Assembly: GCA_043824255.1 (NCBI GenBank) | Contig: JBDRTG010000007.1 | Location: 1,641 to 65,640, forward strand | Source of the DNA: a bacterium | Lineage (GTDB): Bacteria; JAHJDO01 | DNA: 64,000 nt | Reading direction: 5' to 3' | Part shown: positions 1 to 64,000 of the stretch, in pieces | How the letters are laid out: each line of letters begins with the position of its first letter | Position numbering within the stretch: the stretch's first letter is position 1 | Program-made: the position numbers and the translations under genes | Notes under the pieces: generated by a model | Seen by the model: only the letters and a program-made list of their open reading frames with translations | What the model was told of the DNA's origin: nothing | The model's database searches: none

Positions 1-1467
1 AAAGTCCCGCTTGTAAAGTATACAGGTACAGACTTGAGAGATGTAGTACTGTTCTTAATAAAACAGACAGGTATTAATATTGTTGTTGACGAGGCAATAT
101 TTTCTGGCGAAGCGCCTGCTCAGGCAGCTCCTGCAGCGGAACAGGCTGAGGGCTGGGGTGGAGAGACGACAACTGCTCAGCCAACAGGTCCTGTAAATAC
201 AAAGGTAACATGTTTTCTGCAGGATATGACTCTCTTAAGTGTGCTTGAAGCAATACTAAGGCCTAAAGGACTGGATTATAAGTTTACAAAGGAGTACATA
301 TATGTATCTACCAAGGCCAGGATTCTGGCTCAGCCTCTTGAAGACCTGGAAACAAGGGTCTACTCTCTGGAGTACGGGGCCTCAATGAATATAGTGCGTT
401 TAGAAGAGTCGGGCTTCAAGACTACGGCTGAGGATCAAGTAACTGGATTGGGAGCAGCAGCAGCAGAAGGAGAAGAGGCTGCGGGAGTAAGCGGCGAAAG
501 CATAAAAGAGCTTTTGGAAGCCCTGGTTCCTCAGCCAACGGGAGCCAGTATTACTGTACAGAGCGAGCTCAATAAGCTTTTTGTTAAGAACACTCCTGAG
601 AATCTGGATAAGACAGAGAAGATATTAGCTGAGCTCAGAACTCCTGTTCAGGTCTCCATAGAGGCAAGATATGTGTATGTGAGACTGCAGAAGGGAGAGG
701 ACATAGGAATGGGTTTTACAGACATCGACAAATCTTGGAAGACAGGTAGATTGGAAAACGAAACACATACAATAAGCAATGCAACAATTGTATCGGGTAT
801 TACAGGTCTTGGAACTACTGGACTAAACATGACATATGCAGCTGTTTTGAATAGATTACAGTTTACGTCTGTCTTAAGAGCGCTCCAGAGCAGAGTAGAT
901 ACCAATACTCTTTCAGCTCCAAAACTGACAGTCCTTAATAATAAACCTGGAATTGTTAAGTTTGTTACTACAATAAGTTATGTAGATACTGTAACAAGCA
1001 GTAGTACAACTACGGATGGAGTAACTACCACAAATTATGATTATACATTTACGGATAGGGATGTTGGCATGATATTAAATGTTACTCCGCAGGTGAATGA
1101 AGCCACGAATTGTGTTACATTATTTCTACAGCCTGTGATTAGTAATGTTGACAGTTGGACTAGCTATACAATTTCGACAGTAGGAACAACAGCTTCTACT
1201 CTTTCTAGGCCTAATTTCTACAGCAAGGATATAGAGACGTATGTGACTGTTCATGATGGCGATACAATTGTTCTTGGCGGGTTTATGGAAGATACAGCAG
1301 GAAAAACTGTATATAAGGTGCCTTTTCTTTCGGATATTCCTCTGTTGGGTAAATTGTTTCAAACCAAGTCAAAAACCGGTGACAAAAAGAAGCTTTTGAT
1401 ATTTGTAACAGTTAATATATTGGATGCCAGTGGTAATGTGCGGATTACGCCACAAAGCACACTATAA
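1..1467 (+). CDS. Secretin-family outer-membrane channel (PilQ/GspD-like), 5' end cut by window edge
   Basis: Frame 1 is open from base 1, so the gene runs off the left edge; the ORF-track TTG at 34 is internal. The C-terminus carries the secretin signature VTVHDGDTIVLGGF...YKVPFLSDIPLLGKLFQ...KKLLIFVTVNIL, preceded by a T/S-rich beta region. Confidence 0.85.
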   Translation, partial: KVPLVKYTGTDLRDVVLFLIKQTGINIVVDEAIFSGEAPAQAAPAAEQAEGWGGETTTAQPTGPVNTKVTCFLQDMTLLSVLEAILRPKGLDYKFTKEYIYVSTKARILAQPLEDLETRVYSLEYGASMNIVRLEESGFKTTAEDQVTGLGAAAAEGEEAAGVSGESIKELLEALVPQPTGASITVQSELNKLFVKNTPENLDKTEKILAELRTPVQVSIEARYVYVRLQKGEDIGMGFTDIDKSWKTGRLENETHTISNATIVSGITGLGTTGLNMTYAAVLNRLQFTSVLRALQSRVDTNTLSAPKLTVLNNKPGIVKFVTTISYVDTVTSSSTTTDGVTTTNYDYTFTDRDVGMILNVTPQVNEATNCVTLFLQPVISNVDSWTSYTISTVGTTASTLSRPNFYSKDIETYVTVHDGDTIVLGGFMEDTAGKTVYKVPFLSDIPLLGKLFQTKSKTGDKKKLLIFVTVNILDASGNVRITPQSTL

Positions 1468-1473
1468 AGAAAA

Positions 1474-1548
1474 ATCTTAATTCTTAATTTCTAATTTTCA
1501 GTCAATTATTAATTCTTTAATTCTTAATTGTAATTAAAATTTAGATTT
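1474..1548. repeat. AT-rich 7-nt-periodic repeat tract (AATTNAR)n, reverse orientation
   Basis: cttaattcttaatttctaatttt...aattctttaattcttaattgtaattaaaattt lies in the intergenic gap after the secretin stop. It belongs to the same family as 2489, 4433, 5733, 25322, 35081, 35843 and 51931. Confidence 0.7.
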
Positions 1549-1582
1549 ATGCAACGGAGTTCACTGAATATTTACTAGCACA

Positions 1583-2446
1583 ATGAATCAGAAAAAATCG
1601 TTATATCTTATAGACGGTAATTCATATGCTTACAGGTCTTTTTACGCTATAAGGGAACTGAAGACGAAGGAAGGATTGCCGACGAATGCTGTGTATGGAT
1701 TTACTGTAAGTCTTACAAAAATATTGCGCATGAAGAAACCGGATTATGTGGGAGTAGTTTTTGATCTGCCGGAGCCTACTTTCAGGCACAAGGAGTTTGC
1801 CTCTTATAAAGCGAATCGTCCTAAAATGCCGGATGACCTGATTATCCAGTTTCCAATACTTAAAGAGGTTATCCGCGCTTTTAGCATTCCTATCTTTGAG
1901 CTGGGAGGATATGAAGCAGATGATATTCTTGCTACTCTTGCCAAAGAGGGAGAAAAGAATGGATTTGATGTATTTGTTATGAGTCCTGATAAAGATCTTC
2001 TGCAGATTGCAACTGACAATATCCGAGTAATACGTTCTGCTAAGAAAGACGCTGTTTTTGATAGAAAGAGAGTTTGCGAAAAATATGATGTTGAGCCTGA
2101 AAAACTTGTTGATATTGCAGCTCTTGGAGGGGACAGCTCTGATAATATTCCAGGAGTTCCTGGAATTGGAGAAAAAACAGCATCAAAACTAGTTAAGCAA
2201 TTCGGTGACCTAGAAGGTGTTTTGGAAAACATAGATAAAATATCGAACGAAAAGATTAGGAAAAATTTGAGCCAGTTCTCTCATCAAGCAGAATTAAGTA
2301 AAAGATTGGCTTGTCTGAGGGTAGATGTTCCTATCAAAATACGCTGGGAAGCTTGCACCTCGAAAGTTTTCGGTGAGGATTTTGATAAGAGCAAAGTTAA
2401 TAGACTTTTTGCAGAGTTGGGGTTTAATAAACTGATTTTAACGTAA
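1583..2446 (+). CDS. Stand-alone 5'-3' exonuclease / flap endonuclease (Pol I N-terminal domain type)
   Basis: Motifs LYLIDGNSYAYRSFYA, GYEADDILATLA and SPDKDLLQ, plus the H3TH motif SDNIPGVPGIGEKTA. At 287 aa there is no polymerase domain. Confidence 0.9.
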   Translation: MNQKKSLYLIDGNSYAYRSFYAIRELKTKEGLPTNAVYGFTVSLTKILRMKKPDYVGVVFDLPEPTFRHKEFASYKANRPKMPDDLIIQFPILKEVIRAFSIPIFELGGYEADDILATLAKEGEKNGFDVFVMSPDKDLLQIATDNIRVIRSAKKDAVFDRKRVCEKYDVEPEKLVDIAALGGDSSDNIPGVPGIGEKTASKLVKQFGDLEGVLENIDKISNEKIRKNLSQFSHQAELSKRLACLRVDVPIKIRWEACTSKVFGEDFDKSKVNRLFAELGFNKLILT

Positions 2447-2481
2447 CTCACCCTGCCCCTCTCTTGAGAAGAGAGGGAAAA
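2447..2481. repeat. GC-rich palindromic element, copy A (CTCACCCTG-N-CCCTCTCTTGAGAAGAGAGGGAA)
   Basis: It starts directly after the TAA stop at 2444-2446. A perfect 9-bp hairpin pairs CCCTCTCTT (2457-2465) with AAGAGAGGG (2469-2477). No T-run follows. Related copies lie at 33703 and 51833. Confidence 0.75.
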
Positions 2482-2488
2482 GAAAAAA

Positions 2489-2542
2489 TAATTAAGAAAT
2501 TTTGAAATTAGAAATTCATTGAAAATTTAAAATTTAAAATTA
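2489..2542. repeat. AT-rich 7-nt-periodic repeat tract
   Basis: aattaagaaattttgaaattagaaattcattgaaaatttaaaatttaaaattaATG abuts the coaE start codon. Confidence 0.65.
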
Positions 2543-3169
2543 ATGATTAAAAATTATATATTAATGGTAGTTGGCTTAACCGGCGGGATTGCTTCGGGAA
2601 AAGATACAGTAGCTGTAATGTTTGCTGATCTCGGTGCAGAGATAATAGATGCAGACAAAATTGCAAATGATTTAATAAATGCTAGGATTGATAAGGATAA
2701 TATTTCCGCAAAAATAGTTGGCTTCTTTGGCAAGGATATTCTTAATAACTCTGGGAGAATTGATAAAAAAATGTTAGCAGATATTGTTTTTAAGGATAGA
2801 AAGAAGCTTGAGAGTCTTAATCGCATAACGCACCCGGAAATTATCAAGATTATAAAGGAAAAGATTGCTTTGGCTACGCCTCGCAATGACGAAGGAAGTG
2901 TAATTATTATTAACGCGCCTCTTATTGTAGAAGCAGAAGCTACCTCGCTTGTTGATAAGTTAATAGTAGTTTCTGTAGGTATGGAGAATCAGATAGCAAG
3001 ATTAAGAGCAAGATCATCTTTAACCAGAGAAGAAGCCTGCAGAAGAATAAATGCGCAGCTGTCAATAAAAGAGAAGGAGAGATTTTCCGATTTTATAATT
3101 GATAACAATAATGGATTAGAAGAAACAGAAAAACAAGTCAAAAAAATATGGAAGGAGTTATGCACATGA
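2543..3169 (+). CDS. coaE: Dephospho-CoA kinase
   Basis: P-loop [14 protein letters not shown], a length of about 200 aa, and IIDADKIA downstream. The stop overlaps the rho start (ATGA). Confidence 0.85.
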
Positions 3170-4434
3170 ATAAACGTTTGGATGTTATAAAACTTAAAAG
3201 GATGGATGTTGATGAAATTCAGGGAATAGCCGAAGAACTTAAAATTAAAGATAACAGTGGCCTCCCTAAACAGGAACTGGTTTTAAAAGTTATTAGAGAA
3301 CATGCAAAAAGAGACGGACATATTTACGGGGAAGGGGTTCTTGAGGTATTAAATGAAGGATTTGGGTTCTTGAGGTCCTCAGACTACAATTATCTTCCAT
3401 GTCCTGATGATATTTATATTTCTCCATCGCAAATACGCCGTTTTAGCCTTCATACAGGCGATTTGATCTTAGGAGAGATCAGACCTCCAAAGGAAGGCGA
3501 AAAATATTTTGCTTTACTTAAGATAGAAAAAGTGAATTCTGAAGACCCGGAGATTGCAAGAAAAAAGATTAAATTTGATCGTCTCACCCCGATTTTTCCA
3601 CAACCGAAAATTGTACTTGAGACAGATCCTGATGAAATATCTATGCGGGTCATGGATATTCTAGTTCCTATAGGAAAAGGACAAAGAGGATTAATAGTAT
3701 CTCCTCCAAGAGCAGGGAAGACTGTGCTTCTTAAAAAAATAGCGAACAGTATCTCAAAGAATCATCCGGAAGTGATTTTAATAGTATTGTTAATAGATGA
3801 ACGGCCTGAGGAGGTCACAGACATGCAACGTTCTGTTAATGGGGAGGTAATAAGTTCAACCTTTGACGAACCCCCAGAGCGTCATGTGCAAGTGGCTGAA
3901 ATGGTGATTGAAAAAGCAAAAAGATTAGTTGAGTGCAAAAAAGATGTAGTTATATTGCTTGACAGTATTACAAGACTTGCTAGGGCATATAATGTGCTGG
4001 TGCCGCATAGCGGGAAAATTCTCTCAGGAGGCGTAGATTCTAATGCTCTTCATAAACCAAAGCGGTTTTTTGCAGCTGCCAGAAAGATAGAAGAAGGGGG
4101 AAGTCTTTCAATAATAGCAACAGCGCTGATTGATACAGGCAGCAGGATGGATGACGTGATTTTTGAGGAATTTAAAGCAACGGGAAATATGGAAATCCAT
4201 CTGGATCGGCGACTTGTGGATAAGAGGGTTTTCCCTGCTATTGATATGGAACGTTCAGGAACCAGGAAAGAAGATCTCTTAATAGATCAAAAAGATCTGA
4301 GCAAGATTTGGTTATTGCGTAAGGTTTTGATTTCAATGAGTGTAACAGAAAGGATGGAATTCTTAATTGAGAAATTGAAGAAGACCAAAACAAATAGAAA
4401 GTTTATGGAAACCATGAATCAAGTTGAAGTGTAA
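3166..4434 (+). CDS. rho: Transcription termination factor Rho
   Basis: N-terminal Rho_N ([18 protein letters not shown]), CSD-like [14 protein letters not shown], and Walker [15 protein letters not shown] chose ATG 3166, which forms an ATGA overlap with the coaE stop, rather than the ORF-track 3148. Confidence 0.95.
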
Positions 4435-6352
4435 ATTAAAAATTAAAAATTCAAAATTAAAAATTATTCTTGCCCTACTTCTCATATATCTAATCTCTGT
4501 GTTTATAAGATTCCAGATACTCGACCACAGAGCAGAGGCTTATGGTTCTCTCCCTTTTTCTAATGAATCTGCCCAGCATTTTATATACACCAAAGTCATT
4601 GCTGAGACCGGTAGCCTGCCTGTTATAGACAATAAAATTCAATATCCTGAGGGTATCAATATCCGTAAAAAGAATTTTGTTTTTATGGAATATTTCTATG
4701 GGTATATGTATAGAATTTCAACATTTCTGGGTAAATTTCAACTAACTAGTTTTATAAGACACATTATTCCTTTACTTTTTTCATTAAGTATAATTGCAGT
4801 TTTTATATTGGCATATAATGTCTCTAAAAATCGGGTTGCAGCTTTAATCTCCTCATTATATTATGGAGTAATGCTTCCTTCTGTGCTGGAAACTACAGGA
4901 GAAATTTTTCTCAAACAGACTTTTGCTTTGCCATTTATATTTCTTAATTTAAGTTTACTGTTTTTTATTTCAAATCAGTATAGATACAAAACAAGACTCC
5001 TTCTATCAATTCTGGCTGGATTATTGCTTTATGTTGCTGTTATATCCTGGGACCTTACCCAGCTCTATTTGGGGATTTTATTTTGTTCAGTAGCGTTTTT
5101 GATTATATACAGTAAAAGCAGTTCGAATTATTTAGAATTTGTTTTCATAAGTCTTTTATTTATGATGTTTGCAGGTTTTACCAACCTTAGGCTTAGAGAG
5201 ATAGGATTTCTCTACAGTCATGGGATGCTTTTTGGATATTCTATAACTGCAATTGCTGTCCTGAAAGCTTTCATGATGAAATTGAAGCGATTAAATAGAC
5301 TGAAAACATTATTATTGCTTCTTGGCGTATTTGCTTTTTTAGAGGTTATTAATTCTCTTGTGCTAAAAAATCAGTTTAGCACGTACTCTCATATAACGTC
5401 TCTATTCCTCTACAAACTCAGGTTCTTAGGAGTAAAACCAGCTAATCCAGCTCTTTTGCCTTTTGATATAAACTTCATGTGGTTACCTGCTGATATTACG
5501 CCTTCGCTTATAGAGATAGTAACTTTTTTTAGCTCAACTCTTTTTATTGGAATTACAACTTTTATTTTGTTTTTCAAAGTATGCAGGAGGCGAAACTCGT
5601 TAAAAGAAGACATTCTCCTGGTATCTTTAACTCTTTTATTTCTGATCTTCTATCTTCTTTTTGCAAGGATGAGAGTATTTCTAATCTTCTTTTTATGTTG
5701 TTCCATCTCTCTTATATATAAGTACATACCACAATTCAAAATTAAAAATTCAAAATTAAAAATTAAAATACTGGTTACGGCTTTACTTCTAATGTTCCTG
5801 CCTTTTGAATATATAAAGACAGCTCATATTTGCAAAAAACTTGGATTTATTGAACATCCTTCGTCCATAATGGATGTATGCAAATGGCTTAAAGAGAACA
5901 CTCCTGAAAATAGTCCTATTGCAACAAACTTTTCAGTAGCAGGATTTATAAGGTTGTATGCAGACAGACCTGTATTAATTCATGCAAAAGTAGAGTCGGA
6001 TGATATAAGAAATAAAATAAAGAATTATATGTACTCAATGTTTTCAAGAGATGAAACGGAATTGTGGAGATTCTGTCAGGATAGGGACGCAAATTATCTT
6101 GTTTATACAATGGGGACTTATATTACTAGAGGAGTGTATTCATGGAGGTATATAACGGGCAATTTAAGATTTGATGAAACAATAACTGCTTTTAAACTTG
6201 AATTTAAACCTGAAGAACTGAAAAAGTTCGAATTAAAGTATAAGAATAGGTATTATAAAGTTTATAAGATATTCTCAAGAGAGGAGATTGAAGAGGAGGA
6301 CAAAATAAGAAAAGCTATTGAAAAATTTCTTGCAAGGTCTTCTAAATTGTGA
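4424..6352 (+). CDS. Polytopic membrane protein with GT-C-like architecture (STT3/PglB/ArnT-like layout); function uncertain
   Basis: The 642-aa protein has about 12-13 hydrophobic helices followed by a soluble C-terminal domain of about 190 aa. The only canonical start is TTG 4424, which overlaps the rho stop. Two in-frame copies of the AT-rich repeat are present. The call rests on architecture only. Confidence 0.5.
4433..4468. repeat. AT-rich repeat copy (28-nt core 4439-4466 identical to 5738-5765)
   Basis: The core AAAATTAAAAATTCAAAATTAAAAATTA is translated in-frame as KIKNSKLKI at the N-terminus of ORF 4424..6352. Confidence 0.85.
5733..5770. repeat. AT-rich repeat copy inside a CDS (core 5738-5765)
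   Basis: This is the same 28-nt core in the same reading frame (KIKNSKLKI), at about residue 438. It sits directly before the last TM helix. Confidence 0.85.
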
Positions 6353-6385
6353 TATAAAATCCCGAGAAGTAACCCGGCAAATAGA

Positions 6386-6422
6386 AAAGAGTGGGTAATA
6401 CGTTTCCCCACTCTTTGTTGTT
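6386..6422 (+). terminator. Rho-independent terminator
   Basis: A 10-bp stem pairs AAAGAGTGGG (6386-6395) with CCCACTCTTT (6407-6416), followed by GTTGTT. It lies 34 nt after the stop at 6352. Confidence 0.6.
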
Positions 6423-6436
6423 AATAGGGGATTGTC

Positions 6437-7636
6437 ATGAATAAAGAGATTTTTGGAATTATAGCAGCGCTTTGTAAAGAGAAAAATATAAAAGAAGATA
6501 TTCTTGTAGAGGCTGTCGAGGCAGCTTTATTATCAGCTGCGCAAAAAAAATTAGGAGACTCTATAGACCTTAAGGTGTCTATTGGTGGAGATAGGAAAGA
6601 GATTTGTGTTTTTTTAAGAAAAAAAGTTGTACGTAGTGTAGTAGATCCACATAAGGAAATTGGCGTTAAAGAGGCAAAAAAGATAGATAAGAATTTGAAA
6701 GTCGGCAGCATATATGTCGAGGAAATAACGCCTCATGATTTTGGCAGAATAGCAGCTCAGACTGCAAAACAGGTAATAATACAAAAGATAAGAGATGTAG
6801 AAAATGACAATCTGTATGAAAAGTTTAGAGATAGACAGGGCACTTTAATTAATGGAGTTGTGTATAGATTTGATTATGGAGATGTGATAATTGACCTCGG
6901 CGATGCTGAAGCTCGGATGCCGTATAGGGAGCGTTTGCAGAATGAGAGATATAGACAGGGTGATAGAATACGAGCCTATATTTTGGAAGTCGCAGATACA
7001 GGAAGTAAAGTTAAGATAATTGTTTCTAGAACGCATCCAGGGTTTGTGAAACGATTACTTGAGTTAGAGGTTCCTGAAATCGCTCAAAATATAGTTGAAA
7101 TAAAAGCTATTGCAAGAGAAGCAGGAGATAGAACGAAAATAGCTGTTTGCAGCAACAAAGAGAATGTTGATTGTGTCGGAGCGTGTGTCGGGATAAAAGG
7201 CACTAGGATAAAGGCAGTTATTGAGGAACTTGCTGGTGAGAGGATTGATGTTATTGAATGGGATAAAGATCTTAAAACCTTTATTAGGAAAGCATTGGCC
7301 CCAGCTGAAATAAAAAGTGTAAAATTGGATGAGGAAAATAAAGCAGCGACTATATTAGTTGCCCCTGATCAACTCGCTATTGCAATTGGCAAAAAAGGTC
7401 AGAATGTAAAGTTAACATCACGGTTAGTTGATTGCAGGATTGATATAGTTGCTGATGAAAAGAAAGAGAAAAAAGAAAAAATTAGCATACCTGGCATTGG
7501 TAATGGAATAATAGGTATTTTAGAAACTCATGGATATGATACAATGAGCAAGCTTAGTAAGATATCAGTAAAGGATTTACTTAAATTACCTGGTATTGGA
7601 ATAAAAACAGCCGCAAAGATAAAAATGCTTAAATAA
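6437..7636 (+). CDS. nusA: Transcription termination/antitermination factor NusA
   Basis: NusA N-domain (EALLSAAQKK), S1 (GVVYRFDYGDVIIDLG), KH domains (GACVGIKGTRIKAV; AIGKKGQNVKL) and a C-terminal HhH. Confidence 0.95.
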   Translation: MNKEIFGIIAALCKEKNIKEDILVEAVEAALLSAAQKKLGDSIDLKVSIGGDRKEICVFLRKKVVRSVVDPHKEIGVKEAKKIDKNLKVGSIYVEEITPHDFGRIAAQTAKQVIIQKIRDVENDNLYEKFRDRQGTLINGVVYRFDYGDVIIDLGDAEARMPYRERLQNERYRQGDRIRAYILEVADTGSKVKIIVSRTHPGFVKRLLELEVPEIAQNIVEIKAIAREAGDRTKIAVCSNKENVDCVGACVGIKGTRIKAVIEELAGERIDVIEWDKDLKTFIRKALAPAEIKSVKLDEENKAATILVAPDQLAIAIGKKGQNVKLTSRLVDCRIDIVADEKKEKKEKISIPGIGNGIIGILETHGYDTMSKLSKISVKDLLKLPGIGIKTAAKIKMLK

Positions 7637-7654
7637 ACTTAGGCTTATGAAAAA

Positions 7655-9580
7655 ATGAAAGCACACAAATTAGCAAAAAAAGTTGGTTTGTCAAGTAAAG
7701 AGGTCATAAAAGAGCTGAAAAAGTTGGGGGTTAGTATAAAAACCCATATGAGTGATATAGAGGATGACGCATGTAACCTTTTTATTGAGATGTTAAGAGA
7801 AGAAGGGAAGCTCAAAGAAGAGAAAACTGTAAAGAAAGAGAAATCTTCATTGGATGACTCGTCGGATGGTCTTTTAATACCTTCAGATATCACTGTTGGA
7901 CAGCTCGCAACAATGATTAATGTAAATGCAACTGCATTAATTAAGAAGTTAATCGAAAGAGGCATTTTTGCTAATGTTAACCAGACGCTCAAGTCTGAAC
8001 TTGCTGTTGAAGTTGCTATAGAGTTAGGTTACGATCCCAATCTAATTAAAGTTGCTGATGAAAAAGATGTTATTGTCAGGACAAAAATAAAAACTAAGGG
8101 ATCCGTTTCAAGAGCTCCTATTGTAACAGTAATGGGTCATGTTGACCACGGGAAAACATGTCTCTTAGATGTCATTAGACATGCAAATGTTGCTGGTAGT
8201 GAAAAAGGAAGCATTACACAGCATATAGGGGCATACAAAGTAAATGTTAACAAAAGAGATGTGGTTTTTATTGACACTCCTGGGCACGAAGCATTCACAT
8301 CTATGAGAGCTAGAGGCGCACATGTTACAGATATAGTAGTATTAGTTGTGGCAGCAGATGATGGTATTATGCCGCAAACAGTAGAGGCTATTAATCATGC
8401 AAGAGCAGCTAATGTACCAATTGTAGTAGCGATTAATAAGATTGATAAACCGGATGCAGATGTAGAGCGAGTGAAAAAGCAATTAGCAGAACAGGACTTG
8501 ACTCCTGAAGAGTGGGGAGGGAAAACTGTATGTGTGGAAGTATCAGCTACTAAGAAGCAGGGATTGGATAATTTGTTGGAAATGCTGTTACTAGAGACTG
8601 ACATGCTAGAGCTGACTGTAAATACCTCTTCTCCTGCAAAGGGCACAGTCATAGAATCCAGAATAGATAAAGGCAAAGGGCATGTGGCTACAGTTATTAT
8701 ACAAGAGGGGACTTTGCGAATGGGAGATGCTTTTATTTCCGGGATGTGTTGTGGTAAGGTGCGAGCTTTAATAAATGATAAAGGCAAAAGAGTATATGAA
8801 GCAGGTCCATCTACTCCTGTAGAAATACTTGGATTTTCAGAAGCTCCAGAAATAGGCGAAGGGTTTTTAGCCGTAGACTCTGAAAAAGTTGCCAAAGAAA
8901 TGAGTTTAAGATTAGAAGCTGAAAAACATGGTAAAGGAGGCAACCTTGCTGATTTTAACATCAAAGATGGCAAGATAAAAGTAATTTTTCTTATTATTAA
9001 AGGCGATGTTAGAGGGTCTATTGAACCGTTATGTAACTCATTAGAAGCCCTGAACATGGAAAAAATCAAGGTAAATATTATTCATAGCGGTATAGGAAGT
9101 ATTAATGAATCGGATGTTTTACTGGCATCTTCTTCTGGCGCAATAATACTGGGTTTTGGCGTTCATGCAGAATCAGGAGCATTAGATATTGCAGAAAAGA
9201 ATGATGTATCCATAAGGTATTATAGTATTATATATGAAGCTGTTGATAATATTAAAAAACTGGTTGAAGCGTTGATTGAGCCTGAATATAAAAAGGTTTT
9301 AATAGGAAAAGCAGAAGTGCGTCAGATTTTCAAGATCTCAAAAACTACGTTAATTTGTGGGTCGTATGTTTTAGAAGGGAAGATCAGGAGAGATTGCATA
9401 GCTACTTTAACAAGAGAAGGAAAACCTGTTTATCAAGGCAAGATATCTTCTTTGCGTAGATTTAAGAATGATGCAAAAGAAGTTAAAGCAGAGCTCGAAT
9501 GTGGAATTGGGCTGGACAACTGCAAAGATGTTCAAGAAGGTGATATTATAGAGGCGCATGTAATGGAAAAGGAAGGCTGA
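7655..9580 (+). CDS. infB: Translation initiation factor IF-2
   Basis: G domain with [20 protein letters not shown] and NKIDK. It follows nusA in the canonical order. Confidence 0.95.
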
Positions 9581-9597
9581 AATAATATTGGGTTATT

Positions 9598-9936
9598 GTG
9601 TCAAGGCGAACAGATCGAATAAATCAATCCTTAAAAAGAGAAATCAGCAGGATATTGCTTACAGATATGAATGATATATCTGTAAAACTTGTTACAATTA
9701 ATAGGGTTGAGGTAAGTTCTGATCTGCACTGTGCTAAGGTTTATCTAATTCCTTTTGGGGAAGATAAAAATAGGGTTATGAGGCATATCCGGAAAGCTAG
9801 TGGATTTATCAGGACGTGTATTGCCAACAGTATGAATCTAAGGATTACTCCTGAGCTACACTTTATATATGATAAGGCTTTTGAAGATGGAATGCGTGTT
9901 CTAAAGAAGATAGATGAAATTTCTAAGCAAAAATGA
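9598..9936 (+). CDS. rbfA: Ribosome-binding factor A
   Basis: The 112-aa protein reads RINQSLKREISRILL...L..VEVS.DL..AKVY and sits downstream of infB. It uses a GTG start. Confidence 0.85.
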   Translation: MSRRTDRINQSLKREISRILLTDMNDISVKLVTINRVEVSSDLHCAKVYLIPFGEDKNRVMRHIRKASGFIRTCIANSMNLRITPELHFIYDKAFEDGMRVLKKIDEISKQK

Positions 9937-10897
9937 GAAGATTATAAACAGGATTACTGGGCAAATAGCCTGCCACAAAAGATTTCTTATTACCACTCAT
10001 GTCTATCCTGACGGAGATGCAATTGGTTCTCAAATAGCTTTGTACCTGCTTTTAAAGAGAATGGGAAAAGACGTTGAGCTAATTAATTCATTTCCCTTGC
10101 CAGCAAGATATAAGTTTCTGCCTAACAGCAGGTTAATTAAGCATAACGTAACTCTGCCGTATAGTGAACTAGCATTCGTATTAGATGTTGGAAGCAAAGG
10201 TAGGCTGGGGAATATGAGAGACCATATAAATAATATAAAAACAGTAATAAATATAGATCATCATCTGGGTAATGATTGTTTTGGCATTATAAACTGGATA
10301 GATTCTCATATGAGTTCAGTTGGTGAACAAATTTTCCATCTTTATAAGTATATGAAATTGGAGATAAGGAAACCTGAGGCGATTTGCTTATATACAGCTA
10401 TTGTGACTGATACCGGGTCCTTTCAGTATTCTAATACCAGTGCTGAGACGCATTTGGTAGTTTCTGAACTTCTGGAAACAGGCATTGATCATACTAAGAT
10501 ATGTAATCAGATATATCAGAACATTCCTGTAAGTAAGCTTAAATTATTGCAGCTTGCGTTGGAGACATTGAGTTTTGACGCTAGAAGAAAGATAGGTTAT
10601 ATGTTTATTACATTTGATATGTATACAAAGGCATGTGCAACAGAAGAGGACAGCGAGGAAATAGTTGAGTATGCGCGTAATGTAGAAGGAGTTGAGGTAG
10701 GTATTCTATTCAAGCAATATTCTCAAGGAAATATAAAGATAAGCTTTCGCTCAAAAGGGAAAGTCAATGTTAATAAAATTGCATCGAAATTCGGAGGAGG
10801 CGGACACCACAATGCATCTGCATGTACGATTAACGGAGAATTGAGCAGTGTATTAAAAAATGTTGTAAGAGCTACAGCTTTGGAATTGAGAGTTTAA
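9914..10897 (+). CDS. nrnA: DHH/DHHA1 phosphoesterase (NrnA-like oligoribonuclease/pAp phosphatase)
   Basis: Motifs HVYPDGDAIGS, INIDHHLGN and GGGGHHNASA (DHHA1). Confidence 0.8.
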   Translation: MKFLSKNEKIINRITGQIACHKRFLITTHVYPDGDAIGSQIALYLLLKRMGKDVELINSFPLPARYKFLPNSRLIKHNVTLPYSELAFVLDVGSKGRLGNMRDHINNIKTVINIDHHLGNDCFGIINWIDSHMSSVGEQIFHLYKYMKLEIRKPEAICLYTAIVTDTGSFQYSNTSAETHLVVSELLETGIDHTKICNQIYQNIPVSKLKLLQLALETLSFDARRKIGYMFITFDMYTKACATEEDSEEIVEYARNVEGVEVGILFKQYSQGNIKISFRSKGKVNVNKIASKFGGGGHHNASACTINGELSSVLKNVVRATALELRV

Positions 10898-10901
10898 TAT
10901 T

Positions 10902-12014
10902 ATGGTCTATGGTTCATGGTCTGGTAGATATTGGAATGATTTTTTTTATAAAAATATAGTGTCTGATAATAAAAGACATAGATTATTAAAACTATTCCTT
11001 CTATTTATTTCATTTTTAGTAATTATCGTTCAAAACATACTGCTTTTTATGTATTCCATGAATCTTCTAAAGAAAAGGAAACTTTCCTCAAAAGTTATAA
11101 GTATTGGAGGCATAACATTGGGTGGGGTTGGTAAAACTCCTGTTGTAGAACTTCTAGTGAATATGCTTATTAAAAAAGGGAAAAAAGTTGCAGTATTGAG
11201 CAGAGGATACAGAAGAGTCGAAGATAGTGATATAAAACTTGTTTCTAATGGCAAAGAGATTTTGTGTAATGTAGAAGAAGCAGGAGATGAGCCATATCTT
11301 TTAGCAAAGAACCTGAAAAGCACAGTTGTTTTTGCTGGTAAGAATAGATATGAAACGGGTAAAATCGCAGAAGAGAAACTTAATATAGATACAGTAGTTT
11401 TAGATGACGGCTTTCAGCATTGGCGATTACATAGAGATATAAATATAGTGGTTATAAATGCTTCCAACCCTTTTGGGAATGGATATATTTTCCCAAGAGG
11501 GAATTTGCGTGAGCCATATAAGTGTTTAAAAAGAGCAGATTACTTTATAATAACAAAGACTGATATGATTAAGGATGCAGGGATAATTGAGAAAAGGCTT
11601 CTTGATATTAACAGTTCAGCGCAGGTTATAACCACTATCCATAAGCCTGTATGTTTAGAGCATGTTGCTGGGGAAGAACATCTGGATATTGAATGTATAA
11701 AAGGGGAAAAGGTAATAGCTCTTTCAAGTCTCGGAGATCCAGCATCTTTTGAGAACATATTAGAACATGTTGGAGCTAAAATAGTAGAACGGCTTAGATA
11801 TCCTGACCATTATTGGTACTCAAAAGAGGATATGTATAATATACAGGCAAGGCAAAAAACGCTCAATGCAAAATTTATCATTACTACGCAAAAAGACGCA
11901 GTAAGGTTGCAAAGGGTAGAGACGTATTATAATACGTCTCTACTGGTTCTCAGAATTGAAGTAGAGATTATTTCAGGAAGCGATAAATTGGAGAAGTTGA
12001 TTAATGCAATATAG
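10902..12014 (+). CDS. lpxK: Tetraacyldisaccharide 4'-kinase
   Basis: N-terminal membrane helix followed by VISIGGITLGGVGKTPVV. Confidence 0.85.
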   Translation: MVYGSWSGRYWNDFFYKNIVSDNKRHRLLKLFLLFISFLVIIVQNILLFMYSMNLLKKRKLSSKVISIGGITLGGVGKTPVVELLVNMLIKKGKKVAVLSRGYRRVEDSDIKLVSNGKEILCNVEEAGDEPYLLAKNLKSTVVFAGKNRYETGKIAEEKLNIDTVVLDDGFQHWRLHRDINIVVINASNPFGNGYIFPRGNLREPYKCLKRADYFIITKTDMIKDAGIIEKRLLDINSSAQVITTIHKPVCLEHVAGEEHLDIECIKGEKVIALSSLGDPASFENILEHVGAKIVERLRYPDHYWYSKEDMYNIQARQKTLNAKFIITTQKDAVRLQRVETYYNTSLLVLRIEVEIISGSDKLEKLINAI

Positions 12015-13128
12015 ACCTAAACTTCTAAGAATAATAACATGGTTGCCAGTCGGCGGAATAGAAAAAAGGCTGGTTAGAGTACTTTCTTTATTAAGGGACA
12101 AATATGATATAACAGTTTGCTGTATTCGGGATAAACAAGGCGCTTATGAGAATGATCTGAGAGATATTGGAATAAGAGTTGTTAAAATACATATGAAGAG
12201 CAGATTAGACCCTGTGGGACTGTACAGGCTGTACAAATTTATGAAGAACGAAAAATTTGATATAGTTCATACTCATATGTATCGGTCAAACACACCTGGC
12301 CGTATTGCTGCAAAATTTGCAGGCATACCTGTGATTATTGCTAATCTTCACAATATAGACACATGGAAAAGGAGAAAACACTTTCTGATTGATAGGATGC
12401 TTTCAAGGTGCACAGACAAAATAATAGCTGTTTCAGATGCTGTAAGAAAATTTAACATTAAAAATTCAGGAATTTATCCAGATAAGTTTGTAACAATATA
12501 TAATGGTATAGATATTGAAGAGTTTAATAAAGATTTTGACTATCAGGCTAAGAGAGAGGAGATTGGCATTAGAGAAGATGAGTTATTGGTTGGGATTTTT
12601 GCACGTCTTTATCCACAAAAAGGGCATAAGTATTTTTTAGAAGCTGCATCTAAGATCAATGGGATTATTGATAATGTAAAATTTATGATTGTTGGAGACG
12701 GGCCGTTAGAATCTGAACTCAAGGAACAGGCAATGCAGCTGGGGATAAGAGGCAAGGTAATCTTTACAGGACTTAGGCATGATATTCCTGAGCTGCTTCA
12801 TATCATAGATGTTTCTGTGCTTTCCTCTTTCATAGAAGGGTTTTCAAATATTATATTAGAATCAATGGCCTCAGGCAAACCTGTTGTAGCAACAGATGTT
12901 GGAGGGAACAGGGAAGCAGTGATTGATGAGGGAACTGGTTTTATTATTCCTCCGGCAAACAGTGATAAACTGACAAATGCTATTATAAAAATTTTAGATA
13001 ATAAGCAATTAAGAATTGATATGGGAAGAAAAGCCAGAGAGCATGTAAGAAAATTTAGCATTCAGAAAATGGCTCATCAAACAGACATGCTTTATAAAAC
13101 CTGTTTGGCAAAAAAGAGAATTATTTAA
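12004..13128 (+). CDS. Glycosyltransferase, GT4 (GT-B fold)
   Basis: GGIEKRLV N-terminus and the C-terminal E-x7-E region SSFIEGFSNIILESMASGKPVVATDVGGNREAV. Confidence 0.8.
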   Translation: MQYRPKLLRIITWLPVGGIEKRLVRVLSLLRDKYDITVCCIRDKQGAYENDLRDIGIRVVKIHMKSRLDPVGLYRLYKFMKNEKFDIVHTHMYRSNTPGRIAAKFAGIPVIIANLHNIDTWKRRKHFLIDRMLSRCTDKIIAVSDAVRKFNIKNSGIYPDKFVTIYNGIDIEEFNKDFDYQAKREEIGIREDELLVGIFARLYPQKGHKYFLEAASKINGIIDNVKFMIVGDGPLESELKEQAMQLGIRGKVIFTGLRHDIPELLHIIDVSVLSSFIEGFSNIILESMASGKPVVATDVGGNREAVIDEGTGFIIPPANSDKLTNAIIKILDNKQLRIDMGRKAREHVRKFSIQKMAHQTDMLYKTCLAKKRII

Positions 13129-13180
13129 AATTGGTATAAGAAACAGGTTGTGAGGCTTTTCAAAGCGTAAGCAAAAGCAC

Positions 13181-13768
13181 CTACACTGGGAAATAGCCTG
13201 TTTTGTTTGAGGATTGCCTTATTGGTGCTTCTAAATCTGTTGTTCGTTCCCAGAATTCTATATCTTTTGCAAGTGACTCAACAGGTTTATTATCACACCA
13301 AATAAATGTTCCATTCGCTCCGAACTCCTCAAGGATTATATGTTCGCTAAGCATTCGCTCGGTGCCAAGTTCTTTTTTATTAACAAAAATACCTGTTGTT
13401 ATAAGAACAATTACTAAAACAAAGATAGCTCCAGCCAACTTTAACTGCAAAGAGACTTCTGTATTAAATGCTGTGTTAGGGATATGACCAGATGCAAATT
13501 TTTCTGGTGATAATTTTCCCTGTTGCACCTTATCCCATTTCTTCATTAAATCTTTTTTGTACTGCTTCCAGAAATCCTCAGGGAGTTTTTTAATCTCTTT
13601 ATTGGAAACTATCCTTATCAGGTTTTGGATATCCTCATATTTTCTTTGGCATTTTGAACAGATTGATAGATGTTTTCTAATTTTATCAGCCTTTTTTTCA
13701 GATAGTTCTTTGTAACAGTATTCCAAAAGATTTTTTCTCATCATCCAGCATCTAAACATATATAACAT
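13181..13768 (-). CDS. Anti-sigma factor (zf-HC2 type), single-pass membrane protein
   Basis: H-x3-C-x2-C motif (KHLSICSKCQRKYEDI), one TM helix (LAGAIFVLVIVLITTGIF), and a position immediately downstream of an ECF sigma gene. Confidence 0.6.
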   Translation of the reverse strand: MLYMFRCWMMRKNLLEYCYKELSEKKADKIRKHLSICSKCQRKYEDIQNLIRIVSNKEIKKLPEDFWKQYKKDLMKKWDKVQQGKLSPEKFASGHIPNTAFNTEVSLQLKLAGAIFVLVIVLITTGIFVNKKELGTERMLSEHIILEEFGANGTFIWCDNKPVESLAKDIEFWERTTDLEAPIRQSSNKTGYFPV

Positions 13769-13778
13769 CTCCTCTTTT

Positions 13779-14357
13779 TCATAAAAACATTCTTAATTCT
13801 TCCTGTAGTTTCCTACAAGCTCTGTGAAGATGGCTTTTTACAGTGCCTTCAGTGCAGCCTAAGGTCCGAGCTATATTTTTTATTAATAAACCATCGAAGT
13901 TTTTTAATATAAAAACAGTTTTTTGTTTCAAAGGCAATTTAGATATTGCATTATTCAGTTTTTCATTTAGTTCTGATTCTGATGCTTTATCTCTGGGGTT
14001 ATTATCCATGCTTTTTGGCATGAAGATAGTTTCAATATTCCTTTCTGGGGCATCTTCATCATCTTTATGCCAGAACATAAATTTAAAACGCGATTTTTGC
14101 CTGTAATGGTCATTACATAGATTTATGACAATTCTGTGAAGCCATGTGTTAAAAGACGATTTTCCCTTGAATGTTTCCAAGGAATGAAATACTCGCAAAA
14201 AAGCTTCCTGAGAGATATCTTTTGCGTCTTCACTGTTCCCAGTAAGGGCGTATGCAATACTATAGGTTTTTTCCATATATTTCTCTATTAGTTGGGCAAA
14301 GGCAGACTCTTTGCCTGCCTTTGCTTCTTTTATTGTTTGGCTATCTTCACAGACCAT
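13779..14357 (-). CDS. ECF-type sigma-70 family sigma factor
   Basis: Region 2 (DAKDISQEAFLRVF...FNTWLHRIVINLCNDHYR) and region 4 HTH (KNIARTLGCTEGTVKSHLHRA). Confidence 0.85.
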   Translation of the reverse strand: MVCEDSQTIKEAKAGKESAFAQLIEKYMEKTYSIAYALTGNSEDAKDISQEAFLRVFHSLETFKGKSSFNTWLHRIVINLCNDHYRQKSRFKFMFWHKDDEDAPERNIETIFMPKSMDNNPRDKASESELNEKLNNAISKLPLKQKTVFILKNFDGLLIKNIARTLGCTEGTVKSHLHRACRKLQEELRMFL

Positions 14358-14368
14358 GTAATCAAAGT

Positions 14369-14896
14369 TTACTTATTCTTAGATTCTTCTTCCAGCTTTT
14401 CAATATTTTTCTCTATATTGTTTTTCATCTGTTTTAATTTGTCTATTTCCTTATTAAAAGCTTCAGGATCTGTATATTTTAATTCTTTTAGTCTTTTCAT
14501 TCTTGCGTCTTGAAATTTCTTCTGAAGCTGTGCGAATTTCTCAGGGTCACGTTCTTTGAGATAAGCAAGTTTCTCTTCAAGCCTTGCTCTCCGTTTTTTC
14601 ATTTGCTGTTGAAATTTTTCGGGGTTTTGTTCCCTTAATCTTCCGAGTTGCTTAATTTCTCTTTCTTCGGTCATGGGAACTCCATGCTTCTCAAAAGTGC
14701 CCCTGTCGTGTCTTTTTGCTTGTGGCATACGGGATTTTCTTTTAGAAAGATGTTTTTTTATTTGATCTGCTCTTACAGCATTGGGTTTTGTGATTTTGGC
14801 AAGTTCCCTATAAATAAAAATACTCTGAAGATTCAGCCCAGCCAGTAAGACAAAACCTATTGTTACTAGAATAATATACTTTTTTGCCATGATCAT
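14369..14896 (-). CDS. Membrane-anchored, highly charged coiled-coil protein with three DPEKF-type repeats
   Basis: An N-terminal TM helix is followed by three units of about 27 aa: NPEKFQQQMKK.., DPEKFAQLQKK.. and DPEAFNKEIDK... It is the first gene of the sigma/anti-sigma operon. Confidence 0.5.
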   Translation of the reverse strand: MIMAKKYIILVTIGFVLLAGLNLQSIFIYRELAKITKPNAVRADQIKKHLSKRKSRMPQAKRHDRGTFEKHGVPMTEEREIKQLGRLREQNPEKFQQQMKKRRARLEEKLAYLKERDPEKFAQLQKKFQDARMKRLKELKYTDPEAFNKEIDKLKQMKNNIEKNIEKLEEESKNK

Positions 14897-15033
14897 TTTC
14901 CTCCTTTTAATAACTGATTCGCATTTTTTTTAATTCTAGAGCTTCTACTTCCTCATCCCTCCTTTCCGCCCTGAGATTTTCTATTTATTATGTTAGACGA
15001 GAAAAAAGAGAAAAAGTTTACATTAGAAATTTT

Positions 15034-15813
15034 TCAGGAAAGAATTTTTCTAATCTTTCTTAAATCTGCCGGAGTATCAATACTTATTGAGTCAAATTCT
15101 GTTTCTGCCATTTTTATTCTATAGCCATGTTCAAGAACCCTGAGCTGTTCGAGTTTCTCAATTTTTTCAAGACAGGTTTGAGGCATTTGAGCATACTTTA
15201 ATAAGAAATGTTTTCTAAAGGCATATATACCTAAATGCTTATAGAATATATCTGTTTTACCAAGAACTAGTTTGTTTTTTAAATTTTTCCATTTATCTCT
15301 TAAGAATGGTATAGGAGAGTGGGAAAAGTATAAGGCAAAATTGTCTTTATCTACAACAACTTTATTTATGCCTGAATCCATCAATTCATTAATGTCAGAT
15401 ATTTTAGTCATTAAACTTGCCATAACGACATGTGAGTCACAGGATATCGTTTTTATAAGCTTTTCAATAGCTTTTGGATTTACTAAAGGTTCGTCTCCTT
15501 GCACATTGATGATAATGTCATCTTCTCTAATATCAGGCATTTTCTTGATTACCCATGCAATTCTGTCAGTGCCGGATTTGCAGCTTTTTGGAGACATCTC
15601 AGCATTAGCTCCGAATTTTTGCGCTGTCTGCAATATGCGTTTATCGTCTGTAGCTATAATTACTTTCCGGACAGAAAGGACATTGCTTACTCTCTCATAA
15701 ACATGCTGTATCATGGGCTTCCCGCAAATATCCTTGAGTACTTTCCCTGGAAGTCTGGTAGAGGCATATCTTGCAGGAATAACAGCAATTATTTTAGGCT
15801 TATGACTCTTCAT
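15034..15813 (-). CDS. kdsB: 3-deoxy-manno-octulosonate cytidylyltransferase (CMP-KDO synthetase)
   Basis: IIAVIPARYASTRLPGKVLKDICGKPMIQHVYERV. I placed the start at the MKSHKPK Met (15813); the 39 codons upstream in the ORF track look non-coding. Confidence 0.9.
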   Translation of the reverse strand: MKSHKPKIIAVIPARYASTRLPGKVLKDICGKPMIQHVYERVSNVLSVRKVIIATDDKRILQTAQKFGANAEMSPKSCKSGTDRIAWVIKKMPDIREDDIIINVQGDEPLVNPKAIEKLIKTISCDSHVVMASLMTKISDINELMDSGINKVVVDKDNFALYFSHSPIPFLRDKWKNLKNKLVLGKTDIFYKHLGIYAFRKHFLLKYAQMPQTCLEKIEKLEQLRVLEHGYRIKMAETEFDSISIDTPADLRKIRKILS

Positions 15814-15975
15814 AGCAATATATGCTATCATTATGCGCTGGTTTTGACAAGGGGGGAATCGTTGATTTTTGAAATGAACAGAAAAATTATTTTTTTCTTG
15901 ACAAGAATCCAAAAACAAGATATAATTCATCTATTCATACTAAATTTTCATCTATGATGAATATATGAAAAAATT

Positions 15976-16728
15976 ATGGCGCATAATGAATTAGTACAAT
16001 CTTTGCTGAGAAGTCTTGATATTTTACAGTTTATAAGCCATTCTGACAACGGGGTAACCATTCAGCAGCTGGCTGATACTCTTGGCCTGAAATCGTCCAC
16101 TGCTTACAATCTTGTCCGTACCCTGACATCCAGACAGTTTCTCAAAAAGACAAAACGCCCTACAAGATATCAGCTTGGGTCTGCTGTGGTGGAACTCTCA
16201 AACACATATTCTCATCATTCGTTATTGAATCGTTCAGCAAAGGTTCTAAAACAGCTTTTTAAACAGTACAGTAGTGCTTGTTTTGTCTTATCAGAAGTTG
16301 TAAGTGGCGAGATAATGCTGAGTCTGCGTATAAGCCCGGAAAGACCAGAAATCATAGAGCAGCCGCGTGCTAAGATCTTTCATGCTTACGGAACTGCCTC
16401 TGCCTTGCTTTTTCAGGCTTTTTGGACAGAGGAAGAAAGAATTGCATATCGTAAACGTCACACGTTTTGGGAATTTGGAGCTCATTTATGGAAAACGCCT
16501 GAGCGTCTTGACGAAGCTCTTAAAGTAATTCGTCAAAAAGGCTACTCTGCTCCATGGTCTTGTTCTGATGGTGTTTATCCTGTAGCAGCACCCATTATCA
16601 GACCAAATAATGAAATTGTAGCTGCACTCGGCGGTAGTATTCCGGATAAAGAACTAAAAGGGGAAAAAAGGCAGAATTTTAAAAGATGTATCGTGCAGGC
16701 AGCAAAAGAATTGTCGAAAAAGTATTAA
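15976..16728 (+). CDS. IclR-family transcriptional regulator
   Basis: N-terminal wHTH (SLDILQFISHSDNGVTIQQLADTLGLKSSTAYNLVRTL) and a C-terminal IclR effector-type domain, 250 aa in total. Confidence 0.8.
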   Translation: MAHNELVQSLLRSLDILQFISHSDNGVTIQQLADTLGLKSSTAYNLVRTLTSRQFLKKTKRPTRYQLGSAVVELSNTYSHHSLLNRSAKVLKQLFKQYSSACFVLSEVVSGEIMLSLRISPERPEIIEQPRAKIFHAYGTASALLFQAFWTEEERIAYRKRHTFWEFGAHLWKTPERLDEALKVIRQKGYSAPWSCSDGVYPVAAPIIRPNNEIVAALGGSIPDKELKGEKRQNFKRCIVQAAKELSKKY

Positions 16729-16869
16729 TATGGCAATTAATACTTATGGAGTAACAGTATAGTTATGAAAAGTAATCAGGAGAATAGATGAGGATAAAAG
16801 TAGCCATTAGGAGGAGAAGCGTCATGAAAGTACTTTTAGATAAAATTAACAGAATACAGGAGGTAAAAA

Positions 16870-17928
16870 ATGCTTAATGCTGAGAAAGTCAAGAAATATG
16901 CTAAAAAATTAGGGGCAGATATAGTAGGGATTGCATCCATGGATAGGTTTAAAGGAGCCCCAAAGCAGATGGATCCGAGATATATCATGCCCGAAGCCAA
17001 ATCACTAATTGCAATGGGATTCCGTGTCATGCGAGGGTCTTTACGTGGTATAGAAGAAGGAACCTTTTTTAGCAATTACTCATCTATGGGTTATGGTGGT
17101 CTTACATATCTGTATATTCCGTATACGGTCATAAATCTATGTAAGATAATAGAGGATGAAGGATATGAATCTATCCCAATTGGGCATCAGAGTGATTGGC
17201 GCGCTATCGACAATGTAGGTAAACTCGTGTCTAATTACAGCAAACCGGTCTCACCTGAAAAGCCTGCACCTGATGTTATGATTCACTTGAGGATAGCTGC
17301 ATTTGTAGCTGGGCTGGGAGAGATAGGCTACGACAAGATGTTTCTTTCTCCTGAATTCGGACCTCGGCAGCGGATTGGTGTTGTTCTTACTGATTTAGAA
17401 TTGGATCCAGATCCATTATATGATGGTCCACCTCTCTGCAACAGATGTATGGCCTGTGTTAAAGAGTGCCCAGGGCAGGCTATCAGTGCAACAGAAACTG
17501 TTAAAGTAGAAATAGCTGGTAGAACTATAGAATGGGGGGAAATAGATTGTGATGCATGCGGCCTTGCTTTTCGTGGTGGAATGAAAACACAAGAGCCATA
17601 TGAAAAAGGAGCATATATGGAAGAACGACGCGATGATATTAAACCAACTTCGATCTCTCCTTTTTATCATAAGCCACCGAATCTCTACAAAACTGGACAG
17701 GCTATTTGTGGTGGCAAAGGCTGTGTGCGGGCATGTATGATAAATCTGGAAAAGAGAGGAGTGCTAAAAAATAAATTTAAGCAGTCTTTTAGGAGAAGAA
17801 AACCTTGGAAGGTCGACTGGTCAGACTATAAGGCAGATTTCTCAAATGATAAGTCTAAAAATAAAGGTTTAACGAAAAAATCACTAGGAACAAGTTTAGG
17901 AACCAGTAGTCCTTTTGAAGCAGATTAA
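16870..17928 (+). CDS. QueG/RdhA-superfamily Fe-S protein (epoxyqueuosine-reductase-like)
   Basis: N-terminus AKKLGADIVGIASMD, then GLGEIGYDKMFLSPEFGPRQRIG, the ferredoxin motif CNRCMACVKECP and a second Cys group. Confidence 0.6.
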   Translation: MLNAEKVKKYAKKLGADIVGIASMDRFKGAPKQMDPRYIMPEAKSLIAMGFRVMRGSLRGIEEGTFFSNYSSMGYGGLTYLYIPYTVINLCKIIEDEGYESIPIGHQSDWRAIDNVGKLVSNYSKPVSPEKPAPDVMIHLRIAAFVAGLGEIGYDKMFLSPEFGPRQRIGVVLTDLELDPDPLYDGPPLCNRCMACVKECPGQAISATETVKVEIAGRTIEWGEIDCDACGLAFRGGMKTQEPYEKGAYMEERRDDIKPTSISPFYHKPPNLYKTGQAICGGKGCVRACMINLEKRGVLKNKFKQSFRRRKPWKVDWSDYKADFSNDKSKNKGLTKKSLGTSLGTSSPFEAD

Positions 17929-17952
17929 AGACAAAAAGATGGAGTTAATGGT

Positions 17953-18984
17953 TTGTCTATGAAATACGCAATAGGATATCAGTTGCCTGAAGAGGAAGAG
18001 GAACCTATCGTCGATGTCGTGTGCGATTTTCATGAACATATTGAAGAAGTCTACTTTCCTTGGCTTGATATACCCACCTGCCGAGCGTCTCTGACTAGTT
18101 GCCGGGGATATGTGAATTGGGAGGGGCAGGAAAGACTGGAACATGATCTTAAGAAATTCAGACAGTTAGGAATAAAACTGGATATCTTGTTCAATGCCAA
18201 TTGTTATGGTAAATATTCTGTCTCTCAGTACTTAGCCAATCTTGTCTGTTCCATCTTGGAACATCTAGGTGAGACTGTTGGCGGAGTGGATATTGTTACA
18301 ACTACTTCTCCGGCCATCGCGCATGTAATCAAACAGAACTTTAAAAATATTGAGGTTAGGGCATCGGTCAATATGCGGATAGGTACAGTAAAGGGTATGG
18401 AGTATATTTCTCATCTTTTCGACTCATTTTACCTGCAGCGAGAATTTAATCGTGATTTTGAAAGAATTAAAGAACTAAAAGAATGGACAGACCATAATGG
18501 TAAGAAACTGCTTATGCTTGCAAATAGTGGTTGCTTGAATTTTTGTTCAGGGCAGGTATTTCATGATAATCTCGTAGCCCACGAAACTGAAATAGATGAA
18601 ACGATTAACATTCCAGAATGGACTCTCCATGTATGCTGGAATTATTTTAAAAACAGAGGAAATTGGCTGGCGATACTCCAGGGTTCATGGGTCAGACCTG
18701 AAGACATTCATTATTATGAACCATATTTCCCCATTATTAAATTGGCTACTAGAATGCATAGCCATCCACGAATGGTAGTCCAATCCTATATTGAGCGTAA
18801 ATTCTATGGCAACTTACTTGATTTACTTGAGCCTGGATTTGCTTCTGCTTTTGTACCTTATATATTAGATAACGTAAAATTTCCAGAAAGCTGGTTTACT
18901 AAGACATCTAATTGCAAAAAGGACTGCCATAAATGTGAATATTGCAATTATGTTTTTGAGCAGGTACTTACAAAAATGGAATGA
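17953..18984 (+). CDS. Hypothetical protein, possibly peptidase-U32-like TIM-barrel/Fe-S protein
   Basis: KLLMLANSGCLNFCSGQVFH and the Cys-rich C-terminus CKKDCHKCEYC. The resemblance to the U32 family (UbiU/V, RlhA, TrhP) is by eye only. Confidence 0.4.
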   Translation: MSMKYAIGYQLPEEEEEPIVDVVCDFHEHIEEVYFPWLDIPTCRASLTSCRGYVNWEGQERLEHDLKKFRQLGIKLDILFNANCYGKYSVSQYLANLVCSILEHLGETVGGVDIVTTTSPAIAHVIKQNFKNIEVRASVNMRIGTVKGMEYISHLFDSFYLQREFNRDFERIKELKEWTDHNGKKLLMLANSGCLNFCSGQVFHDNLVAHETEIDETINIPEWTLHVCWNYFKNRGNWLAILQGSWVRPEDIHYYEPYFPIIKLATRMHSHPRMVVQSYIERKFYGNLLDLLEPGFASAFVPYILDNVKFPESWFTKTSNCKKDCHKCEYCNYVFEQVLTKME

Positions 18985-19058
18985 GTTTAGTAGGATTAGA
19001 TATTGGTACTACTGGTTGCGGCTTTGTATGGACATTGGAAGGGATAAAAAAATTATGA
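18981..19058 (+). pseudogene. Remnant of an ASKHA/FGGY-type sugar-kinase N-terminus
   Basis: The 25-codon ORF MSLVGLDIGTTGCGFVWTLEGIKKL-stop overlaps the preceding stop (ATGA). It contains the phosphate-1 motif GLDIGTTG and then terminates. Confidence 0.35.
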
Positions 19059-19180
19059 CAGGTTTGGATGATAGTGGAAAGCGTGATTATAATTCGAGAT
19101 TATAGGCATAAGGTCTTGTAAGAGGAATAGTAGTATGCTATATTCTGTGAACAAGTTTTTAAATATCGGAGAATTTTAAG

Positions 19181-19372
19181 ATGTCGAGAAAATGTGAAGT
19201 TTGTGAAAAAGGGCCAATGACCGGTAATAACGTCAGTCATGCAAATAATAGAACAAAGCGGAGATGGCTTCCTAATCTGCAGTCTGTAAAGGTTATGATC
19301 AAAGGCCAACCTAAACGAATAAAGGTTTGCACGCAGTGTATTCGTTCCGGGAAGGTAGAAAGAGTCGCTTAG
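19181..19372 (+). CDS. rpmB: 50S ribosomal protein L28
   Basis: [34 protein letters not shown]. Confidence 0.95.
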
Positions 19373-21078
19373 GTTCTAAATCTCATATCTTTTAAATTTA
19401 GTTGCAAGCTTTTCCTGCCCTGCCAAATATTTATCTCTGGAGTATAGATAATATCGATATGGTTTTGACCTCTGTAATTATCCATATAGTCAGCCATTCT
19501 AAATCCAATAGCTTCAAATTGCCTACCTTGTTGAGATAGTATAAGTTTGACATGATTGTCGCCAACTTTTCTGGGAGAAAAGCCTAATTTAAGACCTTTT
19601 GCAATGAATACAGGTTTTGGGTTTCCCATACCATAAGGTTCAAGATGTTCTATTTCAAGTAAAAACTTGTTTGTGATATTAGATGGAGAGAGGGCTAAAT
19701 CTATGCGCAGCTTTGGCTGGAGATGCTCTTTTGTTATTACTCTTGTTCCAATCTGGTTGATTTTGCTTCTAAAGATTCTGATATTATTTTTATTAATTGT
19801 CACACCTGCAGCATAAGAATGTCCACCGAATCTAATCAAGCAGTCTTTACATTCCCGAAGAGCATCAACAAGATTAAAGCCTGATATGCTTCTTCCAGAG
19901 CCTTTTGCCTCTTCTTTGTTGGTACATACAAGAATTGCAGGCCGATAGAAAATTTCTACAAGTCTTTGTGCAACTATGCCTATAACTCCCTCATGCCACT
20001 CATCACTTCCAAGCACAATAACAGGTTCGTTATCCAGGTCAACTGAGTCTTTTACCATTTCAATAGCGTTGGCAAGAACCTCTTTCTCTATTTCCTGTCT
20101 GTTGATGTTTTCTGTACAAAGGGACCTGGCTTTTTTGGATGCAGCTTCCTGAGAATTTGTTGTAAGAAGCGTAACACTTTCCCGAGCGCTCTGCATTCTG
20201 CCTGCAGCATTAAGTCTTGGAGCTAGCATAAATGCCACTTGCCCGCTGGATATGTTGTTCTGTTTTAGTCCGGATTCTTTAATTAGTGTCTTAAGTCCAA
20301 TATTTTCTGAGGTTTTTAGTTTTGAGATTCCGAGTTTGACGATTATTCTATTATCCCCCAAGAGAGGCACAACATCTGCTATGGTGCCTATTGCTGCAAG
20401 ATCCATGTATTTAAGGATTCCCTCAGAAGATATATCTCCAAGAAGATGCTTTGCCAGCACTCTGCATAACTGAAATACAACACCCACCCCAGCAAGTTCA
20501 GAAAAAGGATATTTAGAATCATTTCTTTTTGGATTAACTATAGGGTATTTTTGCGACATGGGAATTTCAACAGTATGATGGTCTGTAATGATAACGTCTG
20601 TCCCCATGCTGATTGCAGCCTTGCCCTCTTCAATAGAATTTGTCCCACAGTCAACAGTAATAATAAGCTTTGTGCCCTTTTTGCATAAGTCTTTAATTAT
20701 ATTAGTATTAAGCCCATAACCTTCATTCATCCTATTTGGAATATAGAAATCAATATCTGCGCCAGAATCCTTTAAAAATCTATATAACAGAGCAGTAGAG
20801 GTTATTCCATCAGCATCATAGTCTCCATAAATAGTTATTCTTTCCTTATGTTTAATTGCCTTTAGAATTCTCTTTACGCCTGTTTCTACATCAGGCAGTA
20901 AAAATGGGTCTGATAACGCGCTTATTGCAGTGTATAAAAAACTCTCTGCAGCAGGAATGTCCTTTATCCCTCGATTTATAAGGATTTGAGACGTATTTGG
21001 CATAATGCCCAGCTTATCTGATAATTCTCTCTGCAGCTCTATATTAGACTCGTATATTTCCCATGTATAATTTTTCAA
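19369..21078 (-). CDS. recJ: Single-stranded-DNA-specific exonuclease RecJ
   Basis: DHH motifs [14 protein letters not shown] and VIITDHHTV, a DHHA1 region, 569 aa. Confidence 0.9.
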
Positions 21079-21088
21079 AGCAGTTTCC

Positions 21089-21931
21089 TTATTTTTGTTG
21101 TTTAATGTAATTACTCAGGTCTGCCAGTTCAGACATTGAGAGTTTTTCTGCACGAATACTCAGAGATAACTTAAAATACTTAAAGGCCTTTTCCAACTCT
21201 TCTCTGTTAATTCCTAAATTGGCATATCTTGATATTGCATTAATGAGCATTTTTCTCCTATACATAAAACCTGCCCGGATGATATCAAAAAACAATTTTT
21301 CGTTTTTTACTTTAACTGGCGGTTCATCTAAAAGGGTAAATTTTACCAGAGCAGAATCCACATCTGGCTGAGGGTAAAAAGTAGTCTTTTTTATATATTT
21401 AACAATCTCTACTCTGCACCTATATTGCACAAAGATTGATAGAGAGCCATAAGCTTTGGATCCTGGCTTAGCCGTAAGTCTTTGCGCCACTTCTTTCTGG
21501 ATCATTAGTACGAAAAGTTCTGGGCTTTGAGTAATGGCCAGAAGAAATAATATAACAGGCGTTGTAATATAATAAGGTATATTCCCTACTACTCTATAAT
21601 TTCCATGAATATTGAAACTGGTTTTTAAGATATCATTATTAATGAATTCAATGTTGTTATATGCTGAGAGCAAGTTTTTTGAAATATCAAGCAGTTTTGT
21701 GTCTGTTTCCACTGCTATTACATTTTTTGCCTTAGTAGCAATAAGGTGCGTTAGAGTTCCCAGCCCTGAGCCGATCTCAACTATAACATCGGTTTTTTTG
21801 ATATTGAGAGTGTTGATTATTATATCAGCTATATTTCTGTCTATAAGAAAGTTCTGCCCAAACTTTTTTTGTGGACGAAGATTGTGTTTTTTGAATTCTT
21901 CCTTAATGCTATTTGGAGAGAAGAAATTCAT
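21089..21931 (-). CDS. rsmA: 16S rRNA (adenine1518/1519-N6)-dimethyltransferase
   Basis: KKFGQNFLIDRNI and the SAM motif VVEIGSGLGTLT. Confidence 0.9.
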   Translation of the reverse strand: MNFFSPNSIKEEFKKHNLRPQKKFGQNFLIDRNIADIIINTLNIKKTDVIVEIGSGLGTLTHLIATKAKNVIAVETDTKLLDISKNLLSAYNNIEFINNDILKTSFNIHGNYRVVGNIPYYITTPVILFLLAITQSPELFVLMIQKEVAQRLTAKPGSKAYGSLSIFVQYRCRVEIVKYIKKTTFYPQPDVDSALVKFTLLDEPPVKVKNEKLFFDIIRAGFMYRRKMLINAISRYANLGINREELEKAFKYFKLSLSIRAEKLSMSELADLSNYIKQQK

Positions 21932-22947
21932 TGCTTGTGAAGAGATTGTTTTATGATAGCCATCTTTGAAGCCATTTTAATTGCTTCTATTAAACTTCTC
22001 TCATTTGCAATGCTCCGCCCAGCTATATCATATGCTGTTCCGTGGTCAGGAGATGTTCTGATAATTGGAAGTCCTATTGTTACGTTAACGCCTTTGCCAA
22101 AAGAGAGCATCTTAAAAGGTATAAGCCCTTGGTCATGATACATTGCCAAAATGAAATCATATTTCTTATACTCAGAACTCGCAAAAAATGCATCAGCAGA
22201 GAAAGGGCCATGGACATTTATGCCACTTTTTAGAGCCTCATTGATTGCTGGTATAATTTCCATTATTTCTTCGTTTCCAATAGCGCCTCCATCTCCGCAA
22301 TGAGGATTTAGGCTAAGTACCGCAATACTTAACTTATGCATGCCAAACAGAAAACTATTCTGATTTATCACATCAATTGCATCGAGTATATACTGTTTTT
22401 TTATTAAATTACTAATGTCTTTTATTTGAACATGTCGTGTTAGGGGAACAATGCGCATTTTCGGGCTTACAAGAACCATTGCATATTTATGCGTACCTGT
22501 GAGTGTTGCCAAGAATTCTGTCTGTCCTTTAAATTTAATACCTGCGGCATTAATTGCATATTTATTTACAGGGGCAGTTACAACTGCATCAATCTCATTA
22601 TTAAGAGCAAATACAGCTGCGTCTTTTAAAAATTCAATAGCAGCTTTGGCTTGTAATGGATTTGGTTTGCCAAGTATTATGTTTTTTAATTTCAAATTCT
22701 GCGAATTAATCAAGTATGCTTTATCAGAACCATTTTTAATGTTTGAGGGATGATTTATGACCTCTATTTCATAGTTAATGCTTATTTTTTTAGTCTTATA
22801 GAGGGCTTCTTCAGTTCCGATTATAATTGGAGTACAGCACTTGTAGACTTGTTCATTAGTTAGAGCCTTTACGACAACCTCCGGACCAATTCCTCCAGGG
22901 TCACCAAGAGTAATTGCAATTATAGGCTTTTGCACAAAATCTCTCAT
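21928..22947 (-). CDS. pdxA: 4-hydroxythreonine-4-phosphate dehydrogenase
   Basis: ITLGDPGGIGPE and SPDHGTAYDIAG. I took the start at the second Met (MRDFVQKP, 22947). The 6 upstream codons overlap the putative 6S RNA 3' end. Confidence 0.9.
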   Translation of the reverse strand: MRDFVQKPIIAITLGDPGGIGPEVVVKALTNEQVYKCCTPIIIGTEEALYKTKKISINYEIEVINHPSNIKNGSDKAYLINSQNLKLKNIILGKPNPLQAKAAIEFLKDAAVFALNNEIDAVVTAPVNKYAINAAGIKFKGQTEFLATLTGTHKYAMVLVSPKMRIVPLTRHVQIKDISNLIKKQYILDAIDVINQNSFLFGMHKLSIAVLSLNPHCGDGGAIGNEEIMEIIPAINEALKSGINVHGPFSADAFFASSEYKKYDFILAMYHDQGLIPFKMLSFGKGVNVTIGLPIIRTSPDHGTAYDIAGRSIANERSLIEAIKMASKMAIIKQSLHKQ

Positions 22948-23121
22948 AAAAAAATTCCCCGCCAAATGCCGTCTAAATAGGGTCGTTTTGAAGCCGCTAA
23001 GGCCACGTGGGTGCTCTCTTAAATGTTCAATGCAATTGCATATCCCACCAAATACGAACTCCCATTTTCTTACTGTTGGCTCAAAATAACCAAACTTATA
23101 ACAAACACAGCAGGGAATATT
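22948..23121 (-). ncRNA. ssrS: Probable 6S RNA
   Basis: The region lies downstream of zapA, which is the conserved zapA-ssrS synteny. An extended -10 (TGTTATAAT, -10 hexamer at 23132-23127 on the minus strand) sits about 7 nt upstream. The RNA would be about 174 nt. The 5' AUUCCCUGC pairs with the 3' GCGGGGAAU as a closing stem. An internal helix pairs GGUUAUUUUGAGCC with GGCUUCAAAACGACC. A large asymmetric central bubble is followed by GUGGG/CCCAC and an apical UGCAAUUGCA. The RNA ends in U7. Confidence 0.55.
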
Positions 23122-23162
23122 AAGTCATTATAACACAATTTATGATTATTTAAAGAGAAAAT

Positions 23163-23444
23163 TTATGTTTCCAGATTTGTTTTGTCTATTTTCTCAATTA
23201 TATCATCAATTTTTTGTGCATGTTTTTCGTTTTTTTCTTTATATGAAAGGAATTCTTCTGTAATAAATAAGGCAGCCCAAGTAGTGATTTTAAGAGATGA
23301 TGCTATATGTGTGTTGTTGGAGATTTCGCTTATTTTATTATTCAGATACTCTTCAATTTTTCGAATCTGGGACGGGTCTTTATCAGTCTTAACTTTATAT
23401 TCTGTGCCAAGTACACTGATTTTTATCTGTTGTTGATCTGACAT
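23163..23444 (-). CDS. zapA: Cell division protein ZapA
   Basis: The 93-aa protein reads IKISVLGTEYKVKTD...IRKIEEYLNNKISEI, typical ZapA layout with a C-terminal coiled coil. Confidence 0.7.
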   Translation of the reverse strand: MSDQQQIKISVLGTEYKVKTDKDPSQIRKIEEYLNNKISEISNNTHIASSLKITTWAALFITEEFLSYKEKNEKHAQKIDDIIEKIDKTNLET

Positions 23445-23477
23445 AAATGATCTTTCACATCATATATAAGAAACTTA

Positions 23478-23885
23478 CTATCTCTTAGTAAATTGAAACT
23501 GTTTACGCGCGCCCTTTTGTCCGTATTTCTTTCTTTCTTTCTTTCTCGGATCACGGGTAAGGAACCCTGCTTTCTTTAAAGTATCCTTTAATCCTTCATC
23601 AGCCTTTACTAATGCTCTTGATATACCATGGCGAACTGCGCCTGCCTGACCAGAGCTTCCTCCGCCTTTAACACTTGCAAAGATATGATATTTTTCAAGA
23701 GTATTTGTTTCATGAAATGGCTGGCATATAATTATGCTTAATGTATCATTCCCAAAATAATCCTTATAAGGTTTTTTATTTATTATTATTTCTCCTTTTC
23801 CTTGAATTAATCTTATACGAGCGACAGATGTTTTTCGCCTGCCAGTAGAGTAGAATACTTGTTTTGCTTTCGCTGCTTTCGCCAC
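23478..23885 (-). CDS. rpsI: 30S ribosomal protein S9
   Basis: [12 protein letters not shown]...[19 protein letters not shown]...[18 protein letters not shown], with a GTG start. Confidence 0.95.
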
Positions 23886-23897
23886 AATAGATCTCCT

Positions 23898-24341
23898 TTA
23901 TATTTCCATTTCTGCTGGGACAGGAACAGGTTTTTGAGCTTCCTGATTATGCTCTTTATCTGGATAGACCTTTAATTTTGTCAGCATTTTTCTACCGAGT
24001 TTATTTTTAGGAAGCATGCCTTTAACAGCTCTTTTTATAACTTCCTCCGGTTTTTTTTTCATCAGGTCAAAAAGGCGTGTCTCTTTAAGGCCTCCCGGAT
24101 ATCCTGAGTAGTGATAATAAACTTTTTGTTCCAGTTTTTTACCTGTTAGGCGAACTTTAGCCGCATTAATAACAATTACATAGTCTCCAACATCAGCATG
24201 AGGGACATATATAGGTTTATGTTTCCCTCTGAGTATAGTTGCAACTTTAGACGCCAATCTCCCTAGAACCTTATCTTCTGCATTTACAATATACCATATT
24301 CTTTCTGTATTATCTTCTTTAGGAATAAATGTCTTTACCAT
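23898..24341 (-). CDS. rplM: 50S ribosomal protein L13
   Basis: [28 protein letters not shown]...[10 protein letters not shown]. Confidence 0.95.
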
Positions 24342-24353
24342 CTTGATCTCCTA

Positions 24354-24698
24354 TTACCCATTTTTGATTTTATCTAAAAATTCGTTTTCATTAAAGTCAG
24401 GGTCATATATTGTGTTTTTTAGCTCATGTACCGGATGCAATTTTTGCATATGAGTTAATAGCTTTAATCGTTTCAGCGCTTTATCCTTTTTGAATAATTT
24501 CTTTCCTTGAGGTGTCTCAGCATCTATTTCGAGGAGTCCAGTCTGGATATAATTTTGGATTGAAAAAAAAGAAATTTTTGTCTCTGTCACAAGCTCTCTA
24601 TCCTCAATGTAACCCCTTCGTTTTCTCTCAGCAATGGGCACATTTAATTCCTGAAAACCCTTGCTTTTCCTCATGTCTCTATCAGTTTTAATAGCCAT
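24354..24698 (-). CDS. Hypothetical 114-aa protein, weak MerR-like HTH resemblance
   Basis: The ORF fills the whole clpP-rplM gap. The segment FSIQNYIQTGLLEID...GKKLF..D.ALKRLKLL loosely follows the MerR pattern (L..Y...GLL......g...f....l.rL..I). Confidence 0.35.
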   Translation of the reverse strand: MAIKTDRDMRKSKGFQELNVPIAERKRRGYIEDRELVTETKISFFSIQNYIQTGLLEIDAETPQGKKLFKKDKALKRLKLLTHMQKLHPVHELKNTIYDPDFNENEFLDKIKNG

Positions 24699-24703
24699 TA
24701 ACT

Positions 24704-25288
24704 TTACTTCTTCTTCGTGATTACCTCATCAATAATACCATACTGCTTGGCTTGTTCAGCTGACATAAAGAAGTCTCTATCTGTATCAGTTTCTATTTTT
24801 TCTATTGGCTGTCCTGTATGTTTTGCGAGAATATTATTTACTTTCTCTTTTAAGTCAAGCATTTCTTTTGCATGAATATTAATATCTGACACCTGTCCCT
24901 GCATAGCTCCTGAAGGTTGATGAATAAGAACACGTGCATTCGGGAGAGACATTCTTTTTCCTTTTGTCCCTGCAGCGAGTAATATGGCAGCGGCACTTGC
25001 TGCCTGCCCCATGCAAATAGTAGAAATATCTGATTTCACGAACTGCATAGTGTCGTATATCGCTAATCCCGCAGTAGCTACTCCTCCGGGACTGTTTATA
25101 TAAATGGTTATGTCTTTATCCGGAGCTTCAAATTCCAGATACAATATCTGCGCAATTACAACATTAGCTACGTTATCATCTATAGGAGTTCCAATAATTA
25201 TATTTCTGTCTTTTAATAATCTTGAATAAATGTCATATGCACGTTCGGTTCTGCCTGTCTGCTCTATTACCATTGGAATTAAACTCAT
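24704..25288 (-). CDS. clpP: ATP-dependent Clp protease proteolytic subunit
   Basis: Catalytic Ser in [12 protein letters not shown], His in RVLIHQPSG, and Asp in TDRDFFMSA. Confidence 0.95.
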
Positions 25289-25321
25289 AACACTACCTCC
25301 ATCAGGCTACGTGCCTGCAGC

Positions 25322-25362
25322 AATTATTAATTTTAAATTCTTAATTTCAAATTGAAATTTTG
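25322..25362. repeat. AT-rich repeat tract overlapping the tig 3' end
   Basis: aattattaattttaaattcttaatttcaaattgaaatttt. The last tig codons (K-I-S-I-stop) are read from it. Confidence 0.6.
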
Positions 25363-26564
25363 GCGTTTTCGTATATAAAGTCAAGAATTTTCTGTCTTTT
25401 CATTTGCCTTTGTATATATTCAATGTAGTTGTCCATATTGGCTGTTTTATTATCGCCTGCCAGATTCTGAAGCTTTTGCTTTGCGTCTTCTTCACTAACA
25501 TCTATTTTTTCTTTTTCAGCAATCTCCTCCAGAACAAGCATTTTTTTTACGTCCATAGTTGCTTCTTTTGAATATTTCTCTTTCCATTTATTCTTGTCAG
25601 TGTCTTTTTCTCTTCTGCTGGTACCTATATAATCTATTTGTTTATCTAAAAGTCCTCCCGGAATTAACATCTTAGAGTTTTCACTAACTATGTCTAATAA
25701 TTGTTCTTTAATATCTGCTTTTTGTTTGTCTTCAGCAACGCTTTTAAGTTTCTTCCGAATATCATCTTTGAACTCATTAAGGGTTTTAAAATTACCCAAT
25801 TCCTTTGCAAAATCGTCGTTAATCGGTAGAAGCTTTTTCTCTTTTACCTGTCTAATAGTTATTTTATAAATAGTTTTTATGCCTTTTTCTTTTGAAATTA
25901 CTTCAACTTCTTTCTTATCGTCTATTTTTGTCCCAACGAGTTCTTTTTCTACTTTTTCAGGAAGAATTTTAGAACCTAATACATATGGAGCATTAGCCTG
26001 TTTTTTTGATGGTACACCATCAGTGATTAGCTCATAATCTATTATTATTTGATCACTGACTTTTGCAGGCCGATTGACCGGAACAAATTCCGCGCCCTGC
26101 TCTTGTCTCACTTTCAATGCATTGTTAACGTCATCATCAGAAACATTAACAGATTTTACAGACATTTCTAGTCCTTTGTAATTGGCAAGTTTTATATCAG
26201 GCTTTACTTCTAAAGACATCTCATAGGTAAATGGCTTTTCTTCTTCAAAAGTGACCTTATCTATCTTGGGCTCAGAAACAGGGATTAGATTATTATTTTT
26301 AAGTATATCCTGATAAGTTTGATTAATGAGTTTCTCCTTAATTTCCTCCTTTAGTACTTTCTCGAAGCGGATCTTTAAAATAGAATATGGGGTTTTGCCT
26401 GTCCTGAATCCATGTACGGATGCAGTCTTTTGGAGGGCTTTATATGCATTTTTTGCCTCTTTCTCAACTAGTTCAACAGGCACTTCAATCTTTAAGAGAC
26501 GGCCGCAATTTCCAATATCCTGTATATCCACCTTAACATCGTTACTGCTGCTAGTATCTGTCAT
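25347..26564 (-). CDS. tig: Trigger factor
   Basis: The 405-aa protein has the N-terminal ribosome-binding motif GFRTGKTP, a central PPIase-like region, and sits upstream of clpP. Confidence 0.9.
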   Translation of the reverse strand: MTDTSSSNDVKVDIQDIGNCGRLLKIEVPVELVEKEAKNAYKALQKTASVHGFRTGKTPYSILKIRFEKVLKEEIKEKLINQTYQDILKNNNLIPVSEPKIDKVTFEEEKPFTYEMSLEVKPDIKLANYKGLEMSVKSVNVSDDDVNNALKVRQEQGAEFVPVNRPAKVSDQIIIDYELITDGVPSKKQANAPYVLGSKILPEKVEKELVGTKIDDKKEVEVISKEKGIKTIYKITIRQVKEKKLLPINDDFAKELGNFKTLNEFKDDIRKKLKSVAEDKQKADIKEQLLDIVSENSKMLIPGGLLDKQIDYIGTSRREKDTDKNKWKEKYSKEATMDVKKMLVLEEIAEKEKIDVSEEDAKQKLQNLAGDNKTANMDNYIEYIQRQMKRQKILDFIYENAKISI

Positions 26565-26610
26565 TGTTCCTTCCTTGTTTTATTCTTCTAGTTCAAAATC
26601 CTTCCGTCAG

Positions 26611-26682
26611 AGCGGGTGATGAGATTCGAACCCACGACCACTTCGTTGGCAACGAAGGGCTCTACCACTGAGCTACACCCGC
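26611..26682 (-). tRNA. tRNA-Gly (GCC)
   Basis: Minus strand GCGGGTGTAGCTCAGTGGTAGAGCCCTTCGTTGCCAACGAAGTGGTCGTGGGTTCGAATCTCATCACCCGCT folds as a cloverleaf. The anticodon loop is TTGCCAA. CCA is not encoded. Confidence 0.9.
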
Positions 26683-26696
26683 GTAAAACTTACCAG

Positions 26697-26780
26697 TGCG
26701 AGAGGCGGGAGTTGAACCCGCATCCCTGTAAAGGGACTAGATCCTAAATCTAGCGCGTATGCCAGTTCCGCCACCCTCGC
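26697..26780 (-). tRNA. tRNA-Leu (TAG)
   Basis: Minus strand GCGAGGGTGGCGGAACTGGCATACGCGCTAGATTTAGGATCTAG...GGGTTCAACTCCCGCCTCTCGCA has a long variable arm and the anticodon loop TTTAGGA. Confidence 0.9.
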
Positions 26781-26786
26781 TCTTAG

Positions 26787-26859
26787 TAGGCCGTGAGGGA
26801 ATCGAACCCACAACCAACGGATTAAGAGTCCGCTGCTCTGCCAATTGAGCTAACGACCC
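26787..26859 (-). tRNA. tRNA-Lys (CTT)
   Basis: Minus strand GGGTCGTTAGCTCAATTGGCAGAGCAGCGGACTCTTAATCCGTTGGTTGTGGGTTCGATTCCCTCACGGCCTA has the anticodon loop CTCTTAA. There is one T-T mismatch in the T stem. Confidence 0.85.
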
Positions 26860-26966
26860 CAATAATTTTGTTATTATACAGATTTTTTTAATGATGGCAA
26901 TGGAAAGTTTCGGGAGTTACCCTATTTTTTATTGACCTGTGTAAATGCCTTTGATAGTATACGATT

Positions 26967-27845
26967 ATGCCAAAAAGGATTAAAAAAACCGGGCTAAAGT
27001 TTGTTTTAGTTTTACTAATATCATTATTTATTTGCAGTATAACACATGCTGAAGAGACAGTAATAAAATCATTAGACCTCGGATTTATACCATTTAAATC
27101 CTTTGAAGAAGCAGCAAAACCCTTCCTATCCAAAGAGGGGAAAATGGTCTATTTTGCACCTACAAATAAAATTGTAGTAGTTGATTATCCTAAAAACTGT
27201 AAGAATATTTCTGATCTATTAACAAATCTACAAATGAACATTAAAAACGTGGAAATAAAAGTAGAATTTATTGAACATTCCTTAGAGAATGTTTCAGAAG
27301 CTAAGGCAAAAGCCAGATACAGTGAAAAAAACTGGGAAATTACTACTGGTGGTATGGCTGTTGGAACTGATAATAGAGGATTCCATGGAACTTTTTCGGC
27401 GGGAATTGGAAAGGAAAAATCTGAGCGCGCTACAACCCAGATAATATCAGTTCTTGATAGACATACAGGTCGGTTCCTTGTAGTTGAGGAATACCCACAA
27501 TTGGAGTGGTTTAGAACCTATGGAATAGCTAATCATTTGATTGACGCAGGACTTACTTACAAAAGTATTGGGGCAAAACTTGCTGTTATGCCTGTGGTTC
27601 AAGGTAATCTCATAAAAGTATCACTGACTCCAGAATTGAGCTATTTTACAGATAGGGGAACTAAAACTGTAAAAGTTAATACATTAACTACTACAGTTGT
27701 TGTTCGCAGTGGACAGTCAATATGCATTGGAGGATATTCTTCAAGTAATAAGGATTTTTCAATGCATTTCTTCAGAAAAATCGGCAAGTCCGGTAAAATT
27801 GTAACCTTCGATATTATCCTGACTCCAAAAATAAAGGAACCATAA
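26967..27845 (+). CDS. Small secretin-like outer-membrane protein (secretin N-domain plus degenerate C-domain)
   Basis: Signal peptide, then a NolW-like N-domain (MVYFAPTNKIVVVDYPKNCKNISDLLTNL). The C-terminal VVVRSGQSICIGGY...IILTPKI mimics the secretin core but lacks the P.L..IP.LG.LF motif. Only 292 aa. Confidence 0.45.
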   Translation: MPKRIKKTGLKFVLVLLISLFICSITHAEETVIKSLDLGFIPFKSFEEAAKPFLSKEGKMVYFAPTNKIVVVDYPKNCKNISDLLTNLQMNIKNVEIKVEFIEHSLENVSEAKAKARYSEKNWEITTGGMAVGTDNRGFHGTFSAGIGKEKSERATTQIISVLDRHTGRFLVVEEYPQLEWFRTYGIANHLIDAGLTYKSIGAKLAVMPVVQGNLIKVSLTPELSYFTDRGTKTVKVNTLTTTVVVRSGQSICIGGYSSSNKDFSMHFFRKIGKSGKIVTFDIILTPKIKEP

Positions 27846-27858
27846 AGGTTTTTAAGTT

Positions 27859-28611
27859 TTACTGTTTTACTATTGCCTTCGTCGGGCATTTTTTAATACA
27901 TTCGCCGCAGTTGGTGCATTTTTTGGGGTCTATTACTGCTAGATTGTTCTCTAAGGTTATTGCATCTAGCGGACATGCCTTAATGCATACGCCACATCCA
28001 ATACAGGCAGCTTTACAAACTGCTCTTGCGTCTTTTCCCTTATCTCTGTTGCTGCACACAACATAAACTTCCTGATTTTTGGGAACAAGTTTAATAATAT
28101 TTTTTGGACATACTTCTATGCATTTTTCACACATTTTACAAAGGTCTTTGTCAAATACAGGTATGCCTTGTTTAAGAGAAATTGCTCCAAATGGACATAT
28201 TTTAGCGCAATCCCCAAACCCTAGGCATCCATAATCGCATGAGTTGTTTCCACCACTGAGGAGCATAGCAGCTTTACATGTTTTAATACCAATATAAAGA
28301 AATTTTCTCTGCTGATTAGCAGTCCTTTGACACAGGAGAATCGGGGAAGTTTTGGAAATTAGTTCTGTCTCTTTTTTATCCATAAGCACACATTCGTCAG
28401 GTAAAGCTTTGCCATCTGCAACGGCTCTGGCAAAGCCCATACAGCCTGTAAACCCACACGCACCGCAGTTGCTTCCCGGCAGATTATCTATGATGCTTTT
28501 GAGTTTTGGATCAATCCTTACCGCGAATTTTCTTGATGCATAGCCAAGTACAAGACCAAAGACCAGTCCAAGTCCTCCAAGAAGCAGAGTTGCTGTTAAA
28601 ATGGTTTGCAT
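27859..28611 (-). CDS. rnfB: Rnf complex subunit B (polyferredoxin)
   Basis: N-terminal TM helix, CGACGFTGC, and several CxxCxxCxxxCP motifs. I took the start at MQTILTA (28611), downstream of the rnfA stop. Confidence 0.9.
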   Translation of the reverse strand: MQTILTATLLLGGLGLVFGLVLGYASRKFAVRIDPKLKSIIDNLPGSNCGACGFTGCMGFARAVADGKALPDECVLMDKKETELISKTSPILLCQRTANQQRKFLYIGIKTCKAAMLLSGGNNSCDYGCLGFGDCAKICPFGAISLKQGIPVFDKDLCKMCEKCIEVCPKNIIKLVPKNQEVYVVCSNRDKGKDARAVCKAACIGCGVCIKACPLDAITLENNLAVIDPKKCTNCGECIKKCPTKAIVKQ

Positions 28612-28625
28612 ATTGAACCTTTTTA

Positions 28626-29213
28626 TTATTGAGAAACTAAACCGGTAAATCCCATAAAAGCAAGTGACATTAAACCAGCTATGATAAACGCAATTGGTAT
28701 ACCTCTCATGCACTCAGGCACGTCGGTTATATCCAGCCTTTCCCTTATTGCAGACATAAGAAGTAATGCAATAGTAAAACCCACACCAGCGCCCAGACCA
28801 TTTATAATACTACCTATAAAACCAAGATTAGAATCACTATTAATTGTTGCTACACCGAGAACAGCACAGTTTGTAGTAATAAGAGGAAGGTATATTCCCA
28901 ATGCTTGTTGAAGAGCAGGGCTTATTTTAGCAATGACCATTTCCACAAACTGAACCAGTGTTGCAATAACGAGAATAAAGGTAATTGTTTGTAAAAATGT
29001 TATATTTAATGGGATTAACAAGTAATGCTGTATAACCCATGTAGCCATTGATGCAATGGTCATGACAAAAATTACAGCCATCCCCATTCCAAATGCAGCG
29101 GAACTTTTTTTAGAAACACCTAAGAATGGGCATATGCCAAGAAATCTATTTAATACATAGTTATTTACCAGAGCTGCAGAAAGGAATATTATAAATAATT
29201 TAGTAAAAAGCAT
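28626..29213 (-). CDS. rnfA: Rnf complex subunit A
   Basis: A 195-aa six-TM protein with NNYVLNRFLGICPFLGVS. Confidence 0.9.
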   Translation of the reverse strand: MLFTKLFIIFLSAALVNNYVLNRFLGICPFLGVSKKSSAAFGMGMAVIFVMTIASMATWVIQHYLLIPLNITFLQTITFILVIATLVQFVEMVIAKISPALQQALGIYLPLITTNCAVLGVATINSDSNLGFIGSIINGLGAGVGFTIALLLMSAIRERLDITDVPECMRGIPIAFIIAGLMSLAFMGFTGLVSQ

Positions 29214-29216
29214 CGT

Positions 29217-29813
29217 TTACTCTTTCCTTTTTTTTGCCAGACTATTGAATAATCCAAGGAATAGACCGAGAGCTATAAATGCTCCTGGGGGGAGTATCAT
29301 TATTATCACAGGATTGAATCCAGCTCCCAATACATGATATCCCCAGATTGTTCCGGCTCCAAGTATTTCTCTTGTAGCTCCAAGAAGCGCAAGTGCGCCT
29401 GTAAATCCTATTCCCATACCCAATGCGTCCATGATTGAAGGGAAAACAGGATTTTTTGATGCAAAAGCCTCTGCTCTGCCAAGTATAATACAGTTTACAA
29501 CAATCAATGGAATAAATATCCCGAGGGATTTGTTTAATGCAGGAAAATATGCCTGCATTATAAGTTCTACTATAGTTACAAAAGTAGCAATGATCACAAT
29601 AAACGCAGGAATGCGAATATTTGATGGTATAAGCTTTCGGAATAGAGAAACAAGTATATTGGACCCTAAAAGCACAAAGGTAGTAGCTGCTCCCATGCCT
29701 ATGGCATTTACCAGCGAGGTTGAAACAGCAAGTGTTGGACACATGCCCAGAATGAGCCGAAACGTGGGATTCTCTGCAAAAATACCTCTTGTAAAATCTT
29801 GTTTAAGGCTCAT
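29217..29813 (-). CDS. rnfE: Rnf complex subunit E
   Basis: A RnfA paralogue with ENPTFRLILGMCPTLAVST. Confidence 0.9.
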   Translation of the reverse strand: MSLKQDFTRGIFAENPTFRLILGMCPTLAVSTSLVNAIGMGAATTFVLLGSNILVSLFRKLIPSNIRIPAFIVIIATFVTIVELIMQAYFPALNKSLGIFIPLIVVNCIILGRAEAFASKNPVFPSIMDALGMGIGFTGALALLGATREILGAGTIWGYHVLGAGFNPVIIMILPPGAFIALGLFLGLFNSLAKKRKE

Positions 29814-29815
29814 TT

Positions 29816-30355
29816 TTATTTTCTCTCAATCTTTAAAAATTCTGTTATAGATTTTTGCACAGCTTCACTAACAGCACGCGATGATATAGTAGCTCCAGTG
29901 AGTGCATCAATAGTTCCTTTGCTGGAATCCTTTTTTAGTAAAACCTGTTTCAAGGTTTTGTTCATAAACTGATTTGCGAACTTCTTTCTTTTTATTCTTG
30001 TCCCAAGACCTGGAGTTTCATTTTGACTTGTGATTCTAATAGATTTAATTGTTTTGCTCAGATTCATGCCCACTTTAATTTTAATTGTGCTGCCAAATCC
30101 TTTCCCAGATGCATCGATTGCATATCCTATTAACTTATTCTTTGTATAAACTTTATAATAAGCATAGTTGTCTTTACCAGTAGTTAGGTTAAAGCTTGTT
30201 GCTTCTGAGAAAATGTCCTTTAGAGCTTTTTCTTCTTCTAGTTTAACTCGTTTTGCAATTGGTTCCTTTGTAACAGTATAGATTATACCTAGAATTGTAC
30301 CCGAGATAGTGGCAATTATAAGCAGACTCGCTGATAATTTTAATATGTTACGCAT
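29816..30355 (-). CDS. rnfG: Rnf complex subunit G (FMN-binding)
   Basis: N-terminal anchor and the covalent-FMN motif DALTGATISSRAV. Confidence 0.85.
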   Translation of the reverse strand: MRNILKLSASLLIIATISGTILGIIYTVTKEPIAKRVKLEEEKALKDIFSEATSFNLTTGKDNYAYYKVYTKNKLIGYAIDASGKGFGSTIKIKVGMNLSKTIKSIRITSQNETPGLGTRIKRKKFANQFMNKTLKQVLLKKDSSKGTIDALTGATISSRAVSEAVQKSITEFLKIERK

Positions 30356-31304
30356 TTATTTCCCCAAATTTTCTGGGTATTGTCCATTTCCATCTGTCTA
30401 TTAATGGAGTTACAGCATTCATCAATAATATGGAGTAGCATACTCCTTCAGGATATCCGCCTTTCAACCTTATCAAAACCACTATTATCCCAGCCCCTAA
30501 TCCGAATATAATTTTACCCTTGGGTGTTATAGGGGTTGTTACATAATCTGTTGCCATGAAGAAAGCGCCAAGAATTAATCCTCCACTCAGTATGCTGAAT
30601 AATGCGTCTCCTGTGAATAAGCCGTTATGGCCGAATATCCAGGAAAGCAGTGCTACACACCCAATGTAAGAAACAGGAATATGCCATGAAATTCGTTTTC
30701 TTATAAATAAAAATATTGCGCCCAGCAGCAGGGCAAAAGCAGATGTCTCTCCGATACATCCTCCTACATTCCCGATAAACAGGCTCCAGTTGGAAGGAAG
30801 TTCTTGAGCCAGATTAAGCTTTACTATTGCTAATGGAGTTGCGCAGGTTTCAGCATCAATTCTTCCGAACCAGCCTGGTTGTGGTGCCAGCCATGTGGTC
30901 ATAAAACCAGGCCATGAAGCCACGAGTATTGCTCTGCCTATAAGTGCCGGGTTGAATATATTGCGTCCAAGACCGCCAAATACTTCTTTTCCCAGTATAA
31001 CAGCACATGCAGTTCCAACAGCAGGCAGCCATAAAGGTACGCCAGGAGGTATTATCATAGCTAATAAAAGACCCGTTACAATACCACTGCCATTTGATAT
31101 AGTTTTGCGTCCTCTTATTTTGGATATGGTCGCCTCAGTTATTACGGCTGTGGAGATGCTTATTACGACTGGATACAGCACTTGTGTGCCGAAAAAATAA
31201 ATTCCCATACCGAGTGCGGGCACAAGAGCTATTATAACATCCCACATTATCTTTTTGACGGATAAATTAGAATGGATATGCGGGGATGCTGAAAGAGTAT
31301 ACAT
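30348..31304 (-). CDS. rnfD: Rnf complex subunit D
   Basis: SASPHIHS N-terminus and GAFFMATDYVTTP. I took the start at Met 33 of the ORF, giving a TAATG overlap with the rnfC stop. Confidence 0.9.
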   Translation of the reverse strand: MYTLSASPHIHSNLSVKKIMWDVIIALVPALGMGIYFFGTQVLYPVVISISTAVITEATISKIRGRKTISNGSGIVTGLLLAMIIPPGVPLWLPAVGTACAVILGKEVFGGLGRNIFNPALIGRAILVASWPGFMTTWLAPQPGWFGRIDAETCATPLAIVKLNLAQELPSNWSLFIGNVGGCIGETSAFALLLGAIFLFIRKRISWHIPVSYIGCVALLSWIFGHNGLFTGDALFSILSGGLILGAFFMATDYVTTPITPKGKIIFGLGAGIIVVLIRLKGGYPEGVCYSILLMNAVTPLIDRWKWTIPRKFGEINA

Positions 31305-32626
31305 TAAAATTTTCTCAGTTGCGTTTTTCCATATTTTATATACTGGACTATTGGTATACGTGCAGGACATACATATGTACAAGCCCCACATTCCATACAA
31401 TCTAATAATCCGTATTCTTTTGCATGTTCAAACCGATCATTTTTTATAGAGTTAGTTATTACATTAGGCAATATTTTCATTGGGCAAACACTAGCACAAT
31501 TGCCACATCTTATACAACATTCCTCAGGCTCGTCACAAACCTCGTCCTTTGTTTGTACAAGTATTCCGGATGTGCCTTTAATTACCGGGACATCTGTTGT
31601 ATATTGGGCGATCCCCATCATTGGGCCACCCATTATTATTTTGCCTATTTCTTCTTTGACTCCTTCACATGCCTCTATTAAATTTGAAAAAGGAGTTCCT
31701 ATTCTTACTCTAAGATTTTGTGGATTCCTGATGCCTCCTCCTGTTACAGTGACAATTCGCTCTACCAGAGGTTTTCTTTCTACAACAGATTCGTATACTG
31801 CAAATGAGGTGCCGACATTACTAACTATTACTCCTACATCCATTGGAAGTCCGCCGCTTGGCACTTCACATTTCAGGAGAGCTTTTATAAGCTGTTTTTC
31901 AGCTCCCTGAGGATATTTTACCTTGAGTGATATCACATCAATATTGACATCAGGTTCTTTGTTAATCTCGTCCGCGATTTTTTTAAGTGCATCAGGTTTA
32001 TTTTGTTCAATACCAATTATGCCTTTCTTTACGCCAGTTGCTTTCATTAAGATTTTGAGTCCTATGACAACTTGTTTTGCATATTCCAGCATTAGCATGT
32101 GATCAGCTGTTAGAAATGGTTCACATTCAGCGCCATTTAAAATATATGTATCAATTTTTTTATTTTCTGGCGGGCTGAGTTTTACATGTACTGGAAACAT
32201 AGCTCCGCCAAGGCCAACAACACCTGCTTCCTGTACAATATATTTTATTTGTTCTGGTTCGAGCGTTTTCCAGTCTCTTTTTGTTTCTTCAATAGCCCAT
32301 GTATCGGCCTCATCAGATTCTATAAGAATAGATAGAACTTTAGTCCCTAAAGGATGTAGCATAGGGGAAATATCTACTACTTTACCTGATATTGTGGCAT
32401 GAACAGGTGCAGATATAAATGCCTCTGCATCACCAATTTTTTGCCCTACTTTAACAATGTCTCCAATATTAACTAGCGGCTTACATACTGCGCCTGTATG
32501 CTGCTGCAGGGGAATGATTGCTTTTTTAGGAGGGAGAAGATTTAGAATTTTCTTTGTATTTGTGCTATCTTTAGAATTCTCTGGATGAATCCCCCCATAA
32601 AAACTAGAATTTAGCATAGTCACCAA
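31304..32626 (-). CDS. rnfC: Rnf complex subunit C
   Basis: NADH/FMN-binding region GLGGAMFP and two ferredoxin motifs, CIRCGNCASVCP and CMECGACTYVCP. Confidence 0.9.
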   Translation of the reverse strand: MVTMLNSSFYGGIHPENSKDSTNTKKILNLLPPKKAIIPLQQHTGAVCKPLVNIGDIVKVGQKIGDAEAFISAPVHATISGKVVDISPMLHPLGTKVLSILIESDEADTWAIEETKRDWKTLEPEQIKYIVQEAGVVGLGGAMFPVHVKLSPPENKKIDTYILNGAECEPFLTADHMLMLEYAKQVVIGLKILMKATGVKKGIIGIEQNKPDALKKIADEINKEPDVNIDVISLKVKYPQGAEKQLIKALLKCEVPSGGLPMDVGVIVSNVGTSFAVYESVVERKPLVERIVTVTGGGIRNPQNLRVRIGTPFSNLIEACEGVKEEIGKIIMGGPMMGIAQYTTDVPVIKGTSGILVQTKDEVCDEPEECCIRCGNCASVCPMKILPNVITNSIKNDRFEHAKEYGLLDCMECGACTYVCPARIPIVQYIKYGKTQLRKF

Positions 32627-32725
32627 TGGATTAAATTGACAGTTTGTAACTTACTTGTTAAAATTCTGTGCAATGATATCAACTAATTTTTAGTTTGTCA
32701 AAACGCCTAGAGAGTAGGGGCAGGA

Positions 32726-33715
32726 ATGCGAAAGATGATTATTGTTACTGGTGGAGCAGGGTTTATCGGAAGTGCCATTGTATGGAAATTAAATCAGCAA
32801 GGAGAGTTTAATATTCTTGTTGTTGATGAGTTAGGAAAGAGCAGCAAATGCAAGAATCTTCGGAGTCTTAGGTTCCTAGATTATATTAGCAAGGATATTT
32901 TTCTTGAGAAAGTGCTTAAAGGCGATTTTAAATCAGGTGTTCGTGCATTGATTCATATGGGAGCATGTTCAGATACTACCGAACAGGATGCAGATTATCT
33001 TTTACTGAATAATTATGAGTATACAAAGCACCTTGCTGCTTATGCTACCAGGTGTAATGTGCGCTTTATCTATGCTTCCAGCGCTGCAACATATGGAGAC
33101 GGTTCTTATGGATATTCCGATAAAGAAAAAGATTTGCATAAATTCCATCCTCTGAATATGTATGCTTATTCTAAACATTTTTTTGATCTCTGGACAGAGA
33201 GAAATGGATTATTGAAACAAGTTGCAGGACTTAAATTTTTCAATGTTTTTGGGCCGAACGAGTATCATAAAGGAGAAATGAGAAGCATGGTTATTAAGGC
33301 CTTTGAACAGATAAAAAAGGAAGGAGAAATTAGGCTCTTTAAGTCACATAGAACAGAATATGGGAATGGTGAGCAGAAAAGGGATTTTTTATATATAAAG
33401 GATGCTGTAGAAATGACTCTGTTTTTTTTGCAGAATCCGGGTGTTAATGGAATATTTAATATTGGTACAGGCAGAGCAGAAACATGGAATAAACTTGCAG
33501 AACTGGTTTTTGAGGCATTGAAGCTTAAACCTGACATTAAATATATCTCAATGCCTGAAGAGATAAAGGATTCTTATCAATATTTTACTCAGGCTGATAT
33601 ATCCAAACTTCATCATGCAGGATACAGAATGCCCACAACATCTCTAAAGAAGGCTATTTTTGATTATGTTCAGAATTACTTACAACCCCAAAAATATCTT
33701 TCGAACTCACCCTGA
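32726..33715 (+). CDS. hldD: ADP-L-glycero-D-manno-heptose 6-epimerase
   Basis: IIVTGGAGFIGS, YASSAATYG and NVFGPNEYHKGEMRSMV, 329 aa. The last codons (N-S-P-stop) are read from the GC-rich palindromic element. Confidence 0.8.
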   Translation: MRKMIIVTGGAGFIGSAIVWKLNQQGEFNILVVDELGKSSKCKNLRSLRFLDYISKDIFLEKVLKGDFKSGVRALIHMGACSDTTEQDADYLLLNNYEYTKHLAAYATRCNVRFIYASSAATYGDGSYGYSDKEKDLHKFHPLNMYAYSKHFFDLWTERNGLLKQVAGLKFFNVFGPNEYHKGEMRSMVIKAFEQIKKEGEIRLFKSHRTEYGNGEQKRDFLYIKDAVEMTLFFLQNPGVNGIFNIGTGRAETWNKLAELVFEALKLKPDIKYISMPEEIKDSYQYFTQADISKLHHAGYRMPTTSLKKAIFDYVQNYLQPQKYLSNSP

Positions 33716-33785
33716 TCCTCTCTTGAGAAGATAGGGAATATTCCCCTTCTCTGTCAAGAGAAGGGGCTAGGGGATGAGTTGGACA
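33703..33785. repeat. GC-rich palindromic element, copy B (two head-to-head units)
   Basis: AACTCACCCTGATCCTCTCTTGAGAAGATAGGGAAT is followed by the inverted unit ATTCCCCTTCTCTGTCAAGAGAAGGGGCTAGGGGATGAGTT. The second hairpin has a perfect 10-bp stem. Confidence 0.75.
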
Positions 33786-33864
33786 AAAAAACATTTGACA
33801 AGAGTATGGTAACTATGTAACAATTCGATAAATGAATTTGAAAGCGGGGGAGGTGAGTAATAAA

Positions 33865-34416
33865 ATGTTGAGGTTTATTAGAAGATACAAGGGGTTTACG
33901 CTTATTGAATTGCTGGTTGTTATAGCAATTATTGCTCTTCTTGCATCCATGCTTCTGCCAGCGCTGGCAAGAGCAAGAGAAATGGCTAGGAGAACAAAGT
34001 GTATAAGCAATCTGAAACAGATTGGTCTTGGTTGTCATATGTACGCTCAGGACTGGGATGACTATTTTCCTGATACCGGCGAGGCTAACACAAAGAACTT
34101 GGGATCAGATACGGTTGCTGCTGTCGCTGTAATGAATTTTTATCCCAATTATATTTCGTCTCTAGCGGTATTTGAGTGTCCGTCTGGCACAGAGAGGGTT
34201 GATAACGAAAGTGATATTGAGGATGGAGGCTATGTGTACAATGACGATCTGACAGAGATGGATAGCTCAGACACAGTGCTTGCGTGCGATACCGGTGTTG
34301 CGCATCACACAAATCCGAATGTTATTAATGTGCTGTATCTTGACGGGCATGTTGCAGCTGTAAAAGACGGAGCTGCGACCACAACGTCCGGCTATACCAC
34401 TGTAGGTGCCTATTAA
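33865..34416 (+). CDS. Prepilin-type N-terminal methylation-domain protein with DUF1559 / H-X9-DG C-terminus
   Basis: [31 protein letters not shown], then [18 protein letters not shown] preferred ATG 33865 (GGAGG upstream) over 33832. Confidence 0.85.
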
Positions 34417-34443
34417 TTTCAGGTTAGTTTGCTTGATAGAAAG

Positions 34444-34474
34444 CAGTCCCGGGATCATCGGGGCTGTTTTTTTT
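34444..34474 (+). terminator. Rho-independent terminator
   Basis: Stem CAGTCCCG (34444-34451) pairs with CGGGGCTG (34459-34466), 8 bp with one G-U pair, followed by T8. Confidence 0.75.
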
Positions 34475-34529
34475 GCTTTAATTCCTGATTATCAGTATAA
34501 TAACTGAAATTTCTAGTTTATGTTTTCTT

Positions 34530-36608
34530 ATGAACTTAAAAAAACTCCAATACAGTATTGTAAGTGAAATATGTCTGTTAATTATTATCTTTTTTGTTCC
34601 AATAGCAGTTTTTAAGGCTGCATATAATTATGTATTCATAAAGTTTGTCATAGCTCAAGCTATGGTATTTTGTGTCATCCTATTATGGATATATAAGCTT
34701 CTCTCTCAAAATTCAAAACTGGTTTTTCCCGAATTCCCCAGAGGCCTTATAAGCGTTTTTTGTTTATGGTGCTTAGCGTCATTCTTTATGGCAATGAATA
34801 AGTTTGCTGGTGCCACAGAACTGGTAAACTTATTTACATATGTTTTGATCTATTTTGTGGTATTAGAAACATGTAAGTCAAGATCTACGTTTTTAAGGGT
34901 TTGTTTTGTGTGGTTTTTAGCTACATTCATAGCAGAAGTTCCTACACTGCTTAACCGTTTTAGCATTCCTATAATTCGTAACTTGCCGCAATTATTTGGT
35001 AATCCCACATTCTTTGCCCCGTATATTGTTTTGTGTATACCTGTAATCCTATCTTTTATTCTATATTTTTTTGTGGATATAAATTCAAAATTAAAAATCC
35101 AAAATCCAAAATTATTTTTCTATTTAGCGCTGTGTTGTATTCTAGTGGTAACCAGCATTATTTCCGTTTACAAATTAGAAGCGAGAGCCGCATGGATTGG
35201 ATTTTGTGTTTCCATTGTGTTTTTTGCCTGTGCATTTGTTTATTCAAGATGGGGTCTGGCGAAAAGTTTTCACTTATTTATTGGAGTGATTCTCTTATGC
35301 GCTGCTGCATGGCAGGTAAGATCAGAGTCAATAATGCGAATTATTAATGAGGAACTGCTCACAGGAACTGTTGGAATACGGAAGTGGATTTGGCTGGGAT
35401 CACTGAAGATGTTTCTAGTCAGGCCTTTTACAGGTTGGGGAATAGGTAATTTTGCCACGATTTATCCACAATTCAGATTCCCTGATTATTTTTTGAATCC
35501 ACACGCTGTAAATGCAACACGGCACGTACACTGTGAGGTACTTGAAATTGGATGCGAACTGGGAGTTGTAGGACTGGCGCTTTTTGTTGGAATTATAGGC
35601 AGTATTCTTTCCCGAGGTATAAATATAGCGAGGAATACCGATGACAGACTCAAAAAGTGTCTGCTTATAGGATTTATATCAGGGGTAATAGGTATGCTTT
35701 TTGAAAATCTGGGAAATGTAGATTTAAGATTTCATTCTTCAGGTATATTCCTGTGGTTTGCTCTGGGATGTGTGTCTGCTCTAAGCAATGGGAAAACTCA
35801 AAACCCAAAACTCCCCGAAGGAGAACAAGTTCCCTACGGGGCAGGCAAAATTCAAAATTCCAAATTCAAAATTCCAATTATATTCATATTTTCAGCTTTA
35901 CTTTTATTTGTGTTTAATTATTTTTCAGTAAATCCATTGAGAGCGGAGGTATATTTTAGAAAGGGGGTTGAATATCGTAACAAAGAGGACTGGAATAAGG
36001 CTATACGTATGTATGGGGAGACAATCAAGCTCAATAGAGGGCATCTTAAGGCATATTATCGCCTGGCATTTGCATACGCTAAGGTAGGGAAGATAGAAGA
36101 TGCTTTTAGAGTATATTATCAGCTTGCTGAGCTAGATCCGGATTATGCTGATATTCACTATAATCTAGCAAAGTTGTATATCAGTATTAAGGATTACAAA
36201 AAAGCTGTTAGAGAGCTGGAGATAGCTGTGGGACAGAATCCTTATAATGATAAGGCGTTAATGGGTTTGGGAAATGCGTATGAAAAACTTGGAAAGCTTG
36301 ACGGGGCAGTTCAGCAGTATAAAAAGGCTGTTAAGCTTAATCCTGATTTTGGAGGGGCGCACAATAATCTGGGGAATATTTATATGATGAAAAAAGAGTG
36401 GGATGAGGCAATTGAGGAGTATAAAATTGCCCTAAGGCTTATGCCAAAAGCTCTTGGTGTTGCTCGTAATTTAGGAGTAGCTTATTATAAGAAAGGGGAT
36501 TACAAAGAAGCCAAGAATATATTCGAAAAAATCCTGCAGATACAGCCTGATAATAAACAGGCGTGTAATTATCTGGAACAGATAAATAAAGTGATGAGTA
36601 AACAGTGA
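34530..36608 (+). CDS. O-antigen ligase/polymerase (Wzy_C-type) fused to a C-terminal TPR domain
   Basis: About 10 TM helices, with a periplasmic loop carrying H..NATRHVHCEVLEIGCELG (O-antigen ligase style). One further TM helix is followed by about 6 TPR units (AIRMYGETIKLNRGHLKAYYRLAFAY...). Confidence 0.75.
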   Translation: MNLKKLQYSIVSEICLLIIIFFVPIAVFKAAYNYVFIKFVIAQAMVFCVILLWIYKLLSQNSKLVFPEFPRGLISVFCLWCLASFFMAMNKFAGATELVNLFTYVLIYFVVLETCKSRSTFLRVCFVWFLATFIAEVPTLLNRFSIPIIRNLPQLFGNPTFFAPYIVLCIPVILSFILYFFVDINSKLKIQNPKLFFYLALCCILVVTSIISVYKLEARAAWIGFCVSIVFFACAFVYSRWGLAKSFHLFIGVILLCAAAWQVRSESIMRIINEELLTGTVGIRKWIWLGSLKMFLVRPFTGWGIGNFATIYPQFRFPDYFLNPHAVNATRHVHCEVLEIGCELGVVGLALFVGIIGSILSRGINIARNTDDRLKKCLLIGFISGVIGMLFENLGNVDLRFHSSGIFLWFALGCVSALSNGKTQNPKLPEGEQVPYGAGKIQNSKFKIPIIFIFSALLLFVFNYFSVNPLRAEVYFRKGVEYRNKEDWNKAIRMYGETIKLNRGHLKAYYRLAFAYAKVGKIEDAFRVYYQLAELDPDYADIHYNLAKLYISIKDYKKAVRELEIAVGQNPYNDKALMGLGNAYEKLGKLDGAVQQYKKAVKLNPDFGGAHNNLGNIYMMKKEWDEAIEEYKIALRLMPKALGVARNLGVAYYKKGDYKEAKNIFEKILQIQPDNKQACNYLEQINKVMSKQ
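35081..35116. repeat. AT-rich repeat copy inside a CDS
   Basis: aaattcaaaattaaaaatccaaaatccaaaattatt is read as [13 protein letters not shown], directly before a TM helix. Confidence 0.7.
35793..35880. repeat. Composite insertion inside a CDS: A/C-rich tract, GC hairpin, AT-rich repeat
   Basis: aaaactcaaaacccaaaact, then the imperfect hairpin CCCCGAAGGAGAAC-AA-GTTCCCTACGGGG (35813-35841), then aaaattcaaaattccaaattcaaaattcc. It is read as TQNPKLPEGEQVPYGAGKIQNSKFKI. Confidence 0.7.
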
Positions 36609-37993
36609 TTGGGCTAATTGTTCTTTTCGGATGTTTTTTGCGGTTGTATAAAATCGGTTCCAAAAGCCTCTGGCTTGACGAAGCATATAGTGTGTATATT
36701 ACAAAACTACCTCTATTTGAAATGCTTTCACAAATAATAAAAGCAGATATACATCCGCCATTCTACAATCTACTTCTGCATTTCTGGGTAACGCTTGGTA
36801 GTACAGAATGGTATGTGCGTCTACTATCAGCATTATTCAGCATAGTAATTATCTGGATAGTATATTTAATAGGCAAAAACTTATTTTCTGCAAAAGCGGG
36901 AATTATTGCGAGTCTTATAACTTCAATTTCTTCATATCAGATATATTATGCGCAGGAAGCAAGATTATATGCGCTTATTACACTTCTATGCGCACTGTCA
37001 CTTCTAGCTTTTATCCGTGCATTAAAAACACATAGCACAAAAACATGGATACTGCTCTGTCTTATAAACGTACTTGCGCTCTACACTTACATATACAGCG
37101 CCTTTTTTATCATAGGGGAATATGTAATCGCTGTCTGGTTTTCAAAATCTGCTAAAGGCAGTATAAAAATAATTTTATTAACAATGTTGGCAACATGTTT
37201 AGTCTTTATTCCAGAGATATTAGTATTGTTTAGCAGAAAGGTTGAAATAGTAAATCTCCTAAAGCCATTTGACCTAAGCAGTATTATAGTAATGCTTCCA
37301 CAATTTATTTTAGGTTATTTTCTCTTGCAAAGCGGACTTACTGCTATTATGGTTTTTATTTTATTTGCAATTATTATTGCTGTAGGCGTTTTCTATGACA
37401 GACGTAATAAAAATGTTTATTTACTTATATTATTGATCGTGATTCCTATAATTATAACGATTTTATCTCCATTCAGAACAACGGATTTTCAATCCAAGCA
37501 TTTAATATTCATATCGCCTGTTATATATCTATTAATTGCTCATACCGTTACTAAAATCCATAAGAAAAGCGTGTCTACATTGGTTCTTGTTTTTGTAGTG
37601 CTGTTAAATCTTGCATCTTTGAGAATTTATTACTCTCGGGATTTTGTAAAAGAAAACTGGAGAGATACTGCATTATTTGTAAGTAAGAATTCCAGGCCAA
37701 ATGATATAATTTGTTATAATCCATCCTATGCAGGATTTGGATTTGATTATTATGACAAAACTAGCCTAAAAAAATATGGCATTAATAAAAATGATATTCC
37801 TCAAACATTATTAAATATAATAAAGTTAAAGAGACGCATATGGCTTATACAGAATTCAAGCTCTGTTGCTACTCCAAATCCAGAAGTTAAAGGAATATTC
37901 GAAAAAAATTGCGAAACTAAAATCTCAAAACATTATAATGATTTTATTGGGAACATAGATTTGATACTTTATAGGCCACAACAACCCTGGTAG
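36605..37993 (+). CDS. GT-C glycosyltransferase (ArnT / PMT_2-like, family 39/83)
   Basis: SLWLDEAYSVYI near the N-terminus, about 11 TM helices and a short soluble C-terminus. A GTGA overlap joins it to the preceding gene. Confidence 0.7.
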   Translation: MIGLIVLFGCFLRLYKIGSKSLWLDEAYSVYITKLPLFEMLSQIIKADIHPPFYNLLLHFWVTLGSTEWYVRLLSALFSIVIIWIVYLIGKNLFSAKAGIIASLITSISSYQIYYAQEARLYALITLLCALSLLAFIRALKTHSTKTWILLCLINVLALYTYIYSAFFIIGEYVIAVWFSKSAKGSIKIILLTMLATCLVFIPEILVLFSRKVEIVNLLKPFDLSSIIVMLPQFILGYFLLQSGLTAIMVFILFAIIIAVGVFYDRRNKNVYLLILLIVIPIIITILSPFRTTDFQSKHLIFISPVIYLLIAHTVTKIHKKSVSTLVLVFVVLLNLASLRIYYSRDFVKENWRDTALFVSKNSRPNDIICYNPSYAGFGFDYYDKTSLKKYGINKNDIPQTLLNIIKLKRRIWLIQNSSSVATPNPEVKGIFEKNCETKISKHYNDFIGNIDLILYRPQQPW

Positions 37994-38112
37994 TAATATA
38001 ATTTACCAACCTGATAACTCTCTAAAAAAAAGTTTAATTTTTCTCTTTTGTGTATTATAATGCAGATTCAAATTTAAACTAGTAATCGTTAACTACTAAA
38101 AGGAGAAACAAG

Positions 38113-39102
38113 ATGTCACTCGTACCGATGAGACAGATTCTGGATGAAGCAGAGAAAGGGGATTACGGAGTAGGGGCTTATAACGTCAACAATATGGAGC
38201 AGCTACAGGCAATAGTGTGGGCTGCAGATGAAACTAAGTCTCCTGTCATACTTCAGGTTTCAAAGACAGCGCTTAAATATACAGATAAGAAGTTATTAGT
38301 TGCAATGGTTAACGTTGTAGCAGATACATACAAGGATATTCCTATCGCTCTGCATCTGGATCATGGGTCCAGCCTTGAACTGGTTAAAGAGGTTATAGAT
38401 TTAGGTTTTACTTCCGTAATGATTGACGGATCTCTGGAGGAAGATGGAAAAACTCCCAGAAGCTTTGAAGGCAATGCTGAAATTACACAGAAGGCAGCTG
38501 AATATGCGCATCAGTTTGGAGTTACGGTAGAAGGCGAGCTGGGGACTCTTGGAGGGATTGAGGATGAAATAGCTGCAAGTAAGATTATTCTAACAGATCC
38601 GGATGATGCTATAAAATTTATTCGGCAGACAAAGGTTGACGCCTTAGCTCTTGCTATAGGAACCTCTCATGGAGCTTATAAATTCAAAGCAACACCAGTC
38701 TTAGCATTTGATATTGTAGAGAAGACACACAAGAATTGTCCTGATACAACTCTTGTTATGCACGGTTCCTCAAGCGTTCCTCCTGAATTAATAGAAGAAA
38801 TAAATAAATATGGCGGAAACGTACAGAAAGCAATGGGAGTTCCTGTAAGTATGATTCAGAAGGCTATCAAGCTTGGTGTTAGAAAAATAAACATAGATAC
38901 AGATGGGCGGCTTGCCTGTACCGGAGCTATAAGAAAATACTTTTCTGAGCATCCGGAAGTATTTGATCAAAGAAAATATCTTGGGGAGGCGCGAGAAGCT
39001 ATTAAAAAATGGGTAAAGAGTAAGATGATTGATTTTGGCTCCTCAGGACATGCTACTGACTATGAGCCCAAAACTTTGGAGGATATGAAAAATCTTTACT
39101 AA
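38113..39102 (+). CDS. fba: Class II fructose-1,6-bisphosphate aldolase
   Basis: YGVGAYNVNNMEQLQAI, LHLDHGSS, GELGTLGGIED and GTSHGAYKF. A strong SD (AAAGGAGAAA) lies upstream. Confidence 0.9.
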   Translation: MSLVPMRQILDEAEKGDYGVGAYNVNNMEQLQAIVWAADETKSPVILQVSKTALKYTDKKLLVAMVNVVADTYKDIPIALHLDHGSSLELVKEVIDLGFTSVMIDGSLEEDGKTPRSFEGNAEITQKAAEYAHQFGVTVEGELGTLGGIEDEIAASKIILTDPDDAIKFIRQTKVDALALAIGTSHGAYKFKATPVLAFDIVEKTHKNCPDTTLVMHGSSSVPPELIEEINKYGGNVQKAMGVPVSMIQKAIKLGVRKINIDTDGRLACTGAIRKYFSEHPEVFDQRKYLGEAREAIKKWVKSKMIDFGSSGHATDYEPKTLEDMKNLY

Positions 39103-40336
39103 ACTTGCTATTAATGGCGGTCCGCCAACGAGAACTAAATCTTTTCCCAGATGGCCTGTTTTTGGAGAAGAAGAAAAGAAAGCTGTTTGTGATGTTATTG
39201 ACAGCAGCAAGTGGTGGTATGGAGAAAAGATTGCAGAATTTGAGAAAAAATTTGCTGATTTTCAGGGAGCGAAATACGCTGTAACAATATGTAATGGGAC
39301 AATTGGTTTAGAAGTTGCACTCATTGTTTGCGGGATTGGAGCTGGAGATGAGGTTATTGTTCCTGCTTACACATTTATAGCAACAGCAAGTTCTGTTCTC
39401 AAAGCAAATGCTATACCTGTTTTTGCTGATATCTCTGAACAGACCTTATGTATCAGTCCTGAAAGCATAGAAAAACTAATTACCAAAAAGACCAAAGCTA
39501 TTATCCCTGTTCATATAGCAGGTCAGCCAGCTGATATGGACAGGATTATGGAAATCGCAGCCAAGCATAATTTGAAGGTCATAGAAGACGCTGCACAGGC
39601 ATGGAGTGCCGAGTGGCACAATAGGGGAGTAGGCGCTATTGGAGATATAGGAGAGTTCAGTTTTCAAGCCAGCAAGAATTTGAATGCCGGGGAAGGAGGA
39701 ATACTCTTAACAAATAATAGCGAACTTGCAGAAGCTGTCCGCTCATACACAAATTGCGGCAGAGGAAAGGGCAAGGCATGGTATGAGCACTATACTCTTG
39801 CAGGAAATTACCGTATGACAGAGTTTCAGGCAGCGCTTTTACTTGTTCAGCTTACTAGGTTTGAGGGACTTGAGAATATACGCAGGAAAAACGCTGAATA
39901 TCTGAATAAAAAACTTTTAGAGATAGACGGTATACAAACTATACATACGGATCCAAGAGTAACAAAAAGGCCTTATCATATTTATATATTCAAGTATCTT
40001 GAAAACAAGTTTTGCGGCATTCCAAGAGAGCTCTTCTTAAAGGCTCTTGAAGCGGAGGGGATTCCATGCAGGCCCGGTTATCCATTTCCATTATATGAAA
40101 ATCCACTGTTCCAGAAGAAAGGAAAAGGACCTGGCTTTTGTCCGTTATCCTGCCCATATTATGGAAAGGAAATAGACTTCTCCAATACTTCCTGTCTTGT
40201 TACAGAACGAATCTCTAAAAAAGAAGCAGTTTGGCTAAGACAGGAAATGCTTCTCGGAACTAAAGAGGATATGGACGATGTTGCCAGAGCAATTAAAAAA
40301 ATCAAAGAAAATGTTGAAGAGCTAAGAGGAGGATAA
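39092..40336 (+). CDS. DegT/DnrJ/EryC1/StrS-family PLP-dependent sugar aminotransferase; start codon non-canonical or lost
   Basis: Frame 2 reads (I)FTKLAINGGPPTRTKSFPRWPVFGEEEKKAV...NGTIGLEVAL...GDEVIVPAYTFIATA...IPVHIAGQPADMD...FSFQASKNLNAGEGG (PLP Lys). No ATG, GTG or TTG is in frame before 39536. ATC 39092 lies 8 nt after GGAGGA, and ATT 39110 is an alternative. Confidence 0.7.
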   Translation: MFTKLAINGGPPTRTKSFPRWPVFGEEEKKAVCDVIDSSKWWYGEKIAEFEKKFADFQGAKYAVTICNGTIGLEVALIVCGIGAGDEVIVPAYTFIATASSVLKANAIPVFADISEQTLCISPESIEKLITKKTKAIIPVHIAGQPADMDRIMEIAAKHNLKVIEDAAQAWSAEWHNRGVGAIGDIGEFSFQASKNLNAGEGGILLTNNSELAEAVRSYTNCGRGKGKAWYEHYTLAGNYRMTEFQAALLLVQLTRFEGLENIRRKNAEYLNKKLLEIDGIQTIHTDPRVTKRPYHIYIFKYLENKFCGIPRELFLKALEAEGIPCRPGYPFPLYENPLFQKKGKGPGFCPLSCPYYGKEIDFSNTSCLVTERISKKEAVWLRQEMLLGTKEDMDDVARAIKKIKENVEELRGG

Positions 40337-40489
40337 ATGGCAAGACCTAATTATCAATATGAAAAACGTATGAAAGATTTGGCAAAAAAGAAAAAGCGGG
40401 AAGAAAAAAAACAACGCAAGCTAGATAAAAAAAATTTAAAGTCCAAAGAGAGCCCGGATCAATCTCGTGATGACGAAGAAAAACAGTAA
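40337..40489 (+). CDS. Small Lys/Glu-rich protein (50 aa), hypothetical
   Basis: MARPNYQYEKRMKDLAKKKKREEKKQRKLDKKNLKSKESPDQSRDDEEKQ. The ATG follows the degT stop immediately and is preceded by AGGAGGA. It overlaps the next gene by 23 nt. Confidence 0.35.
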   Translation: MARPNYQYEKRMKDLAKKKKREEKKQRKLDKKNLKSKESPDQSRDDEEKQ

Positions 40490-41210
40490 CGCAAAAACTG
40501 CTCTGATCATTGGTGGAAGCCGTGGTATAGGACGGGCCATAGCCCTGCGTCTTGCCAGGTCAGGATTTAATATATGGTTGACCTATAAAAGCAACCATGC
40601 TGCTGCTAAGAGGGTAAAAGCAGAGGTAGAGGAAATAGGAATGGCATGTGATACGCTCTCTTTTGACGTTTCCAACTATAATGAGACCGAAGCTGCTCTG
40701 GAGAAAAGGCTGGACGCTCACACTCCCTACATAGTTGTATATAACACAGGCATTACCAGAGACAATCTTTTAGTATGGATGACTAAGGAAGAATGGGATA
40801 CTGTTCTCTCTACAAACCTTGATGGGTTTTACAATGTAATGCACTTTGTTTTATTCCCAATGCTGCGGGAAAAACGGGGGCGCATTGTTGTTGTATCCTC
40901 AGCTTCCGGACAAGTTGGCCGTGCAGGACAGGTAAACTATTCTGCTTCAAAAGCAGGATTAATCGGCGCTGCTAAGGCGTTAGCGCTGGAGGTTGGCAAG
41001 AAGAATATTCTTGTTAATGTTGTTGCTCCGGGTGTGATTGAAACAGATATGATTGAAAATCTTCCTAAAGATAAGATACTTCCGCTTATTCCATTACAGA
41101 GGTTTGGTAATCCGGATGACGTTGCATCGGTAGTGAACTTTTTATGCACAGAAAAGCATATGTATATTCATGGTCAGGTCATTGGTATTAACGGTGGCCT
41201 GGCTCTCTAA
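40467..41210 (+). CDS. 3-oxoacyl-ACP reductase-like SDR (FabG/ApeQ-like ketoreductase)
   Basis: GGSRGIGRAIA, NTGI, SSASG and YSASKAG (catalytic Y-x3-K). Confidence 0.85.
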   Translation: MMTKKNSNAKTALIIGGSRGIGRAIALRLARSGFNIWLTYKSNHAAAKRVKAEVEEIGMACDTLSFDVSNYNETEAALEKRLDAHTPYIVVYNTGITRDNLLVWMTKEEWDTVLSTNLDGFYNVMHFVLFPMLREKRGRIVVVSSASGQVGRAGQVNYSASKAGLIGAAKALALEVGKKNILVNVVAPGVIETDMIENLPKDKILPLIPLQRFGNPDDVASVVNFLCTEKHMYIHGQVIGINGGLAL

Positions 41211-41222
41211 GGTTGTCTCTAT

Positions 41223-42725
41223 ATGAAAAAATATGACGACATAATTGTGGGAAGCGGTGTCAGCGGCCTAACACTTGCGCTTTTACTTGGCATGAACGGG
41301 CATAAAGTGCTGCTTGTTGAAAAAAACGCGCATATCGGAGGATCATTGAGGCGGTTTTATTCTCAAGGCATCCCTTTTGATACCGGATTTCACTTTACAG
41401 GCGGATTCTATAAAGACGGGATTCTTCAGGATATGCTGATGGTTCTTGGTATTAAAGATGATATCCAGCCCATTTATCTATCAGAGGAGAAAAATAACCA
41501 GTTTGTAATTGGCTCGGAAAAGACAACATATAATCTGCCAACTGGTTATCAGAGAACAATAGAAAAGATAAAGGAATACTTTCCCAGCGAAGAACATGCC
41601 ATAGACAAATATTTTACTATGGTCAAAAATGTTTGTAATCAGACTGCTGCCATGGAGTTGCGTAAAATTTCTGTGCCAACAACTCTTTTGGATGAGAATT
41701 TTCTAAGTCTTAATGATGTTCTAAACAAATTGACTGACAATCCTAAGTTGAAAGCGCTACTGGCTGGGTACAGCATGTGTTACGGGGTCAAACCTCAAGA
41801 GATTTCATTTGCCAATCACAGCAGAATCTGTTACAGCCTGTATGAATCCGTTGCCAGAGTAAAGGACGGCGGTGATGCATTTATCAGCGCATTTCAGAAA
41901 CATTTTAAGGAGTTTAATATTGAAATTATGTGCAATAGGTATATTACAGAATGCGTCGATATTCAGAATAATTGCGTGGGACGCTTTGTGCTGAATAGCG
42001 GAGAAGAAATATCTTGTGACCAGTGCATCTTTACAATACATCCCACGGAGGTATTAAAAACTTTGCCTAAGAACCATTTGAGCAAGGCTTTTGTTGATAG
42101 GGTCTCAGCATTTGAATCGTCAGCAGGCTTCTTTTCAGTGTATGGTGTTGTGGAATCTCCTAGCTTAGCAGATGACTTTACCCCAACAATCACCTCTCTA
42201 TTTCCAACAGCGGATATAAACCAGTTGCTTGATCCGGGAAATAGCGCGATGCCGGCTATGGTAATTATGCAGAATGAGGAAGAAGTAAAGGGGAAATCCT
42301 ATCATGTATTGAGCGCGCTTGAAGTATCTTTCCCTGAGCATGTAGAAGCATGGAAGCTTTCAAAGCATGGGAATCGCCCTTCTGACTACCGGAAATATAA
42401 ACAACAACATGTTAGCAGTATCAAAGAGCGTATTATTGAAAAATTCCCGGAGTATAAGGATTCTTTTAAAGTAATAGATTCTGCATCTATCCTGACATTC
42501 AGAGATTATTTGAATTCTCCCGATGGCGCAGCGTATGGTGTGAAACAGAAAATCGGACAGTTTAATCTTTTTGGAAAGCTTCCTCTTCGCAATATATATG
42601 CTGCCGGCCAGAGCTCTATGCTGCCGGGAGTGGTAGGGGCAATGATGTCTTCATTTATTGTTGGAAGAACTATTGTTGGAAAAGGAAAATATAATCATTT
42701 TATTGAGCAGAGATTATGCAGTTAA
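41223..42725 (+). CDS. FAD-dependent oxidoreductase, phytoene-desaturase (CrtI/RetSat) superfamily
   Basis: N-terminal dinucleotide fold DIIVGSGVSGLTLALLLGMNGHKVLLVEKNAHIGG, 500 aa, and C-terminal NIYAAGQS. Confidence 0.75.
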   Translation: MKKYDDIIVGSGVSGLTLALLLGMNGHKVLLVEKNAHIGGSLRRFYSQGIPFDTGFHFTGGFYKDGILQDMLMVLGIKDDIQPIYLSEEKNNQFVIGSEKTTYNLPTGYQRTIEKIKEYFPSEEHAIDKYFTMVKNVCNQTAAMELRKISVPTTLLDENFLSLNDVLNKLTDNPKLKALLAGYSMCYGVKPQEISFANHSRICYSLYESVARVKDGGDAFISAFQKHFKEFNIEIMCNRYITECVDIQNNCVGRFVLNSGEEISCDQCIFTIHPTEVLKTLPKNHLSKAFVDRVSAFESSAGFFSVYGVVESPSLADDFTPTITSLFPTADINQLLDPGNSAMPAMVIMQNEEEVKGKSYHVLSALEVSFPEHVEAWKLSKHGNRPSDYRKYKQQHVSSIKERIIEKFPEYKDSFKVIDSASILTFRDYLNSPDGAAYGVKQKIGQFNLFGKLPLRNIYAAGQSSMLPGVVGAMMSSFIVGRTIVGKGKYNHFIEQRLCS

Positions 42726-43951
42726 AACGGGTAGTAATAACTGGTGTTGGAGCTGTTTCTCCTTTAGGCAATGACGTTCCTGCTCTTACTGCGGGAATTG
42801 AACAAAGGAAAAGCGCTGTTCGTTATATGGAGGATTGGAACCAGTACATTGGCCTGCGCAGTTTAGTTGCAGCACCTGCGGAAGTTAAAAATGAAAAATT
42901 GATACCGCGTCAGAACAGACGATCAATGGGAAGAATGAGTATTTTTGCGGCTCAGGCAGCTCAGCAAGCTCTGTCAGACGCTAATATAGACCGTGAAGCA
43001 TTATCTACAGGAAGGATTGGATGTATTATTGGGTCAACTACAGGAAGCGCTCAAAGCCTCACCGAGACCTTTGAAATTATGATTCCAGCAAAGGATCTAA
43101 CTCAGCTCAATTCAACAAAATTCTTTCAGTGCATTTCCCATACAGCAGCGATGAATGTATCTCAGTATCTGGGAATAACCGGTTGCGTTATGGCAACCTC
43201 TGCCGCGTGCGCATCTGCATTACAAGCTATTGGAGCAGGCTGTGATCTGATCAGGTTAGGCAAACAAGATGCGCTATTATGCGGCGGTGCGGAAGAAATT
43301 CATCCAACTGTTACTGGATCTTTTGATATTCTTTTTGCAACATCAACAAATTATAATCAATCTCCTCATAAAACCCCGCGGCCTTTTGACGTAAAACGGG
43401 ACGGTTTGGTATGTGGAGAAGGAAGCGGGATACTTGTTCTGGAGGAGTATGAAAGGGCTGTAGCAAGAAAGGCGAAAATATACGCTGAAGTTATCGGATA
43501 TCATACATGCGGAAATGGCGCTCATATCAGCCAGTCCAGCAGAGTTGGTATGGTTTCATGCATCAGTAGTGCCTTAAGCAATGCGCATATTGAACCAAAA
43601 GATGTTGATTATATAAATGCTCATGCAACAGCAACGGTGCAGGGCGACAAGGAAGAAGCTCAGGCAATAAAGGAGATATTTGGTGATTGTGTTCCAGTAA
43701 GCAGTTTGAAGGGATATATCGGACATACGCTCGGCGCATCAGGGGCATTGGAACTGATTGCTTCTTTGGCAATGATGGAAAAAGGGTGCATATATCCTAC
43801 TCTAAATCTTGAGACAGTAAGTCCGGATTGCGAGGGCATTTATCATGTAATGAAGCCCTTAAGCAGAGAAATCAAAATTATGGTGAAAAATTGTTTTGCG
43901 TTCGGCGGAATCAACGCAGCGCTGGTGTGCAAAAGAATGACTAATTTATAG
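42716..43951 (+). CDS. Beta-ketoacyl-ACP synthase (FabF/ApeR-like, complete Cys-His-His triad)
   Basis: RVVITGVGAVSPLGN, ATSAACASALQAIG (Cys), INAHATAT (His) and GHTLGASG (His). Confidence 0.9.
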   Translation: MQLKRVVITGVGAVSPLGNDVPALTAGIEQRKSAVRYMEDWNQYIGLRSLVAAPAEVKNEKLIPRQNRRSMGRMSIFAAQAAQQALSDANIDREALSTGRIGCIIGSTTGSAQSLTETFEIMIPAKDLTQLNSTKFFQCISHTAAMNVSQYLGITGCVMATSAACASALQAIGAGCDLIRLGKQDALLCGGAEEIHPTVTGSFDILFATSTNYNQSPHKTPRPFDVKRDGLVCGEGSGILVLEEYERAVARKAKIYAEVIGYHTCGNGAHISQSSRVGMVSCISSALSNAHIEPKDVDYINAHATATVQGDKEEAQAIKEIFGDCVPVSSLKGYIGHTLGASGALELIASLAMMEKGCIYPTLNLETVSPDCEGIYHVMKPLSREIKIMVKNCFAFGGINAALVCKRMTNL

Positions 43952-43977
43952 ATATTTTGCCTTCGCAATGATATAAT
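43949..43977 (+). promoter_or_regulatory. Candidate sigma70-type promoter; would give a leaderless transcript
   Basis: TAGATA (43949-43954), a 17-nt spacer, then TATAAT (43972-43977). The ATG at 43984 is only 6 nt downstream of the -10 box. Confidence 0.4.
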
Positions 43978-43983
43978 TTGAAT

Positions 43984-44070
43984 ATGAGTAAAACGTTTGA
44001 AAGAATCAAAGAATTAGTGCCGAAATATGAGATTAAAGTTTCTGATCATGGCTATGACGAGAAGGAGTAA
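43984..44070 (+). pseudogene. Truncated DUF4258-like toxin fragment
   Basis: MSKTFERIKELVPKYEIKVSDHGYDEKE-stop resembles the first third of DUF4258 proteins (..irelv..g.y..s.Ha..e..er.i). Only 28 codons remain. Confidence 0.3.
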
Positions 44071-44075
44071 TATCT

Positions 44076-44276
44076 ATGTTGAAGTATAAATTAAATAAAA
44101 AAGTCATTAAAATATCATCTTTGGATGAAAATGACGAAAAGGAATATTGGAGTTCAAAAACAACGACAGACAGATTAAAGGCAGTGGAATTAAATAGGAG
44201 GATAGTATATGGATATGCCAATACTTCCCCAAGATTTCAGAGATTTTTTGAAATTGCTCAACTCAAAAAAAATTGA
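44076..44276 (+). CDS. Small protein, likely partner/antitoxin of the downstream nucleotidyltransferase
   Basis: The 66-aa protein reads ...DENDEKEYWSSKTTTDRLKAVELNRRIVYGY...PRFQRFFEI. I recall this pattern upstream of this nucleotidyltransferase type. It overlaps the next ORF by 68 nt. Confidence 0.4.
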   Translation: MLKYKLNKKVIKISSLDENDEKEYWSSKTTTDRLKAVELNRRIVYGYANTSPRFQRFFEIAQLKKN

Positions 44277-44658
44277 GTATTTGCTGATAGGTGGTTATGC
44301 AGTCGGTTATTATGGGTATCCGCGGGCAACGGCAGATATGGATATATGGATTGCTATTGCTAAAGAGAATGCTAAGAAGATAACAGAAGCAATAAAGGAA
44401 TTCGGCTTAAATGCTCCAGATTTATGCGAGGCTATTTTTCTTAAGCCTGGGAAAATCATCAGGATGGGATATCCTCCAATAAGAATAGAAGTGTTTACGG
44501 AAATATCGGGCGTAAATTTTGAGGAATGTTTTTCCAGACGTACTGAAACCAAAATTGATGGAATAAAAGTTAACCTCATATCGTATGAGGACCTTTTGAA
44601 AAATAAAAAAGCAAGTGGCAGATACAAAGATTTAAATGATTTAGAAAATTTAAAATAG
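44209..44658 (+). CDS. Nucleotidyltransferase-fold protein (minimal NTase, TA-like)
   Basis: FLKLLNSKKIEYLLIGGYAVGYYGYPRATADMDIWIA shows the GG.A...G..R.T.D.D NTase signature. 149 aa. Confidence 0.6.
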   Translation: MDMPILPQDFRDFLKLLNSKKIEYLLIGGYAVGYYGYPRATADMDIWIAIAKENAKKITEAIKEFGLNAPDLCEAIFLKPGKIIRMGYPPIRIEVFTEISGVNFEECFSRRTETKIDGIKVNLISYEDLLKNKKASGRYKDLNDLENLK

Positions 44659-44670
44659 GAGGAATTTGGA

Positions 44671-44937
44671 ATGGATAAGCAGGAAATTATAGATAAAATA
44701 AATCAGGTATTTGAGGAATCCTTTGAGATCAAGAAAGAAAAACTCTTACCGCAAGCGAATATTTTTGAAGATCTGGGCCTGGACAGTTTAGATGTTGTGG
44801 ACCTGGTTGTTGCCTTACAGCAGAAGTTTGGCATTAAAATACGCGATGACCAACGCCTCAGAAACATCCGAACACTTGAGGATATTTACAAATTTGTTCT
44901 CACTTTAAAAGATGAAGAAAAAAAAGCAGTTAATTAA
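44671..44937 (+). CDS. Acyl carrier protein
   Basis: An 88-aa protein with the phosphopantetheine site EDLGLDSLDVVDLV. Confidence 0.9.
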   Translation: MDKQEIIDKINQVFEESFEIKKEKLLPQANIFEDLGLDSLDVVDLVVALQQKFGIKIRDDQRLRNIRTLEDIYKFVLTLKDEEKKAVN

Positions 44938-44942
44938 TTGGA

Positions 44943-45695
44943 ATGAAGACCTTAAAGCTGATATATTTTAACATAGTGTTTTATACACTGTTCTTATCGT
45001 TCTCTATATTTAGTATTCCCATTTTAAGTTTATCTGTTATTTTTCTTGGTTTATTTTCATCTCATCGCAACACTATGAAGCGATTTCGCAGAGCAATCAA
45101 TTGGTACGGCAATGTTATTATTCGGGTTCTTCCGTTCCCTTTTGTGCGTTTCAGCTATAAAGATTATGCAAAGAATAAAAGCAGAGGTCCGTATATTTTT
45201 GTTTGTAATCACCGCTCCAGCTCAGATCCATTCTTGATTGGATGTCTTCCCTATGAACTTATTCAAGTTGTGAATACATGGCCATTTCGTCTTCCGGTGC
45301 TGGGGATATTTGCAAGATGGGCGGGTTATTTGAATGTCAAGAGAATGCAGTTCAAGAAATTTTCCTATAAAACAATCGAATTACTCAGACAGGGAGTTTC
45401 CATTGTTGCATTTCCTGAAGGAACACGTTCTGTAAACAAAAAAATCGGACAGTTTCACAGCTCAATCTTTCGCATTGCCTTGCAAGCGCAATGTCCAATT
45501 GTACCTATATGCATTTCAGGAAATGAGAATATCCCTCCACGCGGATCGCTTCTCTTGCATCAGGGAATAATCAGGCTGCACAAATTGCCAGGTCTTGAAT
45601 GGGAACAATACAAGGATTTAGGGCCGTTTAAGCTTAAAAACAAAGTGCGTGATATTATGGCTTCGGAGCTTGCTGCTATGGAGGAGGGGGCATGA
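44943..45695 (+). CDS. Lysophospholipid acyltransferase (PlsC/LPLAT family, ApeD-like)
   Basis: N-terminal TM helix, the H-x4-D motif CNHRSSSDPF, and FPEGTRS. Confidence 0.85.
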   Translation: MKTLKLIYFNIVFYTLFLSFSIFSIPILSLSVIFLGLFSSHRNTMKRFRRAINWYGNVIIRVLPFPFVRFSYKDYAKNKSRGPYIFVCNHRSSSDPFLIGCLPYELIQVVNTWPFRLPVLGIFARWAGYLNVKRMQFKKFSYKTIELLRQGVSIVAFPEGTRSVNKKIGQFHSSIFRIALQAQCPIVPICISGNENIPPRGSLLLHQGIIRLHKLPGLEWEQYKDLGPFKLKNKVRDIMASELAAMEEGA

Positions 45696-46999
45696 GAGAT
45701 TTATATCGTTATCATGATATATCATTTAGTTCCCCGGAAGAAATCAGGGAGATTCAGGAAAGGCAGTTACAGGAGCACATTGCATACTGTATCAAACATT
45801 CTCCTTTTTACAGCAAGTCGCTGAAGAATATCAAAGCTGAATGCAGCAATATAACGATTGATCAGCTATCAAAACTTCCCTTTACTGAGAAGTCTGATAT
45901 TGAGCAAAATAATGACGATTTTTGCGCAGTTACTTCTGATAAGATTGTTGATATTGTTTTATCTTCAGGAACAACAGGCAAACCGATCAGGATGACGTAT
46001 ACTGATTATGATTTAAAGCGGCTTGCCTATAACGAGGAAAGATCGTTTACAGGATGCGGTCTGACTTCTAATGATACGGTGTTATTAACCTGCACAATGG
46101 ATCGCTGTTTCGTTGCAGGCCTGGCGTATTTTCTTGGGATACGCAGTGTTGGCGCAGCAGCTATTAGAAACGGGCATAGCAGCCTTGAGAGTCACCTGCA
46201 GATCATAAAACAAATGAATCCAACAACTCTTATCGGAGTTCCGAGTTTTCTCAGAAAACTGGGTTTATACTTAAAGGAAAACGGAATGAATCCTGATAAA
46301 ACCGCTGTGTCCAAACTGGTTTGTATTGGTGAACCGTTACGTGGAGAAAATCTTGAATTATTAAAAGTAGGAGATGATCTTCATAGCATATGGCAGGCAC
46401 AGGCTTTTTCCACATACGCTTCTTCTGAGATTGTAACTACCTTCTGTGAATGTAGGGCTCAGCAAGGAGGGCATCTTCTTCCTGACCTGGCAGTTGTAGA
46501 GATTATTGATAAAAACGGCACAGTTCTTCCTCCTGGCAATATAGGCGAAATCGTTGTAACGCCAATGGCAGTAGAAGGAATGCCTTTGATACGGTTTAAG
46601 ACAGGTGATGTAAGTTTCCTGATTGATGAGCAATGCTCTTGTGAGCGGTTTTCTCCAAGGCTGGGACCGATTCTGGGGAGAAAAAAACAAATGATGAAAA
46701 TCAAAGGAACGACTCTGTATCCACAGGCAATATATTCTGCCTTAGAAGAGATTGAGACAATAAATGACTATTATGTAACAGTATCCGGAGAAAGCGAACT
46801 TTCAGATATCATAGAAATCAATGTATCAGTTAATGACCCGTCATGCACTGCAGATATGATACAGAATAAACTTCAAGCGTGTCTGAGAGTAAAGCCTGAG
46901 GTAGTAATCGCTGATTCGGAAACCATTAAACAGAAGGTATATGATCCAAAGTCGCGAAAGCCAATTCGCTTTATAGATAGGAGACAAACAAAACAGTGA
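45692..46999 (+). CDS. Adenylate-forming ligase, phenylacetate-CoA ligase (PaaK / F390-synthetase) type
   Basis: LSSGTTGKPIRM, GEIVVTP and about 435 aa. An ATGA overlap joins it to the acyltransferase gene. Confidence 0.8.
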   Translation: MRDLYRYHDISFSSPEEIREIQERQLQEHIAYCIKHSPFYSKSLKNIKAECSNITIDQLSKLPFTEKSDIEQNNDDFCAVTSDKIVDIVLSSGTTGKPIRMTYTDYDLKRLAYNEERSFTGCGLTSNDTVLLTCTMDRCFVAGLAYFLGIRSVGAAAIRNGHSSLESHLQIIKQMNPTTLIGVPSFLRKLGLYLKENGMNPDKTAVSKLVCIGEPLRGENLELLKVGDDLHSIWQAQAFSTYASSEIVTTFCECRAQQGGHLLPDLAVVEIIDKNGTVLPPGNIGEIVVTPMAVEGMPLIRFKTGDVSFLIDEQCSCERFSPRLGPILGRKKQMMKIKGTTLYPQAIYSALEEIETINDYYVTVSGESELSDIIEINVSVNDPSCTADMIQNKLQACLRVKPEVVIADSETIKQKVYDPKSRKPIRFIDRRQTKQ

Positions 47000-48465
47000 G
47001 TTGTCACACCCCAATACCAAATTTCGAATTTGCACGAGAGGAAATAGAAGATGCAGTACGCAATAGCAGGCTTCTATCTGTGGAAATTGAACCCAGTCTG
47101 CGTTGTAATTTCCACTGTCCATATTGTTATATACCGGAGAATTCTTCTCTTGAAAACGAGTTGACCGTAGAGGAAATCTGCGATGTTATTTTACAGGCGC
47201 AGGATCTTGGAGCAAAAAAAATTATTATTCTCGGCGGAGAGCCGATGATATATCCGCATATTATGGAAATAATTAAGTTTATCAGAACGCATCATCTTAA
47301 CGTGGAGATATTTACCAATGGTTCTAATATTACTGCTGATATAGCGAAACAGCTTTTTGACTATGGAGTAAATGTGGTTCTAAAGATGAACACGTTTAAT
47401 GAGCATAATCAGGATATGCTTGCCGGGAAAAAAGGAGCGTTCAAGATCATTCAGGAAGCATTTCACAATCTAAAGCAAGCAAGACGTCCTTCCGGAGAAA
47501 CATTTCTGGCAGTCAGTACCGTCATATGCTCTCAGAATATTGATGAGTTGGTAGATATGTGGCAAAAGCTGAGGGATCAGAATATTATCCCGTATTTTGA
47601 GATGATTACTCCGCAGGGAAATATTAGACAAAACGGATGGTTAAATATTGAACCTCAAAAGATACATGATATTTTTTGTAAAATTGCCGAAATTGACCGT
47701 ACTCACTATGGATACTTCTGGGAGCCTCAGCCTCCTCTGATAGGGAATAGATGTCTGCGGCACCAGTTTTCATGTCTTGTTACTTCTCAAGGATATGTTA
47801 CGCCGTGTGTTGGGGTAACTATACCGGTTGGAAGCATACGAAAGCAAAAGCTTCGAGATATTATAAAAGATAGTGAGGTTATTCAGGATCTTAGAAATTA
47901 TCATGATACAATGAAGGCTCCTTGCCGTGAATGCGAAAAATCAAACGAATGTTACGGATGCCGCGGAGCAGCATACCAGCTGACAGGCGATTATCTGGCT
48001 TCTGACCCTATGTGCTGGAAGAATGTTGATAAACAGGATAAAATTGCCTGTTTACCGATTGCAGTTGAAGAACTAATTCCGCAGAAATCGCCAATGCGAG
48101 TCATTGATACACTGATGAAAGTTGCTGAGCGCACAGCAGATGTAACCGTAACATTATCACAGGATATGCTATTTATTGACGAAAGCGGTTTGCTTGATGA
48201 GGCTGCGTATCTTGAAATGATCGCGCAGGCAATAGCAGCGCTGAGCGGATTTAAACATATGGGTGCGTCTAAACCGGCGCCGGGAGGATTCCTGCTTGGA
48301 GCGAAAAAACTTGAGATATTAGGCAAAGCGCATGTTGGAGACACATTAAATATATCATTCTATAAATATGCAAGGTACGGCGGTTTTGGCATTGTTAAAG
48401 GAACCGTATCACAGGACAACCATGTGCTCGCCAGAGGAGAGGTAAAGATCTGGCATGAGACATGA
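46996..48465 (+). CDS. Fusion protein: radical SAM + SPASM-like domain / C-terminal hotdog dehydratase (ApeI/FabZ-like)
   Basis: The rSAM cluster is SLRCNFHCPYCY, with GGEP. Cys-rich SPASM-like segments are CLRHQFSCLV..C and CRECEKSNECYGCRG. From about residue 350 comes a hotdog domain (LIPQKSPMRVIDTL...YLEMIAQAIAAL...GGFLLGAKKLEILG...VGDTL). A GTGA overlap joins it to the ligase gene. Confidence 0.8.
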   Translation: MSCHTPIPNFEFAREEIEDAVRNSRLLSVEIEPSLRCNFHCPYCYIPENSSLENELTVEEICDVILQAQDLGAKKIIILGGEPMIYPHIMEIIKFIRTHHLNVEIFTNGSNITADIAKQLFDYGVNVVLKMNTFNEHNQDMLAGKKGAFKIIQEAFHNLKQARRPSGETFLAVSTVICSQNIDELVDMWQKLRDQNIIPYFEMITPQGNIRQNGWLNIEPQKIHDIFCKIAEIDRTHYGYFWEPQPPLIGNRCLRHQFSCLVTSQGYVTPCVGVTIPVGSIRKQKLRDIIKDSEVIQDLRNYHDTMKAPCRECEKSNECYGCRGAAYQLTGDYLASDPMCWKNVDKQDKIACLPIAVEELIPQKSPMRVIDTLMKVAERTADVTVTLSQDMLFIDESGLLDEAAYLEMIAQAIAALSGFKHMGASKPAPGGFLLGAKKLEILGKAHVGDTLNISFYKYARYGGFGIVKGTVSQDNHVLARGEVKIWHET

Positions 48466-48773
48466 ATAAAATGGTTTTTCTTTACATTACCAATGAATCA
48501 GCCAAAGAGGCAAAAAAAATTGCCAGGCATTTGCTTGAAAAACGTATGATTGGCTGTGCGAATATTTTCCCAGTCAGTGCTATGTATTGGTGGAAAGGCA
48601 AAATTGCCGATGAAACGGAGGTTGTGCTTATTGCTAAAACAACGAAGGAGAATTATCAAAAAGTTCGGGATGAAATTGCCAGAATCCATCCTTTTGACAC
48701 TCCTTGCATAATCAAGCTGGACGCTGATCCCAATGAAAAATATTTGCAATGGATCAAAAGTGAACTCAAATAG
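48462..48773 (+). CDS. cutA: CutA divalent-cation tolerance protein
   Basis: A 103-aa protein with VFLYITNES...AKKIARHLLEKRMIGCANIFP..AMYWWKGKI...EVVLIAKT. An ATGA overlap joins it to the preceding gene. Confidence 0.85.
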   Translation: MNKMVFLYITNESAKEAKKIARHLLEKRMIGCANIFPVSAMYWWKGKIADETEVVLIAKTTKENYQKVRDEIARIHPFDTPCIIKLDADPNEKYLQWIKSELK

Positions 48774-48857
48774 ACGGTAAGCCAACTTGCTTCACTCAGT
48801 TACATCGGATCATCTGCACATTAGACATTATCCACGAAAATTGCTAGAATTCCTTTC

Positions 48858-49508
48858 ATGACGAATATGAATAAAATCACGATAATACTAATCGCATTAT
48901 GTATGTCTCTGTTCTCGCTTAATGGCTACACTGAGCAGAGTGTAGAGGATGTGCTCAGCAGGCTTGAGGTGAAGATGTCGGAGATAAGAACTTTGAAAAC
49001 TGATTTTGTTCAGGAGAAAAAGCTGGCGATCTTTGATAGGAAGATTATTTTGAAGGGCAAAATATTTCTTAAAAAGCCGGATCTTTTTGCATGGCATACC
49101 GAAGAGCCGACACGGTATTCCATGATTATAAGGGATGATATTATTTCCCAGTGGGATGAAGATATAGACCAAGTTCAGAAGGTAAGCATGAAGGATAATC
49201 CTGCGTTTCAAACCGTCATCGGGCAGATGAGAAAGTGGCTTTCAGGCATATATATGCCATTGTTGGAAGAATACAATATAACAGTACTCGGGCAAAATCC
49301 GGTTTCCCTTAAATTCACGCCGCGCGAAAATACAATGGCTTATAATATTATCAACTATGTAAGGATTGTATTCAGAGAGGATGAACGCTATATCCACGAG
49401 ATATACATAAATGAGAAAACAGGCGATTCTACGCTTCTCAGGTTTAATGATACCATGCTGAATAGTCCGATCAATGATGCGGCATGGGAGGTCAAACCGC
49501 GTGGCTGA
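48858..49508 (+). CDS. LolA-like outer-membrane lipoprotein carrier protein (ApeL-like)
   Basis: Signal peptide, then LKTDFVQEKKLAIFDRKIILKGKIFLKKPDLFAWH, which is the LolA-family pattern. Confidence 0.7.
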   Translation: MTNMNKITIILIALCMSLFSLNGYTEQSVEDVLSRLEVKMSEIRTLKTDFVQEKKLAIFDRKIILKGKIFLKKPDLFAWHTEEPTRYSMIIRDDIISQWDEDIDQVQKVSMKDNPAFQTVIGQMRKWLSGIYMPLLEEYNITVLGQNPVSLKFTPRENTMAYNIINYVRIVFREDERYIHEIYINEKTGDSTLLRFNDTMLNSPINDAAWEVKPRG

Positions 49509-51921
49509 TAAGCGGAAACGTCTTATATCCGGACTTGCAGCAGGCATAATCATTTTTGCGGCGATTGGCATCAGGTTTATTTCTTTTGATAATAACATTG
49601 AACTAATGCTTCCTGCGAATCCTGAGATTCTTCGCAGTATGCGTTTTCTCAGAGACTCAAATCTTTCGGATAAGGTTATTCTTTCTCTAAAACTGAAATC
49701 TCCAGAACACACAACGCAGGACCTTATTCAGGCTGTTGACCAATTAGAAAAGTCTCTAAAACCGCCTCTGATAACAGATGTAATAAGCGGGGTTTCCAAA
49801 ACCGATCTAATGCAGGAGATGCATTCCTTTATGAGACATGTTCCGCAACTGCTCAACGAAGAGGCCCTCTCCAAAATTGATAGGCAGATAACCCATGAAG
49901 GAGTAAAAACAAGTTTAAGCAGAGATTACCAGCAATTACTGACTCCGGGCAGTGGATTTATAATGCCGTTCATTCGATCTGATCCACTTGGGATAAAATC
50001 AGGATTTCTTGCTAATATAGGAAAGCTTTCCCGTTCATTAGGATATAAGGTTAAAATTAAGAATGGACATTTTATCAGTCAGGATGGCAGAAATGCTATG
50101 CTTATTCTTAAAACTCCTGTGCGTATTACTGATGGATTCGGTTCCAAAAAGCTAGTGGCATATCTGCATAAACAGCTGGAGTCTCTACCTGAATTTGTTT
50201 CAGCTGATATCATTGCCGGTCACATTCATACAATCAGCAATGAAGATGTAATAAAAAGGGATATTCTCCTGACATTGACTATTGCCTCAGTTGCCTTTCT
50301 CTTATTATTCCTGTTCATATTCAGGGATATAAGGGCAATTCTTATCTTTCTTATACCGCTGATATCAGTTCTTGTTTCCATAAACCTCTCAGCTATTGTT
50401 CTTGGAAAGCTGTCATATTTTATTATTGGTATGGGAGCTGTTGTTGCCGGCATTGCTATAGATTACGGGATTCATGTTTATCTGGCCGTACGCACAGGAG
50501 CTGGCAGGCCTGATGCAGTTAAGAAAATAATAAAACCAGTAATAATTGCTGCATTGACTACAATAGGTGTTTTTGCTGCATTCTTCTTTTCCAGTGTTCA
50601 GGGGTATCATCAGCTCGCTCTTTTTTCAATCCTCAGTATTGTTTTCTGCCTTGTCTGCGCCTTATTTATTTTACCTCGTCTTTTAACCGGGAAACATTAC
50701 ATAGAGCTTCCTGCTATACTCAAACAAAGAAATTCCACGCACTCGCAGGTTTTCGATCGAATATGTGTTGCATGCTGGGGACTGATTATAATTGCTGCAA
50801 TAGCTCTATCGCGGCAGGTAGAATTTAATAGCGATATCAGTCGGTTGGATGGAAGTAAATTTGAGGTTATACAGACTGAACAGGAGTTTCATAGTGTGTG
50901 GGGAGGAGCGGATAAACCGGCAATTCTCGTTACCTCAGGGAAAAATTTGGAAGAGGCGCTTCAGTGTAATGAGCGCATTTACACCGAGGCAGTAGATGAA
51001 GTGGAAGAGAAAAATTTTTCAAGTTTTGCAGAATTGTGGCTGTCAAATCAAGCACGAATAGCAAATTCTGCGCGCTGGAACAAGTTCTGGAGAGAGGGAA
51101 GAGAAGCAAAGTTGAAAGAGCTTCTTCAAGAGCATGGTCAGGCATATCATTTTTCCGATGATGCATTTTCTCCGTTTTTTAAAAATCTCTATACTGAAAA
51201 GGTTATTAAAAATACACCTGAGGGGCTTACTTTTTTTGACCAGTTAAAAAAACGATTTATACTGAAAAAAACAGATGAATATCAGGTATTATCATTTTTC
51301 CCGGATAAAGATCAGTATATTAAAGCGCTGAGTGTAATAAGCAGCCGTTATCCGAAAACATTCTTAGTATCCAGAAATGCTTTTTCCTACATGCTTTCTC
51401 AGGCAGTTTCATCAGAAGTTATCTTTTTATCAGGAATTGCCGGGCTGTTAATTCTGATATTAACGTGTTTATTGCTGAGAAACGTACGGCTAACTGTGCT
51501 TGCCCTGATTCCGGTTATCACAGGCATTATATTGATCTTGGGGATCATGTCTGTACTAGGGTTATCTCTAAATGCTCCCTGTGTTATTGCCGGGATAATT
51601 GTTATTGGTCTCTGCATTGACTACGGGATATTCATGGTTTATACTTGTGAGTATAATTTAAAAACAGGAACGCGTATGGCAGTCTCATTGTCAGCTCTTA
51701 CAACAATTATTGGGGCAGGAGCGCTTTTATTTGCTCTGCATCCTGTATTGTTTTCTATTGGTATAACACTTGTAATAGGAGTAACGGGAGGGTATATTTC
51801 AGCGCTACTGGTTATCCCCTCGCTGTATAGATTAACTCACCCTGGCCCTCTCTTGACAGAGAGGGAAAAGGCTACCCCAATAAAAAGTCCCCCTTTGAAG
51901 GGGGATTCAGGGGGATGTTGA
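49474..51921 (+). CDS. MMPL/RND-superfamily exporter (ApeM-like)
   Basis: An 815-aa protein with two bundles of about 6 TM helices separated by large soluble loops. The last 28 residues or so (THPGPLLTEREKATPIKSPPLKGDSGGC) are read from a GC-rich repeat element. Confidence 0.8.
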   Translation: MMRHGRSNRVADKRKRLISGLAAGIIIFAAIGIRFISFDNNIELMLPANPEILRSMRFLRDSNLSDKVILSLKLKSPEHTTQDLIQAVDQLEKSLKPPLITDVISGVSKTDLMQEMHSFMRHVPQLLNEEALSKIDRQITHEGVKTSLSRDYQQLLTPGSGFIMPFIRSDPLGIKSGFLANIGKLSRSLGYKVKIKNGHFISQDGRNAMLILKTPVRITDGFGSKKLVAYLHKQLESLPEFVSADIIAGHIHTISNEDVIKRDILLTLTIASVAFLLLFLFIFRDIRAILIFLIPLISVLVSINLSAIVLGKLSYFIIGMGAVVAGIAIDYGIHVYLAVRTGAGRPDAVKKIIKPVIIAALTTIGVFAAFFFSSVQGYHQLALFSILSIVFCLVCALFILPRLLTGKHYIELPAILKQRNSTHSQVFDRICVACWGLIIIAAIALSRQVEFNSDISRLDGSKFEVIQTEQEFHSVWGGADKPAILVTSGKNLEEALQCNERIYTEAVDEVEEKNFSSFAELWLSNQARIANSARWNKFWREGREAKLKELLQEHGQAYHFSDDAFSPFFKNLYTEKVIKNTPEGLTFFDQLKKRFILKKTDEYQVLSFFPDKDQYIKALSVISSRYPKTFLVSRNAFSYMLSQAVSSEVIFLSGIAGLLILILTCLLLRNVRLTVLALIPVITGIILILGIMSVLGLSLNAPCVIAGIIVIGLCIDYGIFMVYTCEYNLKTGTRMAVSLSALTTIIGAGALLFALHPVLFSIGITLVIGVTGGYISALLVIPSLYRLTHPGPLLTEREKATPIKSPPLKGDSGGC
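51833..51921. repeat. GC-rich palindromic element, copy C, plus a second hairpin
   Basis: AACTCACCCTGGCCCTCTCTTGACAGAGAGGGAAAAG is followed by TCCCCCTTTGAAGGGGGA (8-bp stem). It lies entirely inside the 3' end of the MMPL ORF and supplies its stop codon. Confidence 0.75.
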
Positions 51922-51930
51922 GCAGACACT

Positions 51931-52006
51931 TAGAAATTTTAGAATTAGTAATTTATTGGAAATTAGTAATTGAAAATTAAAAATTGAAAATTAAGAATTT
52001 AATTTT
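51931..52006. repeat. AT-rich 7-nt-periodic repeat tract
   Basis: tagaaattttagaattagtaatttattggaaattagtaattgaaaattaaaaattgaaaattaagaatttaatttt contains the TTG start (51984) and the MKIKN codons of the next gene. Confidence 0.7.
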
Positions 52007-52652
52007 GGGGTTAGTTGTATTGTGCAGTACAGGGTGCAGCAGTATTCCATTTAAAAAGGTTCAATATGTTTCGGTCAGCAAAGTGCAGCCTGCAGCAATT
52101 CGGGAGCAATTTGCCAGTACCCTTTCCCAGAAATTCCAGGTAATTAACACAATTGTTTTTCAGTATAAGCGGTATAAGTTCTCTGCTATTGGGTATACTG
52201 ATATTGATGCTCTCCAAAAGCTCTTCACAGTTGTCTGTCTTAATCATGCAGGTATCAAGTTGTTTGAGTTGGCCGGAAATGATAACAGTGTTGAGTGCAA
52301 GTTCGCTTTTGAAGGAGCTTCTTTTCCCGGCAATTTTGCCCAGGCAGTGGCAGATGACATTAGAAGAATTTATTTTGACTGCATTCCTGACCCTGAAGCT
52401 AAAATGCATAAAAAGAAAAAGAAGATTGTTTTTAGACAGCCTGCAAAAACAGGTGTAATGGAATACATTTTTGCCGGTGCTGACAATCTGTTGGTTGAAA
52501 AACGATATTATGAAGGGTGGCGAAAAATCTGGAGTGTTTTTTATTATGAGTATCTCAGGAAAAACGGGAAACTATATCCCTCTGGTATTATGCTCAGACA
52601 TCATAAATACAACTATCAGCTAACTATGCGATTGAAGGAGATTCAAACATGA
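51984..52652 (+). CDS. Lipoprotein, probably the DUF3261-type protein found next to MMPL exporters in aryl-polyene-type clusters
   Basis: Signal peptide with lipobox MKIKNLILGLVVLCSTGC, 222 aa. Its position between the exporter and the dehydratase matches my recollection of APE cluster layout. Confidence 0.5.
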   Translation: MKIKNLILGLVVLCSTGCSSIPFKKVQYVSVSKVQPAAIREQFASTLSQKFQVINTIVFQYKRYKFSAIGYTDIDALQKLFTVVCLNHAGIKLFELAGNDNSVECKFAFEGASFPGNFAQAVADDIRRIYFDCIPDPEAKMHKKKKKIVFRQPAKTGVMEYIFAGADNLLVEKRYYEGWRKIWSVFYYEYLRKNGKLYPSGIMLRHHKYNYQLTMRLKEIQT

Positions 52653-53026
52653 ATAAACTTGTGCAGGAAATCAAACAACGTATGGCGGATTTAGCCGAAA
52701 CCAAGAAAGGGGAGGTAACTGCGCGCTTTCTTTTTCCCGCAGAGTTCATTGGCTTTCAGGGACATTTTCCAGATAAACCTATTCTTCCCGGGGTTTGTAA
52801 AATACAGGCGGTTATAGTAATGCTTCAGGCATGGGAAAAGAGGGATATTAGATTAAAGGAAATTGTTTCGGCAAAATTCCTTTCACCAGTTTCCCCTGAA
52901 GAAGAAATTGTTTTTAATTACAGGAAGCAAACAGAAAGCAACGGCGAAGCACTCATAAAAGCATCAGTAACCAGTAAAAACAAGAAAGTTGCCGAACTGC
53001 AACTGAGAGTAAGTGTTAAAAATTAA
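52649..53026 (+). CDS. Hotdog-fold 3-hydroxyacyl-ACP dehydratase (FabZ/ApeP-like)
   Basis: FQGHFPDKPILPGVCKIQAV, 125 aa, with an ATGA overlap. Confidence 0.75.
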   Translation: MNKLVQEIKQRMADLAETKKGEVTARFLFPAEFIGFQGHFPDKPILPGVCKIQAVIVMLQAWEKRDIRLKEIVSAKFLSPVSPEEEIVFNYRKQTESNGEALIKASVTSKNKKVAELQLRVSVKN

Positions 53027-53156
53027 GGACACATCCTATGTGCCCAAAATTTGACAAACTAAGTTAGAAAATGTTATTCTGCTCTTTGAAAATTAGGCAG
53101 TTTTTGAGTTTTATTGAGGGATAATAGTACAAATAGTTAAAAGGAGGCTACAACAA

Positions 53157-53528
53157 ATGAAATATCTACAAAGACAAAAAGGATTGTTAAGGAGGAGCAT
53201 ATATATTGGTTTGAGCATTGCTATATTAAGTTTAAGTTATACCTCCTCTTGCATGGCAGAACCAGAAATGCTTGTACGCGCGTCTGTACGTGCTGAGTCA
53301 AACGTGAACGCTATCAATGAGAAACAGAAGAGCATAGATGTTGAGAAATACCGTGTGCAAAAAAAACAGCTTTTAACACCAAATGAGATTAATTCTCTAG
53401 AAATAAAAGAAAAGGATAACTGTAGGCTTCTGCAATTGCGTGCTGGTGATGATTCAACGAACATGATGCTTATAGTTATTATGATTATGATTGCGTGCGT
53501 AGCCAGTATTGCGGCAGGAAATCCCTAG
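53157..53528 (+). CDS. Small exported/membrane protein, unknown function
   Basis: N-terminal signal-like helix (IYIGLSIAILSLSYTSSC) and a C-terminal hydrophobic tail (MMLIVIMIMIACVASIAAG). A good SD (AAAGGAGG) lies 8 nt upstream. Confidence 0.4.
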   Translation: MKYLQRQKGLLRRSIYIGLSIAILSLSYTSSCMAEPEMLVRASVRAESNVNAINEKQKSIDVEKYRVQKKQLLTPNEINSLEIKEKDNCRLLQLRAGDDSTNMMLIVIMIMIACVASIAAGNP

Positions 53529-53570
53529 TGTCCAATAAAAAATGGCTGGAAATGTCAAGGGGAAGTAAGA

Positions 53571-54176
53571 ATTTTAAAGAATTATCCATTTTGTAGAAAG
53601 AAATATCTGCTGTTTTTACTATTCTCTATATTCTTGATCAGTTCAAGTGGCTGTGGTGTCCGCCGTTTTACAGGACTAAATTCTCCAACAACATATCTGA
53701 TTAACGGTACCTCACATATAAGACAAGAAAAAAATCAGTGTGGGTTAGCATGCCTTTCTATGGTCTTTAGATATTGGGGCAGAAACGATATTGATTTATC
53801 TCCAATTGAATCTTCGTATGCGCTTAAAGCAGAAAATTTAAAAAAATTTGCTGAACAGCAAGGATTTTTTGCTTTTGTGTATAGCGGTTCTCCTAAAGAC
53901 TTAAAAGAACAACTGGATAAAGGGAGACCAATCATTGTTATGACTAAATATATCTTTAAACTGCCACCAATGCGAGAATTACAACTTGCAAAAAAAATAG
54001 TTGGAGAGGGGAGCAATCATTATTCGGTAGTTATAGGATATGACGATACCAAGCGCATATACATCATTTCAGATCCTGCTAGAAAAACTCCTATAACAAT
54101 AGATAGATTTCTATTTGAAGAAAAGTGGGCTGAATGTGACTATCTAACGATATTAGTAGTCCCTATGATAAAATAA
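53571..54176 (+). CDS. Papain-like Cys peptidase, C39-like domain, probable lipoprotein; likely non-canonical ATT start
   Basis: NQCGLACLSMVFRYWG (catalytic Cys) and NHYSVVIGYDD (His). In-frame upstream codons encode the signal peptide RKKYLLFLLFSIFLISSSGC. The first canonical start (TTG 53634) lies inside that signal peptide. ATT 53571 sits 7 nt after AGGGGA. Confidence 0.55.
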   Translation: MLKNYPFCRKKYLLFLLFSIFLISSSGCGVRRFTGLNSPTTYLINGTSHIRQEKNQCGLACLSMVFRYWGRNDIDLSPIESSYALKAENLKKFAEQQGFFAFVYSGSPKDLKEQLDKGRPIIVMTKYIFKLPPMRELQLAKKIVGEGSNHYSVVIGYDDTKRIYIISDPARKTPITIDRFLFEEKWAECDYLTILVVPMIK

Positions 54177-54203
54177 TTTAGTAGAAAATTTTAGAGAACT
54201 AAT

Positions 54204-55352
54204 ATGCATGCGCTAGAAGCAGTTGTTGTTGCCTGTGACCTCATAACTCCTTACGGCTTGGGCATTGATGCGTGCTGGCAAGGACTTCTATCTGGAAAAA
54301 CCGCAATAAATATGTTAGTCCGTTTTGATACAGAGGTATTTCAAACAAAAAAAGCAGCTACAATCGCTGAACTTAAGACTGGGCAAAGTGATTCTCTGAC
54401 AATGCAGATGCTGAAGCCGTTACTAAAGAAAGCATCTTCTATTATTCCAAAAGACGCTCTTTTAATTTTAGCAACCACAACAGGCGAGATAGATATTCTG
54501 GAGAAACAGGTTCTTAATGCCAAAGATAATGCGGACGAAAGCGCGCCTGGCTGTTTGTTAAGCAAGGTGCAATGCTTGAGCGGGATAAGGTCGCCCGGGA
54601 TTATTGTGTCTGCAGCATGTACTTCTTCAAGCAGCGCAATTGCGCAGGCAGGAGCAATGATCCGTGGTAAAGAGCGTGACTGCGTGCTGATAGTTGCCTG
54701 TGATATTGTAAGTGAATTTGTTTTTGCCGGATTCTCTTCTCTGATGGCATTAGATAAAGATACAGCGCGACCTTTTGATAAAAACAGAAGCGGTCTAAGT
54801 CTTGGCGAAGCAGCAGGATTTGTTCTGGTTATGAGTAAGGAAAGAGCTATTCAAGAAGAAAGGTCTATTATTGGAGAAATAGCCGGTTGGGGACTGACAA
54901 ATGATGCTAATCATATGACCGGTCCGTCCAGAGATGGCAGCGGACTGGCGCTGGCTATGAATAAAGCCCTGCAGTCAGCAAATATGACTGAGGATGCTGT
55001 GGGATGCATAGCTGCGCATGGCACTGGAACTATATACAATGACGCTATGGAAATGAAGGCGTTTAAATCTGTTTTTGCCTACGGAGCTCTTCCAACATAT
55101 TCCATTAAGGGAGGAATAGGACATACAATGGGAGCGGCAGGTCTGGTGGAGACAATTGTGGCATTGCGGTCATTAAGAGAAAAACTTATTCCTCCTACAG
55201 TTAATCTGCATATTGCTGATAATGAAGCTGAGGGCTGGGTGTCCACTAAAGCGTGCACATTTGATAATCCTGTAACTATTTCTATCAACGCTGGATTTGG
55301 CGGAGTGAATTCCGCATTGGTATTGAAAAAATTGGATGAGCAGCAGTTATGA
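54204..55352 (+). CDS. Beta-ketoacyl-ACP synthase (ApeO-like elongating KS)
   Basis: VSAACTSSSSAIAQAG (Cys), AAHGTGT (His) and GHTMGAAG (His). Confidence 0.9.
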   Translation: MHALEAVVVACDLITPYGLGIDACWQGLLSGKTAINMLVRFDTEVFQTKKAATIAELKTGQSDSLTMQMLKPLLKKASSIIPKDALLILATTTGEIDILEKQVLNAKDNADESAPGCLLSKVQCLSGIRSPGIIVSAACTSSSSAIAQAGAMIRGKERDCVLIVACDIVSEFVFAGFSSLMALDKDTARPFDKNRSGLSLGEAAGFVLVMSKERAIQEERSIIGEIAGWGLTNDANHMTGPSRDGSGLALAMNKALQSANMTEDAVGCIAAHGTGTIYNDAMEMKAFKSVFAYGALPTYSIKGGIGHTMGAAGLVETIVALRSLREKLIPPTVNLHIADNEAEGWVSTKACTFDNPVTISINAGFGGVNSALVLKKLDEQQL

Positions 55353-55900
55353 TTATTTCAGGTATTGGCTGGATTACTAAGAAAAAATATGGATGTGTAA
55401 ATAAAACAATACGCAAAGATTATACCGGTATAAAATCCCTGCATTCAAAGCTGCAGAATGAATCAATATTTTTGTATCCGGTAAAGAATTTCGGAAGATT
55501 TGACATGACTTCAAAAATGTCTTGCTGTGCAGGCGCTCTGGCACTGCATGATGCAGGGGTAAAATATTCTGAAAAGCATAAACAGGATATTGGAATTATC
55601 GGCACAAATACTGATGGATGTCTAAGATCCAATCTAAATTATTTCAGGGATTATGTGCAGACAGGCAGAAAACTTGCGCGTGGTAATCTTTTTATCTACA
55701 CTCTTCCATCAAGCCCTCTGGCAGAAGCAGCAATTCACTTTGGATTTCAGGGCCCATTACTGTATATCATGTTTCCACAAAAACAAATTCCATCTTTACT
55801 GCAATATGCAGAAGGCATAATCTCCCGCAAAGAAGCATCCACAGTACTGGCTATGAAAATCGATGAAGAGAAAGCTGTTTGTTTTGTGATGAAAAGATAA
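55349..55900 (+). CDS. Truncated KS-like protein without active-site Cys (chain-length-factor / ApeC-like)
   Basis: The 183-aa protein has a KS-like N-terminus (IISGIGWIT), but the position of the catalytic Cys reads GFQGPLLYIMF. An ATGA overlap joins it to the KS gene. Confidence 0.65.
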   Translation: MIISGIGWITKKKYGCVNKTIRKDYTGIKSLHSKLQNESIFLYPVKNFGRFDMTSKMSCCAGALALHDAGVKYSEKHKQDIGIIGTNTDGCLRSNLNYFRDYVQTGRKLARGNLFIYTLPSSPLAEAAIHFGFQGPLLYIMFPQKQIPSLLQYAEGIISRKEASTVLAMKIDEEKAVCFVMKR

Positions 55901-55924
55901 TCCCCGGTCAAGCAGGAGAATGAC

Positions 55925-55945
55925 CCCGAAAGCATTCGGGATTTT
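55925..55945 (+). terminator. Possible weak Rho-independent terminator
   Basis: CCCGAA-AGCA-TTCGGG followed by ATTTT, 25 nt after the stop at 55900. Confidence 0.45.
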
Positions 55946-55947
55946 GG

Positions 55948-55977
55948 GTTGTCATTTAGGTTGTCATTTAGTATAAT
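55948..55977 (+). promoter_or_regulatory. Near-consensus sigma70 promoter overlapped by a perfect 12-nt tandem repeat; would give leaderless fic mRNA
   Basis: TTGTCA (55949-55954), a 17-nt spacer, then TATAAT (55972-55977). GTTGTCATTTAG occurs twice in tandem (55948-55959 and 55960-55971). The fic ATG at 55984 is 6 nt after the -10 box, with no SD. Confidence 0.6.
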
Positions 55978-55983
55978 TAATAC

Positions 55984-57039
55984 ATGATATTTAAACCAAA
56001 ATATACAATAACAGATAAGATACTTAATAATATCTCCCAAATTGCGGCTGGAAAGGAGATTGTTGAACATTCCAGACTAATTCCTAAGTGGGAGCTAAAG
56101 TTAAAAAAAGAGGCTCGCCTTCATAATGCTCATTCTTCTACAAGTATTGAGGGGAACAGGCTAACACTTGAGCAGGTAGGCATGCTGTCAGAAAATAAGC
56201 AGATTATTGGCTCAGTCAAGGATAAACAGGAGGTTCTAAATTATCTTCATGCATTGGATGCTATACCTGAATACGCAGGCAAAAAGGCGATAGATGTTAA
56301 ACTATTTTTAAATATCCATAAAACAATTACCAAGGGAACTCTTGAGAATCCTGAGGATTGCGGTGTTTTTAGAAATAGACAAGTTTTTGTAGGAAGAAGA
56401 ATATTTGACGGGACACAATTTAGGGAAGTTGTGGAATATATGCCTCCTCGTACCAGGGATGTTCTTCGTTTAGTAAAAGAATTCTTAGATTGGTTGAATG
56501 CTGCTAAAATAAGCAGTATTCAACCTGTTATTTTAGCTGGGATTGTGCACTATGAAGTAGCCAGAATTCATCCGTTTATTGATGGCAATGGTAGAACAGC
56601 AAGGTTGTTAGCATCTCTTGTTCTTTATAAAACAGGCTTTGATCATAGAAGATTTTTTGCGCTTGATGATTACTATGATGCAGACAGATACTCATATTAT
56701 GCCGCATTAAAAACAGCCCAAAAAAGCAAAGGGGATATTACAAAGTGGCTTGAATATTTCACTGATGGTGTTTTGTATTCAACGAATAAAGTAAAAGAGG
56801 TTATCGTTAAACTTGATTTTTTACCAAAAGTGAATAGTGCTGAACAATTAGAATTAACGTCAAGACAGATAGAAATTTTAGAAAGGATTAAAGTTAAGGG
56901 CAGGATTACTAATAAAGAACTAAGAGCAAATTTTAACATATCACGACAAGCAATGCTGAAAGAAATTTCAAAACTCATAGATGCTGATATAATTGAGCTT
57001 GCTGGAAAAGGCAGGGGAGCATATTATAGAATGCACTAA
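55984..57039 (+). CDS. Fic-family protein (AMPylase-type) with C-terminal wHTH
   Basis: Core motif HPFIDGNGRTARLL, 351 aa. The C-terminal LTSRQIEILERIKVKGRITNKELRANFNISRQAMLKEI is HTH-like. Confidence 0.9.
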   Translation: MIFKPKYTITDKILNNISQIAAGKEIVEHSRLIPKWELKLKKEARLHNAHSSTSIEGNRLTLEQVGMLSENKQIIGSVKDKQEVLNYLHALDAIPEYAGKKAIDVKLFLNIHKTITKGTLENPEDCGVFRNRQVFVGRRIFDGTQFREVVEYMPPRTRDVLRLVKEFLDWLNAAKISSIQPVILAGIVHYEVARIHPFIDGNGRTARLLASLVLYKTGFDHRRFFALDDYYDADRYSYYAALKTAQKSKGDITKWLEYFTDGVLYSTNKVKEVIVKLDFLPKVNSAEQLELTSRQIEILERIKVKGRITNKELRANFNISRQAMLKEISKLIDADIIELAGKGRGAYYRMH

Positions 57040-57051
57040 GGTTATTTTAAT

Positions 57052-58299
57052 ATGAAAATAAAACTAATATATCCCACATGGCCGAAACTAATGGATCAGA
57101 CGGAATTTAATTTGCCGCCTCATGGTCCGGCGTGTTTTGCTGCGGCGCTGAGTGATGATATTGAAATCTCTTTTTGTGATGAAAATGTTGAGAAACTTGA
57201 TTTTTCTGAAGATGCAGACTTGATTGTGCTCTCAGTTATGCTGACATGCCAGATGCCCCGCGCATGGGAAATTAGCGATTGGTATCGAGCTCATGGTAAG
57301 AAGGTGGTGTTTGGCGGCATTGCAACAATGCTTCATGCGGAAGAGACAATGTCTCACGCTGATAGTGTTTTTTTAGGAGAGGCTGAAGGCAGGATTGATA
57401 AGGTTATTGATGATTTTAAGAAAGGACGTATGGAAAAGATGTATGATTTTTTCCATGATTTTCCGGATATGAACATAATTGGCACTGCAAGACGCAGCAT
57501 TCTTAAGCGTGAATTATATAATTTCCGCGGTGTGCAGATGGTTGATCTGATACATGCGTCCCGAGGGTGCAAGTTTAATTGTTTTCCGTGCTGCACGCCG
57601 TATTTGGGAGGGCGCAAATTCAGGCCGCGCCCTGTTGATGCAGTGGTGAGGGAGCTGGAAAGCATTGACAATAACCGCATGTTTTTTGTTGATAATTCTA
57701 TGGCGCAGAACGATGAATGGGAGAGAGAACTGTTTAAGGCAATTGCTCCGTTAAAAAAGAAATGGATATCTCATCCCATAAAGGATGATGACGAAATATT
57801 GGATCTAGCCGCTAAAGCAGGATGTTGGTATGTATATCAGGCAATAATAGATACCTCAGATCATATCCGCAGAAGAGTCAAGCGGCTGCAGGAACATGGC
57901 ATTGGAGTTGAAGGGACAGTTATTCTCGGATTGGATTATCATGATGAAGATTATATAAAGCGATTAGTTGATTTTCTTCTTGAGATAAATCTTGACCTTG
58001 CCGAATTTACTATCCTTACTCCATTTCCTCATGCACCGATCAGAGCCCAGCTGGAAAAAGAAAATAGGATCCTTCATAACAACTGGATCCAGTACACAAC
58101 AGGAGAGGTTGTATTTAAACCGGCAAAAATGACTATAAACTCATTGCAAAGCATGTACCACTATGCATGGGAAAAATTTTACTCTGACTGCAGCAGGGAA
58201 ATAAAGATGGCAAAACTGTTTCTTAAAGTTATTGAAAAAGAAAAGAAGGACGGAACCTATAAGAGAGCCAGGTTAAGGGCTGGTCGCGCGTGGTCATGA
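57052..58299 (+). CDS. B12-binding-domain radical SAM enzyme (class B)
   Basis: N-terminal Rossmann-like B12 domain (DLIVLSVMLT...VVFGGIATM), followed by the rSAM cluster ASRGCKFNCFPC. Confidence 0.85.
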   Translation: MKIKLIYPTWPKLMDQTEFNLPPHGPACFAAALSDDIEISFCDENVEKLDFSEDADLIVLSVMLTCQMPRAWEISDWYRAHGKKVVFGGIATMLHAEETMSHADSVFLGEAEGRIDKVIDDFKKGRMEKMYDFFHDFPDMNIIGTARRSILKRELYNFRGVQMVDLIHASRGCKFNCFPCCTPYLGGRKFRPRPVDAVVRELESIDNNRMFFVDNSMAQNDEWERELFKAIAPLKKKWISHPIKDDDEILDLAAKAGCWYVYQAIIDTSDHIRRRVKRLQEHGIGVEGTVILGLDYHDEDYIKRLVDFLLEINLDLAEFTILTPFPHAPIRAQLEKENRILHNNWIQYTTGEVVFKPAKMTINSLQSMYHYAWEKFYSDCSREIKMAKLFLKVIEKEKKDGTYKRARLRAGRAWS

Positions 58300-59648
58300 G
58301 AATTCTGCTGATTGCTTCTAATACTGCCAGTACTCCATGTCCTATATATCCGTTAGGGGTGAGCATGATTGCAGCAGCTTTGCGTAACGGCGGACATGAG
58401 GTATGTCAGTTTGATTTTCTTCAGAGCAATAAGTCCATGGATGCGCTTTGTGAGACAATCAGGAACAATGCTCCAAATATTATCGGTGTATCAATTCGCA
58501 ATATTGATAATGTGAACTACTTAAGTGAACAGCGCTATATTGATGTTGCGAAGGATATTGTACAAACGATTCACGCACAAACCAGCGTGCCAGTAGTGCT
58601 TGGCGGCGCAGGATTTTCTATTATGCCGGAAGCAATCCTGCGTGAGGTTGGTGCTGATTATGGAATTGTTGGAGAAGGAGAGGCACTAATGCTTGAATTT
58701 GTTGCAAATGCTGAGAAAGGGGAGTATCCCAAAAAACGTTGTATACGGGCTATATCTAAGCTGAGTGGGGAAAAAATCCCCTCTGCATATTATGATCCAA
58801 AGATTATGGAGTTTTATCTGAAAAGAGGGAACATTGGATCTGTGCAGACAAAGCGGGGATGTACACATAAATGCGTGTACTGCTCGTATCCTATTTTGGA
58901 AGGCACAAGTATTCGCTGCAGGGATCCGAAGGCAGTGGTTGATGATATTCAGATGCTGACTGATACGCACAAGGCAAAATATATCTTCTTTACTGATTCG
59001 GTTTTTAATGATGACCAAAAACATTATCTGAACGTAGTTCGTGAAATGGCAAAAAGAGGGGTGTCTATCCCTTGGACTGCGTTTTTCAAACCGGAAAAGC
59101 TTGATGATGAAATTATAGCGCTGATGAAACAGACCGGGCTGAAAGCAGCAGAGCTTGGATCTGATGCGCCGGCTAATACAACACTTCGCAAGCTTGGCAA
59201 GTCATTCTTATTTAAGGACATTATTGAGTGTAATGACTCCTTTGTCCGCTCTGGTATTGCCACGGCGCATTATTATATGTTTGGTTGTCCGGGGGAGACA
59301 CGGGAAACAGTGCTTGAGGGAATAGAAAATATCAAAAGTCTGAGAAAGGCAGTATCTTTTATCTTTATGGGGATACGGATTCTTCCTGGTACTGGTCTTG
59401 AGCACATAGCGCTTAAAGAAGGGCTTCTTTCCAATGGTCAGGATTTACTGAAGTCTGTTTATTATATTTCTCCAAACATTGATAAACAGTGGCTAAAGGA
59501 GACATTAACTAAAGCATTCTCCGGCATTAAACATTGTATTTTCCCTCCTGATGCAGGGGACACTACTTTACAGTTTCTTCACAAACTTGGATATTCAGGC
59601 TCTATGTGGGATATGCTTATTGCCGGGAATAAAAAACTAGATGAGTAA
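58296..59648 (+). CDS. B12-binding-domain radical SAM enzyme (class B), second paralogue
   Basis: MRILLIASN...PLGVSMIAAALRNGGHEV...IIGVSIRN...VVLGGAGFS, then TKRGCTHKCVYCSYP. I took ATG 58296, which forms an ATGA overlap. Confidence 0.85.
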   Translation: MRILLIASNTASTPCPIYPLGVSMIAAALRNGGHEVCQFDFLQSNKSMDALCETIRNNAPNIIGVSIRNIDNVNYLSEQRYIDVAKDIVQTIHAQTSVPVVLGGAGFSIMPEAILREVGADYGIVGEGEALMLEFVANAEKGEYPKKRCIRAISKLSGEKIPSAYYDPKIMEFYLKRGNIGSVQTKRGCTHKCVYCSYPILEGTSIRCRDPKAVVDDIQMLTDTHKAKYIFFTDSVFNDDQKHYLNVVREMAKRGVSIPWTAFFKPEKLDDEIIALMKQTGLKAAELGSDAPANTTLRKLGKSFLFKDIIECNDSFVRSGIATAHYYMFGCPGETRETVLEGIENIKSLRKAVSFIFMGIRILPGTGLEHIALKEGLLSNGQDLLKSVYYISPNIDKQWLKETLTKAFSGIKHCIFPPDAGDTTLQFLHKLGYSGSMWDMLIAGNKKLDE

Positions 59649-60810
59649 TAATTCTTTCTCTACAGATCATATCTGGTGTGTCATCCCTGTATTTAATAAC
59701 AAGGATACTGTGAAAAATGTTGCTTTATCCTGCAGAGCTTATTTGCAGCATATACTTGTTGTTGATGACGGCAGTACTGATATTAATGTATCTGCTTTAT
59801 TTGTTGACACTGATATTATTGTGCTCAGGCACGAGAAAAATCTTGGAAAAGGCAAGGCAATTCTTACTGCCCTAAAGTATATTAAAGCTCAAGGCGGGCG
59901 CTTTATGATTACAATTGATGCAGACGGACAGCACTATCCGCAGGATTTGGAGAAGTTCATTCCTTTGCTCCAGAAAGATGAAACAAGTATTGTTATTGGG
60001 TGCAGAAAACTTCATGGGAAACATGTTCCCCGTAAGAGTCATTTTGGAAGAAAGATTGCTAATTTCTGGCTGCGTGTAGAAACAGGTGTTTCAATTGATG
60101 ATTGCCAGAGCGGGTTTCGCGCATATCCAGTGCAGTACCTTTTACAAATGAAGTTAACAGGCTCTCATTATGATTTTGAAACCGAAGTTCTGGCAAGGGC
60201 AGTCTGGGCTGGCTTGCGTCTAAAGACAATTGAGATTGATGCATGGTATCCTGAACCTCAATTTCGCATCTCCAGCTTTAAGCCACTTGTGGACAATATG
60301 CGTATTTCCTGTATGCATACCAGATTAGTAGGCAGGTGCCTTTTACCGCTTCCGCACCGGAAACTGGTTCATGAAGCTGCGAAAAAAATAGACCTGAGCA
60401 TACTGCGTCATCCTGTTAAATTACTGAAGATGCTGCTAAAAGAGAATGCAAATCCAGTTGGGTTAGCTATAGCAGCAGGTGTGGGAATCTTTCTTGCTGT
60501 ATTGCCGCTTATCTCAATTCATACATTGGCAATTATTTATGTGACAGCGCGCTTGCATTTAAATAAAGTGATGGCTGTAACCATACAGCATTTATGCATA
60601 CCGCCTCTTGTTCCGGCAGTCTGCATTGAACTGGGGTATTATATGCGGCATGGTCACTGGTTAACAGAGGTTTCCATGGATGTTATTTTTAAGCAATTCC
60701 CCGACAGATTGTTTGAATGGCTGCTCGGCTCACTTATAGTTGCGCCTGTATTGGCAATCATTATAGGAACAAGTGTATTTTTTACAGCAAAGGCATTACA
60801 GAAAAACTGA
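59641..60810 (+). CDS. Family-2 glycosyltransferase fused to a C-terminal DUF2062-like membrane domain
   Basis: VIPVFNNKDTV...VVDDGSTD...ITIDADGQH, followed by 3-4 TM helices (GLAIAAGVGIFLAVLPL...). Confidence 0.8.
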   Translation: MSNNSFSTDHIWCVIPVFNNKDTVKNVALSCRAYLQHILVVDDGSTDINVSALFVDTDIIVLRHEKNLGKGKAILTALKYIKAQGGRFMITIDADGQHYPQDLEKFIPLLQKDETSIVIGCRKLHGKHVPRKSHFGRKIANFWLRVETGVSIDDCQSGFRAYPVQYLLQMKLTGSHYDFETEVLARAVWAGLRLKTIEIDAWYPEPQFRISSFKPLVDNMRISCMHTRLVGRCLLPLPHRKLVHEAAKKIDLSILRHPVKLLKMLLKENANPVGLAIAAGVGIFLAVLPLISIHTLAIIYVTARLHLNKVMAVTIQHLCIPPLVPAVCIELGYYMRHGHWLTEVSMDVIFKQFPDRLFEWLLGSLIVAPVLAIIIGTSVFFTAKALQKN

Positions 60811-62382
60811 ACCATTTATGACGTCTTTCAGTTCATCGTAAGCCGCTATTTTCATGTCTTTCATGACAATGAGACTGGCATTCGCACCGGCCTTTACAGC
60901 CATTGGAACGCCCCCGCCATATTCCGCACAATGACCTCCCAACAATAAATTCTTCACAGGCGTTTTGTAATGTGCTACACCGGCTCTGATATTTCTTCCA
61001 GTTGGTTTAACCCCTGAAATGCTTCCCTTGGTGTTGCCCGTATATCGCCAATATGTTACAGGTGTTGCAATCTCCATCACCTCTATGTGCTCCCTCAGCC
61101 CGGGAGCGAAAGTTTTCTCAATCCGGTCCAGCAGGATGTCGGCAAACTTTCTTTTCAATGCTTTGTAGGTTTCGCCTCTTGCCAGACCCTCGCCGGTTCT
61201 CCAATTGTCTTCGTAATCGAGATATGCCGGACAATGTATCATAACGGTTCCCTTACCTTCCGGTGCCAGAGAAGGATCACGAACTGAAGGCGCGATGACG
61301 ATCATGATCGTGCGATGTGGATCACCACTCATGTGATCTTCACGTGATACATCGCTCCTGGTGAGATTCAATACTTCTTCTCCGAACCCCAAAGAAGAAG
61401 CATCGCAATCCAGTCCCAGAAATATGGTGAAGCTGGAATGATAAATATCGGCATTATGCAGTGCTTTTCGCATCCGTGCCGGAATGCAGCCCTCCAGCAG
61501 CATCTTTTCATAAAGCATCTGTACGTCGCAGGCTGCAATCACGTATCGAGCGCTCAGGGAACTTCCGTCTGCCAGTAATACACCGGTCGCTTCTTTTCTG
61601 TCGTTCAACAGCACTCTTTCCACGTGCTGGTTCAGCAATACTTTCGACCCGGCAGACCTGATTCTGTCACACAACCATAAAGCCAGTGTGCGACTTCCTC
61701 CTTTGGGACAAGTTTGAAAATTTCCGGCGAATGCCCAAGCGATAGGCACAATAACGGACATAAAGGATTCTTGACTGCAGAATATCTTTTGAGCACCCTC
61801 CGTACTGAAATAGCGGCGCAGCCCTTTCTCGACAGGGCTCCTCACGTGTTTGAAGACAGGAATTGCCCAAAACAGCATTTGCAAGCTGCGAATAGCTCTT
61901 TCAAAGAATGGCATGGTCTCTTTCGCCATTGTCCTGCTGTTCAGAACATTCAGCCGCCGACCCAGTCTTTCCCCATCCTTGAAAAAAGATCTGATACCGC
62001 TCTCATCATCAGGAAAGTCCTTGATAAGACAATCCTGTAACTCGATAGGATTGGAACTCAGCAAATAGTCGAACGAATCGCTTTTATATCTGTGTATGCG
62101 AGTCAACGGCGCGCAGGTTGGAAACTCGCCACCCAGATAACGCCAGATGTTGTAGACGAATCCGCTGGGACCGCATTGATTGAGCCATTGGATGGAAGTG
62201 TCGAACTGAAAGCCCTGCCGCTGAAAACCTGCCAGGTATCCCCCTGGCTGCGGCTGAGTTTCAAGAACTACTGTTTGAAGACCCGCCCTTGAGAGAAGCC
62301 CTGCTGCGGTGAGTCCACCTGCCCCTGCCCCGATGACTACAACATCACACCTGTCAGGGACTTGATTATTCGCCTGTATCAT
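60796..62382 (-). CDS. FAD-dependent oxidoreductase, phytoene-desaturase (CrtI) superfamily; compositionally atypical
   Basis: DVVVIGAGAGGLTAAGLLSRAGLQTVVLETQPQPGG and C-terminal LLLGGHCAEYGGG. Spot GC on four lines is 50-57%. Seven spurious ORFs of 60 aa or more overlap it in other frames. Confidence 0.8.
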   Translation of the reverse strand: MIQANNQVPDRCDVVVIGAGAGGLTAAGLLSRAGLQTVVLETQPQPGGYLAGFQRQGFQFDTSIQWLNQCGPSGFVYNIWRYLGGEFPTCAPLTRIHRYKSDSFDYLLSSNPIELQDCLIKDFPDDESGIRSFFKDGERLGRRLNVLNSRTMAKETMPFFERAIRSLQMLFWAIPVFKHVRSPVEKGLRRYFSTEGAQKIFCSQESFMSVIVPIAWAFAGNFQTCPKGGSRTLALWLCDRIRSAGSKVLLNQHVERVLLNDRKEATGVLLADGSSLSARYVIAACDVQMLYEKMLLEGCIPARMRKALHNADIYHSSFTIFLGLDCDASSLGFGEEVLNLTRSDVSREDHMSGDPHRTIMIVIAPSVRDPSLAPEGKGTVMIHCPAYLDYEDNWRTGEGLARGETYKALKRKFADILLDRIEKTFAPGLREHIEVMEIATPVTYWRYTGNTKGSISGVKPTGRNIRAGVAHYKTPVKNLLLGGHCAEYGGGVPMAVKAGANASLIVMKDMKIAAYDELKDVINGSVFL

Positions 62383-62475
62383 CTTCTGCTTTTATAATAA
62401 AATTAGATATTACTCTAAAGAAAAGCTTCAACAATATCAAGTTAAAATAAGCGAACTACTTTGTTTATTTCCTAT

Positions 62476-62513
62476 TTGAACCAACCTGGTTCTTTTGAAC
62501 CAACTTGGTTCTT
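62476..62513. promoter_or_regulatory. Tandem pair of 19-bp palindromic sites (candidate operator) in a divergent intergenic region
   Basis: TTGAACCAACCTGGTTCTT (62476-62494) and TTGAACCAACTTGGTTCTT (62495-62513). Each contains GAACCA-N3-TGGTTC. Confidence 0.5.
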
Positions 62514-62554
62514 ATGCAATTGAAAAGAGAAAAATAATCTGTTAAGATTTCTAT

Positions 62555-63493
62555 GTGAAAAAAGCTGAAGCATCTCGAAAAATTGAAGCAAAGAGAAGAG
62601 GGAATGCCCTTGGATTCTGGTTTTTTAGGATTTCTCTGCGCTTTTTTGGGTTAAGAGGAGCGTATGGATTATTATATATTGTCTGTATCTACTATGTGCT
62701 GTTTGATCGAGCAGCTGTTTGTGGAGCTTTGGCGTATATTAACAGAAGGTTTCCATCACATGGTTTTGTAAAAAGGCTGAGACACGCATATAGATTGTTT
62801 GTAAGTCAGGGAAGACAGCTTATTGACCGCTATGCTATTGTTTCAGGACAGGAAATATTTGATATCCAGTTACGCGGATATGAACAATTGATGTCCCTGA
62901 TTCAGAATTCTCCTCATGGAATAATTTTGCTAACTGCTCATGTGGGTAACTGGCAGGTCGCTATGACAGCATTAAAAAAACTGGGGAAAACAGTGTATCT
63001 GGTTATGCGTCCGGAAGATAACCCTGCGGTGCAAAGTTCACTGCGTATCAGCAGGGAACAGGACTATATCAAGATTATTTCTCCTGAACAAGAACTCGGT
63101 GGAATTGTTGAAATCATGAATAGATTAAAAGAAAAACATATTGTGTCCATTATGGGCGACCGTAGATATGGGTTTAAAGCTGTAGAAGTTTCGTTTCTTG
63201 GAGAGAAAGCCTGGTTTCCATACGGCGGCTTTACAATTGCGGCAGCGACAAGATGTCCGGTAGTTATTCTGTTGTCAGAGAAAGTCTCTACTTATAAGTA
63301 CATTGTTGATGTATCTAATGTGTTGTATCCGTGCTATGAGAATGGGACGAATAAATATCAGCAGCTCCAGCAATGGGTTCAGGAATTTGCTGCGTTGCTT
63401 GAAGAATATACACACAAACACCCTTACCAGTATTTTTTGTTTTCTAATGTGTGGGAAGAAGAAACAGAAAGCACAGGTAAAATGAAGACATGA
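62555..63493 (+). CDS. LpxL/HtrB-family (lipid A late) acyltransferase-like protein
   Basis: N-terminal membrane helices and LLTAHVGNWQVAM (family motif H-x-G-N-W-E as I recall it, here with Q), 312 aa, GTG start. Confidence 0.7.
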   Translation: MKKAEASRKIEAKRRGNALGFWFFRISLRFFGLRGAYGLLYIVCIYYVLFDRAAVCGALAYINRRFPSHGFVKRLRHAYRLFVSQGRQLIDRYAIVSGQEIFDIQLRGYEQLMSLIQNSPHGIILLTAHVGNWQVAMTALKKLGKTVYLVMRPEDNPAVQSSLRISREQDYIKIISPEQELGGIVEIMNRLKEKHIVSIMGDRRYGFKAVEVSFLGEKAWFPYGGFTIAAATRCPVVILLSEKVSTYKYIVDVSNVLYPCYENGTNKYQQLQQWVQEFAALLEEYTHKHPYQYFLFSNVWEEETESTGKMKT

Positions 63494-64000
63494 AATTAAT
63501 CTGTTTAATACTGCTGTTCACAGTTGTTGCAATTAACGTTGCCTTTGCCGATGCGGATCAGACCGATGAGCCATGGATGTTGATGACCGGCTACAGCACC
63601 ACGCATCCGGGACTCGGCAAAACTCGTGAACATGTTGAGACAGTGGATGTAATTCTGCGATATAGGCGAAAACTCAAAGATACTGGACGTGACTGGTACC
63701 GCGGGAGTCATAACTTCCTGATAGAACTACCTGTGTCTTATCTTATTAATTCTGATGACGGCCAGATTTTTGGCTTGAACTTTCTTTCATCCTGGACGCT
63801 GAAGACATCGCAAAGATACATGCCATATTTCTTTGTGGGCGGCGGTCCTGTCTATACGGAAGCGAACATACCCGGCATGGGCGCCAATATCTGCGGGAAC
63901 TATCAAGCGGGACTAGGGCTTAGTTACAAGACAAGAAAGGGCCGTTCATTTGTATTAGAATATAGATTTCATCACATATCCAACGCTGGCATGAAACAAC
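63490..64000 (+). CDS. PagL-like lipid A deacylase / acyloxyacyl hydrolase beta-barrel, 3' end cut by window edge
   Basis: This ORF is not in the ORF track because it runs off the edge. ATG 63490 forms an ATGA overlap. It has a signal peptide MKLICLILLFTVVAINVAFA, beta-barrel-like strands and RFHHISNAG (the PagL His-x-Ser motif). A spot count gives about 60% GC. Confidence 0.6.
   Translation, partial: MKLICLILLFTVVAINVAFADADQTDEPWMLMTGYSTTHPGLGKTREHVETVDVILRYRRKLKDTGRDWYRGSHNFLIELPVSYLINSDDGQIFGLNFLSSWTLKTSQRYMPYFFVGGGPVYTEANIPGMGANICGNYQAGLGLSYKTRKGRSFVLEYRFHHISNAGMKQ

Follow-up and report, generated by a model that had tools for sequence, protein, structure and literature searches.

The window, the whole 64,000-nucleotide stretch of DNA that we analysed, ends in a cluster of genes around a FAS-like core. 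The cluster genes begin at 40467 and fill the window to 64000; position 40337, where the original prediction placed the left border, is not the start of the first gene. At the other end, the cluster continues for about 56 nt past the window. Open reading frames and Pfam searches placed every gene named in that prediction where it had been reported, and added four genes inside the operon (DUF2204, a 123-aa membrane protein, a C39-like peptidase and a Fic protein with an HTH). All genes listed below lie on the plus strand, except for the second CrtI-like gene:

40467–41210, +, ketoreductase (KR), ApeQ/FlxB/FabG-like SDR; Pfam adh_short_C2 1.2e-49, KR 8e-19
41223–42725, +, CrtI-family flavoenzyme 1 (CrtI1); Pfam NAD_binding_8, Amino_oxidase
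42716–43951, +, ketosynthase 1 (KS1), ApeR-type, FabB-like, homodimeric KS; matches PDB 7F27 and 4EWG
44209–44658, +, DUF2204 nucleotidyltransferase; Pfam DUF2204 9e-6
44671–44937, +, acyl carrier protein (ACP); Pfam PP-binding 7e-12
44943–45695, +, PlsC/LPLAT-type acyltransferase, ApeD-like role; Pfam Acyltransferase 2e-24
45692–46999, +, PaaK/FlxY-type adenylating ligase; Pfam AMP-binding, AMP-binding_C_2
46996–48465, +, radical SAM-SPASM protein fused to a C-terminal ApeP-like hotdog; Pfam Radical_SAM, SPASM
48462–48773, +, CutA1; Pfam CutA1 1e-31
48858–49508, +, LolA-like periplasmic carrier, ApeL-like; Pfam LolA 9e-16
49474–51921, +, MMPL/RND (HAE3-like) exporter, ApeM-like; Pfam MMPL 8e-7
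51984–52652, +, lipoprotein, weakly DUF3261-like, ApeN-like; Pfam DUF3261 E 0.0025, under cutoff
52649–53026, +, FabA/ApeI-like hotdog; Pfam FabA 1.4e-7, ApeI-like 28.1 bits (cutoff 28.5)
53157–53528, +, 123-aa membrane protein
53634–54176, +, C39-like peptidase; Pfam Peptidase_C39_2 8e-16
54204–55352, +, ketosynthase 2 (KS2), catalytic partner of a KS/CLF pair; Pfam ketoacyl-synt, Ketoacyl-synt_C
55349–55900, +, CLF-like protein, a half-size, Cys-less KS-like partner of 183 aa; 4-nt overlap with KS2
55984–57039, +, Fic/DOC protein with winged HTH; Pfam Fic 3e-20, HTH_24
57052–58299, +, B12-domain radical SAM protein a (B12a); Pfam B12-binding 33 bits, Radical_SAM 32 bits
58296–59648, +, B12-binding radical SAM protein b (B12b); NCBIfam TIGR04072 634.6 bits (cutoff 360)
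59641–60810, +, GT2 glycosyltransferase-DUF2062 fusion, ApeJ-like role; Pfam Glycos_transf_2 7e-23, DUF2062 1e-9
60796–62382, −, CrtI-family flavoenzyme 2 (CrtI2); Pfam Amino_oxidase 1e-22
62555–63493, +, LpxL/HtrB-family acyltransferase, a conserved member; Pfam Lip_A_acyltrans 6e-18
63490–64000, +, PagL-like outer-membrane protein of 188 aa in full, cut at the window end; Pfam PagL 5e-12

Ten gene junctions in the cluster overlap. At least seven 4-nt overlaps had been claimed; six are plain, and the seventh depends on a start of B12b at ATG 58296. We set the start there because this Met is invariant in relatives, although the ORF spans 58290–59648. The other three junctions overlap by 8–35 nt, with CrtI1 and KS1 sharing 10 nt. 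Among the ORFs scanned we found the same absences as had been noted before: enoyl reductase, thioesterase, class-I methyltransferase and TAL. The cluster also contains no gene for aryl-acid supply.

The genes for chain synthesis resemble those of aryl-polyene (APE) clusters. KR matches the NCBIfam FabG model NF004200 with 300 bits (cutoff 273) and FlxB with 292 bits, under the cutoff of 340. KS1 finds the APE ketosynthases AbApeR from Acinetobacter (7F27, 1.1e-104) and PpApeR (4EWG, 1.5e-100) (PMC8358021). Its Cys-His-His motifs are kept in 28 relatives, in which F136 is also invariant, and Phe in KS1 aligns with the aromatic residues Tyr135, Phe202 and Phe118 that line the AbApeR cavity. As judged from its sequence, KS1 is an ApeR orthologue. 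The ACP (NF003757, 69.9 bits, cutoff 65) is the only one in the whole window. The ligase, which presumably loads a starter acid onto the ACP in an ApeH-like role, matches the FlxY model with 467 bits (6.6e-140), under the cutoff of 520.

The dehydratase is split in two, as in ApeI:ApeP. The ApeI-like protein is the His-bearing half: 26 relatives all retain the His of its GHFP motif, and its EAxAQ position lacks the Glu. The hotdog of the radical SAM-SPASM fusion is the Glu-bearing half, with E407 and Q411 invariant, so that the motifs of the two halves are both invariant and complementary. Homologues of the fusion bear PF22817 (ApeP-like). Its CxxxCxxC motif and eight more Cys are also invariant. 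The AF2 model (pLDDT 84.6) has a fold like SkfB, PqqE, SuiB and anSME, joined to a hotdog whose nearest match is XdApeI:P (6qsr_B). Kuenenia kuste3343 is 45% identical to the fusion but has no hotdog domain.

The second ketosynthase pair is less typical. KS2 conserves the Cys-His-His motifs. Its full-length match to 9s5h_B (2e-53) and its match to FabF (~1e-48) are closer than those to ApeO, represented by the AbApeO-complex chain 7f28_B (4e-35) and by XdApeO, 6qsp_A (4e-27). The CLF-like protein has no match in Pfam or NCBIfam, faintly resembles only the N-terminal half of KS proteins, and shows no detectable similarity to ApeC. The residue at its Cys position is variable. The gene nevertheless occurs in 23 of 27 loci.

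Two radical SAM proteins follow this pair. B12b scores far over the TIGR04072 cutoff, with BzaD (205) and TsrM-type (150) as the next NCBIfam models, and it matches the TsrM structure 6wte with 2.5e-36. Based on these similarities, the most likely activity of B12b is cobalamin-dependent C-methylation of an sp2 or aryl carbon. No NCBIfam model scores over its cutoff for B12a. No other cluster protein is as conserved: identity is 58–92% in 82 loci, with 34% invariant columns. Its predicted structure, of moderate quality with a pLDDT of 71.5, has AprD4 as its best fold match (TM 0.67). Since AprD4 is a dehydratase that is not known to use cobalamin, even cobalamin use by B12a is uncertain.

We counted members of this gene set in related loci anchored on the fusion (n = 27) or on B12b (n = 25 or 36), and over 31 loci for the upstream genes. 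In at least eight phyla, including Omnitrophota, Nitrospirota, Planctomycetota, Verrucomicrobiota, Lentisphaerota, Hydrogenedentota and Desulfobacterota, we found the same order: KR, CrtI-like, ApeR-type KS, ACP, PlsC, ligase, radical SAM-SPASM-hotdog fusion, LolA, MMPL, lipoprotein, ApeI, KS, CLF, B12a, B12b, GT2-DUF2062 and LpxL-like. KR is the first conserved gene (22 of the 31 loci with enough upstream DNA), and the genes before it differ in the close relative L001. CrtI1 is equally frequent (22/31), and the PlsC-type acyltransferase is syntenic in 26/31. Both B12 genes occur in 22 of 27 fusion-anchored loci, and the fusion in 22 of 25 anchored on B12b. The export genes are nearly constant: LolA-like (27/27; LolA2_flexi 113 bits, under the cutoff of 125), MMPL (27/27; HAE3 5e-26 and HpnN 6e-25, each under cutoff) and the lipoprotein with its Cys-containing N-terminal signal sequence (26/27). 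GT2-DUF2062 and the LpxL-like gene, mostly directly 3′ of it, are each found in 32/36.

The possibility that an APE-like core merely lies beside unrelated radical SAM and CrtI genes is therefore negligible. The fusion, B12a, B12b and CrtI1 hold their positions relative to the core across phyla, one radical SAM domain forms a single protein with a dehydratase subunit, and gene junctions overlap by 4–10 nt. These synteny counts refute accidental adjacency, the outcome that would have overturned the original prediction, for the three radical SAM genes and CrtI1, which belong to the cluster. Other genes lack such conservation. CrtI2 and PagL, both previously counted as parts of the cluster, occur in 1 of 36 B12b-anchored loci each, and CutA, counted likewise, is confined to the near relatives L001 and L002 among the loci compared. 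CrtI2 is lineage-specific and not a conserved member; the nearest relative, L088, has four unrelated minus-strand genes in its position. PagL is also lineage-specific; L016 and L018 have it on the upstream side of KR, and in L088 a T2SS-type ATPase comes after it. CutA is a lineage-specific passenger. The four added genes are strain-specific insertions: DUF2204 is absent from L001, where the ACP directly follows KS1, and from the other loci; in L001 and L088 KS2 directly follows ApeI, and B12a directly follows CLF. The Fic gene has a promoter-like site of its own at 55949–55977.

The cluster had been put forward as a novel system, a claim that finds no support. Clusters of this kind were described in 2009 in Kuenenia, Desulfotalea, Geobacter and Pelobacter, with a proposal of anaerobic PUFA-like chemistry (Rattray 2009, PMC2649909), antiSMASH "ladderane" clusters have been reported in genomes of Omnitrophota and other non-anammox phyla (PMC9902471), and TIGR04072 is a curated family. 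This is therefore a known but uncharacterised kind of cluster. For the whole subfamily no product is on record, and when the Kuenenia homologues were expressed in a heterologous host, no new lipid appeared (PMC4790861).

The proposed link to anammox candidate clusters is borne out by homology: all three radical SAM families are shared with Kuenenia (the fusion with kuste3343, B12b with kuste3342 and B12a with kuste3608; 45, 32 and 30% identity), B12b belongs to TIGR04072, and the DH-KS-CLF-B12a block mirrors kuste3604-3605-3606-(3607)-3608. We still consider ladderanes or other cyclobutane-containing lipids a very improbable product. Ladderanes are reported to be strictly tied to anammox genera (PMC9902471), whereas the cluster occurs in many other phyla, and NusA of the source organism shares no more than 49% identity with that of any named lineage. 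Identities to the Kuenenia radical SAM proteins are just 27–45% (B12a is 27% identical to kuste2803), compared with 58–92% among cross-phylum B12a orthologues. The CrtI-like proteins are not orthologues of kuste3336/3607; they are no closer to these (22–27%; 22–28% for CrtI1) than to Pantoea CrtI (20–25%).

A non-aromatic product deserves more weight, but we regard it as rather unlikely. Here an aliphatic acid would be the substrate of the ligase. The product would be a modified fatty acyl or polyene lipid with, for example, a conjugated, branched or partly saturated chain, whose unsaturation or branching pattern the CrtI-like and radical SAM enzymes would fix without oxygen. The missing aryl-acid gene, the subthreshold FlxY match, the FabF-like KS2, the single ACP and the Rattray proposal all fit this idea, and APE clusters also make a non-aryl conjugated acyl chain (C26:5). 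On the other hand, KS1 is very closely orthologous to ApeR and retains the aromatic residues of the cavity, and the ligase belongs to the PaaK/FlxY type, which acts on aromatic acids. Pfa/Ole genes, moreover, account for the polyunsaturated hydrocarbons of Desulfotalea.

We favour, with a probability of about 60%, an operon-like cluster of the APE type II PKS/FAS-like family, from a subfamily in which three radical SAM enzymes and one CrtI-family flavoenzyme supplement the usual set. The APE vocabulary recognised earlier (ApeR-type KS1, split ApeI/ApeP-type dehydratase and LolA-MMPL-DUF3261 export set) is present, and of the core-gene list that defines ape clusters (Grammbitter 2020) only the second ACP is absent. 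Most likely, the cluster makes a conjugated (aryl-)polyene acyl lipid that is built on the ACP, undergoes anaerobic tailoring and reaches the outer membrane by export. The steps of the following course are modelled on characterised APE systems; what this cluster itself shows is its gene content. A starter carboxylic acid, most likely aromatic, would be adenylated and placed on the single ACP by the ligase. KS1 and a KS2/CLF heterodimer would add malonyl units, KR would reduce each beta-keto group, and the His of ApeI together with the Glu of the fusion hotdog would introduce the double bonds. Because an enoyl reductase is missing, a conjugated polyene would grow on the ACP. Since the SPASM radical SAM domain is covalently joined to a dehydratase half, it probably works on ACP-bound intermediates, during or just after elongation. 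B12b could carry out C-methylation in place of the ApeB-type methyltransferase of aerobes; this replacement is only a guess, because Kuenenia carries a B12b homologue alongside class-I SAM methylases (PMC4790861). Other oxygen-independent tailoring may fall to B12a, tied to KS2/CLF, and to CrtI1, tied to KR and KS1. CrtI1 scores far under the cutoffs of the NCBIfam CrtD, carotenoid-isomerase and CrtI models and may be a desaturase, isomerase or saturase. The PlsC- and LpxL-type acyltransferases and GT2-DUF2062 would mount the chain on a glycerol or sugar lipid anchor, for transport to the outer membrane by the MMPL, LolA-like and lipoprotein components. An Rnf gene in the window and the host taxa of the cluster speak in favour of such an anaerobic setting, and the cluster is widespread in uncultured anaerobic bacteria.

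Every gene named in the original prediction was recovered within 40467–64000 of the window from the ORF table and Pfam scans, together with four ORFs inside the operon that were absent from its list.

Features of the cluster, in window positions (rSAM, radical SAM)
40467–41210, KR
41223–42725, plus strand, CrtI-family flavoenzyme (CrtI1)
42716–43951, ketosynthase (KS1)
44209–44658, DUF2204 nucleotidyltransferase, newly listed
46996–48465, fusion of an rSAM-SPASM enzyme with an ApeP-like hotdog domain
48462–48773, CutA
52649–53026, FabA/ApeI-like hotdog protein (ApeI)
53157–53528, 123-aa membrane protein, newly listed
53634–54176, C39-like peptidase, newly listed
54204–55352, ketosynthase (KS2)
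55349–55900, 183-aa partner of KS2 (CLF)
55984–57039, Fic/DOC protein with winged HTH, newly listed
57052–58299, B12-binding rSAM enzyme (B12a)
58296–59648, B12-binding rSAM enzyme (B12b)
60796–62382, minus strand, CrtI-family protein (CrtI2)
63490–64000, PagL-like protein

Four-nucleotide overlaps occur at six junctions of the cluster, with a seventh if B12b starts at the ATG at 58296, the Met of which is invariant in relatives. Further overlaps of 8–35 nt are found at three junctions. The PagL-like gene starts at 63490 and runs off the end of the window; in an identical short contig it encodes 188 aa.

Comparison with close relatives defines the borders. A related locus (L001, GCA_030652805.1) encodes proteins that are 89–96% identical to those of the window in the same core order. 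Because its upstream genes differ, the left border can be set at KR (40467). The same locus is devoid of the DUF2204, C39-like and Fic genes, which are therefore strain-specific insertions. In the nearest long relative (L088, 83–91% identity), the LpxL-like and PagL genes are followed by a T2SS-type ATPase, which places the right border directly after PagL. At the place of CrtI2 this relative carries four unrelated minus-strand hydrolase genes (12574–17319 of L088: beta-lactamase-like, esterase, trypsin-like and M28 peptidase). Since unrelated genes hold that place, the junction of GT2-DUF2062 with the LpxL-like gene is variable, and CrtI2 was inserted there. Among B12b-anchored loci with ≥3.5 kb of downstream DNA, CrtI2 is present in 1/36, as is PagL, which rules out either as a conserved late gene; CutA occurs only in near relatives. 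The original prediction had listed these three genes with the cluster, but none of them is a conserved part of it.

Three separate insertions (44209–44658, 53157–54176 and 55984–57039) thus interrupt a tightly coupled operon and are missing from relatives of 83–96% identity. They resemble passengers of the addiction or defence type; one of them, the Fic gene, is preceded by a strong promoter-like site of its own (55949–55977). The general scan for promoters and terminators is uninformative, because its counts (62 and 19) are no higher than those in shuffled sequences (55.4±6.9 and 14.3±3.6). Rfam gave no match inside the cluster.

The surrounding DNA is chromosomal backbone, with genes for Rho, NusA, IF-2, RecJ, trigger factor and an Rnf subunit, three tRNAs (a Gly/Leu/Lys trio at 26610–26859, minus strand) and a 6S RNA (22952–23119, minus strand, Rfam 61.3 bits). 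Upstream of the cluster, at 4424–6352 and 34530–37993, lie genes for envelope glycosylation: a Dpy19-like membrane protein, a fusion of an O-antigen-ligase domain with TPR repeats, and a PMT_2 glycosyltransferase. At 39104–40336, a DegT-type aminotransferase frame opens 4 nt past the stop codon of an aldolase gene and contains no ATG, GTG or TTG before 39536. This frame thus uses a non-canonical start (perhaps ATT at 39110), contains a sequencing error or is a decaying gene.

The cluster itself is an aryl-polyene (APE)-type cluster, an assignment to which we give a probability of about 0.9. KS1 matches the ApeR structure from Acinetobacter (7F27, AbApeR) with an E-value of 1.1e-104 and the Paraburkholderia homologue 4EWG with 1.5e-100, both of which have been identified as ApeR entries (PMC8358021). 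Of the two ketosynthases KS1 is thus the FabB-like, ApeR-type enzyme, and both keep the Cys-His-His triad. The aromatic residues of the ApeR cavity (Tyr135, Phe202 and Phe118) align with Phe in KS1, and F136 of KS1 is invariant in 28 relatives; these residues may hint at a planar or aryl substrate. KS2 is translationally coupled to CLF, a Cys-less, KS-like protein of 183 aa that occurs in 23/27 loci and is a candidate chain-length factor of the ApeC kind. KS2 and CLF are at most distant kin of ApeO and ApeC. CLF matched no family, is only faintly similar to the N-terminal half of a KS, and has no detectable sequence similarity to the ApeC chains in the PDB. We dropped the idea of a decarboxylase-type CLF because the Gln at the KS Cys position of the window protein varies among 29 relatives.

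The dehydratase is split as in APE systems. The ApeI-like ORF has the invariant His of the GHFP motif and no Glu, and the hotdog domain of the fusion has invariant Glu407 and Gln411 in an EMIAQ motif. These are the features of a heterodimeric ApeI:ApeP-type dehydratase, the ApeP-like domain being PF22817 in homologues. Consistent with this assignment, the nearest structure to the predicted fold of the fusion's hotdog domain is 6qsr_B, chain B of the Xenorhabdus ApeI:P complex.

The likeness to the named APE systems (apeA-R of E. coli CFT073, Xenorhabdus doucetiae and Acinetobacter baumannii) extends to KR (ApeQ), an adenylating ligase adjoining the ACP, a PlsC-type acyltransferase, GT2-DUF2062, the export proteins LolA-like, MMPL (ApeM) and DUF3261-like (the last a weak match, E 0.0025), and the absence of an enoyl reductase. 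The ligase, of PaaK/FlxY type, is a candidate loader of an aryl starter (ApeH-like), judged by its sequence. The cluster has a single PP-binding ORF, the only one of the window, in contrast to the two ACPs (ApeE and ApeF) of APE systems; two or three occur in other lineages of this subfamily. Except for this second ACP, the gene set fits the core list by which Grammbitter et al. call ape clusters, and their model assigns roles to the PlsC-type, GT2, LolA, MMPL and DUF3261 proteins. The window also differs from APE clusters in what it lacks, namely the ApeB methyltransferase, the ApeK thioesterase and the ApeG (COG4648) membrane protein, and in what it adds: a SPASM rSAM domain on the ApeP-like subunit, two B12-domain rSAM enzymes and a CrtI-family flavoenzyme.

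These additions are not accidental neighbours of the core. An alignment of the rSAM-hotdog fusion was used to scan GTDB species representatives, and one of B12b to scan JGI metagenome contigs; they matched at least 365 and at least 560 loci, respectively. Protein searches found 1834 fusion proteins and 5972 B12a proteins. According to tblastn with the window proteins, the loci keep the order KR, CrtI1, KS1, ACP, PlsC, ligase, fusion, LolA, MMPL, followed by lipoprotein, ApeI, KS2, CLF, B12a, B12b, GT2-DUF2062 and LpxL-like. They come from MAGs labeled Omnitrophota, Nitrospirota/Thermodesulfovibrionia, Planctomycetia, Brocadiia, Verrucomicrobiota, Lentisphaerota, Hydrogenedentota and Deltaproteobacteria. 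When the count is limited to loci whose flanks are long enough, B12a and B12b are both present in 22/27 fusion-anchored loci (≥9.5 kb downstream), and the fusion is present in 22/25 B12b-anchored loci (≥9.9 kb upstream), so that the predicted co-occurrence of the three rSAM genes with the APE core holds from either anchor. GT2 and LpxL-like accompany B12b in 32/36 loci (≥3.5 kb downstream), and KR and CrtI1 accompany the fusion in 22/31 (≥7 kb upstream).

The cluster and its host have different affinities. NusA finds 88–93% matches to metagenome proteins only, after which identity falls to 49%, while cluster proteins are 60–80% identical to those of Desulfobacterota, Omnitrophota and Nitrospirota MAGs. 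Because B12a is 58–92% identical across phyla and NusA at most 49%, this comparison of sequences suggests horizontal spread of the cluster, very strong constraint, or both.

B12a is the most conserved cluster protein (the 58–92% range covers 82 loci), with 34% of its columns invariant across phyla. It passes no curated family; its predicted model (pLDDT 71.5) is nearest to AprD4, then to MgmA and TsrM. B12b belongs to NCBIfam TIGR04072, "lipid biosynthesis B12-binding/radical SAM protein" (634.6 bits, curated cutoff 360); the models that score next are those of BzaD and of the TsrM-type tryptophan 2-C-methyltransferase, and its best solved relative is TsrM (2.5e-36). Aromatic sp2 carbons are the methylation targets of both BzaD and TsrM. 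From this kinship and the absence of an ApeB-type methyltransferase, we infer that B12b would methylate the aryl head or the polyene. The fusion contains CxxxCxxC and eight other invariant Cys, which amount to a full SPASM domain, and its predicted fold resembles SkfB, PqqE, SuiB and anSME. CrtI1 is conserved and scores far under the cutoff of every carotenoid enzyme.

Many other lineages carry a second module 3′ of the LpxL-like gene, which consists of ACP, KS, KS-like, ACP and a 430–460-aa protein of no assigned family (for example 13462–20563 of L104 and 14681–21257 of L164). In some of these lineages, a HemN-like rSAM and a polysaccharide deacetylase stand between the first ACP and the KS. 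The module resembles kuste3346–3351 of Kuenenia stuttgartiensis, and the presence of a HemN-like rSAM among lipid genes is reminiscent of the Jaw5 cyclopropanase. A search of the window for a second ACP/KS module found none. Desulfosarcina sp. BuS5 has this module, carries the B12a-B12b part and, earlier in the cluster, has a 4HBT thioesterase between ApeI and KS. Desulfatitalea alkaliphila and Allochromatium palmeri have unfused variants. In this second architecture (L041–L081 from Desulfobacterota and L079 from A. palmeri) the SPASM rSAM is without a hotdog domain, matches stop near residue 343, and the genes run GT2, LpxL-like, KS, PlsC, B12-type rSAM, rSAM, CrtI-like. This architecture probably corresponds to the Desulfotalea-type cluster of Rattray 2009.

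Two other known types of cluster have to be weighed against the APE-type assignment. A flexirubin cluster, as found in Bacteroidota, is suggested by the NCBIfam models, which give the best or near-best names for the ligase, KR and LolA-like protein. All three score under their curated cutoffs (FlxY 467 vs 520, FlxB 292 vs 340 and LolA2_flexi 113 vs 125 bits), which speaks against this reading. DarA/DarB or TAL was not found among the window ORFs scanned. Flexirubin clusters are not known to carry such rSAM enzymes.

The other type is that of the ladderane clusters. Two marks of "ladderane-type" FASII-like clusters are present: a TIGR04072 member, and FAS-like genes with rSAM enzymes and phytoene-desaturase homologues. 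The best solved match of KS2, at full length, is 9s5h_B (2e-53), which we take to be, probably, the anammox amxFabF2 chain. The Kuenenia cluster kuste3335–3352, tested by Javidpour 2016, and its syntenic counterparts in Desulfotalea, Geobacter and Pelobacter share with the window a GT, a phytoene-desaturase homologue, FabG, ACP, a B12-rSAM, a SPASM rSAM, a phenylacetyl-CoA-type ligase and a KS accompanied by a non-canonical one. BLASTP of the Kuenenia sequences in Javidpour 2016 Table S6 (cut short there at about 400 aa) against the window proteins paired kuste3343, which has no hotdog domain, with the rSAM-SPASM part of the fusion (45%), kuste3342 with B12b (32%), and both kuste3608 (30%, 2.5e-50) and kuste2803 (27%) with B12a. 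The cluster kuste3603–3608 ("Cluster I"), now the leading candidate for ladderane synthesis (Dietl 2023; Granatino 2026 preprint), shows the same block order dehydratase, KS, inactive KS partner, B12-domain rSAM. Against this reading, the inactive KS partner of Cluster I is full length (about 410 aa) and not 183 aa as in the window, a phytoene-dehydrogenase homologue separates this partner from the rSAM, and identity between the two clusters is low. CrtI1 and CrtI2 match kuste3336 and kuste3607 at 22–28%, about the same as Pantoea CrtI (20–25%), and cannot be counted as orthologues. Unlike the window, kuste3335–3352 has no LolA, MMPL or lipoprotein gene in its published list; its SAM methylases, second ACP/KS set and polysaccharide deacetylase recur in L104 and L164 and not in the window. 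Cluster I reportedly occurs in ladderane producers only, and ladderanes are strictly tied to anammox genera (PMC9902471). Since the present cluster occurs in many non-anammox phyla and the host NusA shares no more than 49% identity with any named lineage, we consider ladderane biosynthesis proper very unlikely. The rSAM and KS links to Kuenenia, seen in sequence comparison, amount to family-level homology and are no evidence for ladderanes.

The best-supported reading is an outer-membrane lipid pathway of the APE type whose tailoring steps do not depend on oxygen; our confidence in a product-level model is moderate to low. The observation behind the original prediction stands, as does most of its functional logic, but not the description as a novel system. 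Clusters that combine FAS-like genes with those for SAM radical enzymes, phytoene-dehydrogenase homologues, a phenylacetyl-CoA ligase and a glycosyltransferase were described in Kuenenia, with syntenic clusters in Desulfotalea, Geobacter and Pelobacter (Rattray 2009, PMC2649909). The antiSMASH ladderane class was created on this basis, and expressed "ladderane" clusters of unknown function have been reported in Omnitrophota and eight other lineages (Geller-McGrath 2023, PMC9902471). Heterologous expression of Kuenenia genes gave no new lipid (PMC4790861). Our literature search found no paper on TIGR04072 or its product name, nothing relevant on a characterised APE-plus-rSAM cluster, and no paper that names the product of the subfamily or treats the rSAM-dehydratase fusion.

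The combination of KS, inactive KS partner and B12a-type rSAM is found three times: in the window, in kuste3605–3606–(3607)–3608 and in kuste2803–2804–2805. It is conceivable, if a long shot, that this module is of ancient origin, has spread horizontally and serves to form carbon-carbon bonds (rings) on polyenes bound to ACP, with the dehydratase-tethered SPASM rSAM as its partner. If so, many anaerobic phyla would produce carbocyclic ladderane-related acyl lipids, the pathway of anammox bacteria would have branched off as a specialised form, and it could be approached through cultured sulfate reducers. The cluster subfamily is very common, and its three rSAM families are those implicated in ladderane biosynthesis. 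Cultured carriers such as Desulfosarcina sp. BuS5, Desulfatitalea alkaliphila and Allochromatium palmeri could offer tractable systems for these enzymes.

Follow-up and report, generated by a model that had tools for sequence, protein, structure and literature searches.

The closest described counterparts of the locus studied here are the aryl-polyene-like lipid clusters called "ladderane-type", which have been known since 2009 from Kuenenia (kuste3335-3352) and Desulfotalea. Clusters of this type are present in many anaerobic phyla, are expressed in the environment and carry the label "ladderane" in genome-mining software. In Kuenenia, the "ladderane-candidate" clusters described in 2009 are kuste3335-3352 and Cluster I (kuste3603-3608), with a gene vocabulary like that of our locus. 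Desulfotalea psychrophila has homologues as well (DP1853 and DP1855) but, instead of ladderanes, has only hydrocarbons that are acyclic (C31:8 and C31:9). When kuste3342 and kuste3343 were heterologously expressed in E. coli, the protein was not detectable, and in reviews of 2022 and 2026 the "ladderane" B12 enzyme still counts among those whose transformations are unknown.

We analyzed a stretch of 64,000 nucleotides of a bacterial genome (hereafter, the window). NCBIfam and Pfam scans, together with a gene order shared by 12 long loci of several phyla, delimit a lipid cluster at 40467..63493 on the + strand. Its genes encode, in order, a KR, a CrtI-like flavoenzyme, a KS, an ACP, a PlsC-type acyltransferase, a PaaK/FlxY-like ligase, a radical SAM (rSAM)/SPASM protein, a LolA-like protein, an RND/MMPL exporter, a 222-aa protein, a hotdog dehydratase, a KS, a 183-aa protein, the two radical SAM proteins that are our subject (A and B), a GT2 glycosyltransferase and an LpxL-type acyltransferase; the cluster contains two CrtI-like genes and three radical SAM genes. 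The original prediction had called A and B late genes of a lipid cluster, which is loosely right in that the pair sits between the KS and 183-aa genes on one side and the GT2 and acyltransferase genes on the other, and the neighbourhood is a conserved KS/ACP/KR/DH lipid cluster rather than an unrelated context. The cluster is of the "ladderane-type" and already catalogued, and with these two genes it remains a system of a known kind.

The likeness to aryl-polyene (APE; apeA-R) and flexirubin (Flx models) clusters extends to several genes, with scores of 292 of 340 for the KR (FlxB), 467 of 520 for the ligase (FlxY) and 113 of 125 for the LolA-like protein (LolA2_flexi), all below cut-off; an ApeI-like hotdog protein, an RND exporter, a GT2 and acyltransferases are shared features as well. 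Our cluster departs from these in its three radical SAM genes and its pair of CrtI-like genes, and the genome yielded no enzyme for an aromatic starter. Canonical APE and flexirubin clusters are not known to contain radical SAM genes; they use a class I methyltransferase. Because neither TAL/HAL nor UbiC nor an Rv2949c-type lyase was found in the 87%-complete host genome, an aromatic methylation target is unsupported here, and we marked down methylation of an aromatic ring by B. The same genome encodes CobS and CbiB, which bear on cofactor supply, and shows no HZS_alpha match to hydrazine synthase, the enzyme that marks hosts of the anammox ladderane pathway.

The pair itself lies in tandem on the + strand as predicted. 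ORF A (57052..58299, +; translation and Pfam) encodes a radical SAM protein of 415 aa whose N-terminal domain is of the B12-binding type, and ORF B (58296..59648, +; NCBIfam) a 450-aa B12-binding radical SAM protein of TIGR04072 (rSAM_ladder_B12); the predicted motifs, CKFNCFPC in A and CTHKCVYC in B, are both present. The proposed coupling by ATGA can be read directly at 58296..58299 (+), where the start of ORF B overlaps the TGA stop of ORF A, an arrangement of translational coupling. Since all homologues begin MR/KI/VLLI, we take the ATG at 58296 as the start of ORF B and rejected a GTG at 58290. At the other end, the ATG of the gene for the GT2-DUF2062 glycosyltransferase (59641..60810, +) lies inside the end of ORF B, with an 8-nt overlap (ATGAGTAA), and this gene is translationally coupled to the pair as well.

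A and B form a fixed core of a widespread lipid cluster of anaerobes and are almost always adjacent. ORF A stands directly 5' of ORF B in 19/19 related loci with upstream DNA, drawn from several phyla, and this constant order rules out chance. In the host's own phylum, each gene is present in 6 of 9 genomes, the same six for both, and the two adjoin in every one. In a Desulfobacterota sample, TIGR04072 proteins with at least 565 bits occur in 19 genomes, all 19 of which also hold an orthologue of A (adjoining in 18). In a third phylum sample, which consists of small genomes and includes loci titled Omnitrophota, 14 genomes hold both genes, always side by side, while A occurs alone in 3 and B alone in 3. 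Co-occurrence was thus seen in all three phylum samples. In one genome (G219) the genes are 210 kb apart, A with a KS and a 222-aa gene, B with the GT2 and acyltransferase genes.

For ORF B, the family assignment is direct. The original prediction had pointed to a family called "lipid biosynthesis B12-binding/radical SAM protein" and proposed a search with the NCBIfam models. Such a family does exist, named precisely so (TIGR04072). ORF B belongs to it over its full length, with 634.7 bits (cut-off 360) across profile positions 1-442 of 443 (634.3 bits in the genome scan). ORF B also has the family's traits, a B12-binding domain followed by a CxxxCxxC rSAM core and a location in a KS/ACP lipid cluster. 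Its predicted N-terminal B12-binding domain is clear (PF02310, 67.1 bits), as is the Radical_SAM domain (PF04055, 49.6 bits), whose C189-x3-C193-x2-C196 motif (residues 189-196; 58860..58883, +) is invariant in alignment A1. Other B12-rSAM paralogues of this genome score 26-158 bits on TIGR04072 (82-156 for the 8 scanned directly). A second tier of TIGR04072 proteins (360-426 bits) occurs in other contexts, where the adjoining proteins are only 33-36% identical to A. A full-text literature search for "TIGR04072" returned no paper.

The next-best families for B are BzaD (204.9 bits) and the TsrM type (150 bits). Its best solved relative is TsrM, the tryptophan 2-C-methyltransferase of thiostrepton biosynthesis (PDB 6WTE, 6WTF; 151.6 bits with the profile), which is also the top PDB fold for the AF2 model of B (pLDDT 82; TM 0.83-0.84), although the cut-off of the TsrM-type family (TIGR04428), 500 bits, is not reached. 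In TsrM, a Gly65-x-Thr67-x-Arg69 motif has been defined whose Arg lies below the cobalt (PMC9204698). According to a HMMER alignment to 6WTE, its counterpart in B is Gly64-Val-Ser66-Ile-Arg68 (58485..58499, +), with G64, S66 and R68 invariant in 15 sequences; in other words, B shares the Gly-x-Ser/Thr-x-Arg motif with its Arg under the cobalt. The Asp-Ser of the "GGE" motif is shared as well, Asp234-Ser235-Val236 of B (58995..59003, +) aligning with Asp271-Ser272-Glu273 of TsrM. The third position differs: Glu273, the ligand of the unique iron that caps the cluster in TsrM, is replaced by Val236, invariant in 15 sequences. Because of this replacement, the non-radical mechanism of TsrM need not hold for B, which could probably still take up SAM at its cluster and generate a 5'-deoxyadenosyl radical from it. 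B is also about 120 residues shorter than TsrM and has a lipid context, whereas that of TsrM is a thiopeptide cluster. BzaD (TIGR04385), the second-best curated family, is like B a B12-rSAM protein; it is predicted to methylate an sp2 carbon in the anaerobic biosynthesis of benzimidazole, presumably in the manner of TsrM. B does not reach its cut-off of 450 bits and has no bza neighbours. Since TsrM and, by prediction, BzaD methylate sp2 carbons and the Arg under the cobalt is kept in B, B is probably a C-methyltransferase, an assignment made from its relatives.

ORF A belongs to a separate, exceptionally conserved family. It shares only 24% identity with B across 200 residues and lies outside TIGR04072, with which it scores 49.6 bits over residues 82-230 only (cut-off 360), and its closest solved fold is AprD4; the heading of the original prediction, which presented the two as a like pair of class B enzymes, therefore overstated their likeness. 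The NCBIfam search placed A in no curated family, its best match being the uncharacterised TIGR04013 (63.6 bits, cut-off 251), with further weak matches to HpnJ (48 bits), AprD4 (34 bits) and BchE (32 bits), and public databases leave its family unnamed. Neither A nor B reaches the cut-off of a characterised family, whether BchE, HpnJ/HpnR, the TsrM type, BzaD, PhpK, AprD4 or another, and so neither falls into a well-characterised non-lipid family, as would have spoken against the original prediction. Both Pfam domains of A are above threshold, but the predicted B12-binding domain only just (PF02310, 33.2 bits, cut-off 32.1; PF04055, 32.0 bits). Alignment of homologues shows a C173-x3-C177-x2-C180-C181 arrangement (57568..57594, +), in which the radical SAM motif (CKFNCFPC, residues 173-180) is followed by an extra Cys; the CxxxCxxC is invariant in 121/121 homologues and C181 is kept in 120. 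More than 5,900 homologues of A are known, 73-92% identical among the matches listed. Desulfosarcina sp. BuS5, a cultured bacterium, encodes an A of 77% identity (WP_027352603.1). Between phyla, orthologues share 65-92% of their residues, and in no locus compared is another protein of the cluster as well conserved as A. At 50% identity, the family is represented by 2-3 full-length sequences among 1.84 billion.

Taken together, we favor the reading, with a probability of roughly 0.55, in which two distinct radical SAM enzymes, A and B, are translated together and act sequentially as tailoring enzymes of a "ladderane-type" lipid cluster. The two would modify in turn the chain built by the KS/ACP machinery of the cluster, presumably the acyl or polyene chain proposed in the original prediction. 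A would work on the carrier-bound chain, beside the KS and 183-aa proteins, and might either methylate an sp3 carbon or catalyze a radical reaction without methyl transfer, akin to those of AprD4, HpnJ or BchE. B would be a cobalamin-dependent C-methyltransferase that, unlike TsrM, binds SAM at the cluster to give the 5'-deoxyadenosyl radical, and it would work late, near the membrane, with the GT2 and the acyltransferase. Such a division of labour would fit the gene contexts, A keeping company with the genes for chain building and B with those for lipid assembly, as where the pair is split in G219 and where B is fused to the GT2 in G001.

Two alternatives concern how A and B relate to each other and to cobalamin. 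AprD4, the radical SAM 1,2-diol dehydratase of apramycin biosynthesis (PDB 6FD2), is the best match to A by both fold (AF2 model, pLDDT 82; TM 0.74) and sequence, although the profile score is only 35 bits, for the radical SAM core alone, and the AprD4 family (NF033070) gives 33.9 bits against a cut-off of 500. A 2026 review places AprD4 outside the B12-dependent group and treats it as unrelated to the true B12-dependent enzymes. Because of this placement and the marginal Pfam score, A may do without cobalamin altogether. A could then be a cobalamin-independent enzyme of the AprD4 type that catalyzes a dehydratase-like or other redox-neutral step, its N-terminal domain a relic and B12 being used by B only. 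This is a possibility we take seriously but hold to be less likely than not: unlike AprD4, A retains two motifs of the cobalamin type, Gly-Gly (Gly88-Gly89) and Gly-Glu (Gly109-Glu110), and stands in an unrelated genomic context. These motifs are conserved in 121/121 homologues along with Ser61 (the downstream motif) and His24 (the "His-loop" position), and the same set aligns with the cobalamin enzyme MgmA. The ATGA coupling, near-strict adjacency and co-occurrence could also mean that A and B are one obligate heteromer with a single catalytic subunit, the other serving as scaffold, cobalamin carrier or dock for the substrate or ACP, and the extreme conservation of A would suit such a role. 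Yet the invariant CxxxCxxC and the strand of the SAM-binding "GGE" motif are kept in both proteins, the genes have come apart in G219, and the B homologue of Kuenenia adjoins the SPASM enzyme without an A-type neighbour, so that we consider an obligate heteromer unlikely.

A further alternative concerns the chemistry. As first proposed for ladderanes, the pair could, for example, cyclise, cross-link or rearrange a polyunsaturated chain made with the two CrtI-like flavoenzymes, in carbon-carbon chemistry without methylation. TIGR04072 is named for ladderane clusters, two CrtI-like genes lie inside our cluster, and the enzymes that A weakly matches (HpnJ, AprD4 and BchE) are no methylases, though these curated matches all fall far under their cut-offs. 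The Kuenenia proteins could be compared as N-terminal fragments, covering the first ~128 residues (supplement of PMC4790861). Over the first 128 residues, the kuste3342 fragment is 41% identical to B and the kuste3343 fragment 44% identical to the SPASM rSAM protein of the window; kuste3344, kuste3335 and kuste3336 match the ligase, the GT2 and the CrtI-like protein, respectively, with a range of 31-44% for the five proteins. The fragments of kuste3608 (31%) and kuste2803 (28%), anammox "Cluster I" B12 enzymes, have A as their best match; unlike in the window, no A-type gene stands beside the B homologue of Kuenenia. Against carbon-carbon chemistry stand the homologues in D. psychrophila, which lacks ladderanes, the host genome without a hydrazine synthase domain, and the closest characterised relatives of B, which are methylases. 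We therefore judge it improbable for this pair. Slightly less probable still is its bolder form, in which A and B, joined by the SPASM enzyme and both CrtI-like flavoenzymes, would forge new C-C bonds (rings or cross-links) in the polyunsaturated chain. Many non-anammox anaerobes would then make a carbocyclic envelope lipid not seen so far, and A would represent a new mechanistic type of B12 or Fe-S radical enzyme, with kuste3608 as a relative. Features of A noted alongside that form are the His24 kept without exception at the "His-loop" position and three additional invariant cysteines. A hydrazine synthase domain occurs in 0/401 genomes of the phylum, one of small genomes, that holds one related locus titled "Planctomycetia" (G011), and we found no link to a B12 enzyme in the paper on the membrane-spanning-lipid synthase (PMC13159169).

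The comparison sharpens the tests that can be made, given that B has the cobalamin environment of TsrM without its cluster-blocking Glu and that A represents a family of its own. The reaction of either enzyme, if solved, would give a name to thousands of database entries and would bear on the ladderane problem.

Two long reading frames around B homologues were also encountered. An 877-aa frame in one genome (G112) was rejected as a fusion, as spurious long frames are found in this high-GC genome. In a sister species of the host (G001), judging from one draft assembly, a 28-nt deletion brings B in frame with the GT2-DUF2062 gene, giving a single ORF of 830 aa.

The gene pair is real: as the original prediction had it, two radical SAM ORFs with CxxxCxxC motifs lie in tandem and are coupled by an ATGA. 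ORF A (57052-58299, plus strand) encodes 415 residues with C173-K-F-N-C177-F-P-C180, then C181, and ORF B (58296-59648, plus strand; ATG at 58296, TAA at 59646-59648) encodes 450 residues with C189-T-H-K-C193-V-Y-C196, the ATG of B overlapping the TGA of A at 58296-58299 (plus strand). Both proteins pass the Pfam thresholds for B12-binding and Radical_SAM, B clearly and A marginally for B12-binding (33.2 bits versus a cut-off of 32.1). Since the ATG of the following gene, a GT2-DUF2062 transferase (59641-60810, plus strand), also overlaps the end of B by 8 nt (ATGAGTAA), the three genes are chained.

The pair belongs to a lipid cluster with a KS/ACP-type gene set on one strand (plus, about 40467-63493), in the order KR, CrtI-like flavoenzyme, KS, ACP, PlsC-type acyltransferase, PaaK/FlxY-like ligase, rSAM/SPASM protein, LolA-like protein, RND/MMPL exporter, 222-aa protein, hotdog dehydratase, KS, 183-aa protein, A, B, GT2-DUF2062 transferase and LpxL-type acyltransferase. 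In most or all related loci, the conserved order lacks the window genes at 44209-44658, 48462-48773, 53157-54176 and 60796-62382 (the last on the minus strand); these genes encode a DUF2204 nucleotidyltransferase, CutA, a 123-aa ORF plus C39-like peptidase, and a second amine-oxidase/CrtI-like protein. The gene for the latter (60796-62382) is convergent with the GT2 gene, their ends overlapping by 15 nt, and recurs in the sister species (96% identical) and on the contig of the related locus L013, elsewhere (53%). Just upstream of the cluster, a 266-aa DegT/PseC-type aminotransferase ORF (39536-40336) aligns from about profile position 135 on; it looks N-terminally truncated, and is possibly a pseudogene or has a miscalled start. 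A DUF1559/N-methyl prepilin-type protein is encoded at 33832-34416.

The family name given in the original prediction, “lipid biosynthesis B12-binding/radical SAM protein”, does exist (TIGR04072), and B is a full-length member (634.7 bits versus a cut-off of 360), but A, at 49.6 bits, falls outside it. The assignment of B is specific, because other matches in the 2.0-Mb genome, which holds 20 further B12-type radical SAM ORFs, score far lower (26-158 bits; 82-156 bits for eight paralogues scanned directly). A reaches none of the curated NCBIfam cut-offs, its best score being 63.6 bits on TIGR04013 (cut-off 251). With 24% identity over 200 residues and a profile-profile probability of 97%, A and B are, judged by sequence, distant members of one superfamily and not recent duplicates. 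TIGR04072 matches themselves fall into two tiers; proteins of the lower tier (360-426 bits) often lie beside a protein just 33-36% identical to A, in surroundings that differ from the lipid cluster and contain more B12-rSAM genes.

With proteins clustered at 90% identity, over 5,900 match A at E <= 1e-10; the best 120, at 73-92% identity, belong to Omnitrophota, Desulfobacterales, Nitrospirota/Thermodesulfovibrionia and Brevinematales. Its relatives are annotated in public records as no more than “radical SAM protein”, “cobalamin-dependent protein” or “hypothetical protein”. A outranks all other cluster proteins in conservation at each related locus; in loci from other lineages it has 65-78% identity and its neighbours 36-72%. 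In a set of 1.84 billion representatives clustered at 50% identity, its orthologous group comprises 2 or 3 full-length entries, with 60%, 49% and 46% identity, besides fragments, and the remaining full-length proteins share at most 38%; by these identities, the family is unusually tight. Invariant across 121 homologues are His24, Ser61, Cys66, Gly88-Gly89, Gly109-Glu110, Cys173/177/180 and Cys258, and Cys181 is kept in 120. The loop around His24 reads Pro-Pro-His-Gly, as against Pro-Leu-Gly in most class B enzymes.

We compared 20 related loci, titled as MAGs of Desulfobacterales, Omnitrophota, Planctomycetia, Kiritimatiellia, Bacteroidales and Methanosarcinales. In each of the 19 loci with upstream DNA, the gene immediately 5' of the B homologue is an A homologue, and the entire cluster gene order is kept in the 12 long loci. 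Samples from three phyla were checked for co-occurrence. Only nine species, all of one genus, represent the window's own phylum in the genome collection (genomes of 1.1-2.7 Mb), so the organism's candidate lineage is very sparsely sampled; the same six genomes carry both genes, adjoining in all six. Among 301 Desulfobacterota, 19 genomes have a TIGR04072 match of at least 565 bits; an A orthologue with at least 59% identity is present in all 19, adjoining B in 18. The third sample (401 small genomes, holding the loci titled Omnitrophota) has both genes in 14, adjoining in 14/14, and A alone and B alone in three genomes each, most of these being draft MAGs. A second TIGR04072 copy in one genome of this third sample (G011:C2:404512-405798, 550 bits) has one in-frame TGA, and could be a pseudogene or contain a recoded codon.

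For the AF2 model of B (pLDDT 82), the nearest fold is TsrM (TM 0.83-0.84, E about 1e-27), followed by MgmA (0.66). In the profile alignment, the invariant Gly64-x-Ser66-x-Arg68 and Asp234-Ser235-Val236 of B align with Gly65-x-Thr67-x-Arg69 and Asp271-Ser272-Glu273 of TsrM. In TsrM, Arg69 lies beneath the cobalt, and the enzyme is non-radical because Glu273 takes the place of SAM as ligand of the unique iron (PMC9204698); B thus has the cobalamin environment of TsrM but not the Glu that blocks the cluster. After TIGR04072, the curated family nearest to B is BzaD, with a predicted methylation of an sp2 carbon like that of TsrM. The AF2 model of A (pLDDT 82) resembles AprD4 most (TM 0.74), then MgmA and TsrM, and its sequence is far from all solved structures (at most 35 bits). 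CobS and CbiB are encoded in the genome, and the organism can thus complete or remodel corrinoids; a PduO-type adenosyltransferase was not found there.

This cluster type was originally reported from Kuenenia stuttgartiensis (kuste3335-3352) and from Desulfotalea psychrophila (Rattray 2009). Using N-terminal protein fragments from the supplement of Javidpour 2016, the best window matches were B for kuste3342 (41% identity), the SPASM rSAM for kuste3343 (44%), the ligase for kuste3344 (41%), the GT2 for kuste3335 (31%) and the CrtI-like protein for kuste3336 (33%). N-terminal fragments of the anammox “Cluster I” B12 enzymes kuste3608 and kuste2803 matched A best, at 31% and 28%, far under the identity among A orthologues. 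The window KR, ligase and LolA-like proteins score slightly under the flexirubin cut-offs, so the cluster is a relative of aryl-polyene/flexirubin clusters, not a member; TAL/HAL, UbiC, an Rv2949c-type lyase and a hydrazine synthase domain were not found in the genome (87% complete). In an anoxic basin, expression of such “ladderane” clusters has been reported for Desulfobacterota, Omnitrophota and other phyla.

The best-supported reading is that A and B would act in sequence as tailoring enzymes. B would be a C-methyltransferase, cobalamin-dependent and probably radical-competent, working with the late lipid-assembly genes; A would be a distinct enzyme, very strongly conserved and of open chemistry, working with the chain-building genes. 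The original interpretation stands for B and for the lipid context, but taking A as the same kind of enzyme was too generous. The reaction of the “ladderane” B12 enzyme is given as unknown in reviews up to 2026, and kuste3342 and kuste3343 expressed in E. coli gave no detectable protein. Ring- or bond-forming chemistry is improbable for the pair; D. psychrophila, without ladderanes, makes just acyclic C31:8 and C31:9 hydrocarbons. That A works without cobalamin is less likely than not: its AprD4-like model and marginal Pfam score speak for it, its invariant Gly-Gly and Gly-Glu pairs, Ser61 and His24 against it.

An obligate complex of A and B with one catalytic subunit is likewise unlikely; adjacency is nearly constant, but in one genome, G219, the genes lie 210 kb apart, A staying behind a KS and a 222-aa gene and B lying downstream of GT2 and acyltransferase genes. 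In the sister species (locus L029, G001:C171 7988-10480), a 28-nt deletion takes out the B stop and the GT2 start, placing B in frame with GT2-DUF2062 in one 830-aa ORF, possibly a genuine fusion, possibly an artefact of assembly. Split and fusion are clues to a division of labour between the proposed sequential enzymes. Locus L010, from a close relative (B 85% identical), lacks GT2-DUF2062 and has an LpxL-type acyltransferase 427 nt after B (11341-11768), so retention of GT2 beside the pair is not universal.

Within the window's genus, genes have inserted at the junction preceding A. In the window, a Fic/wHTH gene (55984-57039) lies between the 183-aa gene and A, preceded by a near-consensus promoter-like site (TTGTCA-17-TATAAT, 55949-55977); no terminator-like site was found between it and A. 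The same junction holds a Fic gene in locus L011, AcrB and an outer-membrane factor in the sister species, and a 26-nt spacer only in L010. The L011 Fic protein is 96% identical, versus 82-90% for the flanking rSAM genes, which suggests recent mobility.

In all, the genome holds 22 B12-binding radical SAM ORFs, 18 of them within a single 150-kb stretch of contig C47 (about 179,000-330,000), all on its minus strand and outside the window; a further location is C18 10,377-13,223. None of the eight paralogues scanned reached a curated family cut-off, and one (902 aa) carries a fused PEP-CTERM/XrtA-type glycosyltransferase domain. The load is unusual given the small genome, and could be a sign of a polysaccharide or peptide that is heavily C-methylated.
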